From positions 16,012 to 80,011 of the IMG/VR virus record IMGVR_UViG_3300028569_000028: a DNA stretch of 64,000 nt. The stretch is one strand, 5' to 3'. This document shows positions 1 to 64,000 of the stretch, one piece after another (within the stretch, counting starts at the first letter, position 1; each line of letters starts with the position of its first letter). Made by a program: the position numbers and the translations under genes. This stretch comes from a virus. Below the pieces are notes generated by a model that ran no database searches, was not told where the DNA came from, and saw only the letters and a list, made by a program, of their open reading frames with translations.

Positions 1-474
1 GAGATTCAAGAAGTATTCGATATTCAAAAAGAAGTTCAGCTATTAAATGAATCTGGAGATCGACTAAGGGGTAAAATTGACTTTATTGCGAGTTTTAAAG
101 ATGATCCTAGCGCAAAGTTCATTATTGATAACAAAACCTCCTCAGAAGCTTATAAAGCAGATTCTGTGGCAAACAGCACTCAGCTTGCTATTTACTGCGA
201 AGCTGAGGCTTGTGATAGAGCTAGTTACGTTGTTATGGAAAAAAAGATGCGACTTAAAGAGCCAAAAGCAAGAACCCAGCTTATAAAAGACATTATCTCT
301 AATGAGCATAAGCAGAAAACATTTGACATTATAGAACAAAAGCTTAATAATATAGCCTGTGCAGAGTTTCATAAAAAGGACTCTCCAAAAGAATGCCACT
401 TTTTCGGCAAGCCTTGCGAGTTTTTTAATTTATGCTGGCATGGGAGAATGGATGGGATCAAAAAGAAAAATTAA
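1..474 (+). CDS. PD-(D/E)XK (RecB/Cas4-like) exonuclease, 5'-truncated by the window
   Basis: Frame is open from base 1: LRGKID...IIDNKT...QLAIY, with C-terminal cysteines (ECHFFGKPCEFFNLC). Confidence 0.8.
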   Translation, partial: EIQEVFDIQKEVQLLNESGDRLRGKIDFIASFKDDPSAKFIIDNKTSSEAYKADSVANSTQLAIYCEAEACDRASYVVMEKKMRLKEPKARTQLIKDIISNEHKQKTFDIIEQKLNNIACAEFHKKDSPKECHFFGKPCEFFNLCWHGRMDGIKKKN

Positions 475-667
475 AGTTGGAGATAATGTCCTTTGTATAC
501 AGGAATTACACGTGCCTAAATTTATTGGACATGTTTGGAAAGTTATAGAAATAGATACAGATAATGGTTTATATTACTGTATTAATCATAATATGATAGA
601 GCTTGAGTATGTTTTTCGTTTGGAGGAAATTGCTATAAATTCATCATTAATAAGGGAGTTATTGTGA
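452..667 (+). CDS. small SH3/KOW-like protein with C-terminal SSLIRELL tag
   Basis: Within ORF 359..667; likely start ATG 452 (MGSKRKIKVGDNV); ends SSLIRELL*. Confidence 0.7.
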   Translation: MGSKRKIKVGDNVLCIQELHVPKFIGHVWKVIEIDTDNGLYYCINHNMIELEYVFRLEEIAINSSLIRELL

Positions 668-831
668 CTTTTAAAAAAGGTGATAAAATTATAGACTTAC
701 CAAGTGGTAGGATATTCATAATTAAATATATGTTAGACAAAAAGCCCGTTGTTAATAATGGAGAATTTGATTTTCCACTTAGACTGGAAGTTGTTATAAA
801 ATGGAGTCCCTTAATGGAGGAATTGATATGA
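664..831 (+). CDS. 55-aa SH3-like protein with C-terminal SPLMEELI tag (absent from ORF track)
   Basis: GTG overlaps previous stop; MTFKKGDKIIDLPSGRIF...KWSPLMEELI*; stop overlaps next ATG at 828. Confidence 0.75.
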   Translation: MTFKKGDKIIDLPSGRIFIIKYMLDKKPVVNNGEFDFPLRLEVVIKWSPLMEELI

Positions 832-1166
832 GCGATTTAGAGAAGAAGTCCAAGAAAGAGCTATTGGACATTATTGACCAGCTTAAAGAAAAGCTAGGAG
901 AGATGCAAGGAGTTGAAGCTAAGCAAGAATCTTTAGAGCAAAGTTTGCCGGGAGTTGGCTTATCTGTTATTCAAGACAGAGATGGACTTTTCAAGATTCT
1001 GGAAATTTCATTTGACTTTGATTCAAAAGCCGCTACAATTACAAGTGTGACAAATGCCAACTCAACTGGGTATGACTATGCACTTTATGATGCAAAGAAA
1101 TTCTTGGTAGAACGAATTATGCATAAGTCTAATATTAACCATTTAAAGGAGAAAAAAAATGGATAA
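828..1166 (+). CDS. hypothetical protein, N-terminal coiled coil
   Basis: ORF 801..1166; ATG 828 preceded by GGAGG. Confidence 0.7.
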   Translation: MSDLEKKSKKELLDIIDQLKEKLGEMQGVEAKQESLEQSLPGVGLSVIQDRDGLFKILEISFDFDSKAATITSVTNANSTGYDYALYDAKKFLVERIMHKSNINHLKEKKNG

Positions 1167-1413
1167 GGAATTTGCTAAACGTCTTAAAAAGCTTGTGCCG
1201 GAAGATGGTGGATTTGATCTAAGTTTCAACCTATCTAACTCAGGTCAAGCTGGTAAGGTTGCATCTACTTTAAATCTTACAATCTTTTCAGCTGGTAAAG
1301 AAGGTAAAGGTCCAATCATTACAAAGAAAGTATCTATTCCAGCAATTGCTGCAACTATTGCCGAAGCTAATATTATTGCTTTGGAAGATACTCTAAGTCT
1401 GTTGGGGGTATAG
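1159..1413 (+). CDS. hypothetical protein
   Basis: ORF with AAGGAG SD, overlaps upstream gene. Confidence 0.65.
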   Translation: MDKEFAKRLKKLVPEDGGFDLSFNLSNSGQAGKVASTLNLTIFSAGKEGKGPIITKKVSIPAIAATIAEANIIALEDTLSLLGV

Positions 1414-1417
1414 TTAA

Positions 1418-2002
1418 GTGGACTTCCAAAAGAGAGAAAGCTTTAGAATAAATGTAATCTCCATGTTGGAAACAATATACGGTTTGGGTGAAGTCTGGGC
1501 ATTTCACCCAAGTTTTTTAAACATACTAGTATCTAATACAGGAAAAGCAAAAAACGCACTTACTGGAACTGAGTTTTCTATAAGAAAAACTTGGCAGGGG
1601 TATTGCGTTTGTAGTATTCCTACATTTCATACTACTGGAGTTAAAAAATCAAAAAGTTATTTAGTTCATAGATTAGTAGCAGAAACATTTTTTACTTTTT
1701 TGGTAAATGCAAAAGATTATGAAGTTAATCACATTTCTGGAGATAAATCAGATAATAGTGTTTATAATTTAAATTGGATGACTAGACAAGAAAATCTCCA
1801 ACATGCTAGAGATACTGGACTATTTAAATCGTGTTTTGGCTCAGCAAATGGTAGATTTAAGCATTTAGATTCTGATTTGAAAGATATTGTGGATTTAAAA
1901 AAACTAGGCTATACTTATACGGAGATTGCAAAATCGTATAATTTGAAGCCAACTTATATGTCTACCCTATTAAAAAGGAGGGGATTTTTATGTCAGGATT
2001 AA
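1418..2002 (+). CDS. HNH homing endonuclease
   Basis: VHRLVAETF...VNHISGDKSDNSVYNLNW motif plus C-terminal HTH-like region. Confidence 0.85.
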   Translation: MDFQKRESFRINVISMLETIYGLGEVWAFHPSFLNILVSNTGKAKNALTGTEFSIRKTWQGYCVCSIPTFHTTGVKKSKSYLVHRLVAETFFTFLVNAKDYEVNHISGDKSDNSVYNLNWMTRQENLQHARDTGLFKSCFGSANGRFKHLDSDLKDIVDLKKLGYTYTEIAKSYNLKPTYMSTLLKRRGFLCQD

Positions 2003-2610
2003 TTTACAAAAAAATGTCAGAGGTTATGCGAGACATTGGATCTATTGGGAAAGATCAAAAAAATCAAGCTCAAGGATTTAAATTTAGAGGTATTGATCAA
2101 TTTGTTAATTCTCTTTACCCAGCATTAACAAAACATGGAGTTTTTATGGCTCCTCGTTGTGTTAGTGAACAACATGAACTTAAAGAAGTTACTAGAGGTT
2201 CTGGTAAGGCTGGAGTGGATAAGCACGTTACAATTATGATGGAGTACGACTTCTTTGCTGAAGATGGTTCAAAAGTAACTGTCGGACCTATTCCTGCCGA
2301 AGGTTTGGATTCTGGGGATAAAGCTACAAATAAAGCTCTTTCAGCAGCTCTTAAGTATGCTCTTATTCAAACATTTGCTATTCCAACAGAGGATATGGCA
2401 GAGGCTGATTTGGAAAGTCCAGAAATTGGAAAACGCTTTTCAGCAAATGTCACGGTTACAACAATTTCAGCTCCCGTAACGAATAATGTTGCTAAGCTTG
2501 AAGAAAAGCCTGTAGAATCAACTCCAGCTGCGAGTCGTGGTTCGTTTCGTAAGAATCCCGCTAAAGACGTTGCGAATTCAGGAGCAACAATTCCCTCAGG
2601 AGATCTATAA
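1990..2610 (+). CDS. ERF-family single-strand annealing protein
   Basis: FKFRGIDQFVNSLYPAL...EGLDSGDKATNKALSAALKYAL, typical of ERF family. Confidence 0.85.
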   Translation: MSGLIYKKMSEVMRDIGSIGKDQKNQAQGFKFRGIDQFVNSLYPALTKHGVFMAPRCVSEQHELKEVTRGSGKAGVDKHVTIMMEYDFFAEDGSKVTVGPIPAEGLDSGDKATNKALSAALKYALIQTFAIPTEDMAEADLESPEIGKRFSANVTVTTISAPVTNNVAKLEEKPVESTPAASRGSFRKNPAKDVANSGATIPSGDL

Positions 2611-2966
2611 TGGAAAATGCTGGTAAAGTTATCTCTAAGAAAGAAGTAACAGAAACGCTTGTGAGAAACATTGTTTCAGATCAAGCTGAGTTTAAAGAAG
2701 TAAAGCAAGAACTTCGCCATGGGCAGAAAGATAGGCTTATGGATGCTATGACTAACTATCCCTTGCTTGATGAGGACTTCGATGAGTCTGAGCCTGAGCT
2801 TAGAACTGCCTTTGTAATTTGGAAGCGCATTTCAGATAGCTTGGTTGCTCTTGGAACAGAAGCAGCGATTGAGGGTATTATTAATGGTTTTGCAAGAAGT
2901 CAACAAACAAACGAAGCCAATGGCTTAACAGAAGGAGCAGCAAATGTCGAAACAACAGAAGGGTAA
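2610..2966 (+). CDS. hypothetical protein
   Basis: Coupled ORF with GGAG SD. Confidence 0.65.
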   Translation: MENAGKVISKKEVTETLVRNIVSDQAEFKEVKQELRHGQKDRLMDAMTNYPLLDEDFDESEPELRTAFVIWKRISDSLVALGTEAAIEGIINGFARSQQTNEANGLTEGAANVETTEG

Positions 2967-3285
2967 GTATGCTACAGTTGGAAGTCTAATTTTCCAATCT
3001 CAATTCGATGAGGAAGGTAATAGACTAGAAGGCGAATACAAGACCGATGATAAAGGTCGTAAGCTATATGCACTTAAACTTGATAAAAACACGGAAGTAA
3101 TTATCAATGGTGTAAATATGTCTGGAAAAGTTCTTTATGTTTCTCGTCCAGAAACAAAGCTTACACGACTTCTCGACAAGGGAGTTATTGATAAAAAAGA
3201 ATTTGATAAGAAGGTTGCTGACTTTGGTCCGGGTGGACGACTAGAGTTTGTCCAGATGGAAATTGTTGCTGATCTTGAGAAATAA
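2944..3285 (+). CDS. hypothetical protein (possible ssDNA-binding protein)
   Basis: ORF with GGAG SD in the recombination cluster; function inferred from position only. Confidence 0.5.
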   Translation: MSKQQKGKYATVGSLIFQSQFDEEGNRLEGEYKTDDKGRKLYALKLDKNTEVIINGVNMSGKVLYVSRPETKLTRLLDKGVIDKKEFDKKVADFGPGGRLEFVQMEIVADLEK

Positions 3286-3317
3286 AAAAAGGGGGCTGAA
3301 AAGCCCCTTTCTTCTTT
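3285..3317 (+). terminator. Rho-independent terminator
   Basis: GGGGCT-GAAA-AGCCCC hairpin, T-rich tail, A-tract upstream. Confidence 0.8.
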
Positions 3318-3326
3318 GGAGTTTTC

Positions 3327-3551
3327 ATGAAGTTTAAAATTGGACCTTTTCGACAAGCACATAAAACGTTTGTACAAGAGAGATATATAAAAGATGGTAT
3401 GGATTCTTTAGCTTTATATTGTGCTGTTAGTTTATGTCCAGTAATTGCAGCTTATACCTATTGTCAAGAAATCGATCCAGATAATTCTGAGTTGACGAGA
3501 AGAATTGAAAGTGTTAAGCTTTTTTATGGAATCGAAGAGGTAGAAGAATGA
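3327..3551 (+). CDS. hypothetical protein
   Basis: GGAG SD; coupled to next gene. Confidence 0.65.
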   Translation: MKFKIGPFRQAHKTFVQERYIKDGMDSLALYCAVSLCPVIAAYTYCQEIDPDNSELTRRIESVKLFYGIEEVEE

Positions 3552-3757
3552 AGCCGGGAAGATATATTATTTTAGAAAAAACTGCGTTCTGGGTTCATTC
3601 TGATTTTGACATGTTGGATATTTTAGAAATAACCGAGAAAGAAATAAAGTATGAGTATGTTGGAGATAAGGATAAGATTGTAAGGTGTAGGTATTATGTA
3701 GAATTTATACAACTTAAACTTGCTCCGCATTCACCACTAATGGAAGAATTAATTTAG
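3548..3757 (+). CDS. small protein with C-terminal SPLMEELI tag
   Basis: Ends APHSPLMEELI*. Confidence 0.7.
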   Translation: MKPGRYIILEKTAFWVHSDFDMLDILEITEKEIKYEYVGDKDKIVRCRYYVEFIQLKLAPHSPLMEELI

Positions 3758-3764
3758 GAGAATT

Positions 3765-4796
3765 ATGATTGAAACGAAGGAAAAAATACAAATGACTAAC
3801 TTCAATGATAAAAGAAAGCAACAGATGGGTGTGCGTTCAATGGCAGACCTTCGTCGTTCCGGTAAGGTAACTGGGGGACTTAATACAAAGCTTTTTGTAA
3901 ACGGTCCTGTAGAGTTTGACTGCTTAAAAAATCAATGGAGCAGGCAGGAAATGCTTGGAGTTATCGGAGATTCTGGAGTAGGAAAATCAGAAGTAGTGCT
4001 TTGTTTTTTTAAAGAGATTCTTTTGAACAATCCTAATTCTTGTGCGGTATATGTTTCTCTTGAAATGACTGACGAGAAAATTTCCCAGCGTTGGTACAAG
4101 CTAACAGAAGATTGTCCTGAAGTTTCGGAAAGACTATATGTAATTTCTCGCTACGACGAAAATGGTAAAAGTCGAGAAGTTTCTATGGGCTGGATTAAGA
4201 AAGAGCTTGTTAAGTATCGTGAAGTCATTGGAGATGTTGTTTCGTTTGCCATTGACCATATTCACTGCTTAGGAGAGAATGACCCTTCTACTCTAAACTC
4301 GATTATGATTACGTTAAAAGAAATGGCAGTGGAGATGAATGCTTTTGGAATTGCCATGGCACAAGTTAATAAAGGCGCAGGACAGAAGGGCGAAGTTCCT
4401 CTGGATTCGGATGCAGTACTTGGATGTTCACAATTCAAATATATTTGTAGTGACATTATGCAAATTCACCGTCCTATTTTAAGGCTAGAGGAAGATGCCA
4501 AGATGTCAATAATGGGTTGGGGCTATTGCAAGATTCGAGAGGCTGATAAAGCTGATAAAGTTAAGCGTGGTCAAAACAAGCTTCTGGCTTATGACATTGA
4601 CACTCGAAGTTTCAAGAAGATGTCTACTCCAGAGTATTCTACTTTTAAGCTATATTATAATGAGCTTTTAGAAATGAAATCTGCGGAAGAAAAACACAAG
4701 AGCTTTACTTATGACTTGGTGAAAGAAGTTGTGAGTCCAAATGGAAAGGTTGTTATAATTACAGAGAAGTTTAGTGGAGATTCGGGGGATTTATAA
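3765..4796 (+). CDS. DnaB/RecA-fold replicative helicase
   Basis: Walker A GDSGVGKS, YVSLEM, IDHIH and AMAQV motifs of SF4 helicases. Confidence 0.85.
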   Translation: MIETKEKIQMTNFNDKRKQQMGVRSMADLRRSGKVTGGLNTKLFVNGPVEFDCLKNQWSRQEMLGVIGDSGVGKSEVVLCFFKEILLNNPNSCAVYVSLEMTDEKISQRWYKLTEDCPEVSERLYVISRYDENGKSREVSMGWIKKELVKYREVIGDVVSFAIDHIHCLGENDPSTLNSIMITLKEMAVEMNAFGIAMAQVNKGAGQKGEVPLDSDAVLGCSQFKYICSDIMQIHRPILRLEEDAKMSIMGWGYCKIREADKADKVKRGQNKLLAYDIDTRSFKKMSTPEYSTFKLYYNELLEMKSAEEKHKSFTYDLVKEVVSPNGKVVIITEKFSGDSGDL

Positions 4797-5647
4797 TGAA
4801 GCTTAGTATTTTTTCTAAGGTAAACTACCTACCAAAGAATAAAGATGATAAGATTGCCCAGTCTAAACTTGCGTCTAATCCTAACCTTCCACAAGTAATT
4901 GAGATTACTACTGATGAGGATTTGATTAAGGCTGTAACATCTTATGGATGGAGTCCGAGTATTTTCTCAAGCTTTAGACATAATGATAATTTTATTTCTA
5001 CTGACTTTATGAGCTTAGACGTTGATTCTGGGTTAACTATAGAAGAAGCTGAGAAGCGTGTGCAAAGACTTGGAGTGGCTTGCTTATGCCTTCCAAGTCC
5101 GAGCTTTACCCCAGAGTTTCATAAGTTCCGACTAATATTTCCACTGGCTAAGACTATTCTTAACAAAGATGACTTTGATGCTACGTGGGATTGGTTACAA
5201 GAACAATTACCAGAACTTGACGCACAATGCTCTGACTATGCTCGTTGGTACGCTCCTTCCAAGATGGAAGCTGGCTTTTGGCAAGATGGAGAATTCCTTA
5301 TGCCAAAGAAAGCTCCACAAGCTGTAGCAAGTTCCCTAAGCCACGCAGAAGCTCAGGTAATTGTCCCAGAAGAGCTTTCAGAGATTGTTAAGCTTTTGTA
5401 TGGCAAAGAACGAGAAACCATTTCTGAGTCTGTGGAGTTCTTTCTAACTAATGCAGGGACAGGATTGCCGGGACTCTGGATCAATGCGCTAAATAGTTGC
5501 ACCTTCTCTCTTGCCTTATCTGGGGTTGATGATACAATAATTGAGGAAGTCATTGATAAGATTTCTCCAGAACCTTTGGATAAGCGCGACCTATACCAAA
5601 TTAACAGGGCTATACGAGATGGAAAAAAAGCTAGAGAAAAGATGTAA
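4796..5647 (+). CDS. primase (AEP/prim-pol-like)
   Basis: SLDVDSG DxD motif, HKFRLIFPL, adjacent to helicase. Confidence 0.7.
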   Translation: MKLSIFSKVNYLPKNKDDKIAQSKLASNPNLPQVIEITTDEDLIKAVTSYGWSPSIFSSFRHNDNFISTDFMSLDVDSGLTIEEAEKRVQRLGVACLCLPSPSFTPEFHKFRLIFPLAKTILNKDDFDATWDWLQEQLPELDAQCSDYARWYAPSKMEAGFWQDGEFLMPKKAPQAVASSLSHAEAQVIVPEELSEIVKLLYGKERETISESVEFFLTNAGTGLPGLWINALNSCTFSLALSGVDDTIIEEVIDKISPEPLDKRDLYQINRAIRDGKKAREKM

Positions 5648-5840
5648 GGTGGATGATTTTAAGGTTGGCTCCAAGTACCGTTGTGGTTTACATACCTTTT
5701 ATGTAACTAATATTGACAGCATACACGGATGTGTGTATATTAAGTGGATTAAAGATAATGCTCAAGGTCTTATTTATCTTGGTAGTGAGTTCTATTCCTA
5801 TGAAGTTCCACTATCATCCTTAGAAAAGGAGTTACTTTGA
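5541..5840 (+). CDS. small SH3-like protein with C-terminal SSLEKELL tag (true start probably 5619 or 5649)
   Basis: FKVGSKY start region; ends PLSSLEKELL*. Confidence 0.65.
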   Translation: MRKSLIRFLQNLWISATYTKLTGLYEMEKKLEKRCKVDDFKVGSKYRCGLHTFYVTNIDSIHGCVYIKWIKDNAQGLIYLGSEFYSYEVPLSSLEKELL

Positions 5841-6088
5841 AAGACTCGCTAATTGACTATAATGATATATCATTTGAAAACCTAACTATGAAAATGGATC
5901 TTGAAGGACTTAGCGATGATATATTACTAGAAGAGTGTAATTTTATATTAAGCGGTCAATATGAAAGTGAACTTATGGATAACGTACTTGCCAATTACTT
6001 TAAAACCGGTAGCATTAGTAAACAAGAGCGTATGGTAGCAGAAGCTCTTTATATACTAGCTAACGGAGAACTTGCATGGGAAATTTAA
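5837..6088 (+). CDS. hypothetical acidic protein
   Basis: Coupled ORF, AAGGAG SD. Confidence 0.6.
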   Translation: MKDSLIDYNDISFENLTMKMDLEGLSDDILLEECNFILSGQYESELMDNVLANYFKTGSISKQERMVAEALYILANGELAWEI

Positions 6089-6306
6089 AAGTTGGCGATG
6101 ATATTATAGTTACAAAAGTATTGTGTATTGCTACAGCAATAAAAGCTAAATCAATAATTGGAACTAAACATAAAATTATTCAATTAGATTTTGTAGATTT
6201 TATAAGCTTCCAATTTCAAACGTATCCGTATCAGATATTAGTAAAAGGTACTACTTTCTGGGTGGAAGGAATTCCTTACAGTTCTTTAATGGAGGAGTTA
6301 TTTTGA
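6076..6306 (+). CDS. small SH3-like protein with C-terminal SSLMEELF tag
   Basis: LKVGDDI start; ends PYSSLMEELF*. Confidence 0.7.
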   Translation: MGNLKVGDDIIVTKVLCIATAIKAKSIIGTKHKIIQLDFVDFISFQFQTYPYQILVKGTTFWVEGIPYSSLMEELF

Positions 6307-7712
6307 AAGATTCTTATCATATTTCTGATAGCATTGCTTATTCCGAATTACGTTCTCTTATATTAGAGGACAAGGAACCTTTTCAACTCAAGCCTGATAA
6401 AATTGAAACAAAAGATTACGAGTTTACATTCGCAGAAACTTATAAGCCTTTTCTAAAAGAATTACAGTATCAAGATGATATCATTTTTGGTAAAGATAAA
6501 ACTTTAGAAATTGTGGCTATTGAATTGCAAGATAATAATGCCATTCTATTCAAACTGGATGGTTCTGTAGAGGTACGTCCAGCTAAGTTTTGGCTTTTAT
6601 CATCAACAAAGATCGACCTTAATTTTAAAAGACTGGAAGGTAATCTCCATTACAAGTACATTAGGTATTTCTCATCTTATGAGCAATTCTGCAAATATAT
6701 GCAAATGTTTATGGGTATGAGAAAAGATGTCTATGGTGTATGGAATGCTCGTGAGCAATTTATGCTTCACGAAGGAATAACGCTTTATAAGGGACTTCAG
6801 CCACAGGATTTAGGTGTACTGGCTTTTGATATTGAGTCTGATGGATTAACAAAGCATTCCGGTAGCCAAGTTTATCTTATTACAAATAGCTATCGCAAAA
6901 AAGACCTGCATATTAAAAAGCACTTCAGACTCGACCATTACAAAGATTGTGGCGAACTTATTGATGCTTGGACTGAATGGCTAAGAGAAATTGATCCAGA
7001 TATTATTAACTTCTGGAACGGATATGGTTATGACTTACCCTATCTTGAGCATGTTGCAGGACTTTATGACACAAGCCTAAAGCTTGGGCGTGATGGTTCA
7101 AATGTCCAATTTAAGAAGAAAGCCTCTCAGAAGCGCGTGGACGGAAATACAAGTTGGGACTACTTTAAAGCTCATATCTATGGTAGACAAATTATTGATG
7201 GTCAATTTGTAGCATTAAACTATGGCGTTGGTAAGGGATATCCAAGTTGGGGGTTAAAGCCTATCGCTGAAGCTGAAGGCTTTGTTACGCCTGATAGACA
7301 ATTCTATGATGCTTCTCAAATTCATAAAAACTGGGGAATTCCAGAAGAGCGTGAGAAAATTATCCAGTATGGTATCGATGACTCAGAGGATACAATTAAT
7401 TTATACTTCCGAATGATTACTTCCTATTTTTATACAGCTGTATCAACAGCTATGCCATTTGAAGAAATGCTACAAGGAGCTACTGGTAAATGGGTAAATT
7501 CAGTTCTTGTGCGGGGATATCTCCAGCGTGGATATTCTATTCCTAAAGCTTCTGAACCGCAAAGAGTAGCTGGTGGTATGAGTTATGGAATTCCGGGAAT
7601 CTATTCCAATGTTCTAAAGTATGATGCTGCCAGTTACTATCCTAGCACTATCCTAAGTTTAATATTCACAATTCAGAAAAAGATCCTGACAATATATTTG
7701 TTAAGACTGTAA
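6303..7712 (+). CDS. family B DNA polymerase, N-terminal part (3'-5' exonuclease + motif A); frameshift at ~7658
   Basis: ExoI AFDIESDG, ExoII WNGYGYDLPYL, ExoIII YGIDDS, motif A YDAASYYPS. Confidence 0.9.
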   Translation: MKDSYHISDSIAYSELRSLILEDKEPFQLKPDKIETKDYEFTFAETYKPFLKELQYQDDIIFGKDKTLEIVAIELQDNNAILFKLDGSVEVRPAKFWLLSSTKIDLNFKRLEGNLHYKYIRYFSSYEQFCKYMQMFMGMRKDVYGVWNAREQFMLHEGITLYKGLQPQDLGVLAFDIESDGLTKHSGSQVYLITNSYRKKDLHIKKHFRLDHYKDCGELIDAWTEWLREIDPDIINFWNGYGYDLPYLEHVAGLYDTSLKLGRDGSNVQFKKKASQKRVDGNTSWDYFKAHIYGRQIIDGQFVALNYGVGKGYPSWGLKPIAEAEGFVTPDRQFYDASQIHKNWGIPEEREKIIQYGIDDSEDTINLYFRMITSYFYTAVSTAMPFEEMLQGATGKWVNSVLVRGYLQRGYSIPKASEPQRVAGGMSYGIPGIYSNVLKYDAASYYPSTILSLIFTIQKKILTIYLLRL

Positions 7713-8767
7713 AATACTTTACCGAAGCTCGACTAAATAATAAGAAGCTATTTAAAGAAACTGGAGATAAGTATTATGATGATTTACAGGCTGCTGGTAA
7801 AATCTTCATTAACTCAAGTTATGGAGTTTTAGGGACTCCCGGCTTGAACTTTAACTCTTTTGAACACGCAGCAGAAATTACCCGATGTTGCAGAGCTGGA
7901 CTTAGCAAGGCTGTAATCTGGGCAACAGGTTATGATATTACTCACTGGTGGAAAGAATATAAGGAAGAACAAGATTATGAAGACTTTTCTCACATTGATA
8001 TACAAACTAAAGTTAGCTTTGATAATATGCCTAGAAATAATTACATCCTTGTTAACCTCGATACCGACTCACTCTCTTTCGCTAAAAATGACCACAGCAG
8101 CTTTTCTGAGGAAGAGAAGCGAAGTATTGAAGAGCAACTTAAAGGAATAATGTATTGCGATTGGGAAGACGATGGTGAATATGACCGAGTGATTGTTTCC
8201 AAGGCTAAGAACTATGTTTTACTTCCCAAGGGTGAAAAGAAGTTTAAAACTAAAGGTTCAAGCTTTGTTGATAGTAAGAAAGAACCGGCATTGTTATCTA
8301 TGCTCCAAGAACTTCTTAAGAGCTTGGTTTTTAATGAAGGAAAGGAGCTGGAGGTTTATAATAGGTATTGCAAAGAAACCTTAGCCATTTCAAATATTTC
8401 TCGTTGGGCTGTAAAAAAGTCTGTGACTAAAAAGCTGTTAACTGGAACTAGGAAAAATGAAACTAAGGTTTTAGAAGCTTTAGACTCGGATGCTAGAGAA
8501 GGTGATAAAGTTTGGGTTTATAACGCAGTTGATGGAGAGGTTCAAGTTGAAGCAAAAGGTGAACTTCAGTTCTACAAGGATGGTCGTCCCAAGATGGAAG
8601 CAAACCGAGTTCTTAGAAATGTAAAACGCTTTGATGGAAATTATGACAAGGATCATTATTTAAGCAGAGTTTATGCCACTATAAGAATTTTAGAAAATGT
8701 TCTTGATATGTCACAGTTCTTGGATTACTCTAAACCTAAGAATGCTAAACTCAAGGAGAGTTTGTGA
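7661..8767 (+). CDS. family B DNA polymerase, C-terminal part (-1 frame; ORF track start 7844)
   Basis: -1 frame is open from 7646 and carries motif B KIFINSSYG, motif C LDTDS and KNY. Confidence 0.9.
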   Translation, partial: NIHNSEKDPDNIFVKTVKYFTEARLNNKKLFKETGDKYYDDLQAAGKIFINSSYGVLGTPGLNFNSFEHAAEITRCCRAGLSKAVIWATGYDITHWWKEYKEEQDYEDFSHIDIQTKVSFDNMPRNNYILVNLDTDSLSFAKNDHSSFSEEEKRSIEEQLKGIMYCDWEDDGEYDRVIVSKAKNYVLLPKGEKKFKTKGSSFVDSKKEPALLSMLQELLKSLVFNEGKELEVYNRYCKETLAISNISRWAVKKSVTKKLLTGTRKNETKVLEALDSDAREGDKVWVYNAVDGEVQVEAKGELQFYKDGRPKMEANRVLRNVKRFDGNYDKDHYLSRVYATIRILENVLDMSQFLDYSKPKNAKLKESL

Positions 8768-9162
8768 TATTAGTGTCTAAAGAAAAGATTAAAAAATGGA
8801 ATAGTTATAGAAGTAGAGCTTTAAAGAAAAATATACCTTTTACATTAAGTGAAGATTTATTTTTTATAGCACTTCATACTCAATGTTTTATTTGCGGAAA
8901 AAACGGTCAGAACAATGAGTTAGGTTTAGATAGACTTAACAATAATTCTGGATATATATCAGGAAATATAGCCCCTTGTTGTTGGGAATGCAATAGAGTT
9001 AAAAGTAACCTAAGTGGTAAGGATTTTCTTAAGTGGTTAAAAAGACTACAACCAAAACATCCCTTAATAACAAAAGGTCATTGTCAACCTAAAGGCTATT
9101 TGAATGGTCAATTTGTTTATATTGATATAAAAATAAATCCTGAATTATTAAAACAAATATAA
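8764..9162 (+). CDS. HNH-type endonuclease
   Basis: CFICG...GLDRLNNNSGYISGNIAPCCWECN. Confidence 0.8.
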   Translation: MILVSKEKIKKWNSYRSRALKKNIPFTLSEDLFFIALHTQCFICGKNGQNNELGLDRLNNNSGYISGNIAPCCWECNRVKSNLSGKDFLKWLKRLQPKHPLITKGHCQPKGYLNGQFVYIDIKINPELLKQI

Positions 9163-9163
9163 C

Positions 9164-9193
9164 TTGACATATAATTTCGCTTTAGTGTAAACT
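9164..9193 (+). promoter_or_regulatory. sigma70-like promoter
   Basis: TTGACA-18nt-TAAACT in an intergenic gap upstream of AGGAG/GTG 9211. Confidence 0.55.
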
Positions 9194-9210
9194 GCCCGAT
9201 AGGAGCTATC

Positions 9211-9372
9211 GTGGAAATACTACAAACAATCGCTTTACTGTGTCAACTTAGTGGAGCTGGAGTTTATGCAGAAGAAGCACAGCTACGCTGTCAAAAGTAT
9301 TATGTTAAATGTTTAGACCCACTTAATGCTGGCTATAAAACCTTAGCCAAATGTATACTGGAGAAAAAATGA
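9211..9372 (+). CDS. 53-aa Cys-containing protein (absent from ORF track)
   Basis: AGGAG SD; MEILQTIALLCQ...KCILEKK*; coupled to next ATG. Confidence 0.6.
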   Translation: MEILQTIALLCQLSGAGVYAEEAQLRCQKYYVKCLDPLNAGYKTLAKCILEKK

Positions 9373-9689
9373 ACTTAAAAATTGGCGATAAAGTAAAAAT
9401 GACAAAGAAAGGCTTTAAATTCTACGGCAATATAGAAATCACATTCGATATGAATCAAATTGATGGAAAGATGATTTATGAGCATTTTGAATCAGCTCTT
9501 TGTGAATCCAAAGCTATTCATGGTATTGGTACTGTTAAAAGATTCAACGATCTAAACGAACCTTATGTTCTTTGGGAAAATAGTTTAGATGGAATAAGGT
9601 ATTTCTACACTCACTACTTTGAACTAAAAGATGTAAGAAAGCTTAATTTCTTTGACAGACTTAAAGCTAAACTAAAGAGTTTACTATGA
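9351..9689 (+). CDS. hypothetical SH3-like protein (start probably 9369)
   Basis: MNLKIGDKVK start. Confidence 0.65.
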   Translation: MYTGEKMNLKIGDKVKMTKKGFKFYGNIEITFDMNQIDGKMIYEHFESALCESKAIHGIGTVKRFNDLNEPYVLWENSLDGIRYFYTHYFELKDVRKLNFFDRLKAKLKSLL

Positions 9690-9841
9690 TTATTTTGCTT
9701 AAACTAGCACTTAGCTTTTTCATTGGTAAAGTTATTGGGAAGTATTGCCATAAAAATGAACTTAGCCCATTTTTGGGTATTGCGTTAACTGTAGCGTGTG
9801 TTCTTGCTACTTGTGTAATAATTGATAAGATGATTTTATGA
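9686..9841 (+). CDS. 51-aa two-TM membrane protein (absent from ORF track)
   Basis: MIILLKLALSFFIG...FLGIALTVACVLATCVII; overlaps both neighbours. Confidence 0.55.
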   Translation: MIILLKLALSFFIGKVIGKYCHKNELSPFLGIALTVACVLATCVIIDKMIL

Positions 9842-10263
9842 AGCAATATTTAAACTATGTACTTGTTGGAGTTATTGCTTTAGTAGTTGGTAGATTTGTA
9901 TTACAACCAAAGCCTAAAACTATTGAAGTTGTTAGGTACGTGGAAAAGAAAGAAGAAACTAAGAAGACAAAGAAAATCACAAAGACTAAAGAACGCAAGA
10001 ATCCAGATGGAAGTTCCCAGACTGAAGTAGAAGTTGTCGAAGATTCTACTAGTAACTCTTCATCAACTATTACTTCTGAAAAAACAAAGGTTATTTCTAA
10101 AGGCATATCAGTTGGTATACTCGCTCTAAAAGACTTGGATAAGTTCTCAGAAAAGCTTGAGTATGGCGCAGTTGTGTCTGTCCCAGTATTAGGTAGCTTG
10201 TCTATAATTGGTTCAGCTGATACCACAAAACGAGTTGGTTTAGGCTTAGCTTTGGAGTTTTAA
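9838..10263 (+). CDS. envelope protein: N-terminal TM, C-terminal beta strands ending in Phe (spanin-like candidate)
   Basis: Hydrophobic N-terminus, charged linker, ends RVGLGLALEF*. Confidence 0.55.
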   Translation: MKQYLNYVLVGVIALVVGRFVLQPKPKTIEVVRYVEKKEETKKTKKITKTKERKNPDGSSQTEVEVVEDSTSNSSSTITSEKTKVISKGISVGILALKDLDKFSEKLEYGAVVSVPVLGSLSIIGSADTTKRVGLGLALEF

Positions 10264-10460
10264 TGGGTTGGTGGGATGATCCTAATTATGATTCCAAGAA
10301 GAAGGAAGAGAACGAATCTGCTCTACCTTGGGACAAACAAATGTGTCACCATGATTGGAAAGCTGTTGTGCTAATAAGAACTACAGTATATAATTGTATA
10401 CGTTGTGATGTTAAAAAAGAAGACTTCGAAGCTTGGGAAAAGAAGCGACGAGGCTTTTAA
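10263..10460 (+). CDS. small Zn-binding hypothetical protein
   Basis: CHHDW...CIRC. Confidence 0.55.
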   Translation: MGWWDDPNYDSKKKEENESALPWDKQMCHHDWKAVVLIRTTVYNCIRCDVKKEDFEAWEKKRRGF

Positions 10461-10570
10461 AGGAACTATATGTCAGATTCAATTGGAAGTGTTTGTAATA
10501 AAGAAGAGTGTAAGGGTACAGAATATACCTGTGCTTGTCAGAAGTGTGAAAAAAACTCAGAAGAAGGATA

Positions 10571-10831
10571 GTGAAAGGTTCAGAGCTTCTGGAGTTTATT
10601 AAGAACAATAATTTAGAAAATGAAGAAATAACTATTGAGTATTTTTCTTGGGAAAGAAAACAAAAATATTGCGGAAAATGTAATTGCATTGTAAACTTGA
10701 ATAGGTTTCACAAAGGAACTTCTGGGCTTGATCCAGATAAATCATCTTTCTATAGATACATATGTAGAGAGTGTTTAAATAAGTCTGCTTTTCATAAGAA
10801 ATATAAAAAGAAAGAGGAACTGGGAATATGA
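10571..10831 (+). CDS. zinc-finger hypothetical protein
   Basis: CGKC...CREC. Confidence 0.55.
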   Translation: MKGSELLEFIKNNNLENEEITIEYFSWERKQKYCGKCNCIVNLNRFHKGTSGLDPDKSSFYRYICRECLNKSAFHKKYKKKEELGI

Positions 10832-11451
10832 ATAGTTATTTTGATAAGTTCGGAAGACTTCATCACAAGCCTTGCATCAACGGAGAACCCGCTGGAAACA
10901 ATGGCTGGATTTACTCCGCCTACTTCCATAAAAGTAAAGGGAGTCTTAACTCTATCCTACTAAATGAATGCTTTAGAGATTGTGTGAAAAAACATCCAAA
11001 TGGTCAGCTTTATACAAATAGACATCCAGATGGATATAGCAAGGTTCCTCAGTCTCGTGACGAAATTCTTGGCATGGCTTCTCTTGGATTCCTTCACCCA
11101 ATGCATCTAAACGGCTGGAACTTTAGCCCTTACCCTATCCCACCCTTTAGCTTGAAAACGCTTATAAAGCAAGTTTTGGAGCTTAAGGGACAGCACAGAA
11201 ATTATTTCTGGAAGAATGACTTGTCCCAGATTTACCGCTTTGCTTTTTCTGTTCCTTTACAAGATAGAGCTTTTCTGTTAGAATGCTTTGGAGAAACGAG
11301 AAGAATATCTTATTTCTTTTATAAAGCTATTGCTTTTCTTGATGCCAAATTTGGTAAGCCTAAGAATGGCATTCCTTGGCTTAAGTATGGTGGAGAAGAG
11401 AGAAGACGAGTAATGCAAGCTGAGTTTCCAGAAGGACATCCGTTGAGGTAA
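10828..11451 (+). CDS. hypothetical protein
   Basis: 207-aa coupled ORF. Confidence 0.7.
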   Translation: MNSYFDKFGRLHHKPCINGEPAGNNGWIYSAYFHKSKGSLNSILLNECFRDCVKKHPNGQLYTNRHPDGYSKVPQSRDEILGMASLGFLHPMHLNGWNFSPYPIPPFSLKTLIKQVLELKGQHRNYFWKNDLSQIYRFAFSVPLQDRAFLLECFGETRRISYFFYKAIAFLDAKFGKPKNGIPWLKYGGEERRRVMQAEFPEGHPLR

Positions 11452-11453
11452 TT

Positions 11454-11693
11454 ATGATTAAGTTTAAAGCATTTATTTATCGCTTTTCAAACATCTTCGG
11501 ACTTTACATTTATCTGGCTCAGAAAGAAGAAGACGCCTATATTAATAGCTTAGGTGAAGATGCAGATTTTTTAAGCTCTGGACTTTGGCAAGCATGTAAT
11601 GGATTTACAACTATCCTTACATATAAACAACCCTTCTTTAAATCTCTTGTATCCAAAACAAAACATGCTTTTGATTTCAGGAGCTATAAATGA
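11454..11693 (+). CDS. hypothetical protein
   Basis: GAGG SD, coupled. Confidence 0.6.
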   Translation: MIKFKAFIYRFSNIFGLYIYLAQKEEDAYINSLGEDADFLSSGLWQACNGFTTILTYKQPFFKSLVSKTKHAFDFRSYK

Positions 11694-12091
11694 TTAGCTG
11701 GCAAGAAATTCTAGGCACTTATAAAGAAGCAGACATCCCCAAAGAACATTTGGACAATCTTAGAATTTTGCATAAAAAGATGAATGAAGTTAGAAAGCAG
11801 TACGCTAAGCCGATGACTCCTACCAGCATATATCGAAGTATGGCTGATCATTTGCGTATTTATAAAGAACTTGGCATAACTGACAAGGCTAAGATTCCAA
11901 TGAAGTCAAAGCATTTAAGTGGAGAAGCTATTGATATCTCCGATAAAGATGGTGAGCTGATGATTTGGTGCAAGAGTAATGTACTTATACTGGAAAGTGT
12001 CGGTTTATGGTGCGAAGAGAAAGATGACAAGAAAAGAGTTCACTTCCAGATAGTTCCTCCTAAAAGCGGTAATAGATTCTTTCTTCCATAG
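11690..12091 (+). CDS. peptidase M15-family endolysin
   Basis: YRS...SKHLSGEAIDI...VHFQ (H-x6-D...H Zn ligands). Confidence 0.8.
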   Translation: MISWQEILGTYKEADIPKEHLDNLRILHKKMNEVRKQYAKPMTPTSIYRSMADHLRIYKELGITDKAKIPMKSKHLSGEAIDISDKDGELMIWCKSNVLILESVGLWCEEKDDKKRVHFQIVPPKSGNRFFLP

Positions 12092-12093
12092 TA

Positions 12094-12122
12094 TTGACAA
12101 ACTTTATTTATCATGAGAGACT
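12094..12122 (+). promoter_or_regulatory. possible sigma70 promoter
   Basis: TTGACA-17nt-GAGACT with TG extension; weak -10. Confidence 0.35.
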
Positions 12123-12128
12123 GCTAAA

Positions 12129-12260
12129 ATGAATTCTGAAGACTACCACAGCCAACGAATTAAGTTACAAGTGTTACAGGCAAAATTACAATTTTTACAA
12201 GTTGTAATTCAAGTTACTACATTGGCGGCTACTTTAATACTTCTTGGGAATAAGCTATAA
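12129..12260 (+). CDS. 43-aa protein with hydrophobic C-terminus (absent from ORF track)
   Basis: MNSEDYHSQR...ATLILLGNKL*; TAATG coupling to next gene. Confidence 0.5.
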   Translation: MNSEDYHSQRIKLQVLQAKLQFLQVVIQVTTLAATLILLGNKL

Positions 12261-12559
12261 TGGTCACTATGATAGTTGTTGGAATTTTGTTGACAATTAA
12301 TATGTTTTTAATGCATATTGAGTATCTAGGAAAGGCGTATAGCTGGACTTATAAAAAACTCATGAGACCAAAATTTGAATCAGGTGAACTTGTAATGATA
12401 GGAAATATAGAATTTAAAGTTATGTATGTGACAAAAAACCATAGACCGTACACTTATTATTGTACGCCAGTTAGTTATAAAAAGATGTACTTCGTAGATA
12501 ATTATTACCACGAATCTCAAATCAAAAAGAAGACTGGTTTATTAAAGGAATTAGAATGA
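12260..12559 (+). CDS. TM-anchored SH3-like protein with C-terminal TGLLKELE tag
   Basis: N-terminal TM, FESGELV, ends KKTGLLKELE*. Confidence 0.65.
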   Translation: MVTMIVVGILLTINMFLMHIEYLGKAYSWTYKKLMRPKFESGELVMIGNIEFKVMYVTKNHRPYTYYCTPVSYKKMYFVDNYYHESQIKKKTGLLKELE

Positions 12560-13344
12560 GCAAACAGAATTGGAGTAAACCTCAGATTAATTTTGTAATT
12601 ACCCAACATAAGAGAGGATTTTCTAGAAAGGAAATTACTTATAAGTTTAATAATAGATTTCCTGAAAGCATTAGAACTCAAGATTCAATTAAGCATTGCA
12701 TTGATATACATGGGGTAAGTGTAGAAAAGTATATTCCTAAAGTTCTCATTATTGACATTGAGACAAAACCAATGCTTGCTAAAGTTTGGGGCTTGTTCGA
12801 TCAAAACATCGCTTTAAACCAAATTGTAGATGAAGGTGGTATATTCTCGTGGAGTGCTAAATGGCTTGATTCTAAAGAAGTTATGTATAAAGATGTCAAA
12901 GGTAATAAGAAAAAAGAAAAAGAATTACTTAAGCCTATGTGGAAGCTAATGGATGAAGCTGATATTATTATCGGTCAAAACAGTAATAGCTTTGATATTA
13001 AAAAACTAAATGCTAAGTTTTTAGAATATAAGCTTGGATCTCCTAGTGAGTATAAAAAGATAGATACGATGCTAATGGCAAAGAAACATTTTAAGTTTGT
13101 TTCTAATAAGTTGGAGTACATGTCTAAAAAGTTTTGCAAAATCAAGAAATTAGCACATAGTAAATTTCCGGGGTTTTCTTTGTGGGATGAATGTGAGAAA
13201 GGGAACTTACAAGCTTGGAAAGAGATGAGGCTTTACAATATGGCTGATGTAGAAGCCACAGAAGAACTCTTTTTAGTATTGTCTGAGTTTGATAAATCAG
13301 AAGTAGTAACGAGTGCTTTAAGAGCTTATAAAAACAGAGGCTAA
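12556..13344 (+). CDS. DnaQ/RNase H-fold 3'-5' exonuclease (YprB-like) with N-terminal HTH
   Basis: IIDIET, GQNSNSFD and YNMADV (DEDDy) motifs. Confidence 0.8.
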   Translation: MSKQNWSKPQINFVITQHKRGFSRKEITYKFNNRFPESIRTQDSIKHCIDIHGVSVEKYIPKVLIIDIETKPMLAKVWGLFDQNIALNQIVDEGGIFSWSAKWLDSKEVMYKDVKGNKKKEKELLKPMWKLMDEADIIIGQNSNSFDIKKLNAKFLEYKLGSPSEYKKIDTMLMAKKHFKFVSNKLEYMSKKFCKIKKLAHSKFPGFSLWDECEKGNLQAWKEMRLYNMADVEATEELFLVLSEFDKSEVVTSALRAYKNRG

Positions 13345-13345
13345 T

Positions 13346-13690
13346 ATGGCTGGTAAAAAGTTCGTGACAAGAATTATAAAAGGAGCCGAATGGCACTTCT
13401 ACTTGGAGTCTGCTACCGTTTATAAGCGCAAGCATGGTTCTGACTCTGATGCTATTACTTATATTAAAGAACGTGAAGTTTACTTTAATGCCGCTGAGTT
13501 TGACACTAACTGTGTGCGTCATGAATTGTTCCATATTTACATAGCTGAGAGCAATACTAACTCTTCTCCAGATTTTACAAAGGATGACATGGAAGATTTA
13601 AGTGCTGAAATTGTTGGGGAATTTGGACCTCTAATAGTTCATGAAGCTGACTTTATTCACAACAAACTTGTAGTATTGAATAGAAAATGA
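13346..13690 (+). CDS. small HExxH zincin-like metallopeptidase
   Basis: RHELFH motif. Confidence 0.6.
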   Translation: MAGKKFVTRIIKGAEWHFYLESATVYKRKHGSDSDAITYIKEREVYFNAAEFDTNCVRHELFHIYIAESNTNSSPDFTKDDMEDLSAEIVGEFGPLIVHEADFIHNKLVVLNRK

Positions 13691-13926
13691 AATTAATAGC
13701 AAAACTTGTATTTAAAATACATAGACTTATTTATAAGTACCCAACTAAATCTGAGATTAGACTTGCTTTAGCAGTTATACCTTTTGATAGATTTGAATTG
13801 ACAGAAAGTGTAGGTATATTGTATCTTTGTGAGAGTTCTATTGAAGAAGTTGGAGATTGGTTTAGTATGGATGAGAAAGCAGTTATTAAAGAATTAAATA
13901 CTTTAGCAGACAAGGTTAAACTATGA
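13687..13926 (+). CDS. hypothetical protein
   Basis: Coupled ORF. Confidence 0.6.
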   Translation: MKLIAKLVFKIHRLIYKYPTKSEIRLALAVIPFDRFELTESVGILYLCESSIEEVGDWFSMDEKAVIKELNTLADKVKL

Positions 13927-14342
13927 TTGAAACTATTTTTGGTTCAGTAGATATAGGAGATAGAGTTCAGTTTGATTATCCAACTGGAGTAAAAACTGGG
14001 GTTATCAAAAGTGTAACTCCTACACTAAGTAGCATTTCTGTTTCTATTTATTGTACTGATAGATCTGGAGGACACACTCTGTCAGTTCCTCATTATAATA
14101 TCACTAAGATTCTTTCAGTAGAGGATACTTCTATTACCACACAAGAAGAAATTAAGAAACCTGCCAGATATAATAAGAAGGGTAAGCTTGAGTGCTGGGA
14201 CGTAGTTCTTGACCAAGAGATGAATTTCTTGGAAGGCTCAGTTCTTAAATACCTTTGGCGTTATAAAGAAAAGAATGGAATTCATGACTTACAAAAAGCT
14301 AAAGTTTATATTGACAAGATTATTGAAGAGTTAAAGAAATGA
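13923..14342 (+). CDS. DUF3310-like protein with N-terminal SH3-like domain
   Basis: PARY...ECWD...FLEGSVLKYLWRYKEKNGIHDLQKAKVYI. Confidence 0.8.
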   Translation: MIETIFGSVDIGDRVQFDYPTGVKTGVIKSVTPTLSSISVSIYCTDRSGGHTLSVPHYNITKILSVEDTSITTQEEIKKPARYNKKGKLECWDVVLDQEMNFLEGSVLKYLWRYKEKNGIHDLQKAKVYIDKIIEELKK

Positions 14343-14515
14343 CATTAATTAAATGTACCACTAGCTTTTTAATTGGCTTTTATATTAGTTTTGTAATAAC
14401 ATTATCTATAACTGGCTATGTCATGGTTACAGAATTTGTATCCAAAGCTAGTTTAAGAACAAAAATTGTTTATATTGACGGGAAGGTGTACGATGTTAAA
14501 GAGAAGCGAAATTGA
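14339..14515 (+). CDS. 58-aa membrane protein (absent from ORF track)
   Basis: MTLIKCTTSFLIGFYISFVITLSITGYV...; start overlaps upstream stop. Confidence 0.5.
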   Translation: MTLIKCTTSFLIGFYISFVITLSITGYVMVTEFVSKASLRTKIVYIDGKVYDVKEKRN

Positions 14516-14708
14516 AGGTATTTACTATTCTAATAAAACTGGGAGAATGTTCGAAGCTGTATCTGATGGGCATGGCTATGTAATTACTAGATATTGTGAT
14601 GATGCCAGTCCTCAGTTTGGACCATGTGTTGTAGATTATATTTTTAGAATGCACCATTTTATGGATATATATGAAACTATAATTAGTTATACAGAAGATG
14701 ACAATTAA
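14466..14708 (+). CDS. hypothetical protein
   Basis: ORF; start probably MLKRSE. Confidence 0.55.
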   Translation: MFILTGRCTMLKRSEIEGIYYSNKTGRMFEAVSDGHGYVITRYCDDASPQFGPCVVDYIFRMHHFMDIYETIISYTEDDN

Positions 14709-15256
14709 TGTTTATCACTATTCTTACTTTGTGTATTATCTATCTAGCTTATTTATACATAAGCCAATTAGTAAAGCATAAAGAACTTATCATTGGGTAT
14801 AAGAATCAGGTAGAATCGTATAAAAAGCTTGTGCCGGATGTTGGAGCAATTGTACCTATATCGCACTTTAGGGAAGTCGTTGACAATAAGACCTTCCAGT
14901 TAAATAAAACTGAGGCTCAGCTATTGCTAGTTGAAAAAGAACTTCAAGAGCTTAAGTCTCAACAGCAAAGTAAAAGCGTTAGGCTTGGCTTAATCTCAGA
15001 ATGTGTCTTGCCTTTTCACAGCGATTTCAAGTATAATGTTAAAGATCTTGTTCCAGTATTTAGACCCATAGACTACATTGTGTTTGCTGAAGATGAAATT
15101 GTATTTTTGGAAATAAAGATTGGGACTAGCCATCTTAGTGAAAAACAAAGGAACATACGTAATTTAGTCCAACAGGGTAAAGTTAGGTTCGAAGAGCATC
15201 GTGTCAATGAAACTGGATATTCCATAAAGGAGAATCATGGGAAGACGCAAAGCTAA
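14708..15256 (+). CDS. membrane-anchored Holliday-junction-resolvase-like endonuclease
   Basis: N-terminal TM, coiled coil, PIDYIVF...IVFLEIK...LSEKQRNIR. Confidence 0.75.
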   Translation: MFITILTLCIIYLAYLYISQLVKHKELIIGYKNQVESYKKLVPDVGAIVPISHFREVVDNKTFQLNKTEAQLLLVEKELQELKSQQQSKSVRLGLISECVLPFHSDFKYNVKDLVPVFRPIDYIVFAEDEIVFLEIKIGTSHLSEKQRNIRNLVQQGKVRFEEHRVNETGYSIKENHGKTQS

Positions 15257-15512
15257 TCTGGAATTAGAATATGAACTTGAACGTCAAATCAAGGACTTAA
15301 AAGAGCAGAATGCTAAATTAAAAAAGTTGTTGCGTGAAAAAGAAAAGACTGTTAAAGTAGAAAAGAAGGACAAGCCTATTGAAAAGGCTAAGCCTGTTGA
15401 AAAAGAATGTCCTAAATGTGGAGCTAAGATTAAATCTTCTGAACTTCCAATGGGGTATTTAGAATTATGTTCGGTTGGTTGTGGATACAGGGCAGTTACT
15501 AAAAAAAAATAA
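15237..15512 (+). CDS. coiled-coil + zinc-ribbon protein
   Basis: CPKCG...CSVGCGY. Confidence 0.65.
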   Translation: MGRRKANLELEYELERQIKDLKEQNAKLKKLLREKEKTVKVEKKDKPIEKAKPVEKECPKCGAKIKSSELPMGYLELCSVGCGYRAVTKKK

Positions 15513-15521
15513 AGAGGTATT

Positions 15522-15926
15522 ATGACAAAAGATAAAGGTATTCGAGTTTCTGTAGAGCAGATAATTAACAGCGATTCTTTAAACGCCTCCAATTCTGACT
15601 GGATAACTCCTAAAAAAGCAACCCTACTATCTGGAAATGCTGGTACTTTAGTTGAAGCTGAAGAAGGCGGGATGTATCTGATTCCAATGGGTTTATGGTT
15701 TAGAAGTGATTTATATAATAAAGGACTACCTCAGGTTAGTGAGTTTAATAAACTTCAGGATTTAGGGCTTACTATTATAAAAGACAAGATTGTAAGGCAT
15801 GAAGCAAAAACAGAACAAAAAGAAGTGAGTGATAATGGACAAGCGATTCGAAGCCAAGATAATGTCAGCTCTAAGAAAGTTAACAAAACAATGGCCACCA
15901 ATATTAAAAGCGAAACGAAAGACTAA
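15522..15926 (+). CDS. hypothetical protein
   Basis: GAGG SD; long overlap with next ORF. Confidence 0.55.
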   Translation: MTKDKGIRVSVEQIINSDSLNASNSDWITPKKATLLSGNAGTLVEAEEGGMYLIPMGLWFRSDLYNKGLPQVSEFNKLQDLGLTIIKDKIVRHEAKTEQKEVSDNGQAIRSQDNVSSKKVNKTMATNIKSETKD

Positions 15927-16230
15927 AGTAGGTCCAGAGCTTCATAAATGTCCTTTGTGTGAGCAATTGGTTTATACTGGCAAAAGAGCTATTGAAGTAA
16001 TTCAAATCGACCATCCTAGTGTCATTGCTGGACGTATGGACGTAGACCATCGAATTCCAATCATAGAGATTCAAGAATCTGGAAAAGAAAAAGATTGGAA
16101 CTCTATAATATCTAGGATGTTTTGTGAAGAAGATAATTTGCAATCGATTTGTTCTAAATGTCACCTAGAAAAGACAAAAAAAGAAAGAACAGAGAGAGCT
16201 TTAGCGAGGAAGAATGGTACAAAAAGATAA
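15829..16230 (+). CDS. HNH endonuclease
   Basis: CPLC...VDHRIP...NLQSICSKCH. Confidence 0.8.
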   Translation: MIMDKRFEAKIMSALRKLTKQWPPILKAKRKTKVGPELHKCPLCEQLVYTGKRAIEVIQIDHPSVIAGRMDVDHRIPIIEIQESGKEKDWNSIISRMFCEEDNLQSICSKCHLEKTKKERTERALARKNGTKR

Positions 16231-16972
16231 GATTTATATAGTATACTGCACTACAAATATTATTAATAATAAGAAATACATTGGAGTTCATGGATGTTTT
16301 AGTTTAACGGATGGATATATTGGAAGCGGTTATGCTTTAAAAGAGGCTATTAAAAAGTATGGTAAAGATAGTTTTTCTAGAGAGGTTTTATTTACATTTA
16401 AAACAGAGGAAGAAGCTTATAAGAAAGAGCAGGAGCTAGTTGGGGTTGATAAAGTAAATAATATTGACTATTATAATATGTCAGTCGGTGGTAGAGTTCC
16501 TAAAAATATTTCACAAGAATCTAAAGATAAATGGATAAGTAAACTTAAAGGAAGAAAAAGCAAATCAAAACTAAAAATAAAAGTTAAGGCTACTCATATT
16601 AGAACGTTAGAAGTCAGAGAGTTTGATTCTATTTTAGAATGCTCTCGGGTTTTAAATTTATCATATTCTGCAATTTTAAAAGTATGTAAACGTCGATATG
16701 GAATGACTCATTGTAGAGAATGGACATTTGAAACAAGTAAATATGGAAAGTCCCTACCTGTAAAAAATAAAGATACTTTGGGTATAGATATCCAGCGTGG
16801 TAAGTATGTAGCTAGTTTTGGAAAGAAAGTATTAGGGAGATATAATACGATTGAAGATTCAGTGGAGTCTCAATTAAACTTCGTTAAATCATTCAATCCT
16901 AAAAATAAAGCTCAAAGTTCTTTAAAAAAGAAATATGAAATGTACTTAAGCTCCTTTCCAAAGAGAAGCTAA
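16214..16972 (+). CDS. GIY-YIG (Seg-like) homing endonuclease
   Basis: IVYCTTNIINNKKYIGVH...YIGSG...IKKYG...YYN; NUMOD1-like FDSILECSR. Confidence 0.85.
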   Translation: MVQKDKIYIVYCTTNIINNKKYIGVHGCFSLTDGYIGSGYALKEAIKKYGKDSFSREVLFTFKTEEEAYKKEQELVGVDKVNNIDYYNMSVGGRVPKNISQESKDKWISKLKGRKSKSKLKIKVKATHIRTLEVREFDSILECSRVLNLSYSAILKVCKRRYGMTHCREWTFETSKYGKSLPVKNKDTLGIDIQRGKYVASFGKKVLGRYNTIEDSVESQLNFVKSFNPKNKAQSSLKKKYEMYLSSFPKRS

Positions 16973-17109
16973 GTTCTTGGAAAGAGGTGGATTTGCCACT
17001 GGAGTAGTATTAATTGGAGACTGTAAGAAATAATTATTGTTTTTTCTTACGGAGTTTGGTATAGTATTATTACAAACAATAGCGTTTGTTTATTTTTATT
17101 GGAGTTTTC

Positions 17110-17880
17110 ATGAATAAGGTTTTACTAATTCTATTATGTATTTGTTCTACAGCTATAGCTAAAAATGACGATATTACGCTAACGGAAGATAATTTTGTTT
17201 CATTCAATCGACAAGTTAGCGATGAGTATACTTCTAAGAAAACTCTTGAGATTATTAAAAAAGCTAAAAAGGGAATTCCTCTATATTTAGTACTTGATAC
17301 TCCGGGCGGATCGGTAAGTGCAGGATTAGCCTTTATTGATGCTGTTAAGAGTTTAAAAGTTCCCGTACACACCATTACAATCTTTGCTGCTTCTATGGGA
17401 TACCAAATGGTACAGGAACTCGGAACTCGATACATTACATCATCTGGAACTCTTATGAGTCATAGAGGTGCGGTTGGAGGTTTATCTGGGCAAGTGCCGG
17501 GAGAGCTTAATTCTCGACTAAACCATATCCAGTCCATTCTAAATGGAATGTCTACCAGAGCTGCTGCTAGAGTTGGTATGAGTAAGAAAGCTTATGACGA
17601 TGCTATCGTTAATGAATTGTGGGTTTCTGGGGAAGAGGCTGTTGCTTCAAAACATGCTGATAAGCTAGTAAGTATTCAGTGTGAAAAATCTTTAACTGAT
17701 GGAACCTATACTGAAGAAATGTTTACCATCTTTGGTAAAGTAACAATTGTATTTTCTAAATGTCCTTTGATTTCATCTCCTATTAGTTTTTCTTTTGGAA
17801 AAGAAGTAAAATCTGAAGATATGAAAAAAGTAAAAAGAGTCATTGAATTAAAGAAGAAGAATATTAATTTGACTTTTTAA
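17110..17880 (+). CDS. ClpP-like (S14) serine protease with predicted signal peptide
   Basis: DTPGGSV, AASMG (catalytic Ser), LMSH; ATG 17110 after GGAG gives MNKVLLILLCICSTAIA. Confidence 0.8.
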   Translation: MNKVLLILLCICSTAIAKNDDITLTEDNFVSFNRQVSDEYTSKKTLEIIKKAKKGIPLYLVLDTPGGSVSAGLAFIDAVKSLKVPVHTITIFAASMGYQMVQELGTRYITSSGTLMSHRGAVGGLSGQVPGELNSRLNHIQSILNGMSTRAAARVGMSKKAYDDAIVNELWVSGEEAVASKHADKLVSIQCEKSLTDGTYTEEMFTIFGKVTIVFSKCPLISSPISFSFGKEVKSEDMKKVKRVIELKKKNINLTF

Positions 17881-17887
17881 GGAATAT

Positions 17888-18274
17888 ATGGGAAAGTCTA
17901 TTGAAGAACTGTTGAAACTTATTGAACAAAAGCCTAAGAATGCAAAGAAGGCTAGAGAAGATAATAAGGATGTACTTGAGTTTATTAAAGAATTTGGAGT
18001 AGAGTCAGGTACACAATCAGTTCCCAATTACTTAATTTTTTATATTTATAGATCAATCTGGAGAGCTGACCAACCAAAAAGAAAGGCTAAGAAAATAACT
18101 TTCTTCCAGACTTTTAGTAAGCACTTTCCAGATTATCGAAAAAATAACCAGCGTTTCTATATGTTAAAAGAAGAATTATTTGATGTTAATGAGGAGCTGC
18201 TAACTGCTGCAAAACAATATGATAAACAATACTGGCAAAATAAAAAAACACAGAAAAAAGTTCCAACACCTTAG
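17888..18274 (+). CDS. hypothetical protein (possible winged-helix)
   Basis: 128-aa basic ORF with AAGGA SD. Confidence 0.6.
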   Translation: MGKSIEELLKLIEQKPKNAKKAREDNKDVLEFIKEFGVESGTQSVPNYLIFYIYRSIWRADQPKRKAKKITFFQTFSKHFPDYRKNNQRFYMLKEELFDVNEELLTAAKQYDKQYWQNKKTQKKVPTP

Positions 18275-18773
18275 AAAAAATGGAGCTAGAGTGCATAGAC
18301 AAGATTTTATAGAATCTACTTATATTCACGGAATTGTCAATGTTAATGGAGAGCAAGTAATTCGCCCTCTAAACATAGAAGAAAGACAGTTCTTGGATGA
18401 CTACTATAAAGAATTTGTTCATGGCACTTTTGTAACGGATAAAGAATCTACTAAGCTTTTTAAAATAGCTAAGAAACTTTCTAAAAAACCAGACAATGTG
18501 AAATTTTTTGAAGATAACGGTTTTTACCCAGAAGAAGTTGAACGAGCAGTAAACTCCTTTAATGAGAAGAGTAAGCGTCTTGGAAATATGGCTTGTGACT
18601 TTTGGCAACAACGAGACATAAACTCAGATGATTATAAGCGTAGGTTTGATATACAGAACAATGCTTCTAAAGGATTGCAGTTGGAATCTTTTGAGGATAT
18701 CCAGTATATATCTAATGTAGATGATTTTGTAGATACAATTATTGAAGACCTAATTACGGAAAGCGAGGAATAA
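18219..18773 (+). CDS. hypothetical protein
   Basis: 184-aa ORF. Confidence 0.65.
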   Translation: MINNTGKIKKHRKKFQHLRKNGARVHRQDFIESTYIHGIVNVNGEQVIRPLNIEERQFLDDYYKEFVHGTFVTDKESTKLFKIAKKLSKKPDNVKFFEDNGFYPEEVERAVNSFNEKSKRLGNMACDFWQQRDINSDDYKRRFDIQNNASKGLQLESFEDIQYISNVDDFVDTIIEDLITESEE

Positions 18774-18964
18774 TGTCTAAAACTGTAGTTATTAAAAAAG
18801 ACGAAGAAACACAAGAACACTATTTTGATATGAAAGACTTGGAAGATTTGTTTGAAGATCCATCATTAATCGACCAATACTCTATGGAGTTGCGAGATGA
18901 TGGTTCTATACTTCTTGAGTTTTTTGACAAAGACAATAACAAAATTTTACCAAATAAAGTATGA
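18773..18964 (+). CDS. small acidic hypothetical protein
   Basis: Coupled on both sides. Confidence 0.6.
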   Translation: MSKTVVIKKDEETQEHYFDMKDLEDLFEDPSLIDQYSMELRDDGSILLEFFDKDNNKILPNKV

Positions 18965-19887
18965 AAACTCCTGAACAAATAAAGTTGGAACTAGACGAAT
19001 ACGTTATTGGACATGAAAAAACCAAGCGTTCTATGTCAGTTGCGGCTTATAATCACTTTAAGAGAATGGCTGGAAGTAACATTAAAAAAAGTAATGTACT
19101 TTTAATGGGACCGACTGGATGCGGAAAAACATACATGGTTTCTATTCTAGCTAAAATTCTAGGAGTTAACTTTCTTACAAGCGACGCTACTCAATTTACC
19201 TCATCTGGATATCAAGGTAGGAGCGTCGAGGAGTTAATCACAGACATCATTGGTGTTTGTGAGGATGATGAAAAGAAAGCTAGTAAAGCTATTATATACA
19301 TTGATGAAATTGATAAGCTTAGAAAAAAAGACTCCGCTGGTTCTGGTCCAGATGTTAACGGTCTTGGAGTTCAACAATCACTACTAAAACTTTTGGAAGG
19401 GAGTGATGTACCTTATATTTCTAAATATTCTCAAAATGGAGAATATGATAAAAAGATGAATACTAAAGATATTATGTTTATATGTTCTGGAGCTTTTGTT
19501 GGTCTTGAATCAACTTCAATACCGCATCTAATTGATTTTGGAATGATCCCAGAGTTTTTAGGAAGATTTTCTGTAATTACCCAACTTCAAGAGCTTAAGT
19601 TTGATGATTATAAAAAAATCCTTAAAGACTCTAAAGGTTCGATTCTAAATTCATTTCGTGAGTGGTTTTCAAGTGAAAAAATTGAGCTTGTGGTCGATGA
19701 CAGTGCTCTTAATATCATTGCACAAAAAGCCATTGAAAAAGGTCTTGGAGCTAGAGGATTACACAGCGTTCTTGACGAAGCTTTATTAAATGCTCAATTT
19801 GAAGCCCCTAGTTTGACTAACAAGCCAAAACAATTTATACTTGACGCTAGTGTTGTAATGACAGGAAAATCTAAATGGGTTTACTAA
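18961..19887 (+). CDS. clpX: ClpX-like AAA+ ATPase lacking the zinc-binding domain and IGF loop
   Basis: LDEYVIG, AAYNHFKR, KSNVLLMGPTGCGKT, IYIDEIDK, GVQQSLLKLLEG, FICSGAF, PEFLGR, GARGL. Confidence 0.9.
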   Translation: MKTPEQIKLELDEYVIGHEKTKRSMSVAAYNHFKRMAGSNIKKSNVLLMGPTGCGKTYMVSILAKILGVNFLTSDATQFTSSGYQGRSVEELITDIIGVCEDDEKKASKAIIYIDEIDKLRKKDSAGSGPDVNGLGVQQSLLKLLEGSDVPYISKYSQNGEYDKKMNTKDIMFICSGAFVGLESTSIPHLIDFGMIPEFLGRFSVITQLQELKFDDYKKILKDSKGSILNSFREWFSSEKIELVVDDSALNIIAQKAIEKGLGARGLHSVLDEALLNAQFEAPSLTNKPKQFILDASVVMTGKSKWVY

Positions 19888-19897
19888 AAGGAAGATT

Positions 19898-20158
19898 ATG
19901 AGCTATAGCATTGATGGAAAAATTGCAAATCAAAGTACAGTCTTAAGATTATCTGGAAAAGTATCCTGTGCTAAATGTTGTAAGAGTATTAAAGCTCCGG
20001 AATTAGCTATAGTAAATAATTCTGCAACGAAACAAATATTTGACTGTGCTAGTTACATTGGAACAGAGCATTTCGTTTATGAGAGTAAAAGTGGCACAGC
20101 TGTTATTTATTGCTCAGAATATTGCAGAAACAAGCACAATCATAGATTTAACAAATGA
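19898..20158 (+). CDS. small zinc-finger protein
   Basis: CAKC...YCSEYC. Confidence 0.6.
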   Translation: MSYSIDGKIANQSTVLRLSGKVSCAKCCKSIKAPELAIVNNSATKQIFDCASYIGTEHFVYESKSGTAVIYCSEYCRNKHNHRFNK

Positions 20159-20346
20159 AAAGAAGTGAGATGATTGACATTCTTAATAATGCTATCAACT
20201 CTAATCTCTACCAAGATTACTATTTTAGCGAAGATATGCTGGAAGAAGTCTTGCTTGCAATAGAAGAAGCGGGAATGTTGCCTCCAAGGTGTGAACTTAT
20301 TAAATTAGGCATATCGGATAATGCTTGGGAGCCTGAGAGTGAATAA
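20155..20346 (+). CDS. hypothetical protein
   Basis: MKRSEMI...IEEAGMLPP; coupled ORF. Confidence 0.6.
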   Translation: MKRSEMIDILNNAINSNLYQDYYFSEDMLEEVLLAIEEAGMLPPRCELIKLGISDNAWEPESE

Positions 20347-20890
20347 CGCTAATCTACCCCCTATTCGGGTTTATGTCTGGGACTATTTCCTTTTTGACTG
20401 CGACTCTAATAAAGAAGGCAAAACTGGTGGACATTTAGTGTCTGTCCGAGCAAGACAGAATCAAGCCCTTCAATTTAACGTCATTTTGGACACAGGTGCT
20501 CTTTTCACTGGACTTCCTGCCCATGCTATTACCTTTAGAGAAGACCTAAGTAATGGCAAATTAGAGCTTCCTGATGCTCAGATGTGGGACTGTATTAGCG
20601 ATGACGTAGAAGTGTTCTGTATGGAAAGTTTACGATATGCTGAATGCGAAGTTCGTCCCAGTATAATTGGAGCAAAATTAGGTACTTATCTTTTCACAGT
20701 TGATTTTGTTGGGGGAGGCTATTCTAGGCATCCCACTCACTGGAAAATGCTTCATGCTGTTCAGACTTTGGATGGCTATTTTATGCTGTATCCGCAATAT
20801 AGAATTACTTTCTTGGATAAAGCTTTGTATGAAGATAAAGAACTTCCGCAGTATAAAGCAAATTCAAAACATTGGATTGTGGGTTCATGA
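20321..20890 (+). CDS. hypothetical protein
   Basis: 189-aa ORF. Confidence 0.65.
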   Translation: MLGSLRVNNANLPPIRVYVWDYFLFDCDSNKEGKTGGHLVSVRARQNQALQFNVILDTGALFTGLPAHAITFREDLSNGKLELPDAQMWDCISDDVEVFCMESLRYAECEVRPSIIGAKLGTYLFTVDFVGGGYSRHPTHWKMLHAVQTLDGYFMLYPQYRITFLDKALYEDKELPQYKANSKHWIVGS

Positions 20891-20971
20891 AAGACTTTAC
20901 TTGGGGAACTTTAATTTGTTGCTTATTTTTAGCTTTTATGTTAGGGTTTTTAGCATGTCACAAGCTTTATA

Positions 20972-21400
20972 GTGGGCTTGAGGAGGAAAGTGATGCTAAC
21001 TACGATTTTACTAGGCGGATTGACTCATCACTTTCTAGGAAGTAGCCTTCCATATTGCAATAGAGTTAATAACTTTGGATCAATTGTAAATCCATATGCT
21101 GTTGTAATGAAGGGTATAGAAGATCTAAAAGCTGGATTTATTTTAGGCACAGACTCAGCTTGTGGTACAATTGTAGGTCCAGTTTCTAGTTTTAAGCTTA
21201 GCGATAACGTAGATTTTATTGCCGGAGCTTACAATACAAACTTTAGGGAATTTAATAAGTTAGGAATTAAACCGTCTAATATAGTAGGACTAACTCCAAT
21301 GATTGGAATAAATTACAAAGTTAAGCTTACTAAAAGCATAAGTTTGGATAACATCATTTCTTTTGGAATAGTTTCACACGCAGTAAGTTTCAGCTTCTAG
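20972..21400 (+). CDS. putative small outer-membrane beta-barrel protein
   Basis: Hydrophobic N-terminus, alternating strands, ends AVSFSF*. Confidence 0.5.
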   Translation: MGLRRKVMLTTILLGGLTHHFLGSSLPYCNRVNNFGSIVNPYAVVMKGIEDLKAGFILGTDSACGTIVGPVSSFKLSDNVDFIAGAYNTNFREFNKLGIKPSNIVGLTPMIGINYKVKLTKSISLDNIISFGIVSHAVSFSF

Positions 21401-21666
21401 AAAAACATCTTAGCTACGCCAAAAATGAACATAGCAGCTGAAGATAAAGCTCCAATAACTTTAAGACTTGCATCCATTAAAGCGATATGCTTTTTAACTG
21501 GAACCATTTCTTGGCGAATAAGTTCAATATTTTCTTCTGCCAAGGATGTACGGTAAATGTGATGTTCTAAGTCTTTTGCCTGTCTAGCAAGGGTGACGTC
21601 AATACTGGAGAGTTTTTCATCAACTTTGTCTAACTTCTCTTCAATCTTTGTAAGCTGCTCTTTCAT
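21397..21666 (-). CDS. coiled-coil protein with C-terminal TM (holin/XhlA-like)
   Basis: Heptad N-terminus, TM VIGALSSAAMFIFGVA; last late gene. Confidence 0.55.
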   Translation of the reverse strand: MKEQLTKIEEKLDKVDEKLSSIDVTLARQAKDLEHHIYRTSLAEENIELIRQEMVPVKKHIALMDASLKVIGALSSAAMFIFGVAKMFF

Positions 21667-21680
21667 GACATTCCCTTTTT

Positions 21681-23747
21681 TTAAGCTGGACCTTTTAGCA
21701 TTAACGGTACTTCTTCTTCTGTTTCTTTCTTATCTTTAAGCTTACGCAATAATTCTCGAAAAGCTGGTTGCTGGTTTAGTCCAAAAAGGATAGCTTCTTT
21801 CTGAGAAGCTGGAGCATCTACAATTTGGCTTAGAACACGGCTATATTCTTGGGAAGCTTTGTCTGGAGAAGCTTGCATAGATTGAAGAACAGAAGCTATT
21901 TCAGAAGGATTGTCGGCTTTTAAAGTTTTTTTATAAACATTATATTGAGAACCTGCTTGTCCTCTTTCTAAACGCCTCAAAGCTTCTGAGCTAAAGTCTA
22001 CCTCAGTTGGCTGCTCATAAAATTCTTTTGCTGGTTTAATAAAGGCTTCTCCAGCTGCTTTAGTTGCTGGAACAACACCTTTTTCTAGCTCTTTTTTACC
22101 GGCTACATAAGCTCCTGTAACATCTGTAAATGGGATTGGATTGATAACTTCACCTGCAGTAACGCCTAATTTTTCTACACCTTCTAATCCAGCTTCTTCG
22201 GCTCCTTTGTAAGCCATGCCCCCAGCAACTAAAGCACCTAGCGGTCCTAGAATTTTTGATGCTTTTGCGGCTGTTTTATAAAGTCCTGAGCCTTTAGCTA
22301 AAGAAGCTGCTTCTTGTATTTTGGTTCCGGTTGGTATTAGTGGCACTGTAGACAATGCTCCCAATGCTCCCCCTACTCCACCAACAGCAGATCCTGCGCC
22401 AAGTGCAGCTAATGTTTTTAATCTAGTTACTCCCGGTAAATCTTTTGCCTCTTTTACTGTTTTTTTAATTCCCGATAACGGAAACTCTGTTTGAAATCTA
22501 TCCATATTTACTGGAAGCATGTCGCTCTGAAGCGGAACATTAAGCTCTACTTGTAATTCTTGAGCTTGATTAATATATTTATTTAACCTATTAATCTCTT
22601 TATCATTTCCTGTTTTATATAGGTTTTCTATTTTTTTATCATTTGTAATTTTAATATTACCTTCAGTATCTAAGCCTAATCCGAACTCCCTCATTCCTTT
22701 TTCAAGCTGTATAGCTTTTTGAGATTGAGCCTGTCCTTTTTTATATCCCTCAGCCCCTTCTAAATCTTTTAAATAGTTAGAAACGTTTCTAGCAATTTCT
22801 TGTTTAAATTTTTCAGCTTCACTTGGAGCAGCTAGGTAACTTAGTTGGTCTTGTAAACCTCTAACATAACTTGCTAAATTCTCAGGTGATATGGAGCCTG
22901 TTTTTAAAAAGTCTATTTCTTTTCTTAAAGCTTCTCCTAATTCTTTTTGTATTTTTTTATTAGCTAGTTCTGGACGAGCCTGTAAAAGCTCTCCCGGAAT
23001 ATTAGTAGATTTTTCAAAATCCTTTAAAGTTGGAGGAATAGATTCGGTAGGACTTTTTGCTAATTCTGGAATAGTTTCTGAAAGTTTTGAATTAACATTT
23101 TTCAATTCTTGAGATAATGTATTAATTTCTTTATTTCTTTCTATTGATTCAATGCCAGATTCTTGAATTTTTAATAATTTATTTTTTAGTATTTCTTGTT
23201 CATCTAATAAACTTTGTAATTCTGAAGCTTTTTTAGAAGGAACTTTTTTAGCTTGTGGCATTTCTTCTGGAGCAAGTTCCATTACTGGACCTTTGGTAAT
23301 ATCCCCCAGTTCTGGTATAATTTCTTGACCGCTAATAGGAGCTAAACCTTTAAGACTTTCAACTCCACGCTTTCTAGCTTCAAAGCCAGCTTGTCTTGTT
23401 TGTTGTGTTAGTTCTTGAAATTTATCTAAAAGATCTGAGAATGACCTAGCTTTTTTGTAATCTTCCGGGGCTTCAGATATAGTTTTCATTTGTTGAGGAG
23501 TTAACACTCCAACTTTTTCTAAAGCGTATTGTCCTGCTCCAGAAACTCCTCTACGCAAAGCTTCTGTTGCTAAACCACCTGTTATTGCTGCGGTTTTTAT
23601 TTTAGGTTGTTCAGATATAGGTTCCTGTTTTGTAACTACTGTTTCATTTACATCTTCTGTATCTTCAAAAGCAGGTAATGATTCTGTTTGATCAAAACTT
23701 GGTAATTCCTCAGTATCTTCAAAAGCTGGAAGTTTTTCATTTGCCAT
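21681..23747 (-). CDS. internal virion/DNA ejection protein
   Basis: Large helical protein with Gly/Ala hydrophobic segments, downstream of tail genes. Confidence 0.6.
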   Translation of the reverse strand: MANEKLPAFEDTEELPSFDQTESLPAFEDTEDVNETVVTKQEPISEQPKIKTAAITGGLATEALRRGVSGAGQYALEKVGVLTPQQMKTISEAPEDYKKARSFSDLLDKFQELTQQTRQAGFEARKRGVESLKGLAPISGQEIIPELGDITKGPVMELAPEEMPQAKKVPSKKASELQSLLDEQEILKNKLLKIQESGIESIERNKEINTLSQELKNVNSKLSETIPELAKSPTESIPPTLKDFEKSTNIPGELLQARPELANKKIQKELGEALRKEIDFLKTGSISPENLASYVRGLQDQLSYLAAPSEAEKFKQEIARNVSNYLKDLEGAEGYKKGQAQSQKAIQLEKGMREFGLGLDTEGNIKITNDKKIENLYKTGNDKEINRLNKYINQAQELQVELNVPLQSDMLPVNMDRFQTEFPLSGIKKTVKEAKDLPGVTRLKTLAALGAGSAVGGVGGALGALSTVPLIPTGTKIQEAASLAKGSGLYKTAAKASKILGPLGALVAGGMAYKGAEEAGLEGVEKLGVTAGEVINPIPFTDVTGAYVAGKKELEKGVVPATKAAGEAFIKPAKEFYEQPTEVDFSSEALRRLERGQAGSQYNVYKKTLKADNPSEIASVLQSMQASPDKASQEYSRVLSQIVDAPASQKEAILFGLNQQPAFRELLRKLKDKKETEEEVPLMLKGPA

Positions 23748-23749
23748 AA

Positions 23750-25000
23750 TTAATCCACGAATCTTATTGGTTTTAAAGTAGTTGTATCATATTCTACAGT
23801 TCTTCCACTCTTTTTATCTTTTCTAAGAAGTGTTTGAGATTTAGTTGTAGTTGGTTGTTCTTGTTGTTGCAAAACTAAATCTGGACGAATAGTTTCTTTA
23901 ACCTCGCCTTCTGACATTTTAGTACGCTTAGTACCTTGTTTTGCATATACGTTTAATCTATCTTGTAAATCTCTTTGTCCTGCTTTTTCAAAAGTATTGG
24001 CAAGTTGATTCATAAATTTTTTATTATTCTCAGTTAATGTACCAGTAGCAAGCTCTTGTGCAGCTTGTTGTAATCTATCTAAAACTGCTCTACTTCCACC
24101 AAATACGCTAACATCTTGGTCTGTTAATGTTCCAACTTCTCCAGATGCTCTTGCTGCAAAACGCTTAGCAGCCTCTGCTCCAATTGGGTTGTTTTCAGAA
24201 AGAAAATCTCTCATAGTTCTTGCAGAAGCCATTCTTTCTTCTGCTTTTACAACTTGTTTATCTTTATTAAAAGATTCCTGCAAATTCTTTACTTTATCAT
24301 ATTCAAATTTATCTTCTCTAAACTGTCTGGACTCTTCTTTCCCAGCCCCCATCCTTTCAACTTGCTTTCCATATAGTCTGTTCTTTTCTTCCATTGCTTG
24401 AATGCGTTGTTTTTCTAATTCTCTTTTAGCTGTAGAAGATTCACCTATAGCTAATTGCTTATATTGATCCATCAATGCTTGTCTTCTAGCAGCAACATCA
24501 CTTTGAATCTCTGGAGCTGTTGCAAACATATCAGCAACTTTACCCAATCCAGCACCTTGCTGAACTTGTACTCCCGGAGCTTTAACATTCATTTGACCTT
24601 GAGCATTAAGATACGTAGCTAACGCATCCCCAATACTTCCGCCAACTTTTAGCATTCTATCACGACTTCTGGCATCTTCCAAGCTTTGCTGATCTTTTCC
24701 AAGCATTTTTTGATACTCAGCAATTAAAGCTTCTGACTTTGACATTGTAGTTTTTGTGTCATCTGTGTCATCTTTAGCTGGAGGAGCTGGGGCTTTTGGG
24801 GCAGTTGAGGATTTAGTACTTTTTTGTGTATCTATTTTTGGAGCTACAATTGGAGCAACTTGTGGAACAACAACTTCTGGAGCTTGCATAGATAGCTGAG
24901 CAAGTTCTTCTGGAGTTAATGGAGCATTATCTTCTTGTGCTCCAAAAGCACTCATTAGCTCATTATTATTTAGCTGATCTAAAAAAATGTTTTTAGCCAT
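23750..25000 (-). CDS. internal virion/DNA ejection protein
   Basis: Helical Q/A-rich protein; position. Confidence 0.6.
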   Translation of the reverse strand: MAKNIFLDQLNNNELMSAFGAQEDNAPLTPEELAQLSMQAPEVVVPQVAPIVAPKIDTQKSTKSSTAPKAPAPPAKDDTDDTKTTMSKSEALIAEYQKMLGKDQQSLEDARSRDRMLKVGGSIGDALATYLNAQGQMNVKAPGVQVQQGAGLGKVADMFATAPEIQSDVAARRQALMDQYKQLAIGESSTAKRELEKQRIQAMEEKNRLYGKQVERMGAGKEESRQFREDKFEYDKVKNLQESFNKDKQVVKAEERMASARTMRDFLSENNPIGAEAAKRFAARASGEVGTLTDQDVSVFGGSRAVLDRLQQAAQELATGTLTENNKKFMNQLANTFEKAGQRDLQDRLNVYAKQGTKRTKMSEGEVKETIRPDLVLQQQEQPTTTKSQTLLRKDKKSGRTVEYDTTTLKPIRFVD

Positions 25001-25011
25001 ATTATTTATTC

Positions 25012-25974
25012 CTATTTCAATTTATTCATGTAAAAATCATCATAAGGATTAGCTGCAGTATCTCCACCATAACCACTCATTGCTGTTTGAGTTCCAGCTC
25101 CTGCGGCTGCACTTTTACCATAAGCTCCCATACCAGCAGCACCTACTGTACCTGCTAAGTTTAACATAGCTCCAGTTTGAGCTTGCTTAGCTTGTTGAGC
25201 CGCTGCCGCCTGTTTTTGCAAATTATCCGCCATTGAAGTTTGTGCCCCAGAGACTCCAGTAGCTTTTGCCATTTCCATTCGAAACTGTTCAGGAATTAAA
25301 CCTTTATTTGCTATTTCCATTTGATTTCTTGTAGCAGTTCCCATATTTGCGATATTTTGTTTTTGTTGTATATTAAATAAATTAATAGCTTCTCTTGCTC
25401 TTTTATTTTCTAAATTAATTTCATCAGCTCTGGTAGCTTTCTGTCCAGCAAGTCCGAGTTGTTGTTGTTGCATTCCAGAAGCCATATTTGATTGTTGTCC
25501 TAAAGCTGCCATTCTTGCTTGTTGAGCTTGAGCTGCTGTTTGTAAAGCAACATCCCTTCCACTTTGACCTGCACCTTGAACTGCTTGTGCCTGAAGAGCT
25601 AACTTCTGTCCTTGACCAAGAGTTGGATCTTCTTTAAGTTGCTGTAAACGAGCTTGTTCTGAGCCGGCAATTCTACCAAGTCCTTCTTCTAAGTTTAATC
25701 TAGATTGAGCATCAAGTCCACCAGCTTCTGTAACTCCAGTAATTCCTTCTAATGCTGCCATTTGTGCAGCTTGAAGTCTTGGGTCCATTGCAATTTCTTC
25801 AAATCTGGATGGTCCTAATGCTTCAGCTTCCAATTGTCCTACAAGTTCTGGAGCTTCCAATGCAATTTTTTGAGCTTCAATTGTTGGAATACCGATAGCT
25901 TCTAGACGGGCAATGTTGTCTCGCATAAGCTTGTTGGCTGATTTCATTTCACTTTTTCCAGCATTTTTACTCAT
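25012..25974 (-). CDS. internal virion/DNA ejection protein
   Basis: Q/A/G-rich, typical of podovirus pilot proteins. Confidence 0.6.
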   Translation of the reverse strand: MSKNAGKSEMKSANKLMRDNIARLEAIGIPTIEAQKIALEAPELVGQLEAEALGPSRFEEIAMDPRLQAAQMAALEGITGVTEAGGLDAQSRLNLEEGLGRIAGSEQARLQQLKEDPTLGQGQKLALQAQAVQGAGQSGRDVALQTAAQAQQARMAALGQQSNMASGMQQQQLGLAGQKATRADEINLENKRAREAINLFNIQQKQNIANMGTATRNQMEIANKGLIPEQFRMEMAKATGVSGAQTSMADNLQKQAAAAQQAKQAQTGAMLNLAGTVGAAGMGAYGKSAAAGAGTQTAMSGYGGDTAANPYDDFYMNKLK

Positions 25975-26323
25975 ATCTCACACCTCTATTATAAATTATC
26001 TGATAAACATCTTCGTAATTATGTTGCATTCCAAAAAGCCTACAAAGATGCGCAGTTCTTTGTTGGGTAAACTCAGAAGTGCTTTTACTTATTTGAGCAG
26101 AAATTGTTTTACATTCTTTTTGTTTAGCAATTTCTTCTACTTTAGTTGCTAATTCTTTCCACTTATCTCTACCCCTTGCTAGAGGAGTTACGTACATTTC
26201 TATAATTTTTATACATTTAACTGGACCAATTTCCTGTAGCTCATAAGTTACAAAGCTATCTTCATCCTCTAAGGTTTCCCAGTTAACCGTTTCTTTAACA
26301 AACTCTGCGTATAGACTAGCCAT
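25967..26323 (-). CDS. GNAT-family acetyltransferase-like protein
   Basis: IIEMYVTPLARGR...AKQKECKTI motif A; typical position among ejection genes. Confidence 0.7.
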   Translation of the reverse strand: MASLYAEFVKETVNWETLEDEDSFVTYELQEIGPVKCIKIIEMYVTPLARGRDKWKELATKVEEIAKQKECKTISAQISKSTSEFTQQRTAHLCRLFGMQHNYEDVYQIIYNRGVRYE

Positions 26324-28545
26324 TAACTTTGCCTACGCAATAAATCCGTTAAAGCTGCAGTTCTTGCTCTTGTTGCTTCTGTATCAACAATATTAGCTCT
26401 ATTTTCAAATCCTTGACCTTGTAGAAATTGAGCATATTTATTTTGTAAATCTTGAATTGCTAAATCTTTTGCTATTGCAGAACCATAAGCTTTCATCTCT
26501 CCAGTATTAATACCGCCTATAGCTCCTCCGATTCCTCGTAAAGCACTGCCTATAGCTCCGCTAGAGCTTCCGCCAACATTAGAGATAGCTCCTCCAACTT
26601 TTGAGCGAGCATCTTGAACTCCTGTTGCAATAGTTCCTAATCCTTTAATTCCTAATTTTTCTTCTAGTTCTTTTGCAAGATCAGTATACAATTGAGTTGT
26701 GTCTAAAGTATTAGCCCCTGCGAATCCCCCAACAGCTCCTCCTATTGCAGCTCCTATACCAGCACCAATAGGACCAGTTCCAGTCATAGCACCAATACTA
26801 GCCCCTGTACTAGCTCCTGCACCAACACCTTCTAGTGCCGATCCGCCAATTCCTTCTTGTATATCTCTACTAGTTGATGTAGCACCTAAATATTTATTAA
26901 GCAAGTCTTTATCTGACAGTAGAGATTTTATCCCTTCTGTACCTTCTGCACCAACATCGTACCCAGCTTGACGAAGCATGTCAGATACATTCCCTTCAAC
27001 AGATGCACCGTATGTTTTTGTTTTTTTACCATATACATTACCACGAGATACTTTCTTTTCTCCCGTTCCTGTTAATGTAGCTCCCTCGGCTGCAGTTTTA
27101 AATCCTTGCTGAGATTCATTTAACAACCTTCTAAAAGACTCGACATCTAAGGAAGATGATAAATCCTGAGTTCCGGCTTTTGATAAATCGCTATATGTTA
27201 AATCTTTTTGTAATTCTCTTGAAATATCTGTACCAGCAAGTTGTTGTAATGCAAGTTGTCTAGAAAGTTCATCTTTAGTAATAAGTTTAGCACGTTCTGC
27301 TTCAGCAGCTTTGATATCTTCTGGACGAATGTTATAAAGTCCCTCACCCGCTCCAATTCCTAAAACAGCAGCTTCTTCTGCAGATAATTCCCATTGTGGC
27401 TTAGTTTTAGTTGCTAATGATTGTTTAAAATACTCTGGAAGTCTATCCCACTCTGTTTGATAAACTGGATTACCTGCTGTATCTACAATTTGCTTTCCTG
27501 CAGAATCAAGTTTTGCAATTTTATTGCCTTGCGTATCAACTGCTGGAGTTTTAATTAAATCATCAATTCTTTTTTCTGTAGCTTGTTCTTCTACAGCTCT
27601 TGCTCCAGTAAACTCTTGTCTTGCTCCAGATCGAATCCCTTCAATTACGGCTTGTCTTTGTACTGCCTCATTGGTGGAAAGATTCTGAGCAGCTTGTAAA
27701 GCTTCTTGAGCTTTAGCAGCTGGTTGAGCTTGTTCTTGTAGTTGTTTAACGCCTTGCTGAGATGCGTTTAAAAGAAGAGCATCAAGCTTTGACACACCCC
27801 TTCCATATTCTCTCGTTCTACCAAATACATCTTTTAAAAGCTGCTCTCTACCTAACGCAGTCTGAGTCTTTTGTGCCGCTTCCTGAGCTGTTCTAGCTTT
27901 CTGAGATGCTTGTTCGTAAAGCCCCGCTTGCTGAAGAGAAGCCGGTCCTTGATATTGAGCATTAATAATTTCAGCAAAACGCTGTTGTTGTTCTGGAGTG
28001 AAATATTGTTGAGCTTGAGCTTGTGGCTGAGTTGGTGCTTGAGTGGGGGTTGGAATAGCTGGAGCTTGTCCTTCTACTAATGCTGCAGCTTGTGTTTGTG
28101 GTTGTGGTTGTGGAGCTTGATAAGTCGCTCCTCTAGCAGTTCCAACAATACCTTTAGCTTCTTGTGCAGCTGTTTCCATACTCTTGATGGAGCCAGCTTC
28201 CATTCGTCTTCCAAACGCTTCCTGAGCTTGTTGTGTGCCTTTTTGAGCACCTGCTCCAAGTTTCTGAACCTGTTGAGTAGCGGCTTGAGCAACACGCTGT
28301 TGCCCTCCACTTTGAGCGGCTTGTAAATAATTTTTTAAATTGGAAAAAGTGCCAGTTCCAGCTTTAGGCTGTTTTGGCATTGGCATTGATGATTGGGATG
28401 GTTGACTCGCTCCAATAGTTGCTGGAGCGGAGGAAGCCTGTTGAGGCTGTTGTTCTTCGGGCTGTGGTTGACCAGCCATGCCTTGACCTAGTGCTTGGCT
28501 TGTACCTTGACCTTGTTGTTGTTCTTCGTCTTTTACAATAGCCAT
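26323..28545 (-). CDS. internal virion/DNA ejection protein with glycine-zipper region
   Basis: Q-rich; GAGIGAAIGGAVGG. Confidence 0.6.
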   Translation of the reverse strand: MAIVKDEEQQQGQGTSQALGQGMAGQPQPEEQQPQQASSAPATIGASQPSQSSMPMPKQPKAGTGTFSNLKNYLQAAQSGGQQRVAQAATQQVQKLGAGAQKGTQQAQEAFGRRMEAGSIKSMETAAQEAKGIVGTARGATYQAPQPQPQTQAAALVEGQAPAIPTPTQAPTQPQAQAQQYFTPEQQQRFAEIINAQYQGPASLQQAGLYEQASQKARTAQEAAQKTQTALGREQLLKDVFGRTREYGRGVSKLDALLLNASQQGVKQLQEQAQPAAKAQEALQAAQNLSTNEAVQRQAVIEGIRSGARQEFTGARAVEEQATEKRIDDLIKTPAVDTQGNKIAKLDSAGKQIVDTAGNPVYQTEWDRLPEYFKQSLATKTKPQWELSAEEAAVLGIGAGEGLYNIRPEDIKAAEAERAKLITKDELSRQLALQQLAGTDISRELQKDLTYSDLSKAGTQDLSSSLDVESFRRLLNESQQGFKTAAEGATLTGTGEKKVSRGNVYGKKTKTYGASVEGNVSDMLRQAGYDVGAEGTEGIKSLLSDKDLLNKYLGATSTSRDIQEGIGGSALEGVGAGASTGASIGAMTGTGPIGAGIGAAIGGAVGGFAGANTLDTTQLYTDLAKELEEKLGIKGLGTIATGVQDARSKVGGAISNVGGSSSGAIGSALRGIGGAIGGINTGEMKAYGSAIAKDLAIQDLQNKYAQFLQGQGFENRANIVDTEATRARTAALTDLLRRQS

Positions 28546-28564
28546 ATGTATTTTTCCTCTGTAA

Positions 28565-28574
28565 TATAAGGGTG
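28565..28574 (-). promoter_or_regulatory. late promoter motif CACCCTTATA
   Basis: One of 9 intergenic copies; ~20 nt upstream of ATG 28545. Confidence 0.8.
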
Positions 28575-28622
28575 TTAAATGGCATTTTTCACATTCAACA
28601 CAATATCAATTACTTATAACTA

Positions 28623-28651
28623 TTGCCAGTCTCACAAAGTTATGCTATATT
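28623..28651 (+). promoter_or_regulatory. sigma70-like promoter for a putative ncRNA
   Basis: TTGCCA-17nt-TATATT with TGn extension; TCACAAA/TTTGTGA inverted repeat flanks the -10. Confidence 0.6.
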
Positions 28652-28657
28652 TGTGAA

Positions 28658-28950
28658 CGGAGACTAACATCTCCTCTTTTTGCTCTTTTGGACCGTGAAA
28701 TAGAGAGTTTACAAGCGAACTCGATATATGAGCCGGTGTAGGAAACGAAATACTCAACTAGGTGTCGTAAAACCACTAAGTACCTAGCGGAAAGCCAGAG
28801 AGTTAAACAAAACAACTTATAGACTTGGGGTTTTGTAGAAAAGAGAAATTCAGGTTAAAAGCCCCAGCCTTATCCCCAATTAGCTAAAAAGCACATTAAG
28901 GATTTGGTTTTACTAAAAAGAGATTTAAGCTCTATATAAGTGAAACTATG
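28658..28950 (+). ncRNA. putative structured non-coding RNA, family unknown
   Basis: Within a 410-nt gap lacking a credible ORF; own promoter; several stems, some with G-U pairs on the + strand. Confidence 0.5.
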
Positions 28951-28956
28951 TCAAAA

Positions 28957-29364
28957 TTACTGAATAAGCTCCAGCGTTAACCTATACTTTACTCCAGTAG
29001 TAAATCCCACCCCATAATTAATCTTAACAATGCCATTGCCTTGAAAGCTCCAGTCAAGATATGGAACCTGAGAAATTCTTGAAGCATTAGTAATGTTTTG
29101 AATCTTTCCAATGTGAAGCATTGAAACAAAGCTTAAGTTCGTTACAATACTAGCATTTCCAACAGGCTTGCCTGTAGAATCAAAGCTAATATCAATGTTA
29201 ACTTTGGCACGAGCTAAATTATCAAAATCAAGTTGACCATTTACAACTTGGTATATTTCATCAGCAAATTCATTATAAGAACCAGCAACTCCCTCAATAA
29301 CTTCTTGAGCTTCTTTGCTGTAATCCTCTGGAATAATTCTTCGAATATCACTTAACTTTGGCAT
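28957..29364 (-). CDS. tail-associated protein
   Basis: Coupled to tail tubular B. Confidence 0.6.
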   Translation of the reverse strand: MPKLSDIRRIIPEDYSKEAQEVIEGVAGSYNEFADEIYQVVNGQLDFDNLARAKVNIDISFDSTGKPVGNASIVTNLSFVSMLHIGKIQNITNASRISQVPYLDWSFQGNGIVKINYGVGFTTGVKYRLTLELIQ

Positions 29365-32300
29365 TATCTATAGCCTCTAGAAGATACTTCTCTAGGCTGT
29401 AAAGAAACTCCAATGAGTTTCCATTCTTCTCTGGCATTAATATGTCTGAATTGCACATGCAAATAGCGACAGCGAGATTTATCTCTTGGTATGAGAGTCC
29501 TAACTGGAACTTCATTTCCCTCTCCGCCATAAGTTACATCTGCCCAACTATATCCATCCCAGTATCCCGGACCTTTTCCAAAGAATTCTACAGAAGCAAA
29601 GTCATACGACCTATCAGATGAGTAAGCAACAATGCCTCCCCAAAAGTTATTCTGGTCAAAGATAAAAGTTCCCTCGGATACTTGCTTTGTCATTTCAGGC
29701 TTACCAAAATGTTGTGGAGCGTACTGCACAAGACATTTAATAGCTTTAAAGAAACTTACGTTTCCTTGAATGAACTTGTTCATGAATTTTAAAGTAACAG
29801 TGTTAAATCTTGGATTAACTACTGTAACAAGTGCTTCATAAGTTAAAAGGTCTGTAGCAAGTTTGTAATTTTTAAACCCAGTTGCGGCAATTGTACTATT
29901 AAGATAATTAATAATGTCGTTGTAATCATCTCTAAGCTCTATAAGAGAATTAGAGTTTGAACTTGCTGGAACCATAATTCCATCAGAGTTAAGCTTTGCA
30001 ACAAGCTGCACCAACTTAGCCGCTAAGCTATCTCCAGTTACTGCCTTAAGTGTTGAGTAATAATTATTGGAATTAAGAATGTCTCTATCCAGTTTCTTAA
30101 GAAGTCTGTTATATTTGTTAATATCCACATACTGAGTTTGTACTAAGACATCTCCAGCTTCGAGTTCAGCTACGGAAGAAATAATAACGGTTAAGTCATT
30201 AATTGCTCCAGCACTAATACTTCTAATAATTTCTCTATCAGATTGGTCTTGTCTTTCTAAGTTTTTTCTTTCTTTAAGAACATAAGGTCTACTAGAGGAA
30301 TCTCCTAAATAAATTTTATCATCATTAGGATTTACCACTCCACAGTTAGCTGGCTTTGTCCAACGAGTCCATGCTCTTGTAAATGTATTGTATCTAAAAG
30401 CTTGAGTAGCATAGTTATCTGTTGTTTTTTCTGGAAGCCATATAATGTAACATCTATCAGATTCAGAAGCCATTCCCCAGCTCATAAGCTTATAATTAAA
30501 CTTAGCGTTGGCGATTTCCTGTATCTTGTTTTCAATATTTCTGGAGATAATACCCACCCCAGTCTCTGACACAGTTACTACACCTTGGCTAGTAAGCACA
30601 TAAATGAGGTTATTGAGGTTTGTGGCTGTATCTGGAGCAAAGGTAAGGGCAGAGGAGTCAGACAGTCTCACGCTGAAATTTGGAGCAGCTGAGCCTGATA
30701 TAATATAAACTCCATCTTCTTTAAGGACAACAAGGCTATCTCTTAACGCCATAATGCGTTGAATGGCTTTATCTTTTGGTCCAATGTCGATATAGTTAAC
30801 TAAAGGCACTGCTTCTGGCTGATTTATCTTTGAAAAGTAAATTCTATTTCTATTTGAAGAATTATCTGATACAACATCAGCTGGGAAAATAATTGCTTGA
30901 TCAAAAGCAGAGTAAGTTGTTGTAGAGCTAAAACCTGTAATTGTTAGAGAAGTTGTAGTTGGAGTTGTAGCAACAGTTTTTCTTCCAGATAAAATAGTGG
31001 CAGAAGTTGTTGGTTTAATAAATACATAAACATCTTGATTCGGAAGTAATTCGTGAGCCGCTGTAGTATTAATAGTAGTAGGAGCTGTAACATTAGAAAT
31101 CGTCTTAACAACTGGAATAGATGGTTCAAATACGGCAGTAGTTGTTGCATGACTGAATCCTAGAAATACTGGGTCATCAAGCAAGTTCTTAGCTTCTAAA
31201 ACAATAATACCCGGTAGGTCATTTGGACCAGATAGGTAGAAAGCTGTAACTGGAGAAGAAGCATCTTTATTAATGATTCTTTCAAGTGACCTTGCTGTAT
31301 CTTCTACTGAAAGTCCTTGAGAGGCTAATCCAGATAAAAGCACTTCGTTTGCTGCAGCATTTTCTCCAAGTCCTTCTTGAAACACAGTAGGAGTTACCCA
31401 GCTCACTGCGGCAACTGACTGGGTTACGGCACTAGCGTTACCGTTGTCGGTATAAGTAAGCCTTATTACCCCAGAGCCAATATCTGTTGCTTCAAAATCT
31501 GGAATGTCAAAGAATGCACTTATGAATGCGTCAACTGAACCTTGGGTTGTATTGTCATAGCCTTCTAAAGCAACTCTTAAAAGAATAGAAGAATCATTAC
31601 TTGGAGCTTCAGAGTCGTGTAATATATTAGCTGTACCGACTGCAGAGCTTAAGTCTATTGCTGTCCCATTCACCGTTAAAGATAGTTTAAAGACGTTATC
31701 ACTTATTCTTATGGCATAGTACGTGCCAGCTGTTAAACCAGCAGGTAAGCTTGCTCCAGAGATTGCTACTTTGTCGTTTGTTGCTAAGCCGTGTGCAGCT
31801 ATGGTAATTTCTTCTGTTGTTGCATTTACTGCAGTATCTGTAAAGCTAAAGCTAACAGTACCCTTATCAAACCAGACTCTATACTTAACTCTATCTTGAG
31901 CTGACATTACATCGAAATAAGATCCTCCAGTTGTCTCAGCTTTTTTCTTAGCTGTGAAATCTACAATTTCATTCCTTCCAACAAAAGTGTAAGTTCTAAC
32001 AATTTGAGAATTAGCGATGTATAATTTAGAAACTCCAGAAGTGAACTGGCTTACAGAAAGTAAATTGAATTGAACTCTATGCCTTTCTTTTGTATTGGCA
32101 TAGAAAGCTGAGCCTTTAAACACAGCAACATCATGCGCTACTGGAGGAGCTTCATTTGACTGAAGAGAACCTTCGCCAGTTACAGGATTATTATAAAGAA
32201 ATAACCCACCTTGTCTAAATGTTTCTGGAACAATGTCGCTAAAAGTAATGCTTGATGGAATTGGAGAAGAATCTTCAACGACTGCATATTCTGCAATCTT

Positions 32301-33950
32301 CTGGAACTCTTCACCCGGATCGATGTCGTTAAGCGTTAAGCCTGTAGCTACTGTAATAAAAGCTGTTCTATAAATTTCATAGAAATAAGTTCTATCATTA
32401 TTGGTGATGATTTCTGAAGGAACTGTAAAGCTTAGAGATGTGTTAGCCGGAATTCCTGTAGCAGTTTGACCATCAAATACTTTTGAAACAGTTATAAGTG
32501 ATGAATCGATATTTCCAGCTGATGCGTCAAGTACGTTACCGCCATCAATGTTTGTAACGGTAACTTCTGTTGAGGTAGTGCTAACGCTAACATCAGATAC
32601 AAGAGAAATTGTTTCGGCAATCTTTGCCATGTAATTTTCTTTTGACTTATTAGAGATTTTATAAATCTCAACTTCTCGTAAATCTCTACCAACTAGACTT
32701 GTATCCGTTGGGGCAACGTCTGTCCCAGAAATATTAAACCAGCAAGCGAATTTATTTGTTGGAGAGTCGAAAGTAAAATAATTAGAATTAAATAATCCTG
32801 AATAAATATTAGAAACGCCTTCAATTTTTGTTAAACTTATAGCAGACCCACTTGAAGTGGCTGATAATTGAAATGTATCTGTAGTAACGTTTACTATGTA
32901 GTATGTATTTGCTTTGTTTATTTCTTTTGGAATAATTCCATAAAGTCTAACTTTTGTATTGTTTGTATACCCATGCGAAGTTACTGTTATAGTTTTTCCA
33001 ACATTGGTACTCTCTACAATACCGCCAGTTCCTGTAGCTGTTATATCAATTTCAGAACCTTCGATTGTATTCTTAAGCTTGATTTTATTAGTATCTACTC
33101 GTATAACGTAATAATTACCAGCTGATAACCCCGTAGGTAATACTAAAGCTCCGGCTGATAGTTTTATTAAGTCATTTGTTTGAAAGTTATGATCGACTGC
33201 ACCAGTTGTAAGATTTATAGTATTTGTTGTAATATTAACATCGGCTGTTACAAATGGAAATTCAATACCACCAGAGAGAGCAGTTGTGGAGTCGAATTGT
33301 TTATGAATTCCTGCACCAGCAGTAGTTACGGCAATACTAAACTCTTCCCCAACATTTATATCATTAGAAGTATTTGTTAAAACATATCTAGAACTTGGAA
33401 CGCCACGGTTAATATTACCATTGGCATCTTTTTTAGCCCAAAGAACTTTATACCCAACTTTTGATTGAGCTGGAAGAAAACCAGACTCGGAAGGAACAAT
33501 AACGCCTTCTAAGCTTAGAGCTTTAACTGCTCCAGCATTTGTGATAAAACCAGCAGAAGTTGTAAAGTCACTGGCAGAAGTTGCCGAGATTTTTTTAATG
33601 CCTTCGCTTGTTGTAAAATACAGGTTTGAGTTAAGCTCGAAATATTTAATTCTAAGCCTTTCCACAAGCTCAGAATAGACTCCAGAAAAGTTTAGGAAGG
33701 TTCCATTACCATCAGAGTCGAAACTTAATTTATTTGAGAAATGGCGAAGAATACGCCCTTTATAAGTGAGTAGTTGTTTTACAACAGTGTCATCATCTGT
33801 TTTATTTCCAAACTCTCCAAAGCCTCGTCTACTCTGAATTACGTTGTCAAAATCAATGACGCAGTTATCAAGAATTTCAGCGGCTCCATCTGGTCTTGCG
33901 AGTTCGTTTGGACTTGTTACCAAGCCTCGGTTGATAGTTAGTACAGACAC
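29364..33950 (-). CDS. tail tubular protein B/nozzle (P22 gp10-like) with inserted repeat domains
   Basis: N-terminal RGL...NCVID...SRRG, C-terminal propeller-like NRIYFS...IG...I...L.V.K; position. Confidence 0.7.
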   Translation of the reverse strand: MSVLTINRGLVTSPNELARPDGAAEILDNCVIDFDNVIQSRRGFGEFGNKTDDDTVVKQLLTYKGRILRHFSNKLSFDSDGNGTFLNFSGVYSELVERLRIKYFELNSNLYFTTSEGIKKISATSASDFTTSAGFITNAGAVKALSLEGVIVPSESGFLPAQSKVGYKVLWAKKDANGNINRGVPSSRYVLTNTSNDINVGEEFSIAVTTAGAGIHKQFDSTTALSGGIEFPFVTADVNITTNTINLTTGAVDHNFQTNDLIKLSAGALVLPTGLSAGNYYVIRVDTNKIKLKNTIEGSEIDITATGTGGIVESTNVGKTITVTSHGYTNNTKVRLYGIIPKEINKANTYYIVNVTTDTFQLSATSSGSAISLTKIEGVSNIYSGLFNSNYFTFDSPTNKFACWFNISGTDVAPTDTSLVGRDLREVEIYKISNKSKENYMAKIAETISLVSDVSVSTTSTEVTVTNIDGGNVLDASAGNIDSSLITVSKVFDGQTATGIPANTSLSFTVPSEIITNNDRTYFYEIYRTAFITVATGLTLNDIDPGEEFQKIAEYAVVEDSSPIPSSITFSDIVPETFRQGGLFLYNNPVTGEGSLQSNEAPPVAHDVAVFKGSAFYANTKERHRVQFNLLSVSQFTSGVSKLYIANSQIVRTYTFVGRNEIVDFTAKKKAETTGGSYFDVMSAQDRVKYRVWFDKGTVSFSFTDTAVNATTEEITIAAHGLATNDKVAISGASLPAGLTAGTYYAIRISDNVFKLSLTVNGTAIDLSSAVGTANILHDSEAPSNDSSILLRVALEGYDNTTQGSVDAFISAFFDIPDFEATDIGSGVIRLTYTDNGNASAVTQSVAAVSWVTPTVFQEGLGENAAANEVLLSGLASQGLSVEDTARSLERIINKDASSPVTAFYLSGPNDLPGIIVLEAKNLLDDPVFLGFSHATTTAVFEPSIPVVKTISNVTAPTTINTTAAHELLPNQDVYVFIKPTTSATILSGRKTVATTPTTTSLTITGFSSTTTYSAFDQAIIFPADVVSDNSSNRNRIYFSKINQPEAVPLVNYIDIGPKDKAIQRIMALRDSLVVLKEDGVYIISGSAAPNFSVRLSDSSALTFAPDTATNLNNLIYVLTSQGVVTVSETGVGIISRNIENKIQEIANAKFNYKLMSWGMASESDRCYIIWLPEKTTDNYATQAFRYNTFTRAWTRWTKPANCGVVNPNDDKIYLGDSSSRPYVLKERKNLERQDQSDREIIRSISAGAINDLTVIISSVAELEAGDVLVQTQYVDINKYNRLLKKLDRDILNSNNYYSTLKAVTGDSLAAKLVQLVAKLNSDGIMVPASSNSNSLIELRDDYNDIINYLNSTIAATGFKNYKLATDLLTYEALVTVVNPRFNTVTLKFMNKFIQGNVSFFKAIKCLVQYAPQHFGKPEMTKQVSEGTFIFDQNNFWGGIVAYSSDRSYDFASVEFFGKGPGYWDGYSWADVTYGGEGNEVPVRTLIPRDKSRCRYLHVQFRHINAREEWKLIGVSLQPREVSSRGYR

Positions 33951-33953
33951 AGC

Positions 33954-35153
33954 TTACCACCTTCTATTGCGTCGCCCTAGAGTGTTCAGTGTATTTACCA
34001 GAGGTGAATGCCTAGACTTAATCTTCTGCATTGCACCTTCAACTCTATTGTCGAGAAATGTTGCAGCATCTTTTTCCATTGTGGCAAGTTTTCTTTCTGC
34101 AGATTGTTTATTTTGCTCATCGCCCATTGCTTCCAAACAAGCAACAGCAACTCGCTGTGCTAAAATAGGATGGAGTTCTGTGGGGATATTTGGAACAAAT
34201 GTTTCCTCTGCAAGCGTTATATAAGAGCCTACAATAAGATCTGGAATATCTGTTGCTACAAAGCTTATTTGTTTAGATACTTGATTGATTGCGTTAAAAC
34301 GCTTATCATAATGAATTATTTTATTTGGGGATACATTTTGAACAAAGTCAAAGAAATTATTCTGGAGAAATATAGCTGGAAGAGTAGATAGTGTTAGTCG
34401 TTTAACACTTAGTGCAGCATTGAAATTTCCACCGATAGATCCAACAGAAGAAGTAGTAAATTTAACACTAAAAGTATTTGCATCAATAACATTAATTTCA
34501 TGGAATCCATCCACAGAAGGAGTTGTATTAGCCCCAGAAATTTGAACAAGTTGTTTATTAGTAAGTCCATGACTAACACTTGTAAATGTGGTTTCTGTTC
34601 CAGAGACTATGTTTGTAAAAGCTCCAGTCTTAGGATTAATCTGGTCAATTTCAGAAGTCTGTGCAATACTAATAATGGTACTGCCAGCAGATTCTATTAC
34701 TAAATGGTTAGGACGCATATAGAAATACATGCGAAGTTTCATTCTATCATTTGCATCAAAGTTAGAAAGAATTACATCGTTGTTTTCTAAATAAAAGCCA
34801 CGGTTATTAATGTACGTTGTGGTGTTTGTGAAATCTGAAATTTCACCTAAAGAATATCTATGCATTTCAAAAATATTATCATTTTCATCAATAAGAGCTA
34901 CATCACGCATTTTATTCCCATGCGCTCTAGAAGGAATAGCATATCTCTTTTTCCCCCCTATTAATGGAAGGTCGATATAGTAAATGAGATGCTCTTCGTG
35001 CATTCTTTGTATAAGCGGCACAAGTCCAATATTGACTTCTTCTGTAGCCATTCTTAATAAATCTTCATCGGTAAAAGACTCTTGAGAATTGGGTATGAAT
35101 GCGCGTCGCTTAATACTGCGAATTAAATCGCCAGTTTTTAAAATGCTACTCAT
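33954..35153 (-). CDS. tail tubular protein A/adaptor with inserted domain
   Basis: LIRSIKRR...DLL N-terminus, IPTELHPIL C-terminal motif; upstream of tubular B. Confidence 0.65.
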   Translation of the reverse strand: MSSILKTGDLIRSIKRRAFIPNSQESFTDEDLLRMATEEVNIGLVPLIQRMHEEHLIYYIDLPLIGGKKRYAIPSRAHGNKMRDVALIDENDNIFEMHRYSLGEISDFTNTTTYINNRGFYLENNDVILSNFDANDRMKLRMYFYMRPNHLVIESAGSTIISIAQTSEIDQINPKTGAFTNIVSGTETTFTSVSHGLTNKQLVQISGANTTPSVDGFHEINVIDANTFSVKFTTSSVGSIGGNFNAALSVKRLTLSTLPAIFLQNNFFDFVQNVSPNKIIHYDKRFNAINQVSKQISFVATDIPDLIVGSYITLAEETFVPNIPTELHPILAQRVAVACLEAMGDEQNKQSAERKLATMEKDAATFLDNRVEGAMQKIKSRHSPLVNTLNTLGRRNRRW

Positions 35154-35167
35154 TTTATAGCCTTATA

Positions 35168-35557
35168 TTACTTTCCTAGTTTCTTCTTCAGCATTTCGAA
35201 CATTGCTTCCATTTCTTCTGGAGACATTTCCGAGGCATCTTCTTCCGCTTCCATTTCTGGAGACTCTTCTTCAGAATCCTCAGAAGCTTGACAAAGAGGA
35301 CAGCCTTTGCCTTTACACTTAGGACAAGACTCATCTTCTGATTCTTCGCCATTACCTTCTTGGCTAGATTTCATCTGCATAATCTTCTCAGCCATAGAAA
35401 GTCCTTTTTTAAGACCTTCTGGAGAGTCAGACATAACAGATACTTTTTTCATGCCTTTTTTGCCAATCATGTCTTTCATTGGAGAATACATGTCATTTGA
35501 CATTTCTTTTGAAAGTTCTTTGAGCATCTCAGACTTAGCTTTTGCTTTCTTTTCCAT
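35168..35557 (-). CDS. acidic late protein with CPKC..CPLC motif
   Basis: AGGAG SD and its own late motif. Confidence 0.65.
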   Translation of the reverse strand: MEKKAKAKSEMLKELSKEMSNDMYSPMKDMIGKKGMKKVSVMSDSPEGLKKGLSMAEKIMQMKSSQEGNGEESEDESCPKCKGKGCPLCQASEDSEEESPEMEAEEDASEMSPEEMEAMFEMLKKKLGK

Positions 35558-35584
35558 AGTTTATAGCTCCTTTGTGCCACATAA

Positions 35585-35594
35585 TATAAGGGTG
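35585..35594 (-). promoter_or_regulatory. late promoter motif CACCCTTATA
   Basis: Exact intergenic copy. Confidence 0.8.
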
Positions 35595-35650
35595 TTATTT
35601 GTTAATTTATTAATATTATTAATTATTTATGTAAAAACAAAGAGTTAGAA

Positions 35651-35680
35651 AAGAAAAAGGCCCCTATATGGAGCCCTTTT
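35651..35680 (-). terminator. Rho-independent terminator
   Basis: GGCTCC-ATATA-GGGGCC followed by TTTTTCTT on the - strand. Confidence 0.65.
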
Positions 35681-35684
35681 ATTA

Positions 35685-36530
35685 TTAATCTTGTTGATAA
35701 ATTTCAAACTTACTGATTCGTATTATGTCGGAGCTAGATGCGCCTACAAAATTAAAAGATAGATTATAGTAACCCGGACCACCATCGGCAACACCCGGAC
35801 CACCATCGGCAAGTCTTGTTAAATCAAACTCATGATAACCATTTGCTGCAACCGATGCTAAAATTTGTGCCGTTGTAGCTGTAAGTGCTGATTCTGCTCC
35901 ATGATCTGTCCAATAAATTGCGTAAGTTCCAGATCCTTCAATAGAATCAACGTAAAGTCTAACTTTCAAGTTACTAGATTTTGTCTCAGTAGTTATAGCT
36001 GCTGATCTAGGATAAATAATTCCATAGTTATTTTCTCCTACGATATCAAAACCAACTTGAATTAATTTTCCTTCTTGTAAGTTACTACTCCCAGTAGTAT
36101 TCTCGTGTACCGCAGGGGCAGAGTATGAATTATTAATAAACATTCTAGTATGGTAAAGACTTAAATTAGAAGGCGGTTGAGATGATTGAAAATTAATATC
36201 AAATTCGGAAGCCTGAACTTCAGATCTTGGTATTTCTAAAAATCCACCATCAAAGTCTAATATTACCAATTTTTGAATTTCAAACGAATCTCTAGCTTGA
36301 TTTGAAACTAAAAAAGACCCCACTGGAGTAGATAAAGTTGCGTCAAATTCAACAATTTCATACTGACTTCCAGAAGAACTTTTATACACCACATTAACTC
36401 TGTACCAATTACTAGAGTCAGAAAAATAAGAATCTGCAACAACCATAGCATGTTGCAAAAGCTCAGATTTAGAAAGAGTAAAAGCGGCAGTTTGTCCTTT
36501 ATAAGTGGACGGTTTTGTTATTATAGCCAT
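35685..36530 (-). CDS. virion accessory protein (paralog of 37534..37968 plus C-terminal domain)
   Basis: Shared N-terminal domain; tandem LADGGPG/VADGGPG duplication. Confidence 0.6.
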   Translation of the reverse strand: MAIITKPSTYKGQTAAFTLSKSELLQHAMVVADSYFSDSSNWYRVNVVYKSSSGSQYEIVEFDATLSTPVGSFLVSNQARDSFEIQKLVILDFDGGFLEIPRSEVQASEFDINFQSSQPPSNLSLYHTRMFINNSYSAPAVHENTTGSSNLQEGKLIQVGFDIVGENNYGIIYPRSAAITTETKSSNLKVRLYVDSIEGSGTYAIYWTDHGAESALTATTAQILASVAANGYHEFDLTRLADGGPGVADGGPGYYNLSFNFVGASSSDIIRISKFEIYQQD

Positions 36531-36541
36531 TTTTATTCTCC

Positions 36542-37513
36542 TTAAACTTTAATAATTAGACGAAGATTAGCATTTGTATCTGGACTTGGAATATTAAAAG
36601 TAGTAGAGCCGTTTCCAGACCCGTAAGAAACTCCAATCAATGTAAAAAGAGCAGAGTATGTTGATCTGCTAACAGCAGAACCATCACATAAAAGCCACCC
36701 AGAAGGAGCCGAGGAACCAGCATATATCTGTATTACTCCTACTGGAATAAGTCCACTTGTTGCAACTATAGAATCTGCGTAGGACTTTGCAGAATTTAGA
36801 GTTGTAACATCAGCTGCTAGTCTAGTAACCTCTTCTGTAGCTATAATTGCCGCAAAGTCCATTAGTTTAGACTCTGTATAAGACTTTGCCGAGTTTAGAG
36901 TTGTAACATCAGCTGCTATTCTAGTATTTACTTCTTCAGTTAAACTAGTAGATAAAGCAGTATCGGCTGCTAGTCTAGTAACCTCTTCTGTAGCCAAAGC
37001 TGCCCAAAACGGCCATACTTTGGAATCTGCGTAAGACTTTGCCGAGTTTAGAGTCGTAACATCAGCAGCAGTTCTATTACTTACTTCTTGACTTAAACTT
37101 GTAGATAAAGCAGTATCAGCTGCTAGTCTAGTAACCTCTTCTGTAGCTATAATTGCCGCAAAGTCCATTAGTTTAGACTCTGTATAAGACTTTGCAGAAT
37201 TTAGAGTTGTTGTATCTGCAGAATTTCTCGCAGAAACCTCAGAGCTAATTTCAGAATCAGTGTAAGACTTTGCGGAATTTAAAGTATTCGTATCTGCTGT
37301 TTGTCTGTTTGTAACTTCAGAACTTAAAGCAGAATCTAAACTTGATAATTCGCTTATAACCTCTGATTTTTTTTGATCGGCATAAGCCTTTAGAGGAGCT
37401 TCCAGAGTACTAGCCTTTATAGACTTCGATACTCCACCAGTGGAAACAAGTAGTAAGTCATCGGCACTAAGGCTCGTGACTTTTTCGGATAACTGTGATA
37501 ATTTTTTATTCAT
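36542..37513 (-). CDS. fibre protein with coiled-coil repeats and tail-collar domain
   Basis: TLNSAKSY repeats; PVGVIQIYAGSSAPSGWLLCDGSAVSRSTYSALF. Confidence 0.8.
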   Translation of the reverse strand: MNKKLSQLSEKVTSLSADDLLLVSTGGVSKSIKASTLEAPLKAYADQKKSEVISELSSLDSALSSEVTNRQTADTNTLNSAKSYTDSEISSEVSARNSADTTTLNSAKSYTESKLMDFAAIIATEEVTRLAADTALSTSLSQEVSNRTAADVTTLNSAKSYADSKVWPFWAALATEEVTRLAADTALSTSLTEEVNTRIAADVTTLNSAKSYTESKLMDFAAIIATEEVTRLAADVTTLNSAKSYADSIVATSGLIPVGVIQIYAGSSAPSGWLLCDGSAVSRSTYSALFTLIGVSYGSGNGSTTFNIPSPDTNANLRLIIKV

Positions 37514-37533
37514 TATTTACTCCGTTTGTATTA

Positions 37534-37968
37534 CTATAGTACTAAGAATTCTTCAGATTCTAATAAAAGAGCAGCTCCATCTTCTAGTAATAGTACAAAC
37601 TCTTCACTTTCCGAGCCAGTATAAAGTTCTAGATCAAAATCTAACGTATTCAAATCATTTCTTTCTAATTTTAAAATTTCACCGTCAAGATCAACAATTA
37701 CCAAAGATTCAATCTGGAATGATGTTCTTGCTTTTTCAGAAGCAGAAAACATCCCATACATAAAACCATCAGCTGAGTCAAAATTAACAATAATTCTCTG
37801 ATTTCCTTCGGTGCTTTTATAGTTAAGATAAACTTTATGCCACTTGGAAAAACTAGAAAATTGTAAATTAGAAGATACGATATGATTATTTATTAGATTT
37901 GTTTTAAAAAGGGTAATTTCTACAGGAGTGCCTTTATAAATAACACTTGGTTTTGATATAATAGACAT
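37534..37968 (-). CDS. virion accessory protein
   Basis: Paralog of 35685 N-terminus; C-terminal LLLEDG motif. Confidence 0.6.
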   Translation of the reverse strand: MSIISKPSVIYKGTPVEITLFKTNLINNHIVSSNLQFSSFSKWHKVYLNYKSTEGNQRIIVNFDSADGFMYGMFSASEKARTSFQIESLVIVDLDGEILKLERNDLNTLDFDLELYTGSESEEFVLLLEDGAALLLESEEFLVL

Positions 37969-37980
37969 TTTTTATTCCTT

Positions 37981-38007
37981 AAAAATAGAGGGGACTTACG
38001 TCCCCTC
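37981..38007 (-). terminator. Rho-independent terminator
   Basis: GAGGGGAC-GTAA-GTCCCCTC followed by TATTTTT. Confidence 0.8.
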
Positions 38008-38017
38008 CCCCAATAAA

Positions 38018-40828
38018 TTAGTAGTAGTAAGTTATGAAAATGCTATCGCCTTCTTCAATTTTTTCTTCACCGCTTGGGTTAGCAAAAGAATTGATCCAAG
38101 TAAGACGAGTTTTACCGCCAACAACGCTGACAGTATAATCTTCATCTTTATGAACAGAAAGACGATTTACACAAACAATAAGAGAATTAGCAACTACTTC
38201 TCTTTCAAGTTCAATGTAGCCAAGTTCAGAACTAATAACAGTTTTTTGTTTACCAAAAGCTTTAGCTTCGATAACATCCAAACGTTGATCTAGAGCTTCT
38301 TCAGCAGAAGTTGCTCTTGAAACTTCATTAGAAACAGAACCTTCTACAGCTGTAATATCACTTTCTGCAGTGGTCATACGACCTTCTAGAGATGTGATAT
38401 TTTGTTCAGCATTAAGCATTTGAGATTGAAGAGTAGAAACGTCAGACTCTACTTCGTCCATACGGCCTTCAAGAGCAACAACGTCACCCTCAGCAGTATC
38501 CATACGGCCTTCAAGAGCTACAATATCGCCCTCAGCAGTATCCATTCTACCTTCAAGAGCTACTACATCTCCTTCAGCAGTTGTAAGTCTAGAATTAAGT
38601 CCAGACTCTACACCCATAGCTCTTATTTCTTCGTCATCAATAGCAGACTGAAGAGAAGCTTCTACGCCCATAGCACGAGACATCTCTGAGCTAACAGCAC
38701 TTGTTCTATCAGAAATTTCTTGAGTAATTTGAGATTGTAAAGAACCCTCAACTCCCATAGCTCTAGTTTCTTCAGAATCAATATTACCTTGAAGAGTTTG
38801 TTCTGCACTTTCAGCACGAGACTCCTCAGAATCGATCTGAGATTGTAGAGAACCTTCCACACCCATTGCACGAGATTCTTCAGAATCAATTTGAGACTGC
38901 AAAGATCCCTCAACGCCCATAGCGCGAGTTTCTTCTGCATCGATATTATCTTGAAGAACTTGTTCTGCACTTTCAGCGCGAGACTCTTCTGAATCAATTT
39001 GAGACTGTAAAGACCCTTCAATACCTGTTGCACGAGTTACTTCTGCATCAATTGCATCTTGAAGATCTTGTTCAGCAGCTTGAGCACGAGCTACTTCCTC
39101 TCCTAGAGCAGAAGAAGAACCTGTACCTAGAGCAGAAATTGCTCCTTGTAGGCTAGAATCTGCAGACTGGAAAGCAGCAATTACTTCTGTCAATGAATCA
39201 AGAGCAGCTGGATCAACATTACTTAGAATATTGTTGATTTGGTTTTGTAGACCTTGGTCAGCAGAAATACGAGCTGATTCTTCAGAATCAATCTGAGATT
39301 GCAAAGACCCTTCTACGCCCATAGCTCTAGTTTCTTCAGAATCAATTTGACCCTGTAGAGAACCTTCTACACCCATAGCACGAGACATTTCTTGAGAAAC
39401 AGCATCTTCTCTGTCAGAAACTTCTTGAGTAACTTGGTTTTGAAGCTTACTGATACCTTCTACTAGAGAATCAGTAGAAACTACTTCTCCAGACATTTCA
39501 ACATCAAGAAGAGAAAGCTCAGATTGCTGAACTCTTTCTTCAGTAAAGAACTTATTAACCATTCCTTCTTGTACGTTATCACTGTTAATAGCGAAATCGC
39601 CATTAGCAAAAGTAACGCTTAATCCAGCATTTGGATCAGAAGATAAAGAAACATCGCCTAACTGGATTGTATTACCAGAAAGGAATAGATCTTTAAATTT
39701 CTTGGTAGAAGAACCTAAATCATAAGCTTCATCTGTATCTGGGATAATGCTTCCAGAAATATTTCCAAGTTTTGTTTGAACTCTTTCATTTGTGAAGTAA
39801 AGGTTAGACCCTTCAACTACTTCACTAGTAGTAAGATCATCAATTTGCTGTTGTAAAGAACCTTCGACACCCATAGCACGAGTTTCTTCAGAAGAAACCG
39901 CTGTAATTCTGTCAGAAACTTCTTGATCAAGAGCATCTTGAATAGACTCTTCCACACCCATAGCACGAGACATTTCTGAACTAACAGCAGATGTTCTGTC
40001 AGAAACTTCTTGCGTGATTTGACTTTGTAGAGAACCCTCAACTCCCATAGCACGAGACATCTCTGAGCTAACAGCAGATGTTCTATCTGAGATTTCTTGA
40101 GTGATTTGACCCTGTAGAGAACCTTCTACGCCCATAGCACGAGTTTCTTCAGAATCAATTTCTTCCTGAAGACCTTGCTCAGCAGATTGAGCACGAGAAA
40201 CTTCAGATGTAATTTGAGACTGTAGAGAACCTTCTACGCCCATTGCGCGAGTTTCTTCGTCTTCAATTTTACCATCAAGAACGATATCAGCAGCTTCACG
40301 AGCTGACTCTTCAGAGTCAATATTAGACTGGAGAGTTGATTCAGCAGTTTGAGCACGAGAAATTTCTTCTCCCAAAGCTGATGTTGAACCAGTTCCCAAT
40401 GCTGATATTGCATCTACTAAGTTTTGATCGGCTTGTTGGAAAGCTTGTACAACTTCTGTCAAAGAATCTAGGGCACCCGGATCTACGTTACTCAAAATAT
40501 TGTTAATTTGAGATTGTAGACCTGCATCTCCAGCAATACGTGAAGTTTCTTCTGCATTTAGAGCTGACTGTAAAGAACCTTCTGCAGCAACTGCACGAGA
40601 CTCTTCTGTTTCAAGAGCACTTTCAAGATCTGATCTTAATTCATCTACTTGAGATTTAAAGGCAATTTCTTGCCCTTTGGACAATACTTCACCATCTGAA
40701 CCAAGCTTCAAGAGTTCAATCTCTCCAGCTGGGCCTTCAATTCGTAAAGATTGGCCACTTAGAAGTTTAATTTTCGATCCGTCAACGGCATCGTTTTTAA
40801 TAAACTTCTTTTTAATTTGTTGAGCCAT
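38018..40828 (-). CDS. long acidic coiled-coil fibre protein
   Basis: Many SEETRAMGVEGSLQSQI repeats, duplicated NVDPxALDSLTEV module, ALEGRMDTAEGD repeats. Confidence 0.75.
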   Translation of the reverse strand: MAQQIKKKFIKNDAVDGSKIKLLSGQSLRIEGPAGEIELLKLGSDGEVLSKGQEIAFKSQVDELRSDLESALETEESRAVAAEGSLQSALNAEETSRIAGDAGLQSQINNILSNVDPGALDSLTEVVQAFQQADQNLVDAISALGTGSTSALGEEISRAQTAESTLQSNIDSEESAREAADIVLDGKIEDEETRAMGVEGSLQSQITSEVSRAQSAEQGLQEEIDSEETRAMGVEGSLQGQITQEISDRTSAVSSEMSRAMGVEGSLQSQITQEVSDRTSAVSSEMSRAMGVEESIQDALDQEVSDRITAVSSEETRAMGVEGSLQQQIDDLTTSEVVEGSNLYFTNERVQTKLGNISGSIIPDTDEAYDLGSSTKKFKDLFLSGNTIQLGDVSLSSDPNAGLSVTFANGDFAINSDNVQEGMVNKFFTEERVQQSELSLLDVEMSGEVVSTDSLVEGISKLQNQVTQEVSDREDAVSQEMSRAMGVEGSLQGQIDSEETRAMGVEGSLQSQIDSEESARISADQGLQNQINNILSNVDPAALDSLTEVIAAFQSADSSLQGAISALGTGSSSALGEEVARAQAAEQDLQDAIDAEVTRATGIEGSLQSQIDSEESRAESAEQVLQDNIDAEETRAMGVEGSLQSQIDSEESRAMGVEGSLQSQIDSEESRAESAEQTLQGNIDSEETRAMGVEGSLQSQITQEISDRTSAVSSEMSRAMGVEASLQSAIDDEEIRAMGVESGLNSRLTTAEGDVVALEGRMDTAEGDIVALEGRMDTAEGDVVALEGRMDEVESDVSTLQSQMLNAEQNITSLEGRMTTAESDITAVEGSVSNEVSRATSAEEALDQRLDVIEAKAFGKQKTVISSELGYIELEREVVANSLIVCVNRLSVHKDEDYTVSVVGGKTRLTWINSFANPSGEEKIEEGDSIFITYYY

Positions 40829-40846
40829 TCGCTCTCCCCTTGTTGT

Positions 40847-41215
40847 TTAGTACTGAATAATCAGTACATCTGTTTCTTCTAAGAATCCATCCAGTCCTAG
40901 GTCACTCCATGATATTTTATTTCCAATTACCTGATAGTCTATATCGTTTAACTGAGAAATTCCTCCATATATATCAATAGTAACAGCACTAGATACTAAG
41001 GGTGTTTGCGCAAGCGTCACAAATTTGTTATTTATATCAGCTTGAGTTAATTGAATTTTTTCAACAACAGAGCCTCCAATAGGAAAACCTCCTGCTGAAA
41101 CTCCATCACCCCCGTAAAATGCTTTTTTATCTACATCATAAACTACTTCGCTGCCTTGTAAAACAAGAGCAATTCTTTGAAGCGTTGTAATCTTAGGTGC
41201 TTTAAATATCGCCAT
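40847..41215 (-). CDS. small fibre-associated protein
   Basis: GSEVVYDVD..AFYGGDG..GG motif; C-terminus resembles that of 38018. Confidence 0.6.
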   Translation of the reverse strand: MAIFKAPKITTLQRIALVLQGSEVVYDVDKKAFYGGDGVSAGGFPIGGSVVEKIQLTQADINNKFVTLAQTPLVSSAVTIDIYGGISQLNDIDYQVIGNKISWSDLGLDGFLEETDVLIIQY

Positions 41216-41390
41216 CGTAAACTCTTAAGCCTTGGTCAATTTGGGAAGAATCTATACTCCTATCCCCCATATCAATCTGGATATCACTTTCTAGTGTATC
41301 TCCCATATCGATATCGGCTAACTCGGCAAACGTTTCAGGAGGCTCTGTCCAAACAATTTCGGCTTTAAATTGGTCAAATTTCCAAGGCAT
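41202..41390 (-). CDS. small acidic virion protein
   Basis: IDMGD repeats; coupled. Confidence 0.55.
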   Translation of the reverse strand: MPWKFDQFKAEIVWTEPPETFAELADIDMGDTLESDIQIDMGDRSIDSSQIDQGLRVYDGDI

Positions 41391-42226
41391 TAATACCTCG
41401 TCTTTTGAACGGATACTATTAGTTTTTTTGTTGAGTCTACGTAAGTAACTAAAACGTCTTGCACTACTTGTGTATTATATTTATAACTATAAAGTTCGCT
41501 TATATTACTTGGAAATGTAGTGGCAATTTCATCCCACAAAACTTCATTTGGAGGAACGGTAGCTTCTTCTCTATGTTCAAACTGTCCTGTAAATAAATTA
41601 AACCTATAGTTTTTTAAAGTTTGACCTTTATAAACGGGATTAGAATTATCATAGTCAATCTGAATAAATCCAACTAATTCCTGTGCACCGCTTGTATTAG
41701 TTATTGTAAAGCCTGTGCCAAAATTGCTAGAGCTTGTCACAAGCCCAAGTCCGGCAGTTCTAATGTCCACAACAGAATTCGTCCTAGAAGCTGTAAAATC
41801 GTCTTTAAACAGCGTATTGAGCGTCAGGGATACTGCCATAGCAATTACTGAAGAAGGATCATTAGCGTTAATTTGAATCTCAATAGGAGTGGAATTCTGT
41901 GGAGCTGGATCTACCCCAAAATTATCAACGTTAAACCAAATGTGAAATGGCTTATTATCTGGAGCTGAGAAAAGTTTAATGTATGTATTTTGTAAAGAGC
42001 CAACTACGTCTGAAACACAACCTAGTGTTGTTTTGTGAGACTCAGAGCCTCTAAAATAAGAAACTTCAATTGGCTGGTTATCTAAATTATAATCAGCTCT
42101 AAAGTGTGTATAATAGCTTGAAATTACTGATCTGGTATCGGTTGTGCGAATAGATTGTCCATGAAAGTCATGAACTTCTTTAACTATAAGGCCGGGATCA
42201 TATTGGGAATTTTTATTATTAGCCAT
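41390..42226 (-). CDS. virion structural protein
   Basis: FHIWFNV..P motif similar to segments of tubular B. Confidence 0.6.
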   Translation of the reverse strand: MANNKNSQYDPGLIVKEVHDFHGQSIRTTDTRSVISSYYTHFRADYNLDNQPIEVSYFRGSESHKTTLGCVSDVVGSLQNTYIKLFSAPDNKPFHIWFNVDNFGVDPAPQNSTPIEIQINANDPSSVIAMAVSLTLNTLFKDDFTASRTNSVVDIRTAGLGLVTSSSNFGTGFTITNTSGAQELVGFIQIDYDNSNPVYKGQTLKNYRFNLFTGQFEHREEATVPPNEVLWDEIATTFPSNISELYSYKYNTQVVQDVLVTYVDSTKKLIVSVQKTRY

Positions 42227-42240
42227 TAAAACCTCTGTTA

Positions 42241-42250
42241 TATAAGGGTG
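42241..42250 (-). promoter_or_regulatory. late promoter motif CACCCTTATA
   Basis: Exact intergenic copy. Confidence 0.8.
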
Positions 42251-42282
42251 TTTTTTTACGTATTTCTAAGTACTTAAAAACA

Positions 42283-45200
42283 CTACACAGAGGTCGTTAT
42301 AGCTCTAAATTTAATAATTCCAGATACAAAACCAGTATAATTCAAAGATGTATATTGAATTTGCCCAGTGTTAGTTATATTAAAAATAACTCCTGTGGCA
42401 TCTCCTTTGGTGCTGATTGAGTAATCCCACTCCGAGCCTTTCTGTATACCTTCTAGTTCAAAGACCTCAAATAGGTCAGTAGTAGCATCTACAGACACCG
42501 AAATAAGAGCTTTGAAAGATCTAACAACAGCATTATTAAAAGTGAATCCAGTTATACTTTCAGGAACAACCTGAGAGTTAGAAAAAGAATAGCTTCCTTC
42601 ACTGAGATCGCCCGGAGATATACCAGCACTTACCAAAGCGTCTACCTGAGCTTTTGTGTAGTAACGAATATCTCCACGAGCATCTGTATGATACTGAATG
42701 TGGTCGTCGTTACTAAGTCCAGAAAGAAGTCCATGACTTGTTGCAACACCAGCTGGGGTATAAAGCTGAGTGCCTCTAAAATCAACATAAGATCCACCAT
42801 TTATAGATCTTGTTCTAGCCTTTGGTGTATTTGTGTAAGTATTAGCAGTTTCAAAAACAACACTACCGAGAGCTACAAATTCAGCAAATGGTAAGCCAGA
42901 TAAACTGGTAATTTCAGTACTTGCAGCAAGTCTAGCAGCTGTAACATTTCCGTACTCAGCAATACCTTGAATTGCTATAATTGGAGTTTCTTTATCATTT
43001 GTGCCAAATAAATGCACAAGAACAAAAGCATTATTAGCAACTTCTGTTAATTGCCAAGAACCTGAAATTAATTGATTATAAGGTAATCTTCCAGAAACTC
43101 CAGTATATCCAGCCGTTCCGCTATAAATAACTGGAAAGGAATCTGCAGCTTTTTTACGCCACAAGGTTCCTTGTCTAAATAAAACAGGAATTTGTGTTTC
43201 TGCGGGTAGAGTTAAAAGTAAATCCTCGTCACGAATTGTACCTTCGTCTGCTGTAAATTGAGCATGAGTTGCTAAGCTACCATCGCCATTAACTACGAAG
43301 TTTTCTAAAGCCAAACCAGATAAGTATTGCGCTCCAAAAACTGTGTGGAGATAACTGTGAGTTTCTCCATCCATTACTAAGCCGTGTCTTTCTTCTGCAA
43401 AGTATGAATGAGTATTTGTATCTGTATTCCAGTAAACAATAGACAATAAAGCATTTTCTTTAAATAATACAGAACCGCCAACTTGAGTAGTAGAAAGAAC
43501 TCCAGAAGCGTTATAATAAATAAAATGATTTCCAGCCAAGTTAGGAATTTGTATAGTTTCGGCAGAGGTTTTTGTAAACTTTATACCTCTTACATAGAAT
43601 TCAAAAGAAGCTCCAACTGGAGCAATAGTGAAAGTTCTATCTGGACCAGAATCGCTAAAACTTGTCGTAGATTCTGTTCTTGTGGCAAAACCAGTTGGTT
43701 CATTAGTTACTGTATTCTGAGCTTCTCTTCTAGCAGCAAGTTCATCTAAATGAGCTTTAATTGTTGAACCGTCGGCAACATCCCAATAAGCAGGAACTGC
43801 TTGTTGATTTGCTAAATCATCAGAATCTAAAACAACTACATTTGTTTGTCCGTTGACAGAAAGTACTGGAGCTGCAGAAATTTCAACATAAATGCTTCCA
43901 GACCAGCGATAACATAGATTTGTGTCAAGAGCAATATAAATCTTACCAGTTTCTCCAGTTATAGGAAAAGCTGCTAAATTAGCATATTCCACAACATCAT
44001 CAACATAACTTGGAAGGTAGGTTGAGTCAATTTTAGCTAGAGAGTTTAGTGGAGCAACTCCATTAGCTACACCTTTTTGAGAAACAGAAATCTTATTAGC
44101 GGCTAATTGATCTAAAGCTCCCGCTACGTTAGATACAGCTGGAGACCAGTTTCCTGAAACTCCCATTTTATATCCAGCATCAGTAGCTGTTGGTCCAAAT
44201 ACTGTCCTAGTTCCGGTTAATGTATCTGAAACTTCTCCTCTATGAACATTTATTAATTGATAAAAACAAGTTCCTGTTTTATTTATACTAATAAAAGATA
44301 AATCTATTTTTTGCAAAGAAGCATTAGCAATACTAATAAAGTTTGTTGCGGTTAAGTTTGCTGTTGAATTAAAAAATCCCGTCTGAGCGAATCCCCACAT
44401 TCCAGTAATTGCTAAAGCCCCTGCAGTATGTGTAATTCCGTAAATTCCATATGTGTCATACATTGCTACAGCAACATTTGCACTATTTACAATAACATTT
44501 GCGTAACCAAGTTTACAACGATACATTCCTATCGTAGTTCCAGCTACTGGAGTTCCTGCAATATTGAGAGTTCCTTCAATTGTACAATCTACAAACTCAA
44601 TAAAATTTCTATAAGTACTTGTTAAATTTACACCAGTTCCAGCTAATCCAGCAACTGAACCATTTACAAACGCACAGTTCTCAAATAAATGTCTTCCGGG
44701 AGTATCGTTGATAACTAAAGCGTATCCAGAAGTTGGAGCAAATTCAATATCTTGTACACGAACTCTATTAGTTTGAGTTCCTGTAATAGTTAAACTTCCT
44801 ATTATTTTAAATGGTCCAGAATTAGTATTGTTTCTAACAGCTGGCATAATATATAAATTGGAAACTGCATTACTTACTGTGATGTTTTCCACCATAGTAA
44901 TATCATTTTTTAAATGAATTAAAATTGCTGTATTTCCACCAATATTCTGTAACTGCGCTGCGTTTACTGCTGCTTGAACTGTTTTAAACGGCTTGTAAGG
45001 AGAACCATCTACCACAGTTCCAATATAGTCATAATTAACGTGTAATTCATGGTAATAAGTAGAAGCATCTAATTGATTTTGTACTGATGTAGAAGCTGCG
45101 TCTACATAAGTTTTAACAGCTTTTTGAGAAGGATAAAGTGTATCTGAATTTCCAGCTAATGTTCCATCTACTGATTTATTAGCAGTATCTTCTTTAGCAT

Positions 45201-45774
45201 TTAAAGCTGTTTGAGTGGCTGTTGAAATTGGCTTATCTAAGTCGCTTGTATTATCAACATTTCCAAGACCAATATCATTGGGTGAAACATAATCTGTAAC
45301 TTGAAGCCAATTTGCTGGATAAGCTACTGGATTATAACCAGCTGCTCCAATTGCTATAATCATTCTAAATGAAGCACCATTAAACATTACACCGTCACCA
45401 ACAGTATATGTTACTCCATTATTATAATCACCAGTCCAACTAACATCAGTAATTAAATCTAAAGCTGCTTGGGTAGCTGTAGAAATTGGCTTGTCTAAAT
45501 CACTTGTATTATCAACTTGGTCTAGGCCAATGTCGGACTTGTCCAGAACAACGTCACCAACTTGTGTGTTGACTGAAGTAACTTCTGATGGAGAAATTTC
45601 AACGTAAGAAGTTCCATTCCATTTATAAAGCTTTTCTGTGTCAGCTGCTAAATAGATTTTACTTAATTGTCCTACTAATGGAAAAGAAGAAAGGTCGGCA
45701 TATTCTTGAAAGCCGGTTCCGCCTCCCCCTCCAGAAATTGAAATATATCCAAGTCTAATTGCGGTATGAGCCAT
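42283..45774 (-). CDS. tail fibre/spike protein with central beta-helix-like region
   Basis: DIGLGNVDNTSDLDKPISTATQ x2, FP..G..KIY.A.DT..Y.W.G.YVEIS x2, DGSPYKPFKTVQAAV beta-helix cap. Confidence 0.8.
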   Translation of the reverse strand: MAHTAIRLGYISISGGGGGTGFQEYADLSSFPLVGQLSKIYLAADTEKLYKWNGTSYVEISPSEVTSVNTQVGDVVLDKSDIGLDQVDNTSDLDKPISTATQAALDLITDVSWTGDYNNGVTYTVGDGVMFNGASFRMIIAIGAAGYNPVAYPANWLQVTDYVSPNDIGLGNVDNTSDLDKPISTATQTALNAKEDTANKSVDGTLAGNSDTLYPSQKAVKTYVDAASTSVQNQLDASTYYHELHVNYDYIGTVVDGSPYKPFKTVQAAVNAAQLQNIGGNTAILIHLKNDITMVENITVSNAVSNLYIMPAVRNNTNSGPFKIIGSLTITGTQTNRVRVQDIEFAPTSGYALVINDTPGRHLFENCAFVNGSVAGLAGTGVNLTSTYRNFIEFVDCTIEGTLNIAGTPVAGTTIGMYRCKLGYANVIVNSANVAVAMYDTYGIYGITHTAGALAITGMWGFAQTGFFNSTANLTATNFISIANASLQKIDLSFISINKTGTCFYQLINVHRGEVSDTLTGTRTVFGPTATDAGYKMGVSGNWSPAVSNVAGALDQLAANKISVSQKGVANGVAPLNSLAKIDSTYLPSYVDDVVEYANLAAFPITGETGKIYIALDTNLCYRWSGSIYVEISAAPVLSVNGQTNVVVLDSDDLANQQAVPAYWDVADGSTIKAHLDELAARREAQNTVTNEPTGFATRTESTTSFSDSGPDRTFTIAPVGASFEFYVRGIKFTKTSAETIQIPNLAGNHFIYYNASGVLSTTQVGGSVLFKENALLSIVYWNTDTNTHSYFAEERHGLVMDGETHSYLHTVFGAQYLSGLALENFVVNGDGSLATHAQFTADEGTIRDEDLLLTLPAETQIPVLFRQGTLWRKKAADSFPVIYSGTAGYTGVSGRLPYNQLISGSWQLTEVANNAFVLVHLFGTNDKETPIIAIQGIAEYGNVTAARLAASTEITSLSGLPFAEFVALGSVVFETANTYTNTPKARTRSINGGSYVDFRGTQLYTPAGVATSHGLLSGLSNDDHIQYHTDARGDIRYYTKAQVDALVSAGISPGDLSEGSYSFSNSQVVPESITGFTFNNAVVRSFKALISVSVDATTDLFEVFELEGIQKGSEWDYSISTKGDATGVIFNITNTGQIQYTSLNYTGFVSGIIKFRAITTSV

Positions 45775-45776
45775 AA

Positions 45777-46133
45777 CTAGTGCCTTTGTTTAGCAGCGTA
45801 AAATATTCTTGTAACGTCTAATGCACCAGAAACGACATCTACCTTAACTCTGGCAAATAAAGCTCCAGAACCAGCAATGTCCCAAATGTGAGAGCCTGAT
45901 GCATCTGTTATAGCTTGTGTCGATTCTACAATGTCAGCAAAATTTATATTGTCTGAGGAAATTTGTAAAATAAGACTCATGGCAGGAGAAACGCCATTGT
46001 CATAGTTAACTTGAATGGAAAACTCGCTTTCTCTGTCATCCAAAGAAAACGCTGGAGAAACCCATGTAGCATTAACAGTTTCTGGTCCATCCAATATCTC
46101 TTTGAGGCGAATTGCATCTAAAATAAAGCTCAT
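45777..46133 (-). CDS. virion structural protein
   Basis: Beta-rich; LQISSDNINF. Confidence 0.6.
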   Translation of the reverse strand: MSFILDAIRLKEILDGPETVNATWVSPAFSLDDRESEFSIQVNYDNGVSPAMSLILQISSDNINFADIVESTQAITDASGSHIWDIAGSGALFARVKVDVVSGALDVTRIFYAAKQRH

Positions 46134-46411
46134 TTTTCTTCCTCTTTTTTATCAAATTCTATTCTACCCTTGTCTGCAGTCATTCTTCTTCCTAAATATG
46201 CAAACAAACATCCAAAAAATAAATAATTAGCAGCATCTAAGTCAACAGTTCCCAGAATTTTAGTAACCTTCCCAATTTGTCCAAGAAGTGCTGTATTAAA
46301 AGATATGAAAGCAAAAGTAGCAGTTATGGAAGGCTTACCATCAACCCTTATCATTGGTAATGGTATTCCATACTGGTTCATTTTCTTAAACAATTCCTTT
46401 ATCTTTTCCAC
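46130..46411 (-). CDS. two-TM membrane protein (holin candidate)
   Basis: Two hydrophobic segments, charged C-terminus. Confidence 0.5.
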   Translation of the reverse strand: MEKIKELFKKMNQYGIPLPMIRVDGKPSITATFAFISFNTALLGQIGKVTKILGTVDLDAANYLFFGCLFAYLGRRMTADKGRIEFDKKEEEK

Positions 46412-46896
46412 TATCTCTTACCTTTTTTCCAGTCTTCAAAAGAATAAACTTTAGCTGAAACAATAGTGTGGTTATCATAAAGCTTTGTAACAGCTCTTAA
46501 ATAACCCCGGTAAGCTCTATAATCTTTCTTTTCTTCCGTTGAAATTGCACAATCAGCAAGTTGCGTCCAGTCAGTCATTGCTAAAAGCTGCGTTCTTTTT
46601 CTTCTAAAGATCTTCCAAATATCTTCTACTGAGTTAGGAGAAGCTTCTTCAATCTTAAGCTCAACGCCTTCTGTAAGCTTGTAATACCTTACAATATTAC
46701 CATCAACAAGTTCCGTTTTTTCATCCACTACAAATGGTTGATTTTCTGGAGTTATATAACTTTCTTCAACCCACTTGGAAATTCCATTCCAATGTCCAAA
46801 AGCTAAATGATAGTCTCTATAAAGCTGGGCAAGTTCTGAAGTTTCAAATTCATGCACTTGCTCAATATCGCCTTGACGAACAATAAGCTTGTGCAT
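46411..46896 (-). CDS. tail fibre assembly chaperone
   Basis: RRKRTQLLAMTDWTQLAD...YRGYLR motif. Confidence 0.75.
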   Translation of the reverse strand: MHKLIVRQGDIEQVHEFETSELAQLYRDYHLAFGHWNGISKWVEESYITPENQPFVVDEKTELVDGNIVRYYKLTEGVELKIEEASPNSVEDIWKIFRRKRTQLLAMTDWTQLADCAISTEEKKDYRAYRGYLRAVTKLYDNHTIVSAKVYSFEDWKKGKR

Positions 46897-46906
46897 GAAT
46901 TAATCC

Positions 46907-47392
46907 TTACTTAATAATTGCTTCTCTAGCCATTTGTCTTTGCTGCAATAGCTCTTGGAATTCCTCTCCAGATAAGCTTGTAGCTAAACCTATATCTTGC
47001 TGATCGCGATGGCGTAGAACTTTCCAATCATTTCCATCAAGAAAAGCTTGTGCTTCTGCATTTGCTTTTTCTTGCTCAAGCTGAGAAGTTATGTCAACAA
47101 TCTCAACTTCGTAGCTGCCCGGAATATGCATTTCCTGCATTTCATGTTGAGCTGGAACAATTTCTACATCTTGAAACTGTGGAGGATCAAATGATTCTCC
47201 GTTTTCATCAAGTACTTCTTGAGATTCAAGAACTGCTGGAGAAATTTCTACTTGCTGTTGAATTGTCTGGGCTGGTTCGCCAAAACTTTTCATGCCTTCG
47301 TGGTGAGAAAGCCAAGCTTGCGCCTCTTCCTGTGAAGGAAAAGACGCTTGGTTAGTAATTTGATCTTGTTTTTTTATTGATATTTTAATCAT
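46907..47392 (-). CDS. tail fibre assembly chaperone-like protein
   Basis: FLDGNDWKVLRHRDQ...RQMAR. Confidence 0.6.
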   Translation of the reverse strand: MIKISIKKQDQITNQASFPSQEEAQAWLSHHEGMKSFGEPAQTIQQQVEISPAVLESQEVLDENGESFDPPQFQDVEIVPAQHEMQEMHIPGSYEVEIVDITSQLEQEKANAEAQAFLDGNDWKVLRHRDQQDIGLATSLSGEEFQELLQQRQMAREAIIK

Positions 47393-47394
47393 AA

Positions 47395-50300
47395 TTAATT
47401 CCTTCCACCAATATTAGTTTTTGTAATTGAAAATTGGTTCCATATGTTATTAGAAATTAAAGCTACCGCTCCTGAATTATTATGAAAAGTAGACATACTA
47501 AGGATATCATTCTTCTTTAAATAAATTATATCAGAATTTCCTCCTCCTACATTTGTAGTACCCGCTACTATAGATCGACGAGTACTCACTACTACTCCAT
47601 TCTTTACAAAACTCACGTCCACAACTAATCCAGTAGTCCAAGAAGTACTGGCATACAATATATTACCATTTACTTGATAATATCCGGCTTCTGGTGCAGT
47701 AAATACTCCAGTCGCATTATTCAAACTTGCATTCGTATCAAAAGATTTAGCTGAGTCATACGTAATAGTCGTTGGAGTAGATGCTGGAATACTTTGTCCA
47801 CTACTTTGAACGCCTCTCGCACTTACACGCTCAATATTCATGCCAGTTAAAGCTGGATTCTTGCTTGCGTTGATTACGAGGTAGCCGGAAGTTTGTGTTG
47901 AAATATCATCGAAATAGAATCGACTATCTGTATAAGTTGTATTGGCTACAGCTCCTGCATCGACTATCAAAACCCCTGTTACTTCATTATAAGAGTTAAT
48001 TAAAGTTCCGCGTGAGGAAACTGTCGTGTCTGTCCAATAATCTAAGTTACCGGAAACACCTTTACCGACTGATTTGTATAGTTGACGTGATACACCCTTC
48101 AAGCCCTTCCCAATCTGCACCGCAAAAGCTGCTGGGTTTCCTGCTGTACTTGGAGCGTTAAAAGCTCTTGTGTAAATCAACATTCCATTAGCATTCATAT
48201 CCGCATCAGTTTGCGTTGGTCTGTTAGTCAGCGTTGTCTGAGTTCTTGTATTTGTATTCGCTGCGTAAGTGAATGTAATGTAAGTTCCTACAGGAGCGTT
48301 AGCTAAAGTGCTAAGCGTGTAAGTTGCTGCATTAGCGTAGGTTAGAGGAGCTGTGTCTGTGCTGAATGTTTCTGGAGCTGTGAGGATTTGGTCGGAGAGT
48401 GCTGTAGCTAATACCGATACATATTGAGCATTTGAACTATTAGCTGTCACAAATCCATAAAAACTTTCACCAACATTTAATATTCTAGAGGTTGATGTTG
48501 AACTATAAAAACCTGCAGTTGCTATACCAGTTGATCTAGCTACTTCTGATCCATTAATATAAATAGCAGCCATCGAAGATGCGGCTGTATTTGCATTAAT
48601 TGATACATTTATATCAACTGCTGCTCTCTTCAACATAGTATAAATACCAGTTGAACTATCATAACTATAAATACCATTATTCGTATTAGAAGTTAATGCT
48701 CCGCTAATTCTTGTATTTCCAGCAAATGTGGCGAGGCTATTTAAAAAACTACTCTGGCTAACTGGCTGTGGCACATTAACAAAAGGAGTTACATTCACGC
48801 CAGTTACATTAGGCTTGCCGACTTTTGACATTGTGAAAGAAGCAAAAGCTGCGTTACTAGAAGGTATTCCTTGGGTGTGGGCACGAATAACATCTCCCAC
48901 AGCTAAATAACCTTGCCACGATACACAAGTTCTAGCGTTTGCTGTATAAATATCAGATATAGCTAATCTATTAATAGACGCAAGAGAAGAAAGAGCTAAA
49001 GTTAAATCCGGTGCATTTTTTGATAACCCCACTACAGTTGCGGCATTTGCATCATCAGAATAACTAATATCATAAACTCCAGCACTTTTAACCGTAAAAC
49101 TCGCACCATTCGTAGCATTGTCTAAATATTCAACATCCACTCCAATACTATCGCGAACGCTACTGAATCTACGAATCTTAGTTCCAGCAGAGCCGTAGCC
49201 ATTTGCTGTGTCAACTCTTACCGAGCTATCGCTTTCAGAAAACTGGGGAAGTGTGTTTGTTACAGAAACGGAAATGTCTTGTTCTTGGAAGCTTAATACA
49301 AGCATTCCGTAAGTTGGGGTAGCATTTAAAGCTACACGGATTACATCTCCAACAGCAACATCAGTTTCGCAATTTATTGAAGCGTATGTTCCGGCAACAA
49401 TGCCGTCAGCAGCTATAAGCTCAGAGTTTGTCCCAATTGTTGTGAGTGGTGTTCCTTGATTCTTTGTAATTGTTACAATAGATGCAGAGGATGATGAAAC
49501 TGAAGCACTTGCGTTAAGCTTCCCAGCTTTCTTCATCGTAATTCTTGTACCAAGAACGCTGTCGCTCTCCACAGTAAAAGCATCTCCACGAAGCTTAGCT
49601 TGTGTGTCAAACTTAACAATAGCTGTGGCTGTGCTACCTCTGCTGCTGGCTCCTTCAAAGCGTAGCTCAGAAGTTGGAATTGTAATTTTCTGGTCTGGGG
49701 AAACAGACACTTGCTTTAGGGAGCCTTGTTTCGTCATCGAGAACTCTGTTCTTCCGACTGCCCCAGTTGTTGCATTTTCTACATGTGCTCGAACTATGTC
49801 ACCAGCATTCAAGTATCCTGTCCATGAAACACTCTGGGGCTGATCGCTTGGTATATAAGTTGAAGCTAGTCTATTAGCATCACTAATAGATACAATACCC
49901 GTAGTAAGAGAAGGAGAATTTAAACTTAATCCAGTCCATCCCCCAGAAGCATTTCTTGTATCGGTAAAAGATATATTATAGATACCAGCGGTAACGGCTG
50001 TAAAACTTGCTCCATTTGTTGCAGAATCTTGATATAGAATATCCGAGCCAATACTACTTCTAATATTACTAAATCTTCTAATTACAGTTCCAGAAGAGCC
50101 AAACCCATTCGCAGTATCTAAGCGAATAGCTGAGTCAGCTTCCTGCACAAGCCCACTCTGAGTCAATGGAATGGTTAATGTTTGAGCGTTACCTGTAAGT
50201 TCCACAACAGTTTCAAGAAGCGAAGTAACAGCAAGTTCAGCAATTACATCGTCAATGCGAGTAACTGGAGACCCAGACTGAGGAAGAGCTGTAATTGTAT

Positions 50301-50850
50301 AAGAAATGCTTGCGCATGTTGCTGGAATAGTAAAGCCGACTTGACTAATTGCGCCTGAAACGTCATTAGCCAACTGAAGCTGCTCAGAAGCAACAATGTT
50401 AGCTGCGTTTGTTTCATCATAAATCTTAATTGTAACGTTACCAGCAGAAGCACTTGACTTACAGTTTAAGCGAAGAGTCATTGACTCGCCACGGAACTTT
50501 CTATCAACTGGAATAACTTGTTTAAAGCTTTGGTTAACGGCTGCTTGGTGCGTTAAAAGAGCAGAAACTTTTCCATGTAGTGGATCAGTTTGTGAAAGTG
50601 TAAGTCCTGTCTGGGTAAAACTTGCAAGAGAAGCTGACTCAAAATCTTGTACAAAGAATATGTCTGTTCCACCAACTCCACCGCCAGAACCAACTTCAAC
50701 CCAAGAGGATGAATTAGCGTCATAGCGTTTGATTTTGTTACTGTCATTAATGTCGCAAGCTAAGTCGCCAGCTTCTGGACTGACTAACGTTGCTAAGTCT
50801 TTTGGTGTCAAGACCAACGAATTTTTAATTTTAAAGCTGTTACTAGCCAT
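47395..50850 (-). CDS. fibre/receptor-binding protein with tandem C1q/TNF-like beta-sandwich repeats
   Basis: DTANGFGSSGTVIRRFS / DTANGYGSAGTKIRRFS repeats; FTAPEAGYYQV; start probably ATG 50850. Confidence 0.7.
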   Translation of the reverse strand: MASNSFKIKNSLVLTPKDLATLVSPEAGDLACDINDSNKIKRYDANSSSWVEVGSGGGVGGTDIFFVQDFESASLASFTQTGLTLSQTDPLHGKVSALLTHQAAVNQSFKQVIPVDRKFRGESMTLRLNCKSSASAGNVTIKIYDETNAANIVASEQLQLANDVSGAISQVGFTIPATCASISYTITALPQSGSPVTRIDDVIAELAVTSLLETVVELTGNAQTLTIPLTQSGLVQEADSAIRLDTANGFGSSGTVIRRFSNIRSSIGSDILYQDSATNGASFTAVTAGIYNISFTDTRNASGGWTGLSLNSPSLTTGIVSISDANRLASTYIPSDQPQSVSWTGYLNAGDIVRAHVENATTGAVGRTEFSMTKQGSLKQVSVSPDQKITIPTSELRFEGASSRGSTATAIVKFDTQAKLRGDAFTVESDSVLGTRITMKKAGKLNASASVSSSSASIVTITKNQGTPLTTIGTNSELIAADGIVAGTYASINCETDVAVGDVIRVALNATPTYGMLVLSFQEQDISVSVTNTLPQFSESDSSVRVDTANGYGSAGTKIRRFSSVRDSIGVDVEYLDNATNGASFTVKSAGVYDISYSDDANAATVVGLSKNAPDLTLALSSLASINRLAISDIYTANARTCVSWQGYLAVGDVIRAHTQGIPSSNAAFASFTMSKVGKPNVTGVNVTPFVNVPQPVSQSSFLNSLATFAGNTRISGALTSNTNNGIYSYDSSTGIYTMLKRAAVDINVSINANTAASSMAAIYINGSEVARSTGIATAGFYSSTSTSRILNVGESFYGFVTANSSNAQYVSVLATALSDQILTAPETFSTDTAPLTYANAATYTLSTLANAPVGTYITFTYAANTNTRTQTTLTNRPTQTDADMNANGMLIYTRAFNAPSTAGNPAAFAVQIGKGLKGVSRQLYKSVGKGVSGNLDYWTDTTVSSRGTLINSYNEVTGVLIVDAGAVANTTYTDSRFYFDDISTQTSGYLVINASKNPALTGMNIERVSARGVQSSGQSIPASTPTTITYDSAKSFDTNASLNNATGVFTAPEAGYYQVNGNILYASTSWTTGLVVDVSFVKNGVVVSTRRSIVAGTTNVGGGNSDIIYLKKNDILSMSTFHNNSGAVALISNNIWNQFSITKTNIGGRN

Positions 50851-50900
50851 GGATTCTCCTTCCTTTTTTCCAGAGGGCAAAAACTATTTTTGCCTCATGT

Positions 50901-50910
50901 TATAAGGGGG
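50901..50910 (-). promoter_or_regulatory. late promoter motif variant CCCCCTTATA
   Basis: One mismatch, intergenic. Confidence 0.65.
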
Positions 50911-50912
50911 TT

Positions 50913-52118
50913 TTACACCCCAAAAGTTTTAATTAAACTATATTTTAAAGTACCTACATAATTGGGATTTGAGTTAACTGGGTCTAAATCAGAACTGGTA
51001 TATTTTACTTGTCCTGAAGTATCATCGACTTCAAAAGTAACACCAGAATCTTGTCCAGCAAAATCATCTGATAAAAGCCACTTAGCTTCTTGTGTATTAT
51101 AAACAAATCTTAGTTGACCCATTTGAGCACGAGCAGAACCGAGAGTGTCGGTTTGTCTGTAAATGGAGTATTCAATTTTAACGCCACGAAATAAAGCAGG
51201 GTTAAAAATAAGACCTGTAATGTTTGCTAGGGCAGACTGATTATTGGCAATGCTAAAAGATGTTTGAGAAACAATAATTGCAGCTGGAAGAGCGTCAACA
51301 TAAGTTTTAACAGCAAGAGCTGAAGGAATTTGTGTGTCAGAAGCTCCAGACAAGCTTGTGCTAGTATTTAACACACCAGCTTTTAGATTGTCAGTTTCCA
51401 AATTGGAAATTGTATTATTATCTGCATCAATAGTTTTTGTTGTAAGAGTTTGGTTGTCGGTTGTTCCAACAACGCTACCAGTAACACCGTGAACGCCACT
51501 GGAAGCTCCTGTGTGCGTTGTTAATGCAAAACTTGTGGCTCTGGTATCAACGTCTGTTTGAAGCTCGTTTAAAGCTCCCTGAACGTCTGTAGCAACTAAG
51601 TTTCCAGATGGAATGCTTGAAATTGCAGATGCATCATGGGCATCGACTAACTGAGAAATGTGTCCAGATAGAGTTCCTTCAGCAGTTTGTAAGCGACCTT
51701 CAACTTCATCAATAGCTGTTTGTACATTTGTAGCAACAAGACCAGAAATTGCATTGCTATAAGAAATTTCAGAGGCTTGATCTTTTGAAGCAACTTGTGC
51801 GTCAACGTAAGTTTTAACAGCTTTTTGAGAAGCAAGTTTTGTATCAGAGTTGGCAGCTAAAGTTCCATCTAGGTCAATTGCTGTTCCAGAAACTCCCGTG
51901 TTAATTACTGGGGAGGTTACAGTTTTATTTGTTAATTCCTGAGTTTGTGAGCTGGTGATGATTTCTCTAGCAGCTGAAGGATTAGCTCCATCTTTTAGCG
52001 TAGTTTGAATTTTACCTGTGGCAGAATCTACTTTAAATTCCCCCTCAAGTCCATCCAAAGCAATGCTATCTGGCGCAATGATAATGCCTTTAACAAAACG
52101 TGTTTTTTTAAGCGACAT
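50913..52118 (-). CDS. fibre/virion protein
   Basis: ATNVQTAIDE and SQKAVKTYVD repeats; C-terminal domain shared with 42283 and 52128. Confidence 0.7.
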   Translation of the reverse strand: MSLKKTRFVKGIIIAPDSIALDGLEGEFKVDSATGKIQTTLKDGANPSAAREIITSSQTQELTNKTVTSPVINTGVSGTAIDLDGTLAANSDTKLASQKAVKTYVDAQVASKDQASEISYSNAISGLVATNVQTAIDEVEGRLQTAEGTLSGHISQLVDAHDASAISSIPSGNLVATDVQGALNELQTDVDTRATSFALTTHTGASSGVHGVTGSVVGTTDNQTLTTKTIDADNNTISNLETDNLKAGVLNTSTSLSGASDTQIPSALAVKTYVDALPAAIIVSQTSFSIANNQSALANITGLIFNPALFRGVKIEYSIYRQTDTLGSARAQMGQLRFVYNTQEAKWLLSDDFAGQDSGVTFEVDDTSGQVKYTSSDLDPVNSNPNYVGTLKYSLIKTFGV

Positions 52119-52127
52119 TTATAACCT

Positions 52128-52640
52128 CTAATTATTAATTACTTTAGCTTCGTAAACTATTGATAAGTTTTTGTTGGTTGCTCCAACTGGGAAGGCTTGT
52201 GTTGATTGGTAAAGCACTTGTCCTGAAGAATTGATAGTAAGAAGAACTCCAGCATCGCCTGTTGTGCGAATAGAAATTCCCCACTGTGAACCATTAAAGA
52301 AACCCTCAATAAAACCAACTTCCATACTAACAATGTTAACTGGAAGAGATGTTAAAGGATCAATAATAGTGTAAGATCTATTAAATAAATACTTAGCTTC
52401 AATTGCAATAACTTCTGCAACAGAAAAACTAAAGCCCGGGACAGCTTCTGGAGTATTAAGGGCAATGTCTGAATTAAGGGAAATTTCTGAAGTTGTTGGA
52501 ATATCATTTGGCTTTTGAACCGTTTCAAGAGCAGTAGAAACAGATTCAGCCCAATCGGTTATTTCAGAACCATACCCAGCATTTTCGCCAGATAAGGGGA
52601 ATTCAAATTCTTCATTCCCTACCGTTAATATCTTAGGCAT
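52128..52640 (-). CDS. virion structural protein
   Basis: Shares the GDAGV...GQV.Y domain with fibre proteins. Confidence 0.6.
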   Translation of the reverse strand: MPKILTVGNEEFEFPLSGENAGYGSEITDWAESVSTALETVQKPNDIPTTSEISLNSDIALNTPEAVPGFSFSVAEVIAIEAKYLFNRSYTIIDPLTSLPVNIVSMEVGFIEGFFNGSQWGISIRTTGDAGVLLTINSSGQVLYQSTQAFPVGATNKNLSIVYEAKVINN

Positions 52641-52670
52641 TAGCTTCCTCGTTTTAAAGATTACCTGTAA

Positions 52671-52680
52671 TATAAGGGTG
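52671..52680 (-). promoter_or_regulatory. late promoter motif CACCCTTATA
   Basis: Exact intergenic copy. Confidence 0.8.
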
Positions 52681-52726
52681 TTATTTAAGATTTTTGTAAG
52701 TCATTAATTTTTAACATAGGGGAAAT

Positions 52727-52751
52727 AAAAAAGCCCCCAGAAAGGGGGCTT
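52727..52751 (-). terminator. terminator after major capsid gene
   Basis: AAGCCCCC-TTTCT-GGGGGCTT followed by T-run. Confidence 0.85.
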
Positions 52752-52778
52752 CTTGCATTGAACAAATGCTTGAAAAAA

Positions 52779-54050
52779 TTAAGCTTGAGATGTCTTGATG
52801 TATTTAAGTACAGCCATTTTACCCGGAGCTGAAGTGAAAAGAGCTTGGTCAGAATAAGCACGAAGCTCGTAACCGTTAGCAGATTCCATTTCTTTGAAGA
52901 ACTTGCCCGGAAATCCCGGACGTTCAAACGTAATGTCTGAAGAACCGATACGCTCAAGTTCAGCTGGTGGGAAGATATAAGCGAAACCTTCTTTCACGAA
53001 AAGTGAAGCGTGGATTTCGATTTTACCGTTCTGACCGTAGAATACTAGAGACTTAGAACCGTTTTCCATTTTTTCAGAAGAGTAAGAGCTGTCGTATTGA
53101 CGCTTAGCAGCTTGGTCAGTCATTAACTTGTTCCAGTGCTTAGGGTTAACAAGACATACTACGTCTTCTTCTGTAAGACCTTTTTCCATACAAAGAGCAA
53201 TTGACTCTTCAACTTTCTCAAAAGAAATGAAAGCAGAACCAGCGTGAGCATTAGTTCCAACAAGAACTTCATTACCTTTGAAAAGATCAAACTCAGAAGC
53301 ATCAATGTTGAAGATTGTGCTTGTGTTTGTAATGATCTTGTGAAGACCAGCAAATTCTTTATTATAAGAACCTTTGAAGTAAATAACATCAGAAGCAACG
53401 TTTTCTGGGTCAATGTTACCAGAAACACCAGCAGGTACTACGTCAACTTCAATTGTTTTACCGCTAAGGCTTGGCTTAACTACGTTACAAACACCGCGAA
53501 GTGTTGAACCAGTAGAAGAGCGGATTTCAAGAGCAGCATTCTTAGAACCAGACCAGATACCAGCAGCCCACTCTGCATCGCAGATAGAGATGATGTTACC
53601 AGCTACAGACTTAACTCTAGCGATACCAGACTGACCGTACATAAGTTGAACTTCCATACGGATCTGAGTAGACTTAAGCATGTTCTGAACAAGACGCTTA
53701 GTTTCTTGCTCGAAAGCACCTTTAGAAGAAATTGAACGAGAAGCAGCACCAACTGAAATAGCTGATACTAGAACTAGCTCGTGACCTTTAACCTGAGCAT
53801 CTCTGTTTGGAGAAGCTACAGCAGCGTTAAGTAGGAACGCTTCACCAGCAGATCCACCATAAGTGAAACCATGCTCAAGACCAAGAACAACTGGCTGGTG
53901 GTAGAGATTACCAAGAAGTTTTTCAGCTGCTGAAAACTCAGCAAGCTTAAGCATTTTCATGCCTTCTGGAACTAGATCTCTGATTTTAGATGCATATACT
54001 TCTTTAAAATGACCGTCAAGTGTTGCAACGGTATTGGCTTGTTGTGCCAT
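52779..54050 (-). CDS. major capsid protein
   Basis: 423 aa, follows portal and scaffold, strong terminator; LDGHFKEVY, QLMYGQSG, FAGLHKII. Confidence 0.85.
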   Translation of the reverse strand: MAQQANTVATLDGHFKEVYASKIRDLVPEGMKMLKLAEFSAAEKLLGNLYHQPVVLGLEHGFTYGGSAGEAFLLNAAVASPNRDAQVKGHELVLVSAISVGAASRSISSKGAFEQETKRLVQNMLKSTQIRMEVQLMYGQSGIARVKSVAGNIISICDAEWAAGIWSGSKNAALEIRSSTGSTLRGVCNVVKPSLSGKTIEVDVVPAGVSGNIDPENVASDVIYFKGSYNKEFAGLHKIITNTSTIFNIDASEFDLFKGNEVLVGTNAHAGSAFISFEKVEESIALCMEKGLTEEDVVCLVNPKHWNKLMTDQAAKRQYDSSYSSEKMENGSKSLVFYGQNGKIEIHASLFVKEGFAYIFPPAELERIGSSDITFERPGFPGKFFKEMESANGYELRAYSDQALFTSAPGKMAVLKYIKTSQA

Positions 54051-54088
54051 AGTTTTTTTCCTTTGTTTGTATCTTAGATACGTTTAGT

Positions 54089-54370
54089 TTATTTAAGTTT
54101 AATTACAATGTCAACGATGTCAGTAGCAGCAAGAGCAACATCAGTAAGCGTCAGGTTTGATCCTGAGATTGCTGGTGTAAGAGCAGTTGCATCTGTAAGG
54201 TTTCTTGCTACAAGAACATCTGATGCTTCGATAGCGTCAGCACTAAGATCCGCAAGCGGAATAGTGAGAACGTTAGCAGCTACAGAACCGATTTCTTGAG
54301 CACGAGCCGTAAGACGAACTGTCTTGATCATAAGATCTTGAAGTTCTTGGCTTTTAACTTGGTATTTCAT
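54089..54370 (-). CDS. small capsid-associated protein
   Basis: Between scaffold and MCP, GGAG SD. Confidence 0.6.
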   Translation of the reverse strand: MKYQVKSQELQDLMIKTVRLTARAQEIGSVAANVLTIPLADLSADAIEASDVLVARNLTDATALTPAISGSNLTLTDVALAATDIVDIVIKLK

Positions 54371-54425
54371 GTTTTTCTCCGTTTGTTTATATATAACTAC
54401 TAGTAATTCTTTCCTTACTTGCTTA

Positions 54426-54448
54426 TCTAAAGTCCGAGGATATTTAGA
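54426..54448 (-). promoter_or_regulatory. leader hairpin (UA/C internal-loop motif)
   Basis: UCUAAA-UA-UCCUCGGA-C-UUUAGA. Confidence 0.5.
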
Positions 54449-54482
54449 GGCATTTTCAATACTTAACTCACTTTCATCACTA

Positions 54483-54492
54483 CATAAGGGTG
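54483..54492 (-). promoter_or_regulatory. late promoter motif variant CACCCTTATG
   Basis: One mismatch, upstream of the capsid unit. Confidence 0.7.
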
Positions 54493-54543
54493 TTATTTGT
54501 TATAAATTTAGCCTATAACACCCTTTCTAATAAATTCAAATAC

Positions 54544-55506
54544 TTACTTCTTTTTTGATCCTAACTGGCGGAAGAAGTCCCGCTGTTTCATTGGTACACG
54601 TTTCTGATCATCTGGCTTTTGAATAGACCCGGCTGTAGGCTTAATTGAGTTTGCTGTTTTTCCATTAGCAGTACTCATAGCATTAAGTCGTTTAGCTCGT
54701 AATCTTTCAATATTACGCTGACCAATAAGTTGTTCAAGAACATCTTCAGGAGAATCATCCATAAGACGACTCATTTCTTCACGCCACTCTTTTTCTACTA
54801 GCGGCATTACGTCTTCTGCTGACACATTATCAAAACCGTTACCCATAGCCCAAAGCATAGAATCAGCAATTCTTTTAACAATATGGCGAGACTTTGGCAG
54901 AGTTTTATGTGCATCAAGAGCTTGCTCAATTTCATTTTCAATTTGAGTAGCAGCTTGTTCTTTAAGCTTTTCAAATTGCTCAGACTCGCGCTCAGCTTTA
55001 AGCTTATTAGCTTCTTCTCTAGCAGAACGAAGTTCTTCTTGAATTTTTTCACGCTCTACTTGCTCTGGAGATTTTTTCATTTGATCGATACGTTGTTGAA
55101 TACGCATCTCAGATAGTTGATCTGGATCAAGCCCCATCTCAGCTAAGACACTAAATGGATCTTGTCTAAGACGATTAACTTCAGATTCATATAGTTTTTT
55201 AAGATTAGCAGATTCTTGCATTGCACTACGAGCAGCCGCTGAAAGCTGTAGCTCATTTCTTAGAGCATTTTCATCAGAAAGGTCAATACGCTTATTAACC
55301 ATTTTTCCATTTACTTTTAACTGGAAATCTCTAATAAGACTTTTAACTTCTTTTTCTGACGCACCACTAGCAATAGCATCTTCTACAACTTCTTGTAGAG
55401 CAGATTCACCAGCTGACTCAACTTGTTCTGAAGATTCTTGAGACTGGGACGAGCCTTCCTGAGACGATTCTTCTGACGCTTCGATGGAAGAGTTTTCTTC
55501 TGACAT
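54544..55506 (-). CDS. capsid scaffolding protein
   Basis: Acidic N-terminus, LKVNGK motif, coiled coil; between portal and MCP. Confidence 0.75.
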   Translation of the reverse strand: MSEENSSIEASEESSQEGSSQSQESSEQVESAGESALQEVVEDAIASGASEKEVKSLIRDFQLKVNGKMVNKRIDLSDENALRNELQLSAAARSAMQESANLKKLYESEVNRLRQDPFSVLAEMGLDPDQLSEMRIQQRIDQMKKSPEQVEREKIQEELRSAREEANKLKAERESEQFEKLKEQAATQIENEIEQALDAHKTLPKSRHIVKRIADSMLWAMGNGFDNVSAEDVMPLVEKEWREEMSRLMDDSPEDVLEQLIGQRNIERLRAKRLNAMSTANGKTANSIKPTAGSIQKPDDQKRVPMKQRDFFRQLGSKKK

Positions 55507-55544
55507 AAATTTTCCTTTTTTGGCTGTTTGTATGAGCCATAAAT

Positions 55545-55569
55545 GACTGTCCCATTATTGGGATAAGTC
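55545..55569 (-). promoter_or_regulatory. leader hairpin (UA/C internal-loop motif)
   Basis: GACU-UA-UCCCA-AUAA-UGGGA-C-AGUC. Confidence 0.5.
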
Positions 55570-55593
55570 TATGAAACTTTCTTTTTTAGCTTT

Positions 55594-55788
55594 TCAAATG
55601 CCATCTTTCTTTTTCTTTAGCTTTTCAGCTTCTTCTGTAGCAACTTCTGCTGCAGTTTTATTATTAGTAATTCGGTCCATAAATCCACTAAATCGAGAAG
55701 GCTTTGTTTCTTCTTGTTCTTCTTCTTCACCTTCCCAGAACGGCTTGTATCCTGCAGGTCTTCTAGCTTTTTTATTAGCGTCATTCAT
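55594..55788 (-). CDS. small late protein
   Basis: ATGA coupling with upstream ORF. Confidence 0.6.
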   Translation of the reverse strand: MNDANKKARRPAGYKPFWEGEEEEQEETKPSRFSGFMDRITNNKTAAEVATEEAEKLKKKKDGI

Positions 55789-55955
55789 TTTTTTCCACTC
55801 ATTTTTTCTTTAAGTTTAGCGAAGCGTTTTTTACCAACATTACCTTTGGTAAATTCTTTAGCAACTTCTGGCTCAATTCCAACTTTCTCAGCAAACTCAG
55901 GATTATTCTCAGCTGCCTTCATGAACTTAAATTGTTTCTTACTGGATGCCGGCAT
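55785..55955 (-). CDS. 56-aa late protein (absent from ORF track)
   Basis: MPASSKKQFKFMKAAENNPEFAEKVGIEPEVAKEF...; AAGGA SD. Confidence 0.7.
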   Translation of the reverse strand: MPASSKKQFKFMKAAENNPEFAEKVGIEPEVAKEFTKGNVGKKRFAKLKEKMSGKK

Positions 55956-55964
55956 AAAATTTCC

Positions 55965-58127
55965 TTAGATATTTTTTGCCATCATTTGTTGTGGCGTTTG
56001 AGGTTGTTCTACTGCACCCTGTGCTCCTTGAACTTGAGGAGGAGTTGCAGGAGATGGAAGTTGTCCCATGTTTTCTTGCACCGATACAGATTGAGCTTGA
56101 GGATTTTCCATAAGTGGAGGAATCTGCTCTTGACCTTGCTGCATTGGTTGTTCTGGAGCAACTGTTCCCGGAGCTACCGGACTACCAGCTGGAGGACCAA
56201 GAGGTTGTTCTCCTAACATACTAAGAATATTAGCAACATCAGGATTAGAGAGGATATCAATATGTTCTTGAATATGGGCAAGCGTTCGTTGAACAAGCTC
56301 CGCATCCATGCGTAAATCAGGATCAGCGAGAACAGCCTTATGCTCTCTAATATGCAATGAATGAGCATCAGTGAGTACAGCCACAACGGGAGTTGTACCG
56401 TCCACAAGCCGCTCTCTTTCAGCTCTAACAAGCAAAAGCTCCTTGTTTTGACCTTCGGTCATAGTTTCTAATTTACCAACATTAATAACTGAAATATACT
56501 GTTCTGGAGTTGTAATGATACCCATCTGCATCATTTGTGATGCCATTTCAACGCGACCTGCGGTTGTCTGAGCAAGAGCATTACCCGCATCAACAATAAC
56601 TCTATTGATAGAAGATAAGTCATTAGATGTAAACTCTTTCATATAAGTTACATTTGACTTGCCAGCGATAGCGGCAACGCGAGGAGTTTTAGCGAATGTT
56701 TTAAGAAGCTCTACAACGTTAGTTCCAACATCTTCAATCAACTGGATGTAGGATTGTTGTAGTCCAGAAATAAACTGTAGAGCTTGGGATTGAATTAAAG
56801 CTAGAGCATTACCTGATGTAAGTTGAGACTCTGGATTACCTCGTGCGACAGAATTTACGCCTGATATAGTCTCCATCGAAGATTCTAGCATTTTCAAAAA
56901 GTTAAAGATTTCAGCGGGTGTTTGAGTTAAGTTTAAAGGTCTTGGAGGTTGGAAGCCGGGATTACCTTGGATAAAATTAAGACCATCAGAGACTTGTTCC
57001 ATTTGCACATCTGAGCCTCGTTCTACATAAACGTTCTGAACACCAAAAGCATTCTGGTTAGTCATGATAGTAGAGTAGAGAGAGTTTACAGCATCTTGAA
57101 TTGGAAGAAGATCAAACATAGCGGTGTAGCTAAATGGCGTACCAAGTATATCTCGACTTGCTATTCTAAATACTGGAAGATTCTTATAAACCAAAACAGT
57201 ATCTTCTAAAACAACATCGTGGTCTAAATAAAGAACATAACGACCCTTAGGAAGAGATTCCGTAGGTTTATGAAAAAACTCATACATTGGGACATCAGTT
57301 GTTTCATCAAAAGCAGACATAGAAACCCGACTTGTATTTAAGTCTGATTTTGTTCTAAGTGCTTTAATTTGATCAGCAAATTCTGGATATTTAGCAATTA
57401 AATCATATTTATTTTTAAAGCTTCTACAAAGCTGCCAATCGTGATTATTATCAGCTTTAGTTGGATCAAATACTACATCAAAAGGCGACATGACAGTAAA
57501 AACAATGTCACCGCTATATAATGGAACTCCTGCTCTAAGTTCAACTTTTTCGCCATCTTCGTCAGTTTCATATACAATATTGCCGTCTGCGTCGTATATT
57601 TCATTTCCATCTTCGTCAACAAGTTCTTTATACTCCGGCTCAATAAAATCATATACTTCACCCGTTGTAGCATTCCACTCCATTTTTACATAGCCAGATC
57701 CCATAACGATAGCAAACTCAACAGCTCTCTTAAGATCCTGTTCTAATCTTTTATCTCTCATGTAGTATTCTAAAAGGCCATTAGCTAAGTTTGTTTGTAT
57801 TTGTGATTTTACGTCTGTATTAACAGAACGAGCTTGAAAAGAGGGACGAGTAGCCGTAACCATAGTAAGAATGTGACTTGCAATGTTTCCATAATGGTTC
57901 ATTGGTAAGTTTACAAGTTCACCAGTTTCTCCGCCAAAAGTTATAGCGTGTCCACCTTCATAAAAAAATCCGTAATAAGCTTGCCAGCTTCTTTTCATCT
58001 TGTCTAAGTAGTCAGTACTAATTAAACTATTAAACCAAGCATCAGATTTTCTTTGTAGATACAAAACAAGAGTATCACTCTCACTTGCTGCAAAGTATTC
58101 ATTTTTATCAAAATAAGCCATATACAT
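55965..58127 (-). CDS. portal protein (P22-like)
   Basis: 720 aa after terminase; GSGYVK, SPFDVVFDP, ISGVNSVARG; Q/P-rich tail. Confidence 0.85.
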   Translation of the reverse strand: MYMAYFDKNEYFAASESDTLVLYLQRKSDAWFNSLISTDYLDKMKRSWQAYYGFFYEGGHAITFGGETGELVNLPMNHYGNIASHILTMVTATRPSFQARSVNTDVKSQIQTNLANGLLEYYMRDKRLEQDLKRAVEFAIVMGSGYVKMEWNATTGEVYDFIEPEYKELVDEDGNEIYDADGNIVYETDEDGEKVELRAGVPLYSGDIVFTVMSPFDVVFDPTKADNNHDWQLCRSFKNKYDLIAKYPEFADQIKALRTKSDLNTSRVSMSAFDETTDVPMYEFFHKPTESLPKGRYVLYLDHDVVLEDTVLVYKNLPVFRIASRDILGTPFSYTAMFDLLPIQDAVNSLYSTIMTNQNAFGVQNVYVERGSDVQMEQVSDGLNFIQGNPGFQPPRPLNLTQTPAEIFNFLKMLESSMETISGVNSVARGNPESQLTSGNALALIQSQALQFISGLQQSYIQLIEDVGTNVVELLKTFAKTPRVAAIAGKSNVTYMKEFTSNDLSSINRVIVDAGNALAQTTAGRVEMASQMMQMGIITTPEQYISVINVGKLETMTEGQNKELLLVRAERERLVDGTTPVVAVLTDAHSLHIREHKAVLADPDLRMDAELVQRTLAHIQEHIDILSNPDVANILSMLGEQPLGPPAGSPVAPGTVAPEQPMQQGQEQIPPLMENPQAQSVSVQENMGQLPSPATPPQVQGAQGAVEQPQTPQQMMAKNI

Positions 58128-58145
58128 TCCTTTACAGTTACAGTA

Positions 58146-58155
58146 TATAAGGGTG
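58146..58155 (-). promoter_or_regulatory. late promoter motif CACCCTTATA
   Basis: Exact copy upstream of portal. Confidence 0.8.
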
Positions 58156-58171
58156 TTTTAGTGAATTTTAA

Positions 58172-59647
58172 CTACTTATCTTTCTTCTTACCCCAACTTA
58201 AACTTTTTATCCACGATTTTGCAGAGTTATCTGCTTTTTCTTCATTTTTTAAACGAGAAGAAAATACATTTGAACCAGAAACATCACCATAACCTATTGG
58301 ATATGGGTTTTTACTTTTAATAATGTTACGGTGTAAATAGATAATAGCAGCCAATGCATCTGCGTGACCACCTTTGATTTGACCAGAAGGGGAATCTTTA
58401 ATCTTAAGGAAGTTTCTGCGACTTTTGTCCCATCTAGCAAATTTCATGTGGTATAAAGTGTGTGTGCATCTTGGATGGATTACAACTTTATGTTGGGACA
58501 AACCCACATCTAAAGCATTAATAGCAGCCTCTCTATTATCTTTTCTAGTTGGAATAAAATTTATGCCGTGATCTCGTTGAAGATCGGTAAGCATAATTAA
58601 GTTGTTGTTATCGGCAATTCTTAAATAAGGAGGCATTGGAGAAAGATCAATTGGATTTATCCAAAGCTCTGATTCTTTTTTTCTTATAGCTTCTGCTACA
58701 GATTTTGTATTAACTTCTTTACCAAAGATAAGTTCATCCTCAATAACGGTTGTTGCATTTAAATAATCATAATACCCAAATAATACAGCTGTTAAATCTG
58801 CTCCCCCAATATCCATTGATACATATGCATCGTAAAACACTGGACGAGGATAGTCCGTTCTAACAATAACTTTTTCTACATCAGAACTAAAAGATGGAAG
58901 AATGGAATTATCAGCACTTCTCATAATTTCACACATATACTCACGACGAAATCCCGGATCTTTATCTCCATCTGGATAATCATCTAGTGCGTCTTTAATA
59001 ATAGCTTCTGTAAATTGTGGGTTATCAAAAATAGTAAATACTCTAATACGACCTTCGGCTTGGTACTTTAAAGCCCAGTCCTGCACAAATTCATGATCTT
59101 CATATCTAGAAGGAGTAGAAACTAATATTGTTCTACCTTGTGTTAACTTCGTTGTTGGAGCTAAAACTGAACGCACAGCGTATGTAAGATCGTCGCAGAA
59201 TCCAGCCTCATCCACTATATTCAAACTGGAGTTACCACCTCGAATATTTTCAATGTTACCGTTGTCTGAACCAGCCATTTGCAATTCACTTCCATTGGGA
59301 AACTTATAAAGCAAATCCGCTGCCATAAATACTGGGCGTAAGTGTTTAGGACAATCATCTAAGATTGTCTTCATAATAGGAATAATGTTTTTTTTAGCTG
59401 CTTTTTGTTTAGGAAATACGTACTTAACTATCGTGTCTGGATTTTTAAGACAAGCTTCAATAGCCATTGTTAATGCTAGATAACTTTTGCCAAGACGACG
59501 AGCACACATAACAACGCTGATTTTACTTTTATCGTCTAAGATGCCTTGCTTAATAATTTTCTGTGGACCTGTAAGTTTCCAATCTAGAACTCCAGCTCCC
59601 CATAATTGTTCAACTGCTTGTTCTCTAGATAAAACCTTTTCTTTCAT
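58172..59647 (-). CDS. terL: terminase large subunit
   Basis: ARRLGKS, IVDEAGF, LVSTP, REYMCE, MDIGG, HADAL. Confidence 0.92.
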   Translation of the reverse strand: MKEKVLSREQAVEQLWGAGVLDWKLTGPQKIIKQGILDDKSKISVVMCARRLGKSYLALTMAIEACLKNPDTIVKYVFPKQKAAKKNIIPIMKTILDDCPKHLRPVFMAADLLYKFPNGSELQMAGSDNGNIENIRGGNSSLNIVDEAGFCDDLTYAVRSVLAPTTKLTQGRTILVSTPSRYEDHEFVQDWALKYQAEGRIRVFTIFDNPQFTEAIIKDALDDYPDGDKDPGFRREYMCEIMRSADNSILPSFSSDVEKVIVRTDYPRPVFYDAYVSMDIGGADLTAVLFGYYDYLNATTVIEDELIFGKEVNTKSVAEAIRKKESELWINPIDLSPMPPYLRIADNNNLIMLTDLQRDHGINFIPTRKDNREAAINALDVGLSQHKVVIHPRCTHTLYHMKFARWDKSRRNFLKIKDSPSGQIKGGHADALAAIIYLHRNIIKSKNPYPIGYGDVSGSNVFSSRLKNEEKADNSAKSWIKSLSWGKKKDK

Positions 59648-59988
59648 TTTTTACCAACAATACTAAGAAGTTCGGCAACAGATTTCGTTCCCTTCTTCTT
59701 GTCTTTTTTTTCTTCAACAGGCTTTCCACGGGCAAGTAATAAATTTTTATGCAAGATGTCTAATACCTTAACATCCTCTAGCGTTAGAATACCATGATCG
59801 CTGGCAACTTTAAGCTTGTGAATTTCATTAACACAAACTATCTCTGCATCAGAAATATTAGCAGTTTCTTCTTCTAAGTCGTTATCTCTTAAGATTGAAT
59901 GAGCTTTAGCAAGTTCTATTTCAAGTTCAGCAACTTTCTTTTTAAGTCTTTCTATTTCTAAACTATCAAGCTCTGGATAGGCACTCAT
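59644..59988 (-). CDS. putative terminase small subunit
   Basis: Helical 114-aa protein coupled to terL; call based on position. Confidence 0.45.
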   Translation of the reverse strand: MSAYPELDSLEIERLKKKVAELEIELAKAHSILRDNDLEEETANISDAEIVCVNEIHKLKVASDHGILTLEDVKVLDILHKNLLLARGKPVEEKKDKKKGTKSVAELLSIVGKK

Positions 59989-60000
59989 AATTCGTACCTT

Positions 60001-60339
60001 TTAAAACTGAATCTTAGGTTTATCTTTAGGACGTTCCATACTACCCGGAACTCTTGCCATGTTTAAGCTAAATTTAGCAACGTCATCACGAAGTCGGGTA
60101 ATTTCTGTTTCCGCTTTTGTTTGGATATGCATTACTCGTGCATCTGTTTCTTTGCGAAGTTTTTCAAGCTCACCGAGAATGTCTGGCTGCTCTGTACGGA
60201 ATAGATATTGCTGATATGCAAATAGCACAGAAGAGGCTACAAAGCCGACGATTGGACCAGCACTAATTGGGTTAATTGCGATGTAAATAAAGAATGCAAG
60301 AAGAAGAACGGCAGGAAATGCGTCAAGTATTTTTTTCAT
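60001..60339 (-). CDS. two-TM membrane protein with coiled coil
   Basis: Two hydrophobic segments. Confidence 0.6.
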   Translation of the reverse strand: MKKILDAFPAVLLLAFFIYIAINPISAGPIVGFVASSVLFAYQQYLFRTEQPDILGELEKLRKETDARVMHIQTKAETEITRLRDDVAKFSLNMARVPGSMERPKDKPKIQF

Positions 60340-60362
60340 GAATGTCCTTTATAAGTTAAATA

Positions 60363-60385
60363 TTTAGAGCCAATTGGTATCTAAA
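60363..60385 (-). promoter_or_regulatory. leader hairpin (UA/C internal-loop motif)
   Basis: UUUAGA-UA-CCAAUUGG-C-UCUAAA. Confidence 0.5.
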
Positions 60386-60400
60386 CAATTACTATCACAT

Positions 60401-60410
60401 TATAAGGGTG
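60401..60410 (-). promoter_or_regulatory. late promoter motif CACCCTTATA
   Basis: Exact intergenic copy. Confidence 0.8.
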
Positions 60411-60422
60411 CTATTCGCAAAG

Positions 60423-61235
60423 CTATTTTTTAAGCAAGGATTCTAACGCAGCTCGTCTAGCAGCTGGATTTCTTTGTGGATTTTCAATTGAGGCATCTTC
60501 TTCGCTTGGACCTAAAGATTCTAAGCCACCCGGAATTGCCATGTCCATTGCTGCAGCGGAAGCATCTGGAGAAGAAAGAGCAGCAGCGGCAGTAGCAGCA
60601 GTTCCAATAATAGGCAAAGCTTTAAATGTACCTGATTTTAAATAGTTTTTTAATGCGCCAAGTCCATAAGTTCCTTCACGAAGCTTTGGAATTTGTGCGT
60701 GGTGCTTTCCAGCCATAGCTTCATAAACCTCAGATGGGTCCATATTTTTTAAATCATAGCCTTCAGCTTTAAGTCTTCTTAATTCTTTATTAAAATCATC
60801 AGTCATATCAGGAGTTACGAGTTTTTTAACATCGTCATAACCGTGACCGCCTTCGTGTAGAACGTCGGAGGTTAATTTTACAACATTTCTATTGCCTAGT
60901 ATGTTTTTATTTAGACTAACTTTACCATTAAAATACTCTCCCGCATTATCTTTCATATCCTTTAACTCAATAGGATTCTTAATTTCAGGATAACGTTCTT
61001 GTAGTATTCTATTAAGAAAGTCTTCTTTTTTGCCAATTGGGGAGGTTTTATCTGGGATAGGAATTCCTGTATTATCTAAGACTTTTTGAGCAAGAGATTC
61101 TTCTGCTAAGTTTCTAGCACGTAACGCATCCTTTAGCACATCGCCAGACTTACTTACATAATCTTCTGCTTGAGGCATTCCCAATTCAACATTCTTAGCG
61201 TATTCTTCTAATGCCTTACGTCTAGGACTAGCCAT
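60423..61235 (-). CDS. HExxH metallopeptidase-domain late protein
   Basis: AGEY...VLHEGGH; Ala-rich hydrophobic segment. Confidence 0.6.
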   Translation of the reverse strand: MASPRRKALEEYAKNVELGMPQAEDYVSKSGDVLKDALRARNLAEESLAQKVLDNTGIPIPDKTSPIGKKEDFLNRILQERYPEIKNPIELKDMKDNAGEYFNGKVSLNKNILGNRNVVKLTSDVLHEGGHGYDDVKKLVTPDMTDDFNKELRRLKAEGYDLKNMDPSEVYEAMAGKHHAQIPKLREGTYGLGALKNYLKSGTFKALPIIGTAATAAAALSSPDASAAAMDMAIPGGLESLGPSEEDASIENPQRNPAARRAALESLLKK

Positions 61236-61238
61236 TTA

Positions 61239-61493
61239 TTACCACTTTTTGCAAGACCAGTATCCTGCTTTAAGTTTACTTTTCTTTTCATCACAGCTAT
61301 GTCTTGCGCGAAAATTTTTACGCCTTTCCGGATTATAAGACTTATCTGGCATGTCAGGATCACCAAAACGCACAATCTTTTCTTCTCCGCCTTCACAACC
61401 CTTAACTACCCAAGACTTCTTTTCGCCAGAAGTTCTTTTTGGGCTATTACAAGAAAGCTTTTCTTTTAGGCTTGACCAACGTTTTTTTGCCAT
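61239..61493 (-). CDS. conserved basic phage protein
   Basis: VRFGDP...RRKNFRARH.C...AGYWSCKKW. Confidence 0.7.
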   Translation of the reverse strand: MAKKRWSSLKEKLSCNSPKRTSGEKKSWVVKGCEGGEEKIVRFGDPDMPDKSYNPERRKNFRARHSCDEKKSKLKAGYWSCKKW

Positions 61494-61495
61494 GC

Positions 61496-61669
61496 CTAAT
61501 CCTTGTACTTCTCTTGCAAAGCTTCATAACGGGCACGTTTCAATTCTTCCAATTGTTTCATGTCTTCTGGAAGTTCTGGTTCTACAGCAGGTTCCTGTTT
61601 AGGTTCCTTTCTGTTTTCCAATATAGATTGTATTAGCTGGTTTAACATGTTGTCGTCTAATTCTTTCAT
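61496..61669 (-). CDS. 57-aa first late protein (absent from ORF track)
   Basis: MKELDDNMLNQ...KRARYEALQEKYKD*; ATG 4 nt from the late motif. Confidence 0.6.
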   Translation of the reverse strand: MKELDDNMLNQLIQSILENRKEPKQEPAVEPELPEDMKQLEELKRARYEALQEKYKD

Positions 61670-61673
61670 ATCC

Positions 61674-61683
61674 TATAAGGGTG
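61674..61683 (-). promoter_or_regulatory. late promoter motif CACCCTTATA
   Basis: Exact copy at the head of the late region. Confidence 0.8.
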
Positions 61684-61796
61684 CTTTTTGCCACATTCTG
61701 CGTCAAAAGCGCACCTGAAGCTACTTGTATTTAAAGTTCCTACTTTGTTGCTGGACAACCTATCAAAGAAGTGATATAACCCCCTTAGTAGGTAGT

Positions 61797-62003
61797 ATGA
61801 AAAAACAACAAGTTAGACACAAAGCATCAAAACCAGTAACCTTGCCAGTTGGTAGGGTACTTTTAGAGCTTGCTATGTGGGATTTCTCTGGGAATGCAGA
61901 TGTTATCCGTCACAACGCAAATGAACTTGCTAAGGCTATCCAGATGAGTTACCATTTAAACAACTTTGGACCTTCCAGTTTTGGAATAGATGACGAAGAA
62001 TAG
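61797..62003 (+). CDS. hypothetical protein
   Basis: ORF 61725..62003; probable start MKKQQV after AGGT. Confidence 0.5.
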   Translation: MKKQQVRHKASKPVTLPVGRVLLELAMWDFSGNADVIRHNANELAKAIQMSYHLNNFGPSSFGIDDEE

Positions 62004-62029
62004 CGTGACAGATGCGTTTTAAAAGGTGT

Positions 62030-62046
62030 AGCAATTTTTGTGCCAA
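62030..62046 (-). promoter_or_regulatory. sigma54-type -24/-12 consensus
   Basis: TTGGCAC-AAAAA-TTGCT on the - strand, intergenic. Confidence 0.45.
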
Positions 62047-62081
62047 GGTGACACATAAAACACAGGCACAAACAGCAAAAA

Positions 62082-62306
62082 GTGACAGATATGTTTGAAG
62101 CCAGTCAAGAAAATTTCCTAAAGATGTATTTCTCAGGACTTAGAGTTAAAGTTGAAGTATATTTAATGAATGGATGTGTTATAGAATGGTGGTTTTCTCT
62201 TGATGGTGGTAGTGTGTTTCTTGTAAGTCCAGAAACTTACCATAAATATTTAAAATTTGTTGAAAAAATTGAAAAAGATAAAACATTACTGACAGAGTTA
62301 CGTTGA
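62082..62306 (+). CDS. small protein with degenerate C-terminal tag KTLLTELR
   Basis: ORF track; C-terminus. Confidence 0.6.
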   Translation: MTDMFEASQENFLKMYFSGLRVKVEVYLMNGCVIEWWFSLDGGSVFLVSPETYHKYLKFVEKIEKDKTLLTELR

Positions 62307-62307
62307 T

Positions 62308-62610
62308 ATGAAAGAAGCTTTGAAACAACTACGAAAAATTATCCAGATGCCTGACCAAAAGCATTGGAATTACGTAGAAATGCGGGAACGAGCCTTAGAA
62401 GAGTGGATTGACATGTGGGTTATCCAACTACAATATGAACAATCTGTATTAGATCAGCGATATTTAAAGCTTGAGTTTGAAGACTTCTTAAAAGAACACA
62501 TAGGCAACAAGCTAACCGATCAAGCGATGGAGAGTGCTGTTGAAATTACAAAAGAAAAGACTAAGATTAAAGGATCTTTGACATGTATAAGAAGGAAACC
62601 AAAAGGCTAG
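62308..62610 (+). CDS. hypothetical protein
   Basis: 100-aa ORF. Confidence 0.65.
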   Translation: MKEALKQLRKIIQMPDQKHWNYVEMRERALEEWIDMWVIQLQYEQSVLDQRYLKLEFEDFLKEHIGNKLTDQAMESAVEITKEKTKIKGSLTCIRRKPKG

Positions 62611-62792
62611 ACATTACAAAACTTAAACAAAATCAAGTAGTTTGGTCTGTGCGATTTCAAGCTTACCTTTGTTTTATTGGAGTAGAAGAAGGATCTGAGT
62701 TTCTATTCCGAGCAATGACTGGCCCCCAGTTATATTTATTATATCATTCAGACATATATGAACCATATAGCCTTATTAAGGAGTTATTATAG
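62583..62792 (+). CDS. small protein with C-terminal YSLIKELL tag
   Basis: Ends EPYSLIKELL*. Confidence 0.65.
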   Translation: MYKKETKRLDITKLKQNQVVWSVRFQAYLCFIGVEEGSEFLFRAMTGPQLYLLYHSDIYEPYSLIKELL

Positions 62793-63145
62793 TGACAGCT
62801 AAACGTAAACCTCGCAAGAAAAAACAACAACTTGCAGGAAATATCCACAGCGGAGTATTGTTTATTGGAGACTGCCAGTTCTTTGCAGGAAGCCCTCAGT
62901 TAGAGCTTGATCCAACCACGGGACAAACTATAGACGTAACTCCAAAAGACCCATTAAACCCATTTAACACGCTTGACAGAACTTTTGAGATAGCTGGAGA
63001 AACTGAGGCTAACTTAGAACTTGGACCCTTTCTACCCGGCAGAGGTGTGCTATTAAATACTCACCTCCAACAAGGTAGATTTGTGGTGCGTAAGAAGATG
63101 AAGAATGGTAAGCTTGTTGGGTATTCTATTGATATAAAGGAATAG
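62792..63145 (+). CDS. hypothetical protein
   Basis: AAGGAG SD, coupled. Confidence 0.65.
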   Translation: MTAKRKPRKKKQQLAGNIHSGVLFIGDCQFFAGSPQLELDPTTGQTIDVTPKDPLNPFNTLDRTFEIAGETEANLELGPFLPGRGVLLNTHLQQGRFVVRKKMKNGKLVGYSIDIKE

Positions 63146-63146
63146 T

Positions 63147-63329
63147 ATGACAAAACAAGAATGGCTTAAAAATTACCTAATTAGCTGCGATTTCCATATT
63201 CCAACAGAGAATAATATCCAAGAAAAACTATCAGGGTTAACTGCTATCCAGATTGTGCAAGCTATGGAAGATGCTAAGAAAATCTTAGATAAACTTAAGA
63301 AGACTTCTCTAGGAAAGGAATTAAATTGA
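63147..63329 (+). CDS. small helical protein with C-terminal TSLGKELN tag
   Basis: C-terminus. Confidence 0.65.
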   Translation: MTKQEWLKNYLISCDFHIPTENNIQEKLSGLTAIQIVQAMEDAKKILDKLKKTSLGKELN

Positions 63330-63565
63330 TTCAAGACTGGAAAGCTCTTTCCCCAGAAGAGTCAAGTGTGGTATTATTTAAGAAGTGTGTGGAGTTGCTT
63401 TTACGAGAAGAGGGGTATAAGATAACTGCAGACACAACCATAAGAGTTCTAACACAGCGACTTTATGGAGATTATAGACAAGTATACCACACACAAGAAT
63501 ATAAAAGGGCCGAGAAGCATGTCTTCCACTTCAAAAACACCGGACTGGGCAAACAGTTATTCTGA
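63326..63565 (+). CDS. small protein with C-terminal TGLGKQLF tag
   Basis: C-terminus. Confidence 0.65.
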   Translation: MIQDWKALSPEESSVVLFKKCVELLLREEGYKITADTTIRVLTQRLYGDYRQVYHTQEYKRAEKHVFHFKNTGLGKQLF

Positions 63566-63566
63566 A

Positions 63567-63722
63567 ATGAGAAAGGTGCTTATGCGCTTTAAAACAGACG
63601 AATTAGAGACTTTACAAGATGCCTATACCATAATGGACCCTGATATGTTTAAATTGCAAATAAAGGCAATTAAGGACGAATTAGAGCTTAGGAAGACAAG
63701 CCTTGGTCAGGAACTATTGTGA
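63567..63722 (+). CDS. small helical protein with C-terminal TSLGQELL tag
   Basis: Within ORF 63465..63722; probable start MRKVLM. Confidence 0.65.
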   Translation: MRKVLMRFKTDELETLQDAYTIMDPDMFKLQIKAIKDELELRKTSLGQELL

Positions 63723-63928
63723 AATTAAAGAAAGGTGGGGTATATGAGATTGGAGGATCTGTTTATGATGATGATGACAACTCTTATTTTATAAAGATCA
63801 ACTCTGACTTAATCTATGACTACTACCGCGTAAGTATATTAGGTACTTATAGTTTCGACACTAAGATTTGTCCCGAAGATTGGGAATATATTAGAGAACT
63901 TAGCAGCTTGGAGAAAGAGCTGTTGTGA
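63719..63928 (+). CDS. small SH3-like protein with C-terminal SSLEKELL tag
   Basis: LKKGGVY start; ends ELSSLEKELL*. Confidence 0.7.
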   Translation: MKLKKGGVYEIGGSVYDDDDNSYFIKINSDLIYDYYRVSILGTYSFDTKICPEDWEYIRELSSLEKELL

Positions 63929-64000
63929 CAGACTAACTACAAAGTGGGAAATATATGTTCAGGCATATTCCCATTCACTCTCCCTTCCATTTCCCTACCA

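Follow-up and report, generated by a model that had tools for sequence, protein, structure and literature searches.

The eight-residue tail described here is carried by an uncultured freshwater phage, which was examined as an 80-kb genome together with its relatives. The window, meaning the whole 64,000-nucleotide stretch of that genome that was analysed, encodes the following tagged genes and a ClpX-like ATPase:

452..667, plus strand: tagged gene, 71 aa, ending SSLIRELL; predicted to fold as a five-strand KOW/SH3-like barrel with a short helix at its end
664..831, plus strand: tagged gene, 55 aa, ending SPLMEELI; its GTG start overlaps the stop of the preceding tagged gene
3548..3757, plus strand: tagged gene, 69 aa, ending SPLMEELI; immediately upstream of a DnaB-like helicase, with no overlap coupling to the next gene
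5619..5840, plus strand: tagged gene, 73 aa from ATG 5619 (the more likely start) or 95 aa from TTG 5553, ending SSLEKELL
6076..6306, plus strand: tagged gene, 76 aa, ending SSLMEELF; immediately upstream of the DNA polymerase
12260..12559, plus strand: tagged gene, 99 aa, ending TGLLKELE; a hydrophobic N-terminal segment, likely a membrane anchor, and a barrel-like part
18961..19887, plus strand: ClpX-like AAA+ ATPase (Pfam AAA_2 at 3.3e-23)
62082..62306, plus strand: weak member, 74 aa, ending KTLLTELR
62583..62792, plus strand: weak member, 69 aa, ending YSLIKELL
63147..63329, plus strand: tagged gene, 60 aa, ending TSLGKELN; its body is predicted to be all-alpha, the tail forming a last helix of its own
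63326..63565, plus strand: tagged gene, 79 aa from TTG 63326, ending TGLGKQLF
63567..63722, plus strand: tagged gene, 51 aa from ATG 63567, probably its start (longest ORF from 63465), ending TSLGQELL
63719..63928, plus strand: tagged gene, 69 aa, starting VKLKKGG and ending SSLEKELL

All 12 of these ends, with their codons and stop codons, were re-read exactly where an initial annotation of this DNA had placed them, and ten of the 12 have the Ser or Thr at -8 that it gave as part of the motif; the exceptions are the two weak members, KTLLTELR (62306) and YSLIKELL (62792). Three further tagged genes were found in the 16 kb preceding the window, with the ends SSLERELL, TPLEVELL and SSLELELL, the last of these on a 241-aa DUF6745-like protein. 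The census stands at 15 tagged proteins in the 80-kb genome and 22-38 in complete relatives, where they make up as much as a quarter of gene content, so that each genome has a set of 15-38 small replication-arm proteins with a common eight-residue C-terminal helix. The tagged genes lie apart from the virion genes, and the tail is missing from all minus-strand (virion) genes of this genome.

Numbered back from the C-terminus, nearly all tails keep Ser or Thr at -8 and leucines at both -6 and -2, position -4 varies freely, and the last residue differs by protein and lineage (L, F, I, E, N, T, K, R or S). By chance, the pattern [ST].L..[EQ]L.$ is expected in 1.2e-4 of proteins, or about 0.016 times per genome, versus the 10-15 tails counted in this genome depending on pattern strictness. 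Internal to proteins the same pattern occurs at about the background rate (8 in 23,659 positions), indicating that the enrichment is specific to the C-terminus. The tail holds a fixed position at the protein end in this genome; that position is not universal, as distant relatives of one barrel family add one to three residues after the tail or carry another terminal helix.

Selection on the tail acts on the peptide, as the synonymous codon differences had first suggested. Where Leu, Ser, Thr and Ala are conserved, codon choice follows background usage; each of the six Leu codons and both families of Ser codons occur, and the SSLEKELL ending at 63928 uses a different codon at every tail position from the identical peptide ending at 5840. 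Tails are also held more strongly than bodies among orthologues, in ten of the ten clusters tested, including cluster 4 with the 6076..6306 protein (identity 0.79 in the tail vs 0.51 in the body). In the related genome G002, the orthologues of 664..831 (43% identity), 62082..62306 (41%), 62583..62792 (36%) and 63326..63565 end in SSLIKELT, TPLLLELK, PSLLKELI and TGLGRELF, respectively; no SD-like sequence is present in the 63326..63565 tail. The 63147..63329 protein keeps T-[SPT]-L-G-[KR]-E-L-[NS] in 13 of 13 homologues (75-98% identity). The orthologue of 12260..12559 in G001 (cluster 1) ends in SDLLKSLL, and the position of 3548..3757 (cluster 3) also holds a tagged gene in G001 (SELLTALN) and L057 (TKLEQTLK).

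The variable positions of the tail change by genome. Positions -7, -5, -3 and -1 are uniform inside a genome and different between lineages, giving four genome-wide dialects of 13-38 proteins each: S-S-L-x-x-E-L-L (E), T-[EDP]-L-x-x-A-L-L (A), T-K-L-x-x-V/A-L-K (K) and S-P-L-Y-x-A-L-K (P). E-dialect genomes include G002 and G005, the A dialect is represented by the complete genome G001 (34-38 tags) and the P dialect by the contig G006 (22 tags), and G003 and G004 are untagged. When bodies were clustered without their tails, three families mixed E and A members and one spanned E, K and P, so the dialect tracks the genome rather than the gene family. Divergence is far greater between paralogues of the same genome than between orthologues of different lineages, yet such paralogues have a dialect in common; the exceptions are a few proteins of E-dialect genomes with Ala or Thr at -3. 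Codon sharing among tails of the same genome is 0.34, 0.37 and 0.31, compared with the 0.33, 0.32 and 0.32 that codon usage predicts, which indicates that DNA homogenisation is not what keeps the tails alike, and no sign of gene conversion among tails was seen. Co-variation of the variable positions across whole genomes is what is expected if one common reader exists.

The bodies that carry the tail look mostly like KOW/SH3-like barrels. An AlphaFold2 model of the 452..667 protein (alignment A2) had a mean pLDDT of 86.5 and Spt5/NusG KOW and uL24 domains as its top Foldseek matches, with the tail helix (residues 65-70) at pLDDT 64-78, below the barrel. Many tagged proteins start with K-x-G-D, and by this resemblance the others that start in this way may be barrels too. 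Profile alignment of the bodies with hhalign joined clusters 0-4-12-16 and 9-18, and the tail is retained by 46 of the 65 small members that represent the wider barrel family, the distant ones having other amphipathic ends. These links are what would be expected if the tail were a structural capping helix at the C-terminus of an old, much-duplicated small-barrel family, shared by descent, with its dialects arising from founder effects in each lineage. We consider that explanation unlikely as a full account, because tandem-repeat homologues of the barrel have units that each end without the tail helix, suggesting that the barrel may not need it, and because the tail is also found on the all-alpha 63147..63329 protein (model pLDDT 73.5; helices 3-13, 24-28, 33-51 and 54-59) and on the 241-aa DUF6745-like protein. 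Also against it are the dialect shared by diverged paralogues of the same genome, an iterative HMM search on the bodies that recruited just 27 of 155 tagged proteins, and the fact that surface-type positions are uniform within genomes while -4 is free. The carriers, which include the membrane-anchored protein as well, do not reduce to one shared barrel family: one barrel and one all-alpha protein were modelled, and a third matches DUF6745. The bodies had at first been described as unrelated; most in fact resemble a single KOW/SH3-type barrel, with profile links between several groups, and the part of that description that stands is that at least two different predicted folds carry the tail. 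Common descent probably explains part of the sharing, as most tagged bodies are probably of one fold.

Several candidate readers of the tail were considered. The phage's own ClpX-like ATPase, the first of the hubs suggested in the initial annotation, is present in the E-dialect genomes G002 and G005, absent from G001 with its 34-38 tags and from the untagged G003 and G004, and was not found on the P-dialect contig; it was rejected as a general hub because two tagged lineages, A and P, are without the gene. The tail does not match clamp-binding or ssrA-type patterns either. The beta-clamp motif (QL[SD]LF or QLxLxL) requires a Gln that the tails lack at that place, their leucines being spaced i/i+4 behind an S/T cap; QLF occurs only in TGLGKQLF, and the proteins scanned included no recognisable clamp. 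The conserved non-polar last residues of ssrA-type C-degrons (the …LAA-COOH type) are missing from a tail whose last residue varies by protein and lineage. A pair of genes encoding a MoxR AAA+ ATPase and an HExxH/MIDAS-vWA protein was found in five of five tagged full genomes and none of two untagged ones, which amounts to a single phylogenetic contrast between the tagged clade and its sister, with about 25 other genes showing the same pattern. The vWA protein is an HExxH peptidase whose DxSxS MIDAS motif is intact; all tagged genomes examined encode it, and the post-sensor-1 stretch of the MoxR protein is identical across dialects. This pair is the best phage-encoded candidate for the reader, and a host protein is equally possible.

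The tail might also be a C-terminal degron that passes tagged proteins to a protease or unfoldase of the host or the phage and so times their removal after early infection. Its fixed place at the extreme end and hydrophobic finish are shared with ssrA-type and other C-degrons, the tagged genes are in the replication arm, and the E-dialect phages have the ClpX-like ATPase. This seems improbable to us, since ssrA-type degrons depend on their terminal residues, while here the last residue is free and the inner ones are fixed, and since the ClpX-like gene is missing in two tagged lineages; were a conserved host protease the reader, a shift of dialect would be unexpected between phages with 90% identical helicases. 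We give a similarly low probability to the idea that the tails bind one another, or one another's bodies, to form mixed oligomers in which mutual compatibility produces the genome-wide dialects. The tail helix is amphipathic with charged flanks (K/E pairs), monomer models are less confident in the tail than in the body, and genome-wide co-variation would follow equally well from mutual recognition and from a separate reader, but two helical turns are short for stable self-association, and there is no obvious gain from mixing 15-38 different small proteins. That the tail is a by-product of translational coupling, from the next gene's SD and the stop-start overlap, is very improbable and is contradicted by the coupling and codon controls: about 75% of tagged genes do end in ATGA, GTGA or TTGA, and -4 and -3 favour the codons AAG and GAG (AAGGAG or AAGG) as a synonymous bias only, but the tail is absent from 21 untagged genes with an NTGA overlap in this genome (G000) and 19 in the tagless sister phage G003, is kept in the roughly 25% of tagged genes without an overlap, has its -8 S/T and -6 Leu outside the SD with free synonymous variation, and in the K and P dialects has no GGAG (for example ACA AAA CTG GAA CAA GTC CTT AAA, with no SD).

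The reading we prefer, tentatively and at somewhat less than an even chance, is that the tail is a docking helix, portable between proteins and read by a single partner that co-evolves with it, with both the partner and the effect of docking inferred from sequence patterns. The tail looks like an address label for one partner, and its peptide-level selection, portability across folds and co-variation across carriers are those of a short linear docking motif of the general kind. The modular docking suggested in the initial annotation holds up in these three respects; its candidate ClpX-like hub and its wholly unrelated bodies do not. In the proposed mechanism, the last eight residues would form an N-capped amphipathic helix, in which S/T at -8 is the cap and the leucines at -6 and -2 make up a ridge, and this helix would serve as a common docking handle on many small, fast-evolving proteins, most of them KOW/SH3-like barrels and a few of other folds. 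A single common reader protein would bind the Leu ridge, and the flanks (-7/-3 on one side, -5/-1 on the other) would fit the rim of its site, so that a change in the reader would shift them jointly in every tagged protein; the near-invariant and dialect positions on the helix suggest such a core-plus-rim pattern. Whatever the variable bodies bind might then be recruited, remodelled or destroyed.

A bolder proposal, which we regard as unlikely on present evidence, is that a quarter of the genes of these phages form a library of tiny binder domains plugged by the tail into the phage's own MoxR AAA+/metallopeptidase-vWA machine, which would remodel or destroy many host proteins through interchangeable adaptors, with tag and reader co-evolving into dialects.

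Small early proteins without known function abound in phage genomes, and a shared, co-evolving tag would tie dozens of them to one machine. The tail peptide would offer a simple handle with which to fish out that machine and to group orphan genes by mechanism, and specificity swaps could draw on the four dialects as natural controls. The widespread and unexplained phage MoxR/peptidase-vWA pair would gain a function if it proved to be the reader, and the tag-plus-barrel format could be a compact targeting scaffold.

A parallel for such a reader is NorQ-NorD, where a MoxR ring reads the hydrophobic C-terminus of its partner and the last two hydrophobic residues of NorD are essential for binding inside the ring (PMC13036017), and a phage MoxR/metallopeptidase-vWA pair has been noted in jumbo phages (PMC7824862). 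Every tagged genome examined likewise encodes a MoxR-type ATPase and an HExxH-peptidase/vWA protein, but docking in NorQ-NorD involves a single vWA partner and no client library, and the MoxR post-sensor-1 stretch of the phages does not vary with dialect. The XB tail of SspB (…LRVVK-COOH) binds the ClpX N-domain. Like it and the ssrA degrons, the phage tail could address proteins to an AAA+ machine, and the K dialect (…L-E-K-V-L-K) is superficially XB-like; the phage tail differs in its unconserved last residue and in the missing ClpX-like protein of two tagged lineages. Encapsulin cargo-loading peptides, which are short, C-terminal and read by an HK97-fold shell protein, similarly place spaced Leu/Ile residues on diverse cargo, but the tagged genes are in the replication arm, away from the virion genes, and the Leu spacing is different.

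Docking tails at the extreme C-terminus are well known from the clamp-binding ends of T4 gp43, gp33 and gp55, the acidic tails of T7 gp2.5 and gp4, and the bacterial SSB tip, where a short peptide on several otherwise different proteins docks them to one partner. The phage tag differs in occurring on 15-38 proteins per genome, mostly small function-unassigned proteins and not replisome parts, and its motif, an N-capped Leu-x3-Leu helix, is neither acidic nor of the QL[SD]LF type; we know of no whole-genome dialects described for the T4, T7 or SSB systems. A further likeness is to the poxvirus proteins that combine ankyrin repeats with a C-terminal PRANC/F-box-like domain, and to the cellular F-box and SOCS-box families; in these a variable binding body is joined to a conserved C-terminal element through which it engages a single host machine, in poxviruses across a big set of viral paralogues. 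The phage element has 8 residues compared with a domain of 40-50, the bodies are tiny barrels, the virus is prokaryotic, and ubiquitin-type machinery was not found. If true, the reading of the tagged proteins as MoxR adaptors would make them the prokaryotic-virus counterpart of the F-box/PRANC substrate-receptor families.

The record, 80,011 bp long (the window being its bases 16012-80011), represents an uncultured tailed phage of 37% G+C. Searched by megablast, GenBank phages contained no close DNA relative of the window, and the large terminase has a best match only 29% identical in the same collection. Near-identical DNA was found in metagenomes of lake, freshwater and estuary origin, spread over at least 10 studies, and the RNA runs that matched cover no more than small parts of the sequence. 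Virion genes of the window genome lie on the minus strand, and replication and accessory genes on the plus strand, from about window position 61,700 through the start of the record to window 21,400. The latter include the following, in window coordinates except where marked L001 (the window genome):

Plus strand, RecB/Cas4-like exonuclease
1418-2002 and L001 8982-9560, plus strand, HNH endonucleases inserted in the replication module
1990-2610, plus strand, ERF annealing protein
3765-4796, plus strand, DnaB-like helicase
Plus strand, primase
6303-8767, plus strand, DNA polymerase
L001 13478-15334, plus strand, ribonucleotide reductase (RNR), class II (B12) domain matches
18961-19887, plus strand, ClpX-like ATPase
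L001 5797-6954 (genome coordinates, before the window), plus strand, MoxR-like ATPase

The eight-residue tail shared by small proteins of this phage is a peptide-level, portable, C-terminal element. All twelve tails reported in the initial annotation, and the codons quoted for them, were found where it had placed them, and three ORF starts were corrected (5619, 63326 and 63567). Counting back from the stop, from -1 to -8, the Ser or Thr described at -8 is present in ten of the twelve, the exceptions being KTLLTELR (ending at 62306) and YSLIKELL (62792). Also found, in the 16 kb preceding the window, were three further tails, SSLERELL, TPLEVELL and SSLELELL, the last of them ending a 241-aa protein that partially matches DUF6745. 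Ends of the form [ST].L..[EQ]L.$ are expected about 0.016 times per genome, and within proteins the pattern [ST].L..[EQ]L. occurs at about the background rate only. None of the virion-strand genes of the window genome carries the tail, and a search of open-access full texts found no description of it or of such small-protein families.

Helicase searches gave roughly 170 relatives, many of them on contigs of 80-90 kb. By way of an alignment of helicase homologues, loci of relatives were taken from IMG/VR, JGI metagenomes and GTDB genomes, to which four further complete or near-complete genomes were added; co-occurrence and co-variation were analysed over seven full genomes plus partial loci. 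Loci of 5-21 kb with a helicase 86-96% identical to that of the window held 1-11 tagged ORFs each, and the complete relative G002 held about 23. No tagged ORFs were found in phage G003 or in locus L019 of G004, where the helicase is only 63-65% identical. The tails fall into four dialects: [ST]-[SPG]-L-x-x-E-L-[LFI] in the window genome and its closest relatives (E); [TS]-[EDP]-L-x-x-A-L-L on 34-38 ORFs of the complete genome G001, helicase 90% identical (A); [TS]-K-L-x-x-[VA]-L-[KLR] on 15 ORFs in 19 kb of metagenome contig L057, helicase 73% (K); and S-P-L-[YMW…]-x-A-L-[KR] on 22 ORFs of the 89-kb contig G006, helicase 72% (P). Nearly every tail of every dialect has Ser or Thr at -8 and Leu at -6 and -2. 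Positions -7, -5, -3 and -1 are near-uniform in each genome and different between lineages, and -4 is free to vary.

Between helicase and primase, relatives have 0-4 tagged genes (window 4796; 11020-12057 in L009, a locus of G001; 9273-10623 in L057), which suggests that small genes are rapidly gained and lost at gene boundaries. The DNA polymerase of the window consists of two ORFs of 469 and 307 aa, with a frame change near 7650-7712, and is a single 821-aa ORF in the 96%-identical relative L002; the split may be an assembly error or a true frameshift. BLAST finds no match in G002 to the polymerase that the window genome and G001 carry, and the polymerases of G002, G006 and L057 are related to the polymerase of untagged G003, indicating that this gene has been exchanged within the clade. 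RNR type also varies among close relatives, with class II domain matches in the window genome and G002, and class I large and small subunits in the A- and K-dialect phages (L009 2389-5063; L057 17154-18125). A 323-aa protein common to the A and K dialects, considered as a binding partner of the tail, proved to be the class I small subunit. HNH endonuclease genes vary in presence and location among relatives.

The ERF protein and the helicase end alike, in …IPSGDL and …SGDSGDL, as do those of relatives (…IPSGDL, …SAGDL), and these may be a second shared tail, of replisome type. An untagged, conserved 84-aa protein (window 1159-1413) keeps the end …LEDTLSLLGV (…LEGALTLLGV in G001, …LETAVELLGF in L057). 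The MoxR-like ATPase has an SSB-like tip, …LDEEIPF, matched by …SDIPF in G002 and …SVPF in G006 and missing from A-dialect G001. The sole E-type end in G001, SSLVLELL, is on a 1357-aa virion-arm protein (32894-36967, locus L024) to which the other genomes offer no orthologue; chance may account for this end.

The bodies to which the tail is attached had been described as unrelated, a term that overstates the case for the whole set. Among 15 tagged proteins of the window genome no significant pairwise similarity was found; Pfam and PHROGs gave no family for the ten searched, and the ESM Atlas gave unnamed viral clusters only. Iterative HMM searches with the bodies recruited only 27 of 155 tagged proteins. 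Many of them, however, begin with K-x-G-D, and hhalign connects some of the clusters. What stands is that the tail is portable. AlphaFold2 confidently models the protein at 452-667 as a five-strand barrel (pLDDT 86.5), and the top structural matches of this barrel are Spt5/NusG KOW domains and uL24 (TM 0.6-0.7, E ~3e-3). A search of 1.84 billion representatives with a profile of its family found 232 proteins. Some 65 of these are small and single-domain, and 46 of the small ones finish with the tail; the rest are long, with 2-6 tandem barrel copies whose units end …RFELV and have no tail helix, so the barrel does not appear to need the tail. Tail-less family members are also encoded at window 9351-9689 and at 13254-13619 in G003, an untagged sister phage, suggesting that the barrel predates the tag. 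The well-conserved 60-aa protein at 63147-63329, which keeps its tail in 13 of 13 homologues, was modelled as all-alpha, the tail forming a last helix of its own. Judging from these models, the tail occurs on at least two folds, as well as on a membrane-anchored form and the 241-aa protein.

Ser or Thr followed by Pro, Ser, Glu or Asp is a typical helix N-cap. In a tail helix, Leu -6 and Leu -2 would make one ridge, bordered by -3 and -7 to one side and by -5 and -1 to the other, with -4 facing away. A near-invariant core, a lineage-specific rim and a free back would be expected of a helix docking in a partner's groove, and where the rim of that groove differs between lineages, the rim residues of the tail would differ likewise. 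Across whole genomes, the rim positions do co-vary. The best explanation, which we favour tentatively and at somewhat less than even confidence, is that a single co-evolving reader uses the tail as its docking handle.

The tail might instead be a structural helix inherited by descent, which we consider unlikely. When 115 tagged proteins were stripped of their last ten residues they formed 61 BLAST clusters, three of which mix E- and A-dialect members in convincing alignments; examples are …SSLEKELL in five E genomes versus …SDLEKALL in G001, and TGLLKELE versus SDLLKSLL on the membrane-anchored protein. One further body family has members in E, K and P. Families that span dialects must have existed before the lineages separated, and their tails have therefore changed in parallel. 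Tails of one genome share codons for the same residue no more than codon usage predicts, which argues that gene conversion does not keep them alike. In 10 of 10 orthologue clusters the tail was more conserved than the body (0.53-1.00 versus 0.30-0.69), and tagged proteins evolve fast, being 36-54% identical between genomes that share 88-90% identity in helicase, portal and capsid proteins. Aligned in pairs, positional orthologues from the window and A-dialect genomes showed no usable body similarity; an apparent match of 5553-5840 to L009 12842-13117 is due to the upstream gene, whose frame overlaps.

Two further readings, that tagged proteins associate with one another through their tails and that the tail is a degron for their own turnover, seem to us equally improbable, each a little more so than simple descent. 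The initial annotation had cautioned that the Glu codon often serves as the Shine-Dalgarno (SD) sequence of the next gene. This effect exists but is secondary: an ATGA, GTGA or TTGA overlap closes about three quarters of tagged genes, one quarter being uncoupled, and AAG and GAG are used in excess at -4 and -3. In a set of 116 distinct ends of tagged genes from the window phage and its relatives, however, the conserved Leu, Ser, Thr and Ala use all their synonymous codons at about genome frequencies, including all six for Leu and both TCN and AGY for Ser. Untagged genes with a 4-base overlap (21 in the window genome) have neither Leu at -6 or -2 nor Ser or Thr at -8, and the sister phage has 19 such overlaps and zero tags. 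The SD is thus written into the tail by synonymous choice and does not dictate the peptide; K and P tails do without GGAG, which excludes the SD as cause, and an origin of the tail as a coupling artefact is very improbable.

If the tail is a docking handle, its reader is not the ClpX-like ATPase that had been suggested as hub. That protein is encoded in E-dialect genomes, but the complete A-dialect genome lacks it and the P-dialect contig yielded no homologue; missing from tagged lineages, it is excluded as a general reader. The best phage-encoded candidate is a MoxR-like AAA+ ATPase adjoining a protein with HExxH metallopeptidase and vWA domains, the latter retaining its DxSxS MIDAS motif intact. 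All five tagged full genomes (G000, the window genome; G001; G002; G005, of the E dialect; and G006) encode the pair and neither of two untagged ones does, a co-occurrence that amounts to a single phylogenetic contrast and is shared by about 25 other genes. Counting against MoxR, in the alignment of its sequences, is the invariance of the post-sensor-1 stretch NPxTDDYxVLDF, which is identical in all dialects and shows no dialect-specific change. A complex prediction that paired the tagged barrel at 452-667 with the peptidase-vWA protein (DUF2201) scored 0.25 (mark 0.32), which speaks neither for nor against binding. A reader encoded by the host is equally possible.

MoxR/vWA pairs have been noted in jumbo phages, with a proposed role in virion assembly (PMC7824862). 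The NorQ-NorD complex cannot form without the last hydrophobic residues of its vWA partner, which bind the post-sensor-1 loop within the MoxR-type ring (PMC13036017), a precedent for a MoxR ring reading a hydrophobic C-terminus. As a short C-terminal docking motif the tail is of a known kind; unusual are its scale, which reaches as much as one in four of the genes of a phage, and its existence in four natural dialects.

Follow-up and report, generated by a model that had tools for sequence, protein, structure and literature searches.

What does a phage keep in the one sizeable stretch of its late structural arm that no protein-coding gene covers? The DNA analysed here is a 64,000-nt stretch (hereafter the window), corresponding to bases 16012-80011 of an 80,011-bp IMG/VR virus record (IMGVR_UViG_3300028569_000028) that is judged 95% complete. 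Positions 28586-28956 are the sole part of the window, among stretches of 200 nt or more, that is left uncovered by open reading frames (ORFs, at least 60 amino acids, any strand), and a preliminary description of this DNA was right to single them out as its largest non-coding gap. That description had also proposed an unclassified, independently transcribed and structured plus-strand RNA of ~300 nt, and covariation, G-U asymmetry, promoter conservation and the lack of any Rfam match now argue for such an RNA. The intergenic gap as a whole extends from 28546 to 28956, with both flanking genes on the minus strand, and its principal features are the following.

26323-28545, minus strand: late gene of 740 amino acids, with no family match
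28556-28578, minus strand: phage late-promoter motif TTAACACCCTTATATTACAGAGG, divergent from the RNA promoter and upstream of the 740-aa gene
28623-28651, plus strand: RNA promoter of sigma70 type with extended -10, found by sequence scan, its position kept in all 15 relatives
28632-28656, spanning the -10 box: inverted repeat TCACAAA-N11-TTTGTGA (halves 28632-28638 and 28650-28656), read directly
28659-28950, plus strand: structured RNA body (type A) of ~292-295 nt, from covariation, with ends inferred from the promoter and the limit of conservation
28957-29364, minus strand: late gene of 135 amino acids, modelled as a helix and a beta-sandwich

The surrounding genome is divided by strand. 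Replication and accessory genes occupy the plus strand of window positions 1-21,400 (a DnaB-like helicase, a family-B polymerase exonuclease domain, ERF, ClpP and a ClpX-like ATPase), while a minus-strand block at 21,681-61,235 forms the late structural arm, with terminase, portal and major head protein, several tail-fibre-like proteins and an SU10-type adaptor. The early arm (record positions 1-16011 together with window positions 1-21400) further contains a B12-dependent class II ribonucleotide reductase, a pyrimidine-dimer glycosylase, ERF, a MoxR-like AAA protein adjoining a DUF2201 metallopeptidase/VWA protein, a Holliday-junction-resolvase-like nuclease, a collagen-repeat protein and at least three free-standing HNH or GIY-YIG endonuclease genes. 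The large terminase is of the T4 type, and in the nearest terminase comparison, with a Silvanigrella phage, it is 29% identical; the phage has no close cultured relative, and a search of cultured-phage DNA left the RNA region unmatched. DNA of the RNA stretch is found in lake, estuary and other freshwater metagenomes, with 13 studies listed, and the phages of the RNA-bearing group look lytic. Among RNA libraries none contained the stretch: three runs labelled RNA-Seq with small shares of it consist of contigs and are probably DNA, and the one true metatranscriptome yielded nothing, an outcome that speaks neither for nor against expression. A fold search with the 135-aa protein, which has 180 relatives in metagenomes, gave no significant match and a weak, non-significant similarity to tailspike domains.

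The RNA gene is oriented against the late structural genes around it. Its promoter, read from the sequence in the preliminary description as TTGCCA-17-TATATT with an extended -10, is present as described: the -35 box TTGCCA lies at 28623-28628, followed by a 17-nt spacer with TG at 28643-28644 and the -10 box TATATT at 28646-28651. It scores 10/12 in a promoter scan and places the predicted RNA start at ~28658-28659. The region contains no excess of promoter-like sites (5 found against 5.5 expected), nor is the extended -10 form enriched genome-wide, and the weight of this promoter therefore rests on its conserved position and form in relatives. It occupies the same place in all 15 of them, the most divergent included, with a perfect TTGACA-17-TATACT in relative L066 and a promoter likewise kept in relative L020.

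Two further elements had been noticed beside the promoter. The inverted repeat around the -10 box is present in the window and is kept in only some relatives: intact in L018 and L027, with one mismatch in L004, and as a compensated variant in L040 (TAACAAA/TTTGTTA, both halves changed together), most of the others being without it. It resembles, and could be, the operator of a dimeric DNA-binding protein. The late motif does stand back-to-back with the promoter, and its core recurs: CCCTTATAT is found 14-30 nt upstream of five minus-strand late genes, the 740-aa gene and four others. The copy at 28556-28578 is predicted to restart late transcription for the 740-aa gene. In the longer form AACACCCTTATAT(t/a)AC the motif lies at window positions 28572, 35592, 42248, 52678 and 58153, on the minus strand each time and without a -35 box; genome G003 contains the same motif seven times, every one on the late strand, and variants (AACCTTATA and others) are found in genomes G005 and G004. 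A candidate second late promoter within the gap, CACTTATAT at 28934-28942 on the minus strand, was rejected because its key bases vary in relatives, whereas true late motifs are invariant.

Relatives of the locus were fetched with the 135-aa gene as a query. Together with the 740-aa protein and DNA patterns from the conserved core, this recovered the locus in ~15 distinct viral or metagenomic contigs, and in every recovered relative a gap of 375-430 nt occupies the corresponding position. The type A RNA is present in 13 relatives and the window, and is 81-93% identical to that of the window, against 73-79% for the flanking genes. Invariant columns of the alignment show the loops and junction strands to be better conserved than the stems. 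From 28673 onwards the RNA is also matched by one metagenome contig, whose preceding sequence (TGGTAGTTTATGTCTGGGAGAGAAATACTC) is unrelated; this suggests one more lineage, in which the 5' hairpin or the promoter region differs. Matches with other spacings in pattern scans of metagenome and viral sequences were chance occurrences in GC-rich coding DNA, and a scan of 185,579 species genomes returned a single chance match, in a coding region of a Gemmatimonadales MAG.

The preliminary description had held that folding no better than shuffled sequence would speak against the RNA, and folding of the single sequence is indeed not better than that of shuffles (z -1.33 on the plus strand, -1.84 on the minus strand). 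The decisive evidence therefore had to come from relatives, and the case for a structured RNA is comparative, not thermodynamic. With RNAalifold, a 14-sequence alignment yielded a structure of 66 pairs, of which 17 have compensatory changes; 98.3% of cells pair in this structure, and when the 3' partners are shifted by 1-3 columns the proportion falls to 34-48%, with 1-3 compensated pairs. An extended model, which adds L066, two loop contacts and one further helix to the 14-sequence alignment, comprises 77 pairs in 15 helices across 15 sequences, with 97.9% paired. Two-sided changes occur in 27 of these 77 pairs, against 1-6 in slid controls, a value not reached in any of 500 shuffles. All the sequences compared come from one phage clade, several of its members being nearly identical, and since many of the sequences are so closely related, independent compensatory events are fewer than the cell counts suggest.

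The same alignment bears on the question of strand. G-U pairs favour the plus strand, as had been proposed, with 112 G-U against 4 A-C cells, such that 98.3% of cells pair on the plus strand and 86.4% if read on the minus strand, a count biased by the prediction of the structure on the plus strand. The reverse complements were therefore folded independently. In these folds compensation survives only in symmetric hairpins; the long-range helices that newly arise show none of it and contain several breaks. Long-range helices with compensation appear on the plus strand only. Taken together, the G-U asymmetry, the reverse-complement folding and the conserved promoter place the RNA on the plus strand.

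These data also bear on the idea that the conserved element is a product of the opposite strand, either a small protein from a 56-codon ORF with a TTG start (28645-28815, minus strand) or an element of the minus-strand late-operon mRNA. A stop-free frame of 52-67 codons does run across the 5' domain of the RNA in most relatives, and the single sequence folds slightly better on the minus strand (the z of -1.84 above). The frame nonetheless has neither an ATG nor a Shine-Dalgarno sequence, and indels of 10 and 4 nt shift it in L020, so the peptide is not conserved. Furthermore, substitutions are pairwise compensatory across stems and alter amino acids on both sides, and none of the 112 G-U cells would pair on the minus strand. 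We give a minus-strand product scarcely any credence; the frame, which could lead gene callers to annotate a hypothetical protein here, is probably a by-product of the purine-rich RNA strand.

On the comparative evidence, the gap is read as a stand-alone gene for a ~295-nt plus-strand RNA with a conserved, compact, multi-helix fold, whose parts are listed below.

28659-28674, plus strand: H1, the 5'-terminal hairpin GGAGA-CUAACA-UCUCC, with a stem that varies in nearly every lineage and always pairs
28675-28844, plus strand: 5' domain, with three-way and four-way junctions, from covariation
28675-28681 with 28838-28844, plus strand: helix a1, long-range, helping to close the three-way junction
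28682-28691 with 28795-28803, plus strand: helix Pa, long-range, helping to close the three-way junction
28807-28813 with 28830-28836, plus strand: Pf (ACAAAAC/GUUUUGU), the variable hairpin of the three-way junction
28693-28695 with 28788-28790, plus strand: helix Pb, closing the four-way junction
28700-28727, 28729-28756 and 28758-28787, plus strand: Pc, Pd and Pe, the arms of the four-way junction
28735-28737 with 28772-28774, plus strand: kissing contact between the Pd loop (GGU) and the Pe loop (ACC), from covariation
28845-28950, plus strand: 3' domain, helices 11-15 of the model
28853-28863, plus strand: hairpin Ph of the 3' domain, with a UUAAAAG loop
28905-28913 with 28940-28948, plus strand: terminal helix Pg, with an inner hairpin at 28919-28922/28930-28933

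Three of the four stems in the preliminary description are part of this fold and covary: GGAGA/UCUCC (28659-28674), GAGUUU/GAACUC (28705-28722) and CUAGGU/ACCUAG (28758-28787). The fourth, UGGGGUUUU/AAAGCCCCA (28826-28866), is found in the window sequence only, and the conserved hairpin at that place is Pf. H1 itself reaches 9 bp with a GAAA loop in L066. The U-rich run after H1, which might be taken for a terminator-like tract, has another role in the model. A scan did list H1 and this tract as an intrinsic terminator, a candidate that we rejected because the U run pairs with 28795-28803 and 28838-28844, with compensation, and so forms the 5' strands of two long-range helices; the run is lost in L066 and L020. 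The same scan found no intrinsic terminator downstream of the RNA.

The long-range helices a1 and Pa are built from a pyrimidine-rich 5' strand that pairs with two purine-rich strands 115-165 nt downstream. Pa offers the clearest example of compensation: the pairing is GCUCUUUUGG/CCAGAGAGU in most sequences, GCUCUGAUGG/CCACAGAGU in three relatives, GCUAGUUUGG/CCAGCUAGU in L066 and CCUAUCGAAG/CUUCCAUAGG in L020; the sequence is thus wholly different in L020 and partly so in L066, with pairing intact in both. An internal loop, A opposite AAAG, lies between the three-way and four-way junctions, and the first arm of the four-way junction contains tandem G-A pairs. In the 3' domain an AUCC/GGAU helix is paired in only 86.7%.

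For each of two tertiary contacts the support consists of one or two events. The kissing contact between Pd and Pe, GGU:ACC, is replaced by GGC:GCC in L013 and L066 and, in L020, by CC in the Pd loop with GG in the Pe loop; support for it is moderate because these are two independent events at most. The second is a possible pairing between CCAA, which follows the AUCC strand, and the invariant UUGG of the Pf loop. L020 is without both the Pf hairpin and CCAA.

In the window, the Pe loop (GUAAAACCA, 28767-28775) is a perfect 9-nt complement of the 5' strand of Pg (UGGUUUUAC, 28905-28913), a pairing that would compete against the kissing contact as well as the terminal helix. As a conserved pairing this was rejected, being 7 bp in most relatives, weakened in L013 and broken in L020, and it may be coincidental or reflect an alternative conformer. 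It nevertheless offers the kind of alternative pairing on which a riboswitch-like RNA could draw if it sensed a ligand and so gated antisense read-through into the late genes, and a conserved junction with variable arms does resemble an aptamer. Set against this are the failure of L020 to maintain the pairing and its weakening in L013, the lack of a terminator or a ribosome-binding-site platform, and the riboswitch families of Rfam, none of which matches. We therefore regard ligand-gated read-through as distinctly improbable.

Comparison with described RNAs yielded no assignment. Rfam 15 (4227 models) gave no match at the gathering threshold anywhere in the window, in agreement with the unclassified status originally proposed, and across 28400-29100 at E up to 10 the best value, 0.78, belonged to unrelated eukaryotic models. 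ARAGORN found no tRNA or tmRNA gene in the window. The full-text literature, searched for strings of the core sequence and for phage RNAs of a comparable kind, yielded nothing, the 2023 catalogue of viral structured RNAs (PMC10690425) lying outside the comparison. A tmRNA, suggested by ClpXP-like genes and shared C-terminal tags, was rejected in that no RNA frame encodes the tag motif of the phage. GACCGUGAAAU recalls the P3-J3/4-P4 junction of group I introns; the covariation-supported helix order is nested save for the two loop contacts, the flanking genes lie on the opposite strand, and the Intron_gpI model is unmatched at E up to 10. A cobalamin riboswitch was considered, the phage having a B12-dependent ribonucleotide reductase and the Pe loop reading GCCACU in L013 and L066, and was rejected: GCCACU sits in a hairpin loop, there is no downstream gene and the Rfam Cobalamin model is unmatched. 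6S RNA, pRNA, SRP RNA and RNase P, considered on motif resemblance, each fail a defining feature. Judged by these searches, the RNA matches no described RNA family.

A covariance model of the 127-nt core (R1) finds one copy in the genome of the window and divergent second copies in two related phages, at other loci: at C1 4428-4547 of G004 (plus strand; L071 1029-1148; 28 bits) and at C1 79531-79656 of G003 (plus strand; L072 932-1057; 16 bits). Both carry GGACCGUGAAA ... AGCG(G)AAAGCC and differ in their three arms, such that the core common to the type A RNA and the second copies is GGACCGUGAAA...AGCGGAAAGCC. Because this core is shared while the arms differ, we take it to be the conserved part of the family. 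The minimum-energy fold of the G003 copy has the same closed four-way junction (z -2.6), while that of the G004 copy is without the closing helices; there, the case for a common architecture depends on the R1 alignment. The G004 copy is opposed to the small ORFs next to it; that of G003 occupies a divergent intergenic region of 750 nt, not the inside of an operon, and is preceded by CCCCCTTACATTATGAGG, which resembles the late motif.

An invariant junction core with tandem G-A pairs, kept by divergent paralogues with arms of varying sequence and length, is also what might be expected of a ribozyme, self-processing or otherwise catalytic, with its active site in the four-way-junction core. The kissing arms would pre-organise such a core, and the loci are mobile or exchangeable, one of them beside a homing-endonuclease-like gene. 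The Rfam ribozyme families are nevertheless unmatched even at E up to 10, and the RNA has no exon context and no repeated units, which leaves a catalytic role improbable in our estimation.

The same slot can hold a different RNA. In L004 and L006 it contains an RNA of ~330 nt (type B) that R1 does not match; 79 pairs are predicted for it, 9 of them compensated between just two sequences. In L006 (4418-4762) type B stands behind its own sigma70-type promoter, with no endonuclease-like ORF. L004 is the closest relative, its 135-aa protein being 93% identical to that of the window, and keeps the window's promoter up to GGAGACU, where a 180-aa ORF with DUF559 and a zinc ribbon starts, using GGAGA as its ribosome-binding site; after the ORF come a second promoter, TTTACA-17-TATACT, and then type B (L004 4409-5440, on the minus strand of that locus, which corresponds to the plus orientation of the window). 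DUF559 presumably adopts a Vsr-like endonuclease fold, and we take the ORF to be homing-endonuclease-like. The segment replaced in L004 is exactly the RNA body. Two further pattern scans produced no more type-B members, and Rfam leaves the L004 variant unmatched. Since two related phages carry a different RNA behind a sigma70-type promoter in the same slot, the gene behaves as an exchangeable cassette, a pattern that, by analogy, would be typical of host-takeover or counter-defence cargo.

The position of the gene allows another view, in which transcription into the 135-aa and 1528-aa genes, polymerase collision, or pairing with late read-through transcripts would time or insulate tail-gene expression in cis, and the fold would serve stability only. 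The RNA gene is convergent with the upstream late genes, has a fresh late promoter directly behind it and is followed by no terminator, and the second copy in G004 is likewise opposed to its neighbours. Against this view, conservation of the RNA body gives out at the stop codon of the 135-aa gene, without running into any coding sequence, and selection keeps tertiary contacts and junction bases rather than a seed. The second copy in G003 stands in its divergent intergenic region, outside any operon, and simple interference would not need ~15 helices. Complementarity of the RNA to the 80-kb phage genome is also unremarkable, with 75 ten-mers against 67 +/- 10 in shuffles and a longest match of 12 nt. 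The antisense brake on late read-through offered in the preliminary description is thus unsupported, and we consider cis interference in general to be unlikely.

A replication origin or primer, likewise offered in that description, fares worse. Promoter-driven untranslated transcripts are known at the T4 origins ori(34) and ori(uvsY), and the locus does resemble some phage origins in producing such a transcript within a long gene block. Cumulative GC skew, however, turns at ~21-22 kb and ~61 kb and not at 28.6 kb, there are no iterons (only two weak direct repeats) and no AT-rich unwinding block, compensatory changes indicate selection on RNA pairing, and the slot can be swapped for an unrelated RNA. 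An origin is accordingly very improbable here.

Of the functions first suggested, a decoy or binder is the one we would prefer. More fully, we lean by a little towards a discrete, stable RNA that would be made by host polymerase from a swappable cassette and would act in trans through its shape, as a binder or decoy and possibly as a catalyst. We infer this from the fold, the strand, the promoter, the paralogue core and the exchangeability, and from the absence of a downstream gene of the same orientation, of coding overlap, of excess complementarity and of an origin signature; the argument for trans action is mostly one of exclusion. In such a scheme host RNA polymerase would produce the RNA, probably early in infection, and the terminal hairpins would leave it as a discrete and stable species. 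It would then bind a host or phage protein, or a small ligand, by virtue of its three-dimensional shape and not by base pairing with messages. The junction core, GG-A-CCG-UGAAA ... CGG-AAAG-CC, would be the likely functional site, and the gene would constitute an exchangeable cassette, an 'RNA moron'.

A more specific version of this trans-acting reading can be put forward tentatively, as one that we judge possible and would not expect to hold in full. The RNA might be the founding member of a new class of ornate phage RNA, defined by the invariant core GGACCGUGAAA ... AGCGGAAAGCC in a closed four-way junction, present in one or two copies per genome and swappable with an unrelated RNA class at the same promoter; the core might then be a catalytic or high-affinity site used in host takeover or counter-defence.

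Large ornate RNAs of phages and prophages are represented in Rfam by ROOL (~580 nt) and GOLLD (~800 nt), which have also been the subject of cryo-EM work (bioRxiv 10.1101/2024.12.08.627333). Like them, the type A RNA is an orphan, stand-alone phage RNA recognised by covariation, with many helices and conserved unpaired bases. It differs in being ~295 nt long and in having no sequence or structure match to either, and the window contains no tRNA genes, near which ROOL and GOLLD are usually found.

Parallels with better-characterised systems are likewise partial. The pRNA of phi29, ~120-174 nt, is transcribed from a host-type promoter at the genome end of small protein-primed phages, serves the phi29-type motor as a folded RNA and forms loop-loop pairs of 4 nt, AACC/UUGG. 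The present RNA is also a phage RNA with a host-type promoter, and its candidate UUGG:CCAA contact resembles AACC/UUGG, but the phage has a T4-type large terminase and the Rfam pRNA model is unmatched. 6S RNA, one of the protein-sequestering RNAs and a long imperfect rod with a central bubble, is made by the sigma70 holoenzyme and acts in trans via its shape; the proposed trans action and the sigma70-type promoter would be analogous, whereas the RNA described here is branched, with three- and four-way junctions, and is not matched by Rfam 6S. The morons of lambdoid phages are autonomous promoter-to-terminator units between late genes. Our RNA gene is similarly an independent transcription unit between two late structural genes and is exchangeable among related phages, but its cargo is RNA rather than protein, the phages look lytic and no terminator is evident. 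Finally, T4-like phages contain free-standing homing endonuclease loci (the seg and mob genes). The L004 slot, with its DUF559 and zinc-ribbon ORF and the adjoining RNA body replaced, looks as co-conversion would leave it; unlike such loci, the window has no endonuclease at this position, and L006 has the alternative RNA without the ORF.

Only a few phage RNAs as large and as intricate are known, and hardly any of them has been given a function. With strong comparative support, a promoter and a length below 300 nt, this RNA suits probing or cryo-EM, and natural variants already mark its important parts: paralogues with the same core, L020 without Pf and CCAA, and the alternative RNA in the slot. 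The clade that carries it is abundant, as the 180 metagenome relatives of the adjacent 135-aa protein indicate. If the RNA does bind a host factor or act as a catalyst, it would add an RNA-based tool to the biology of phage host takeover and counter-defence, and the new class, if real, would be the RNA-only equivalent of an anti-defence gene cassette.
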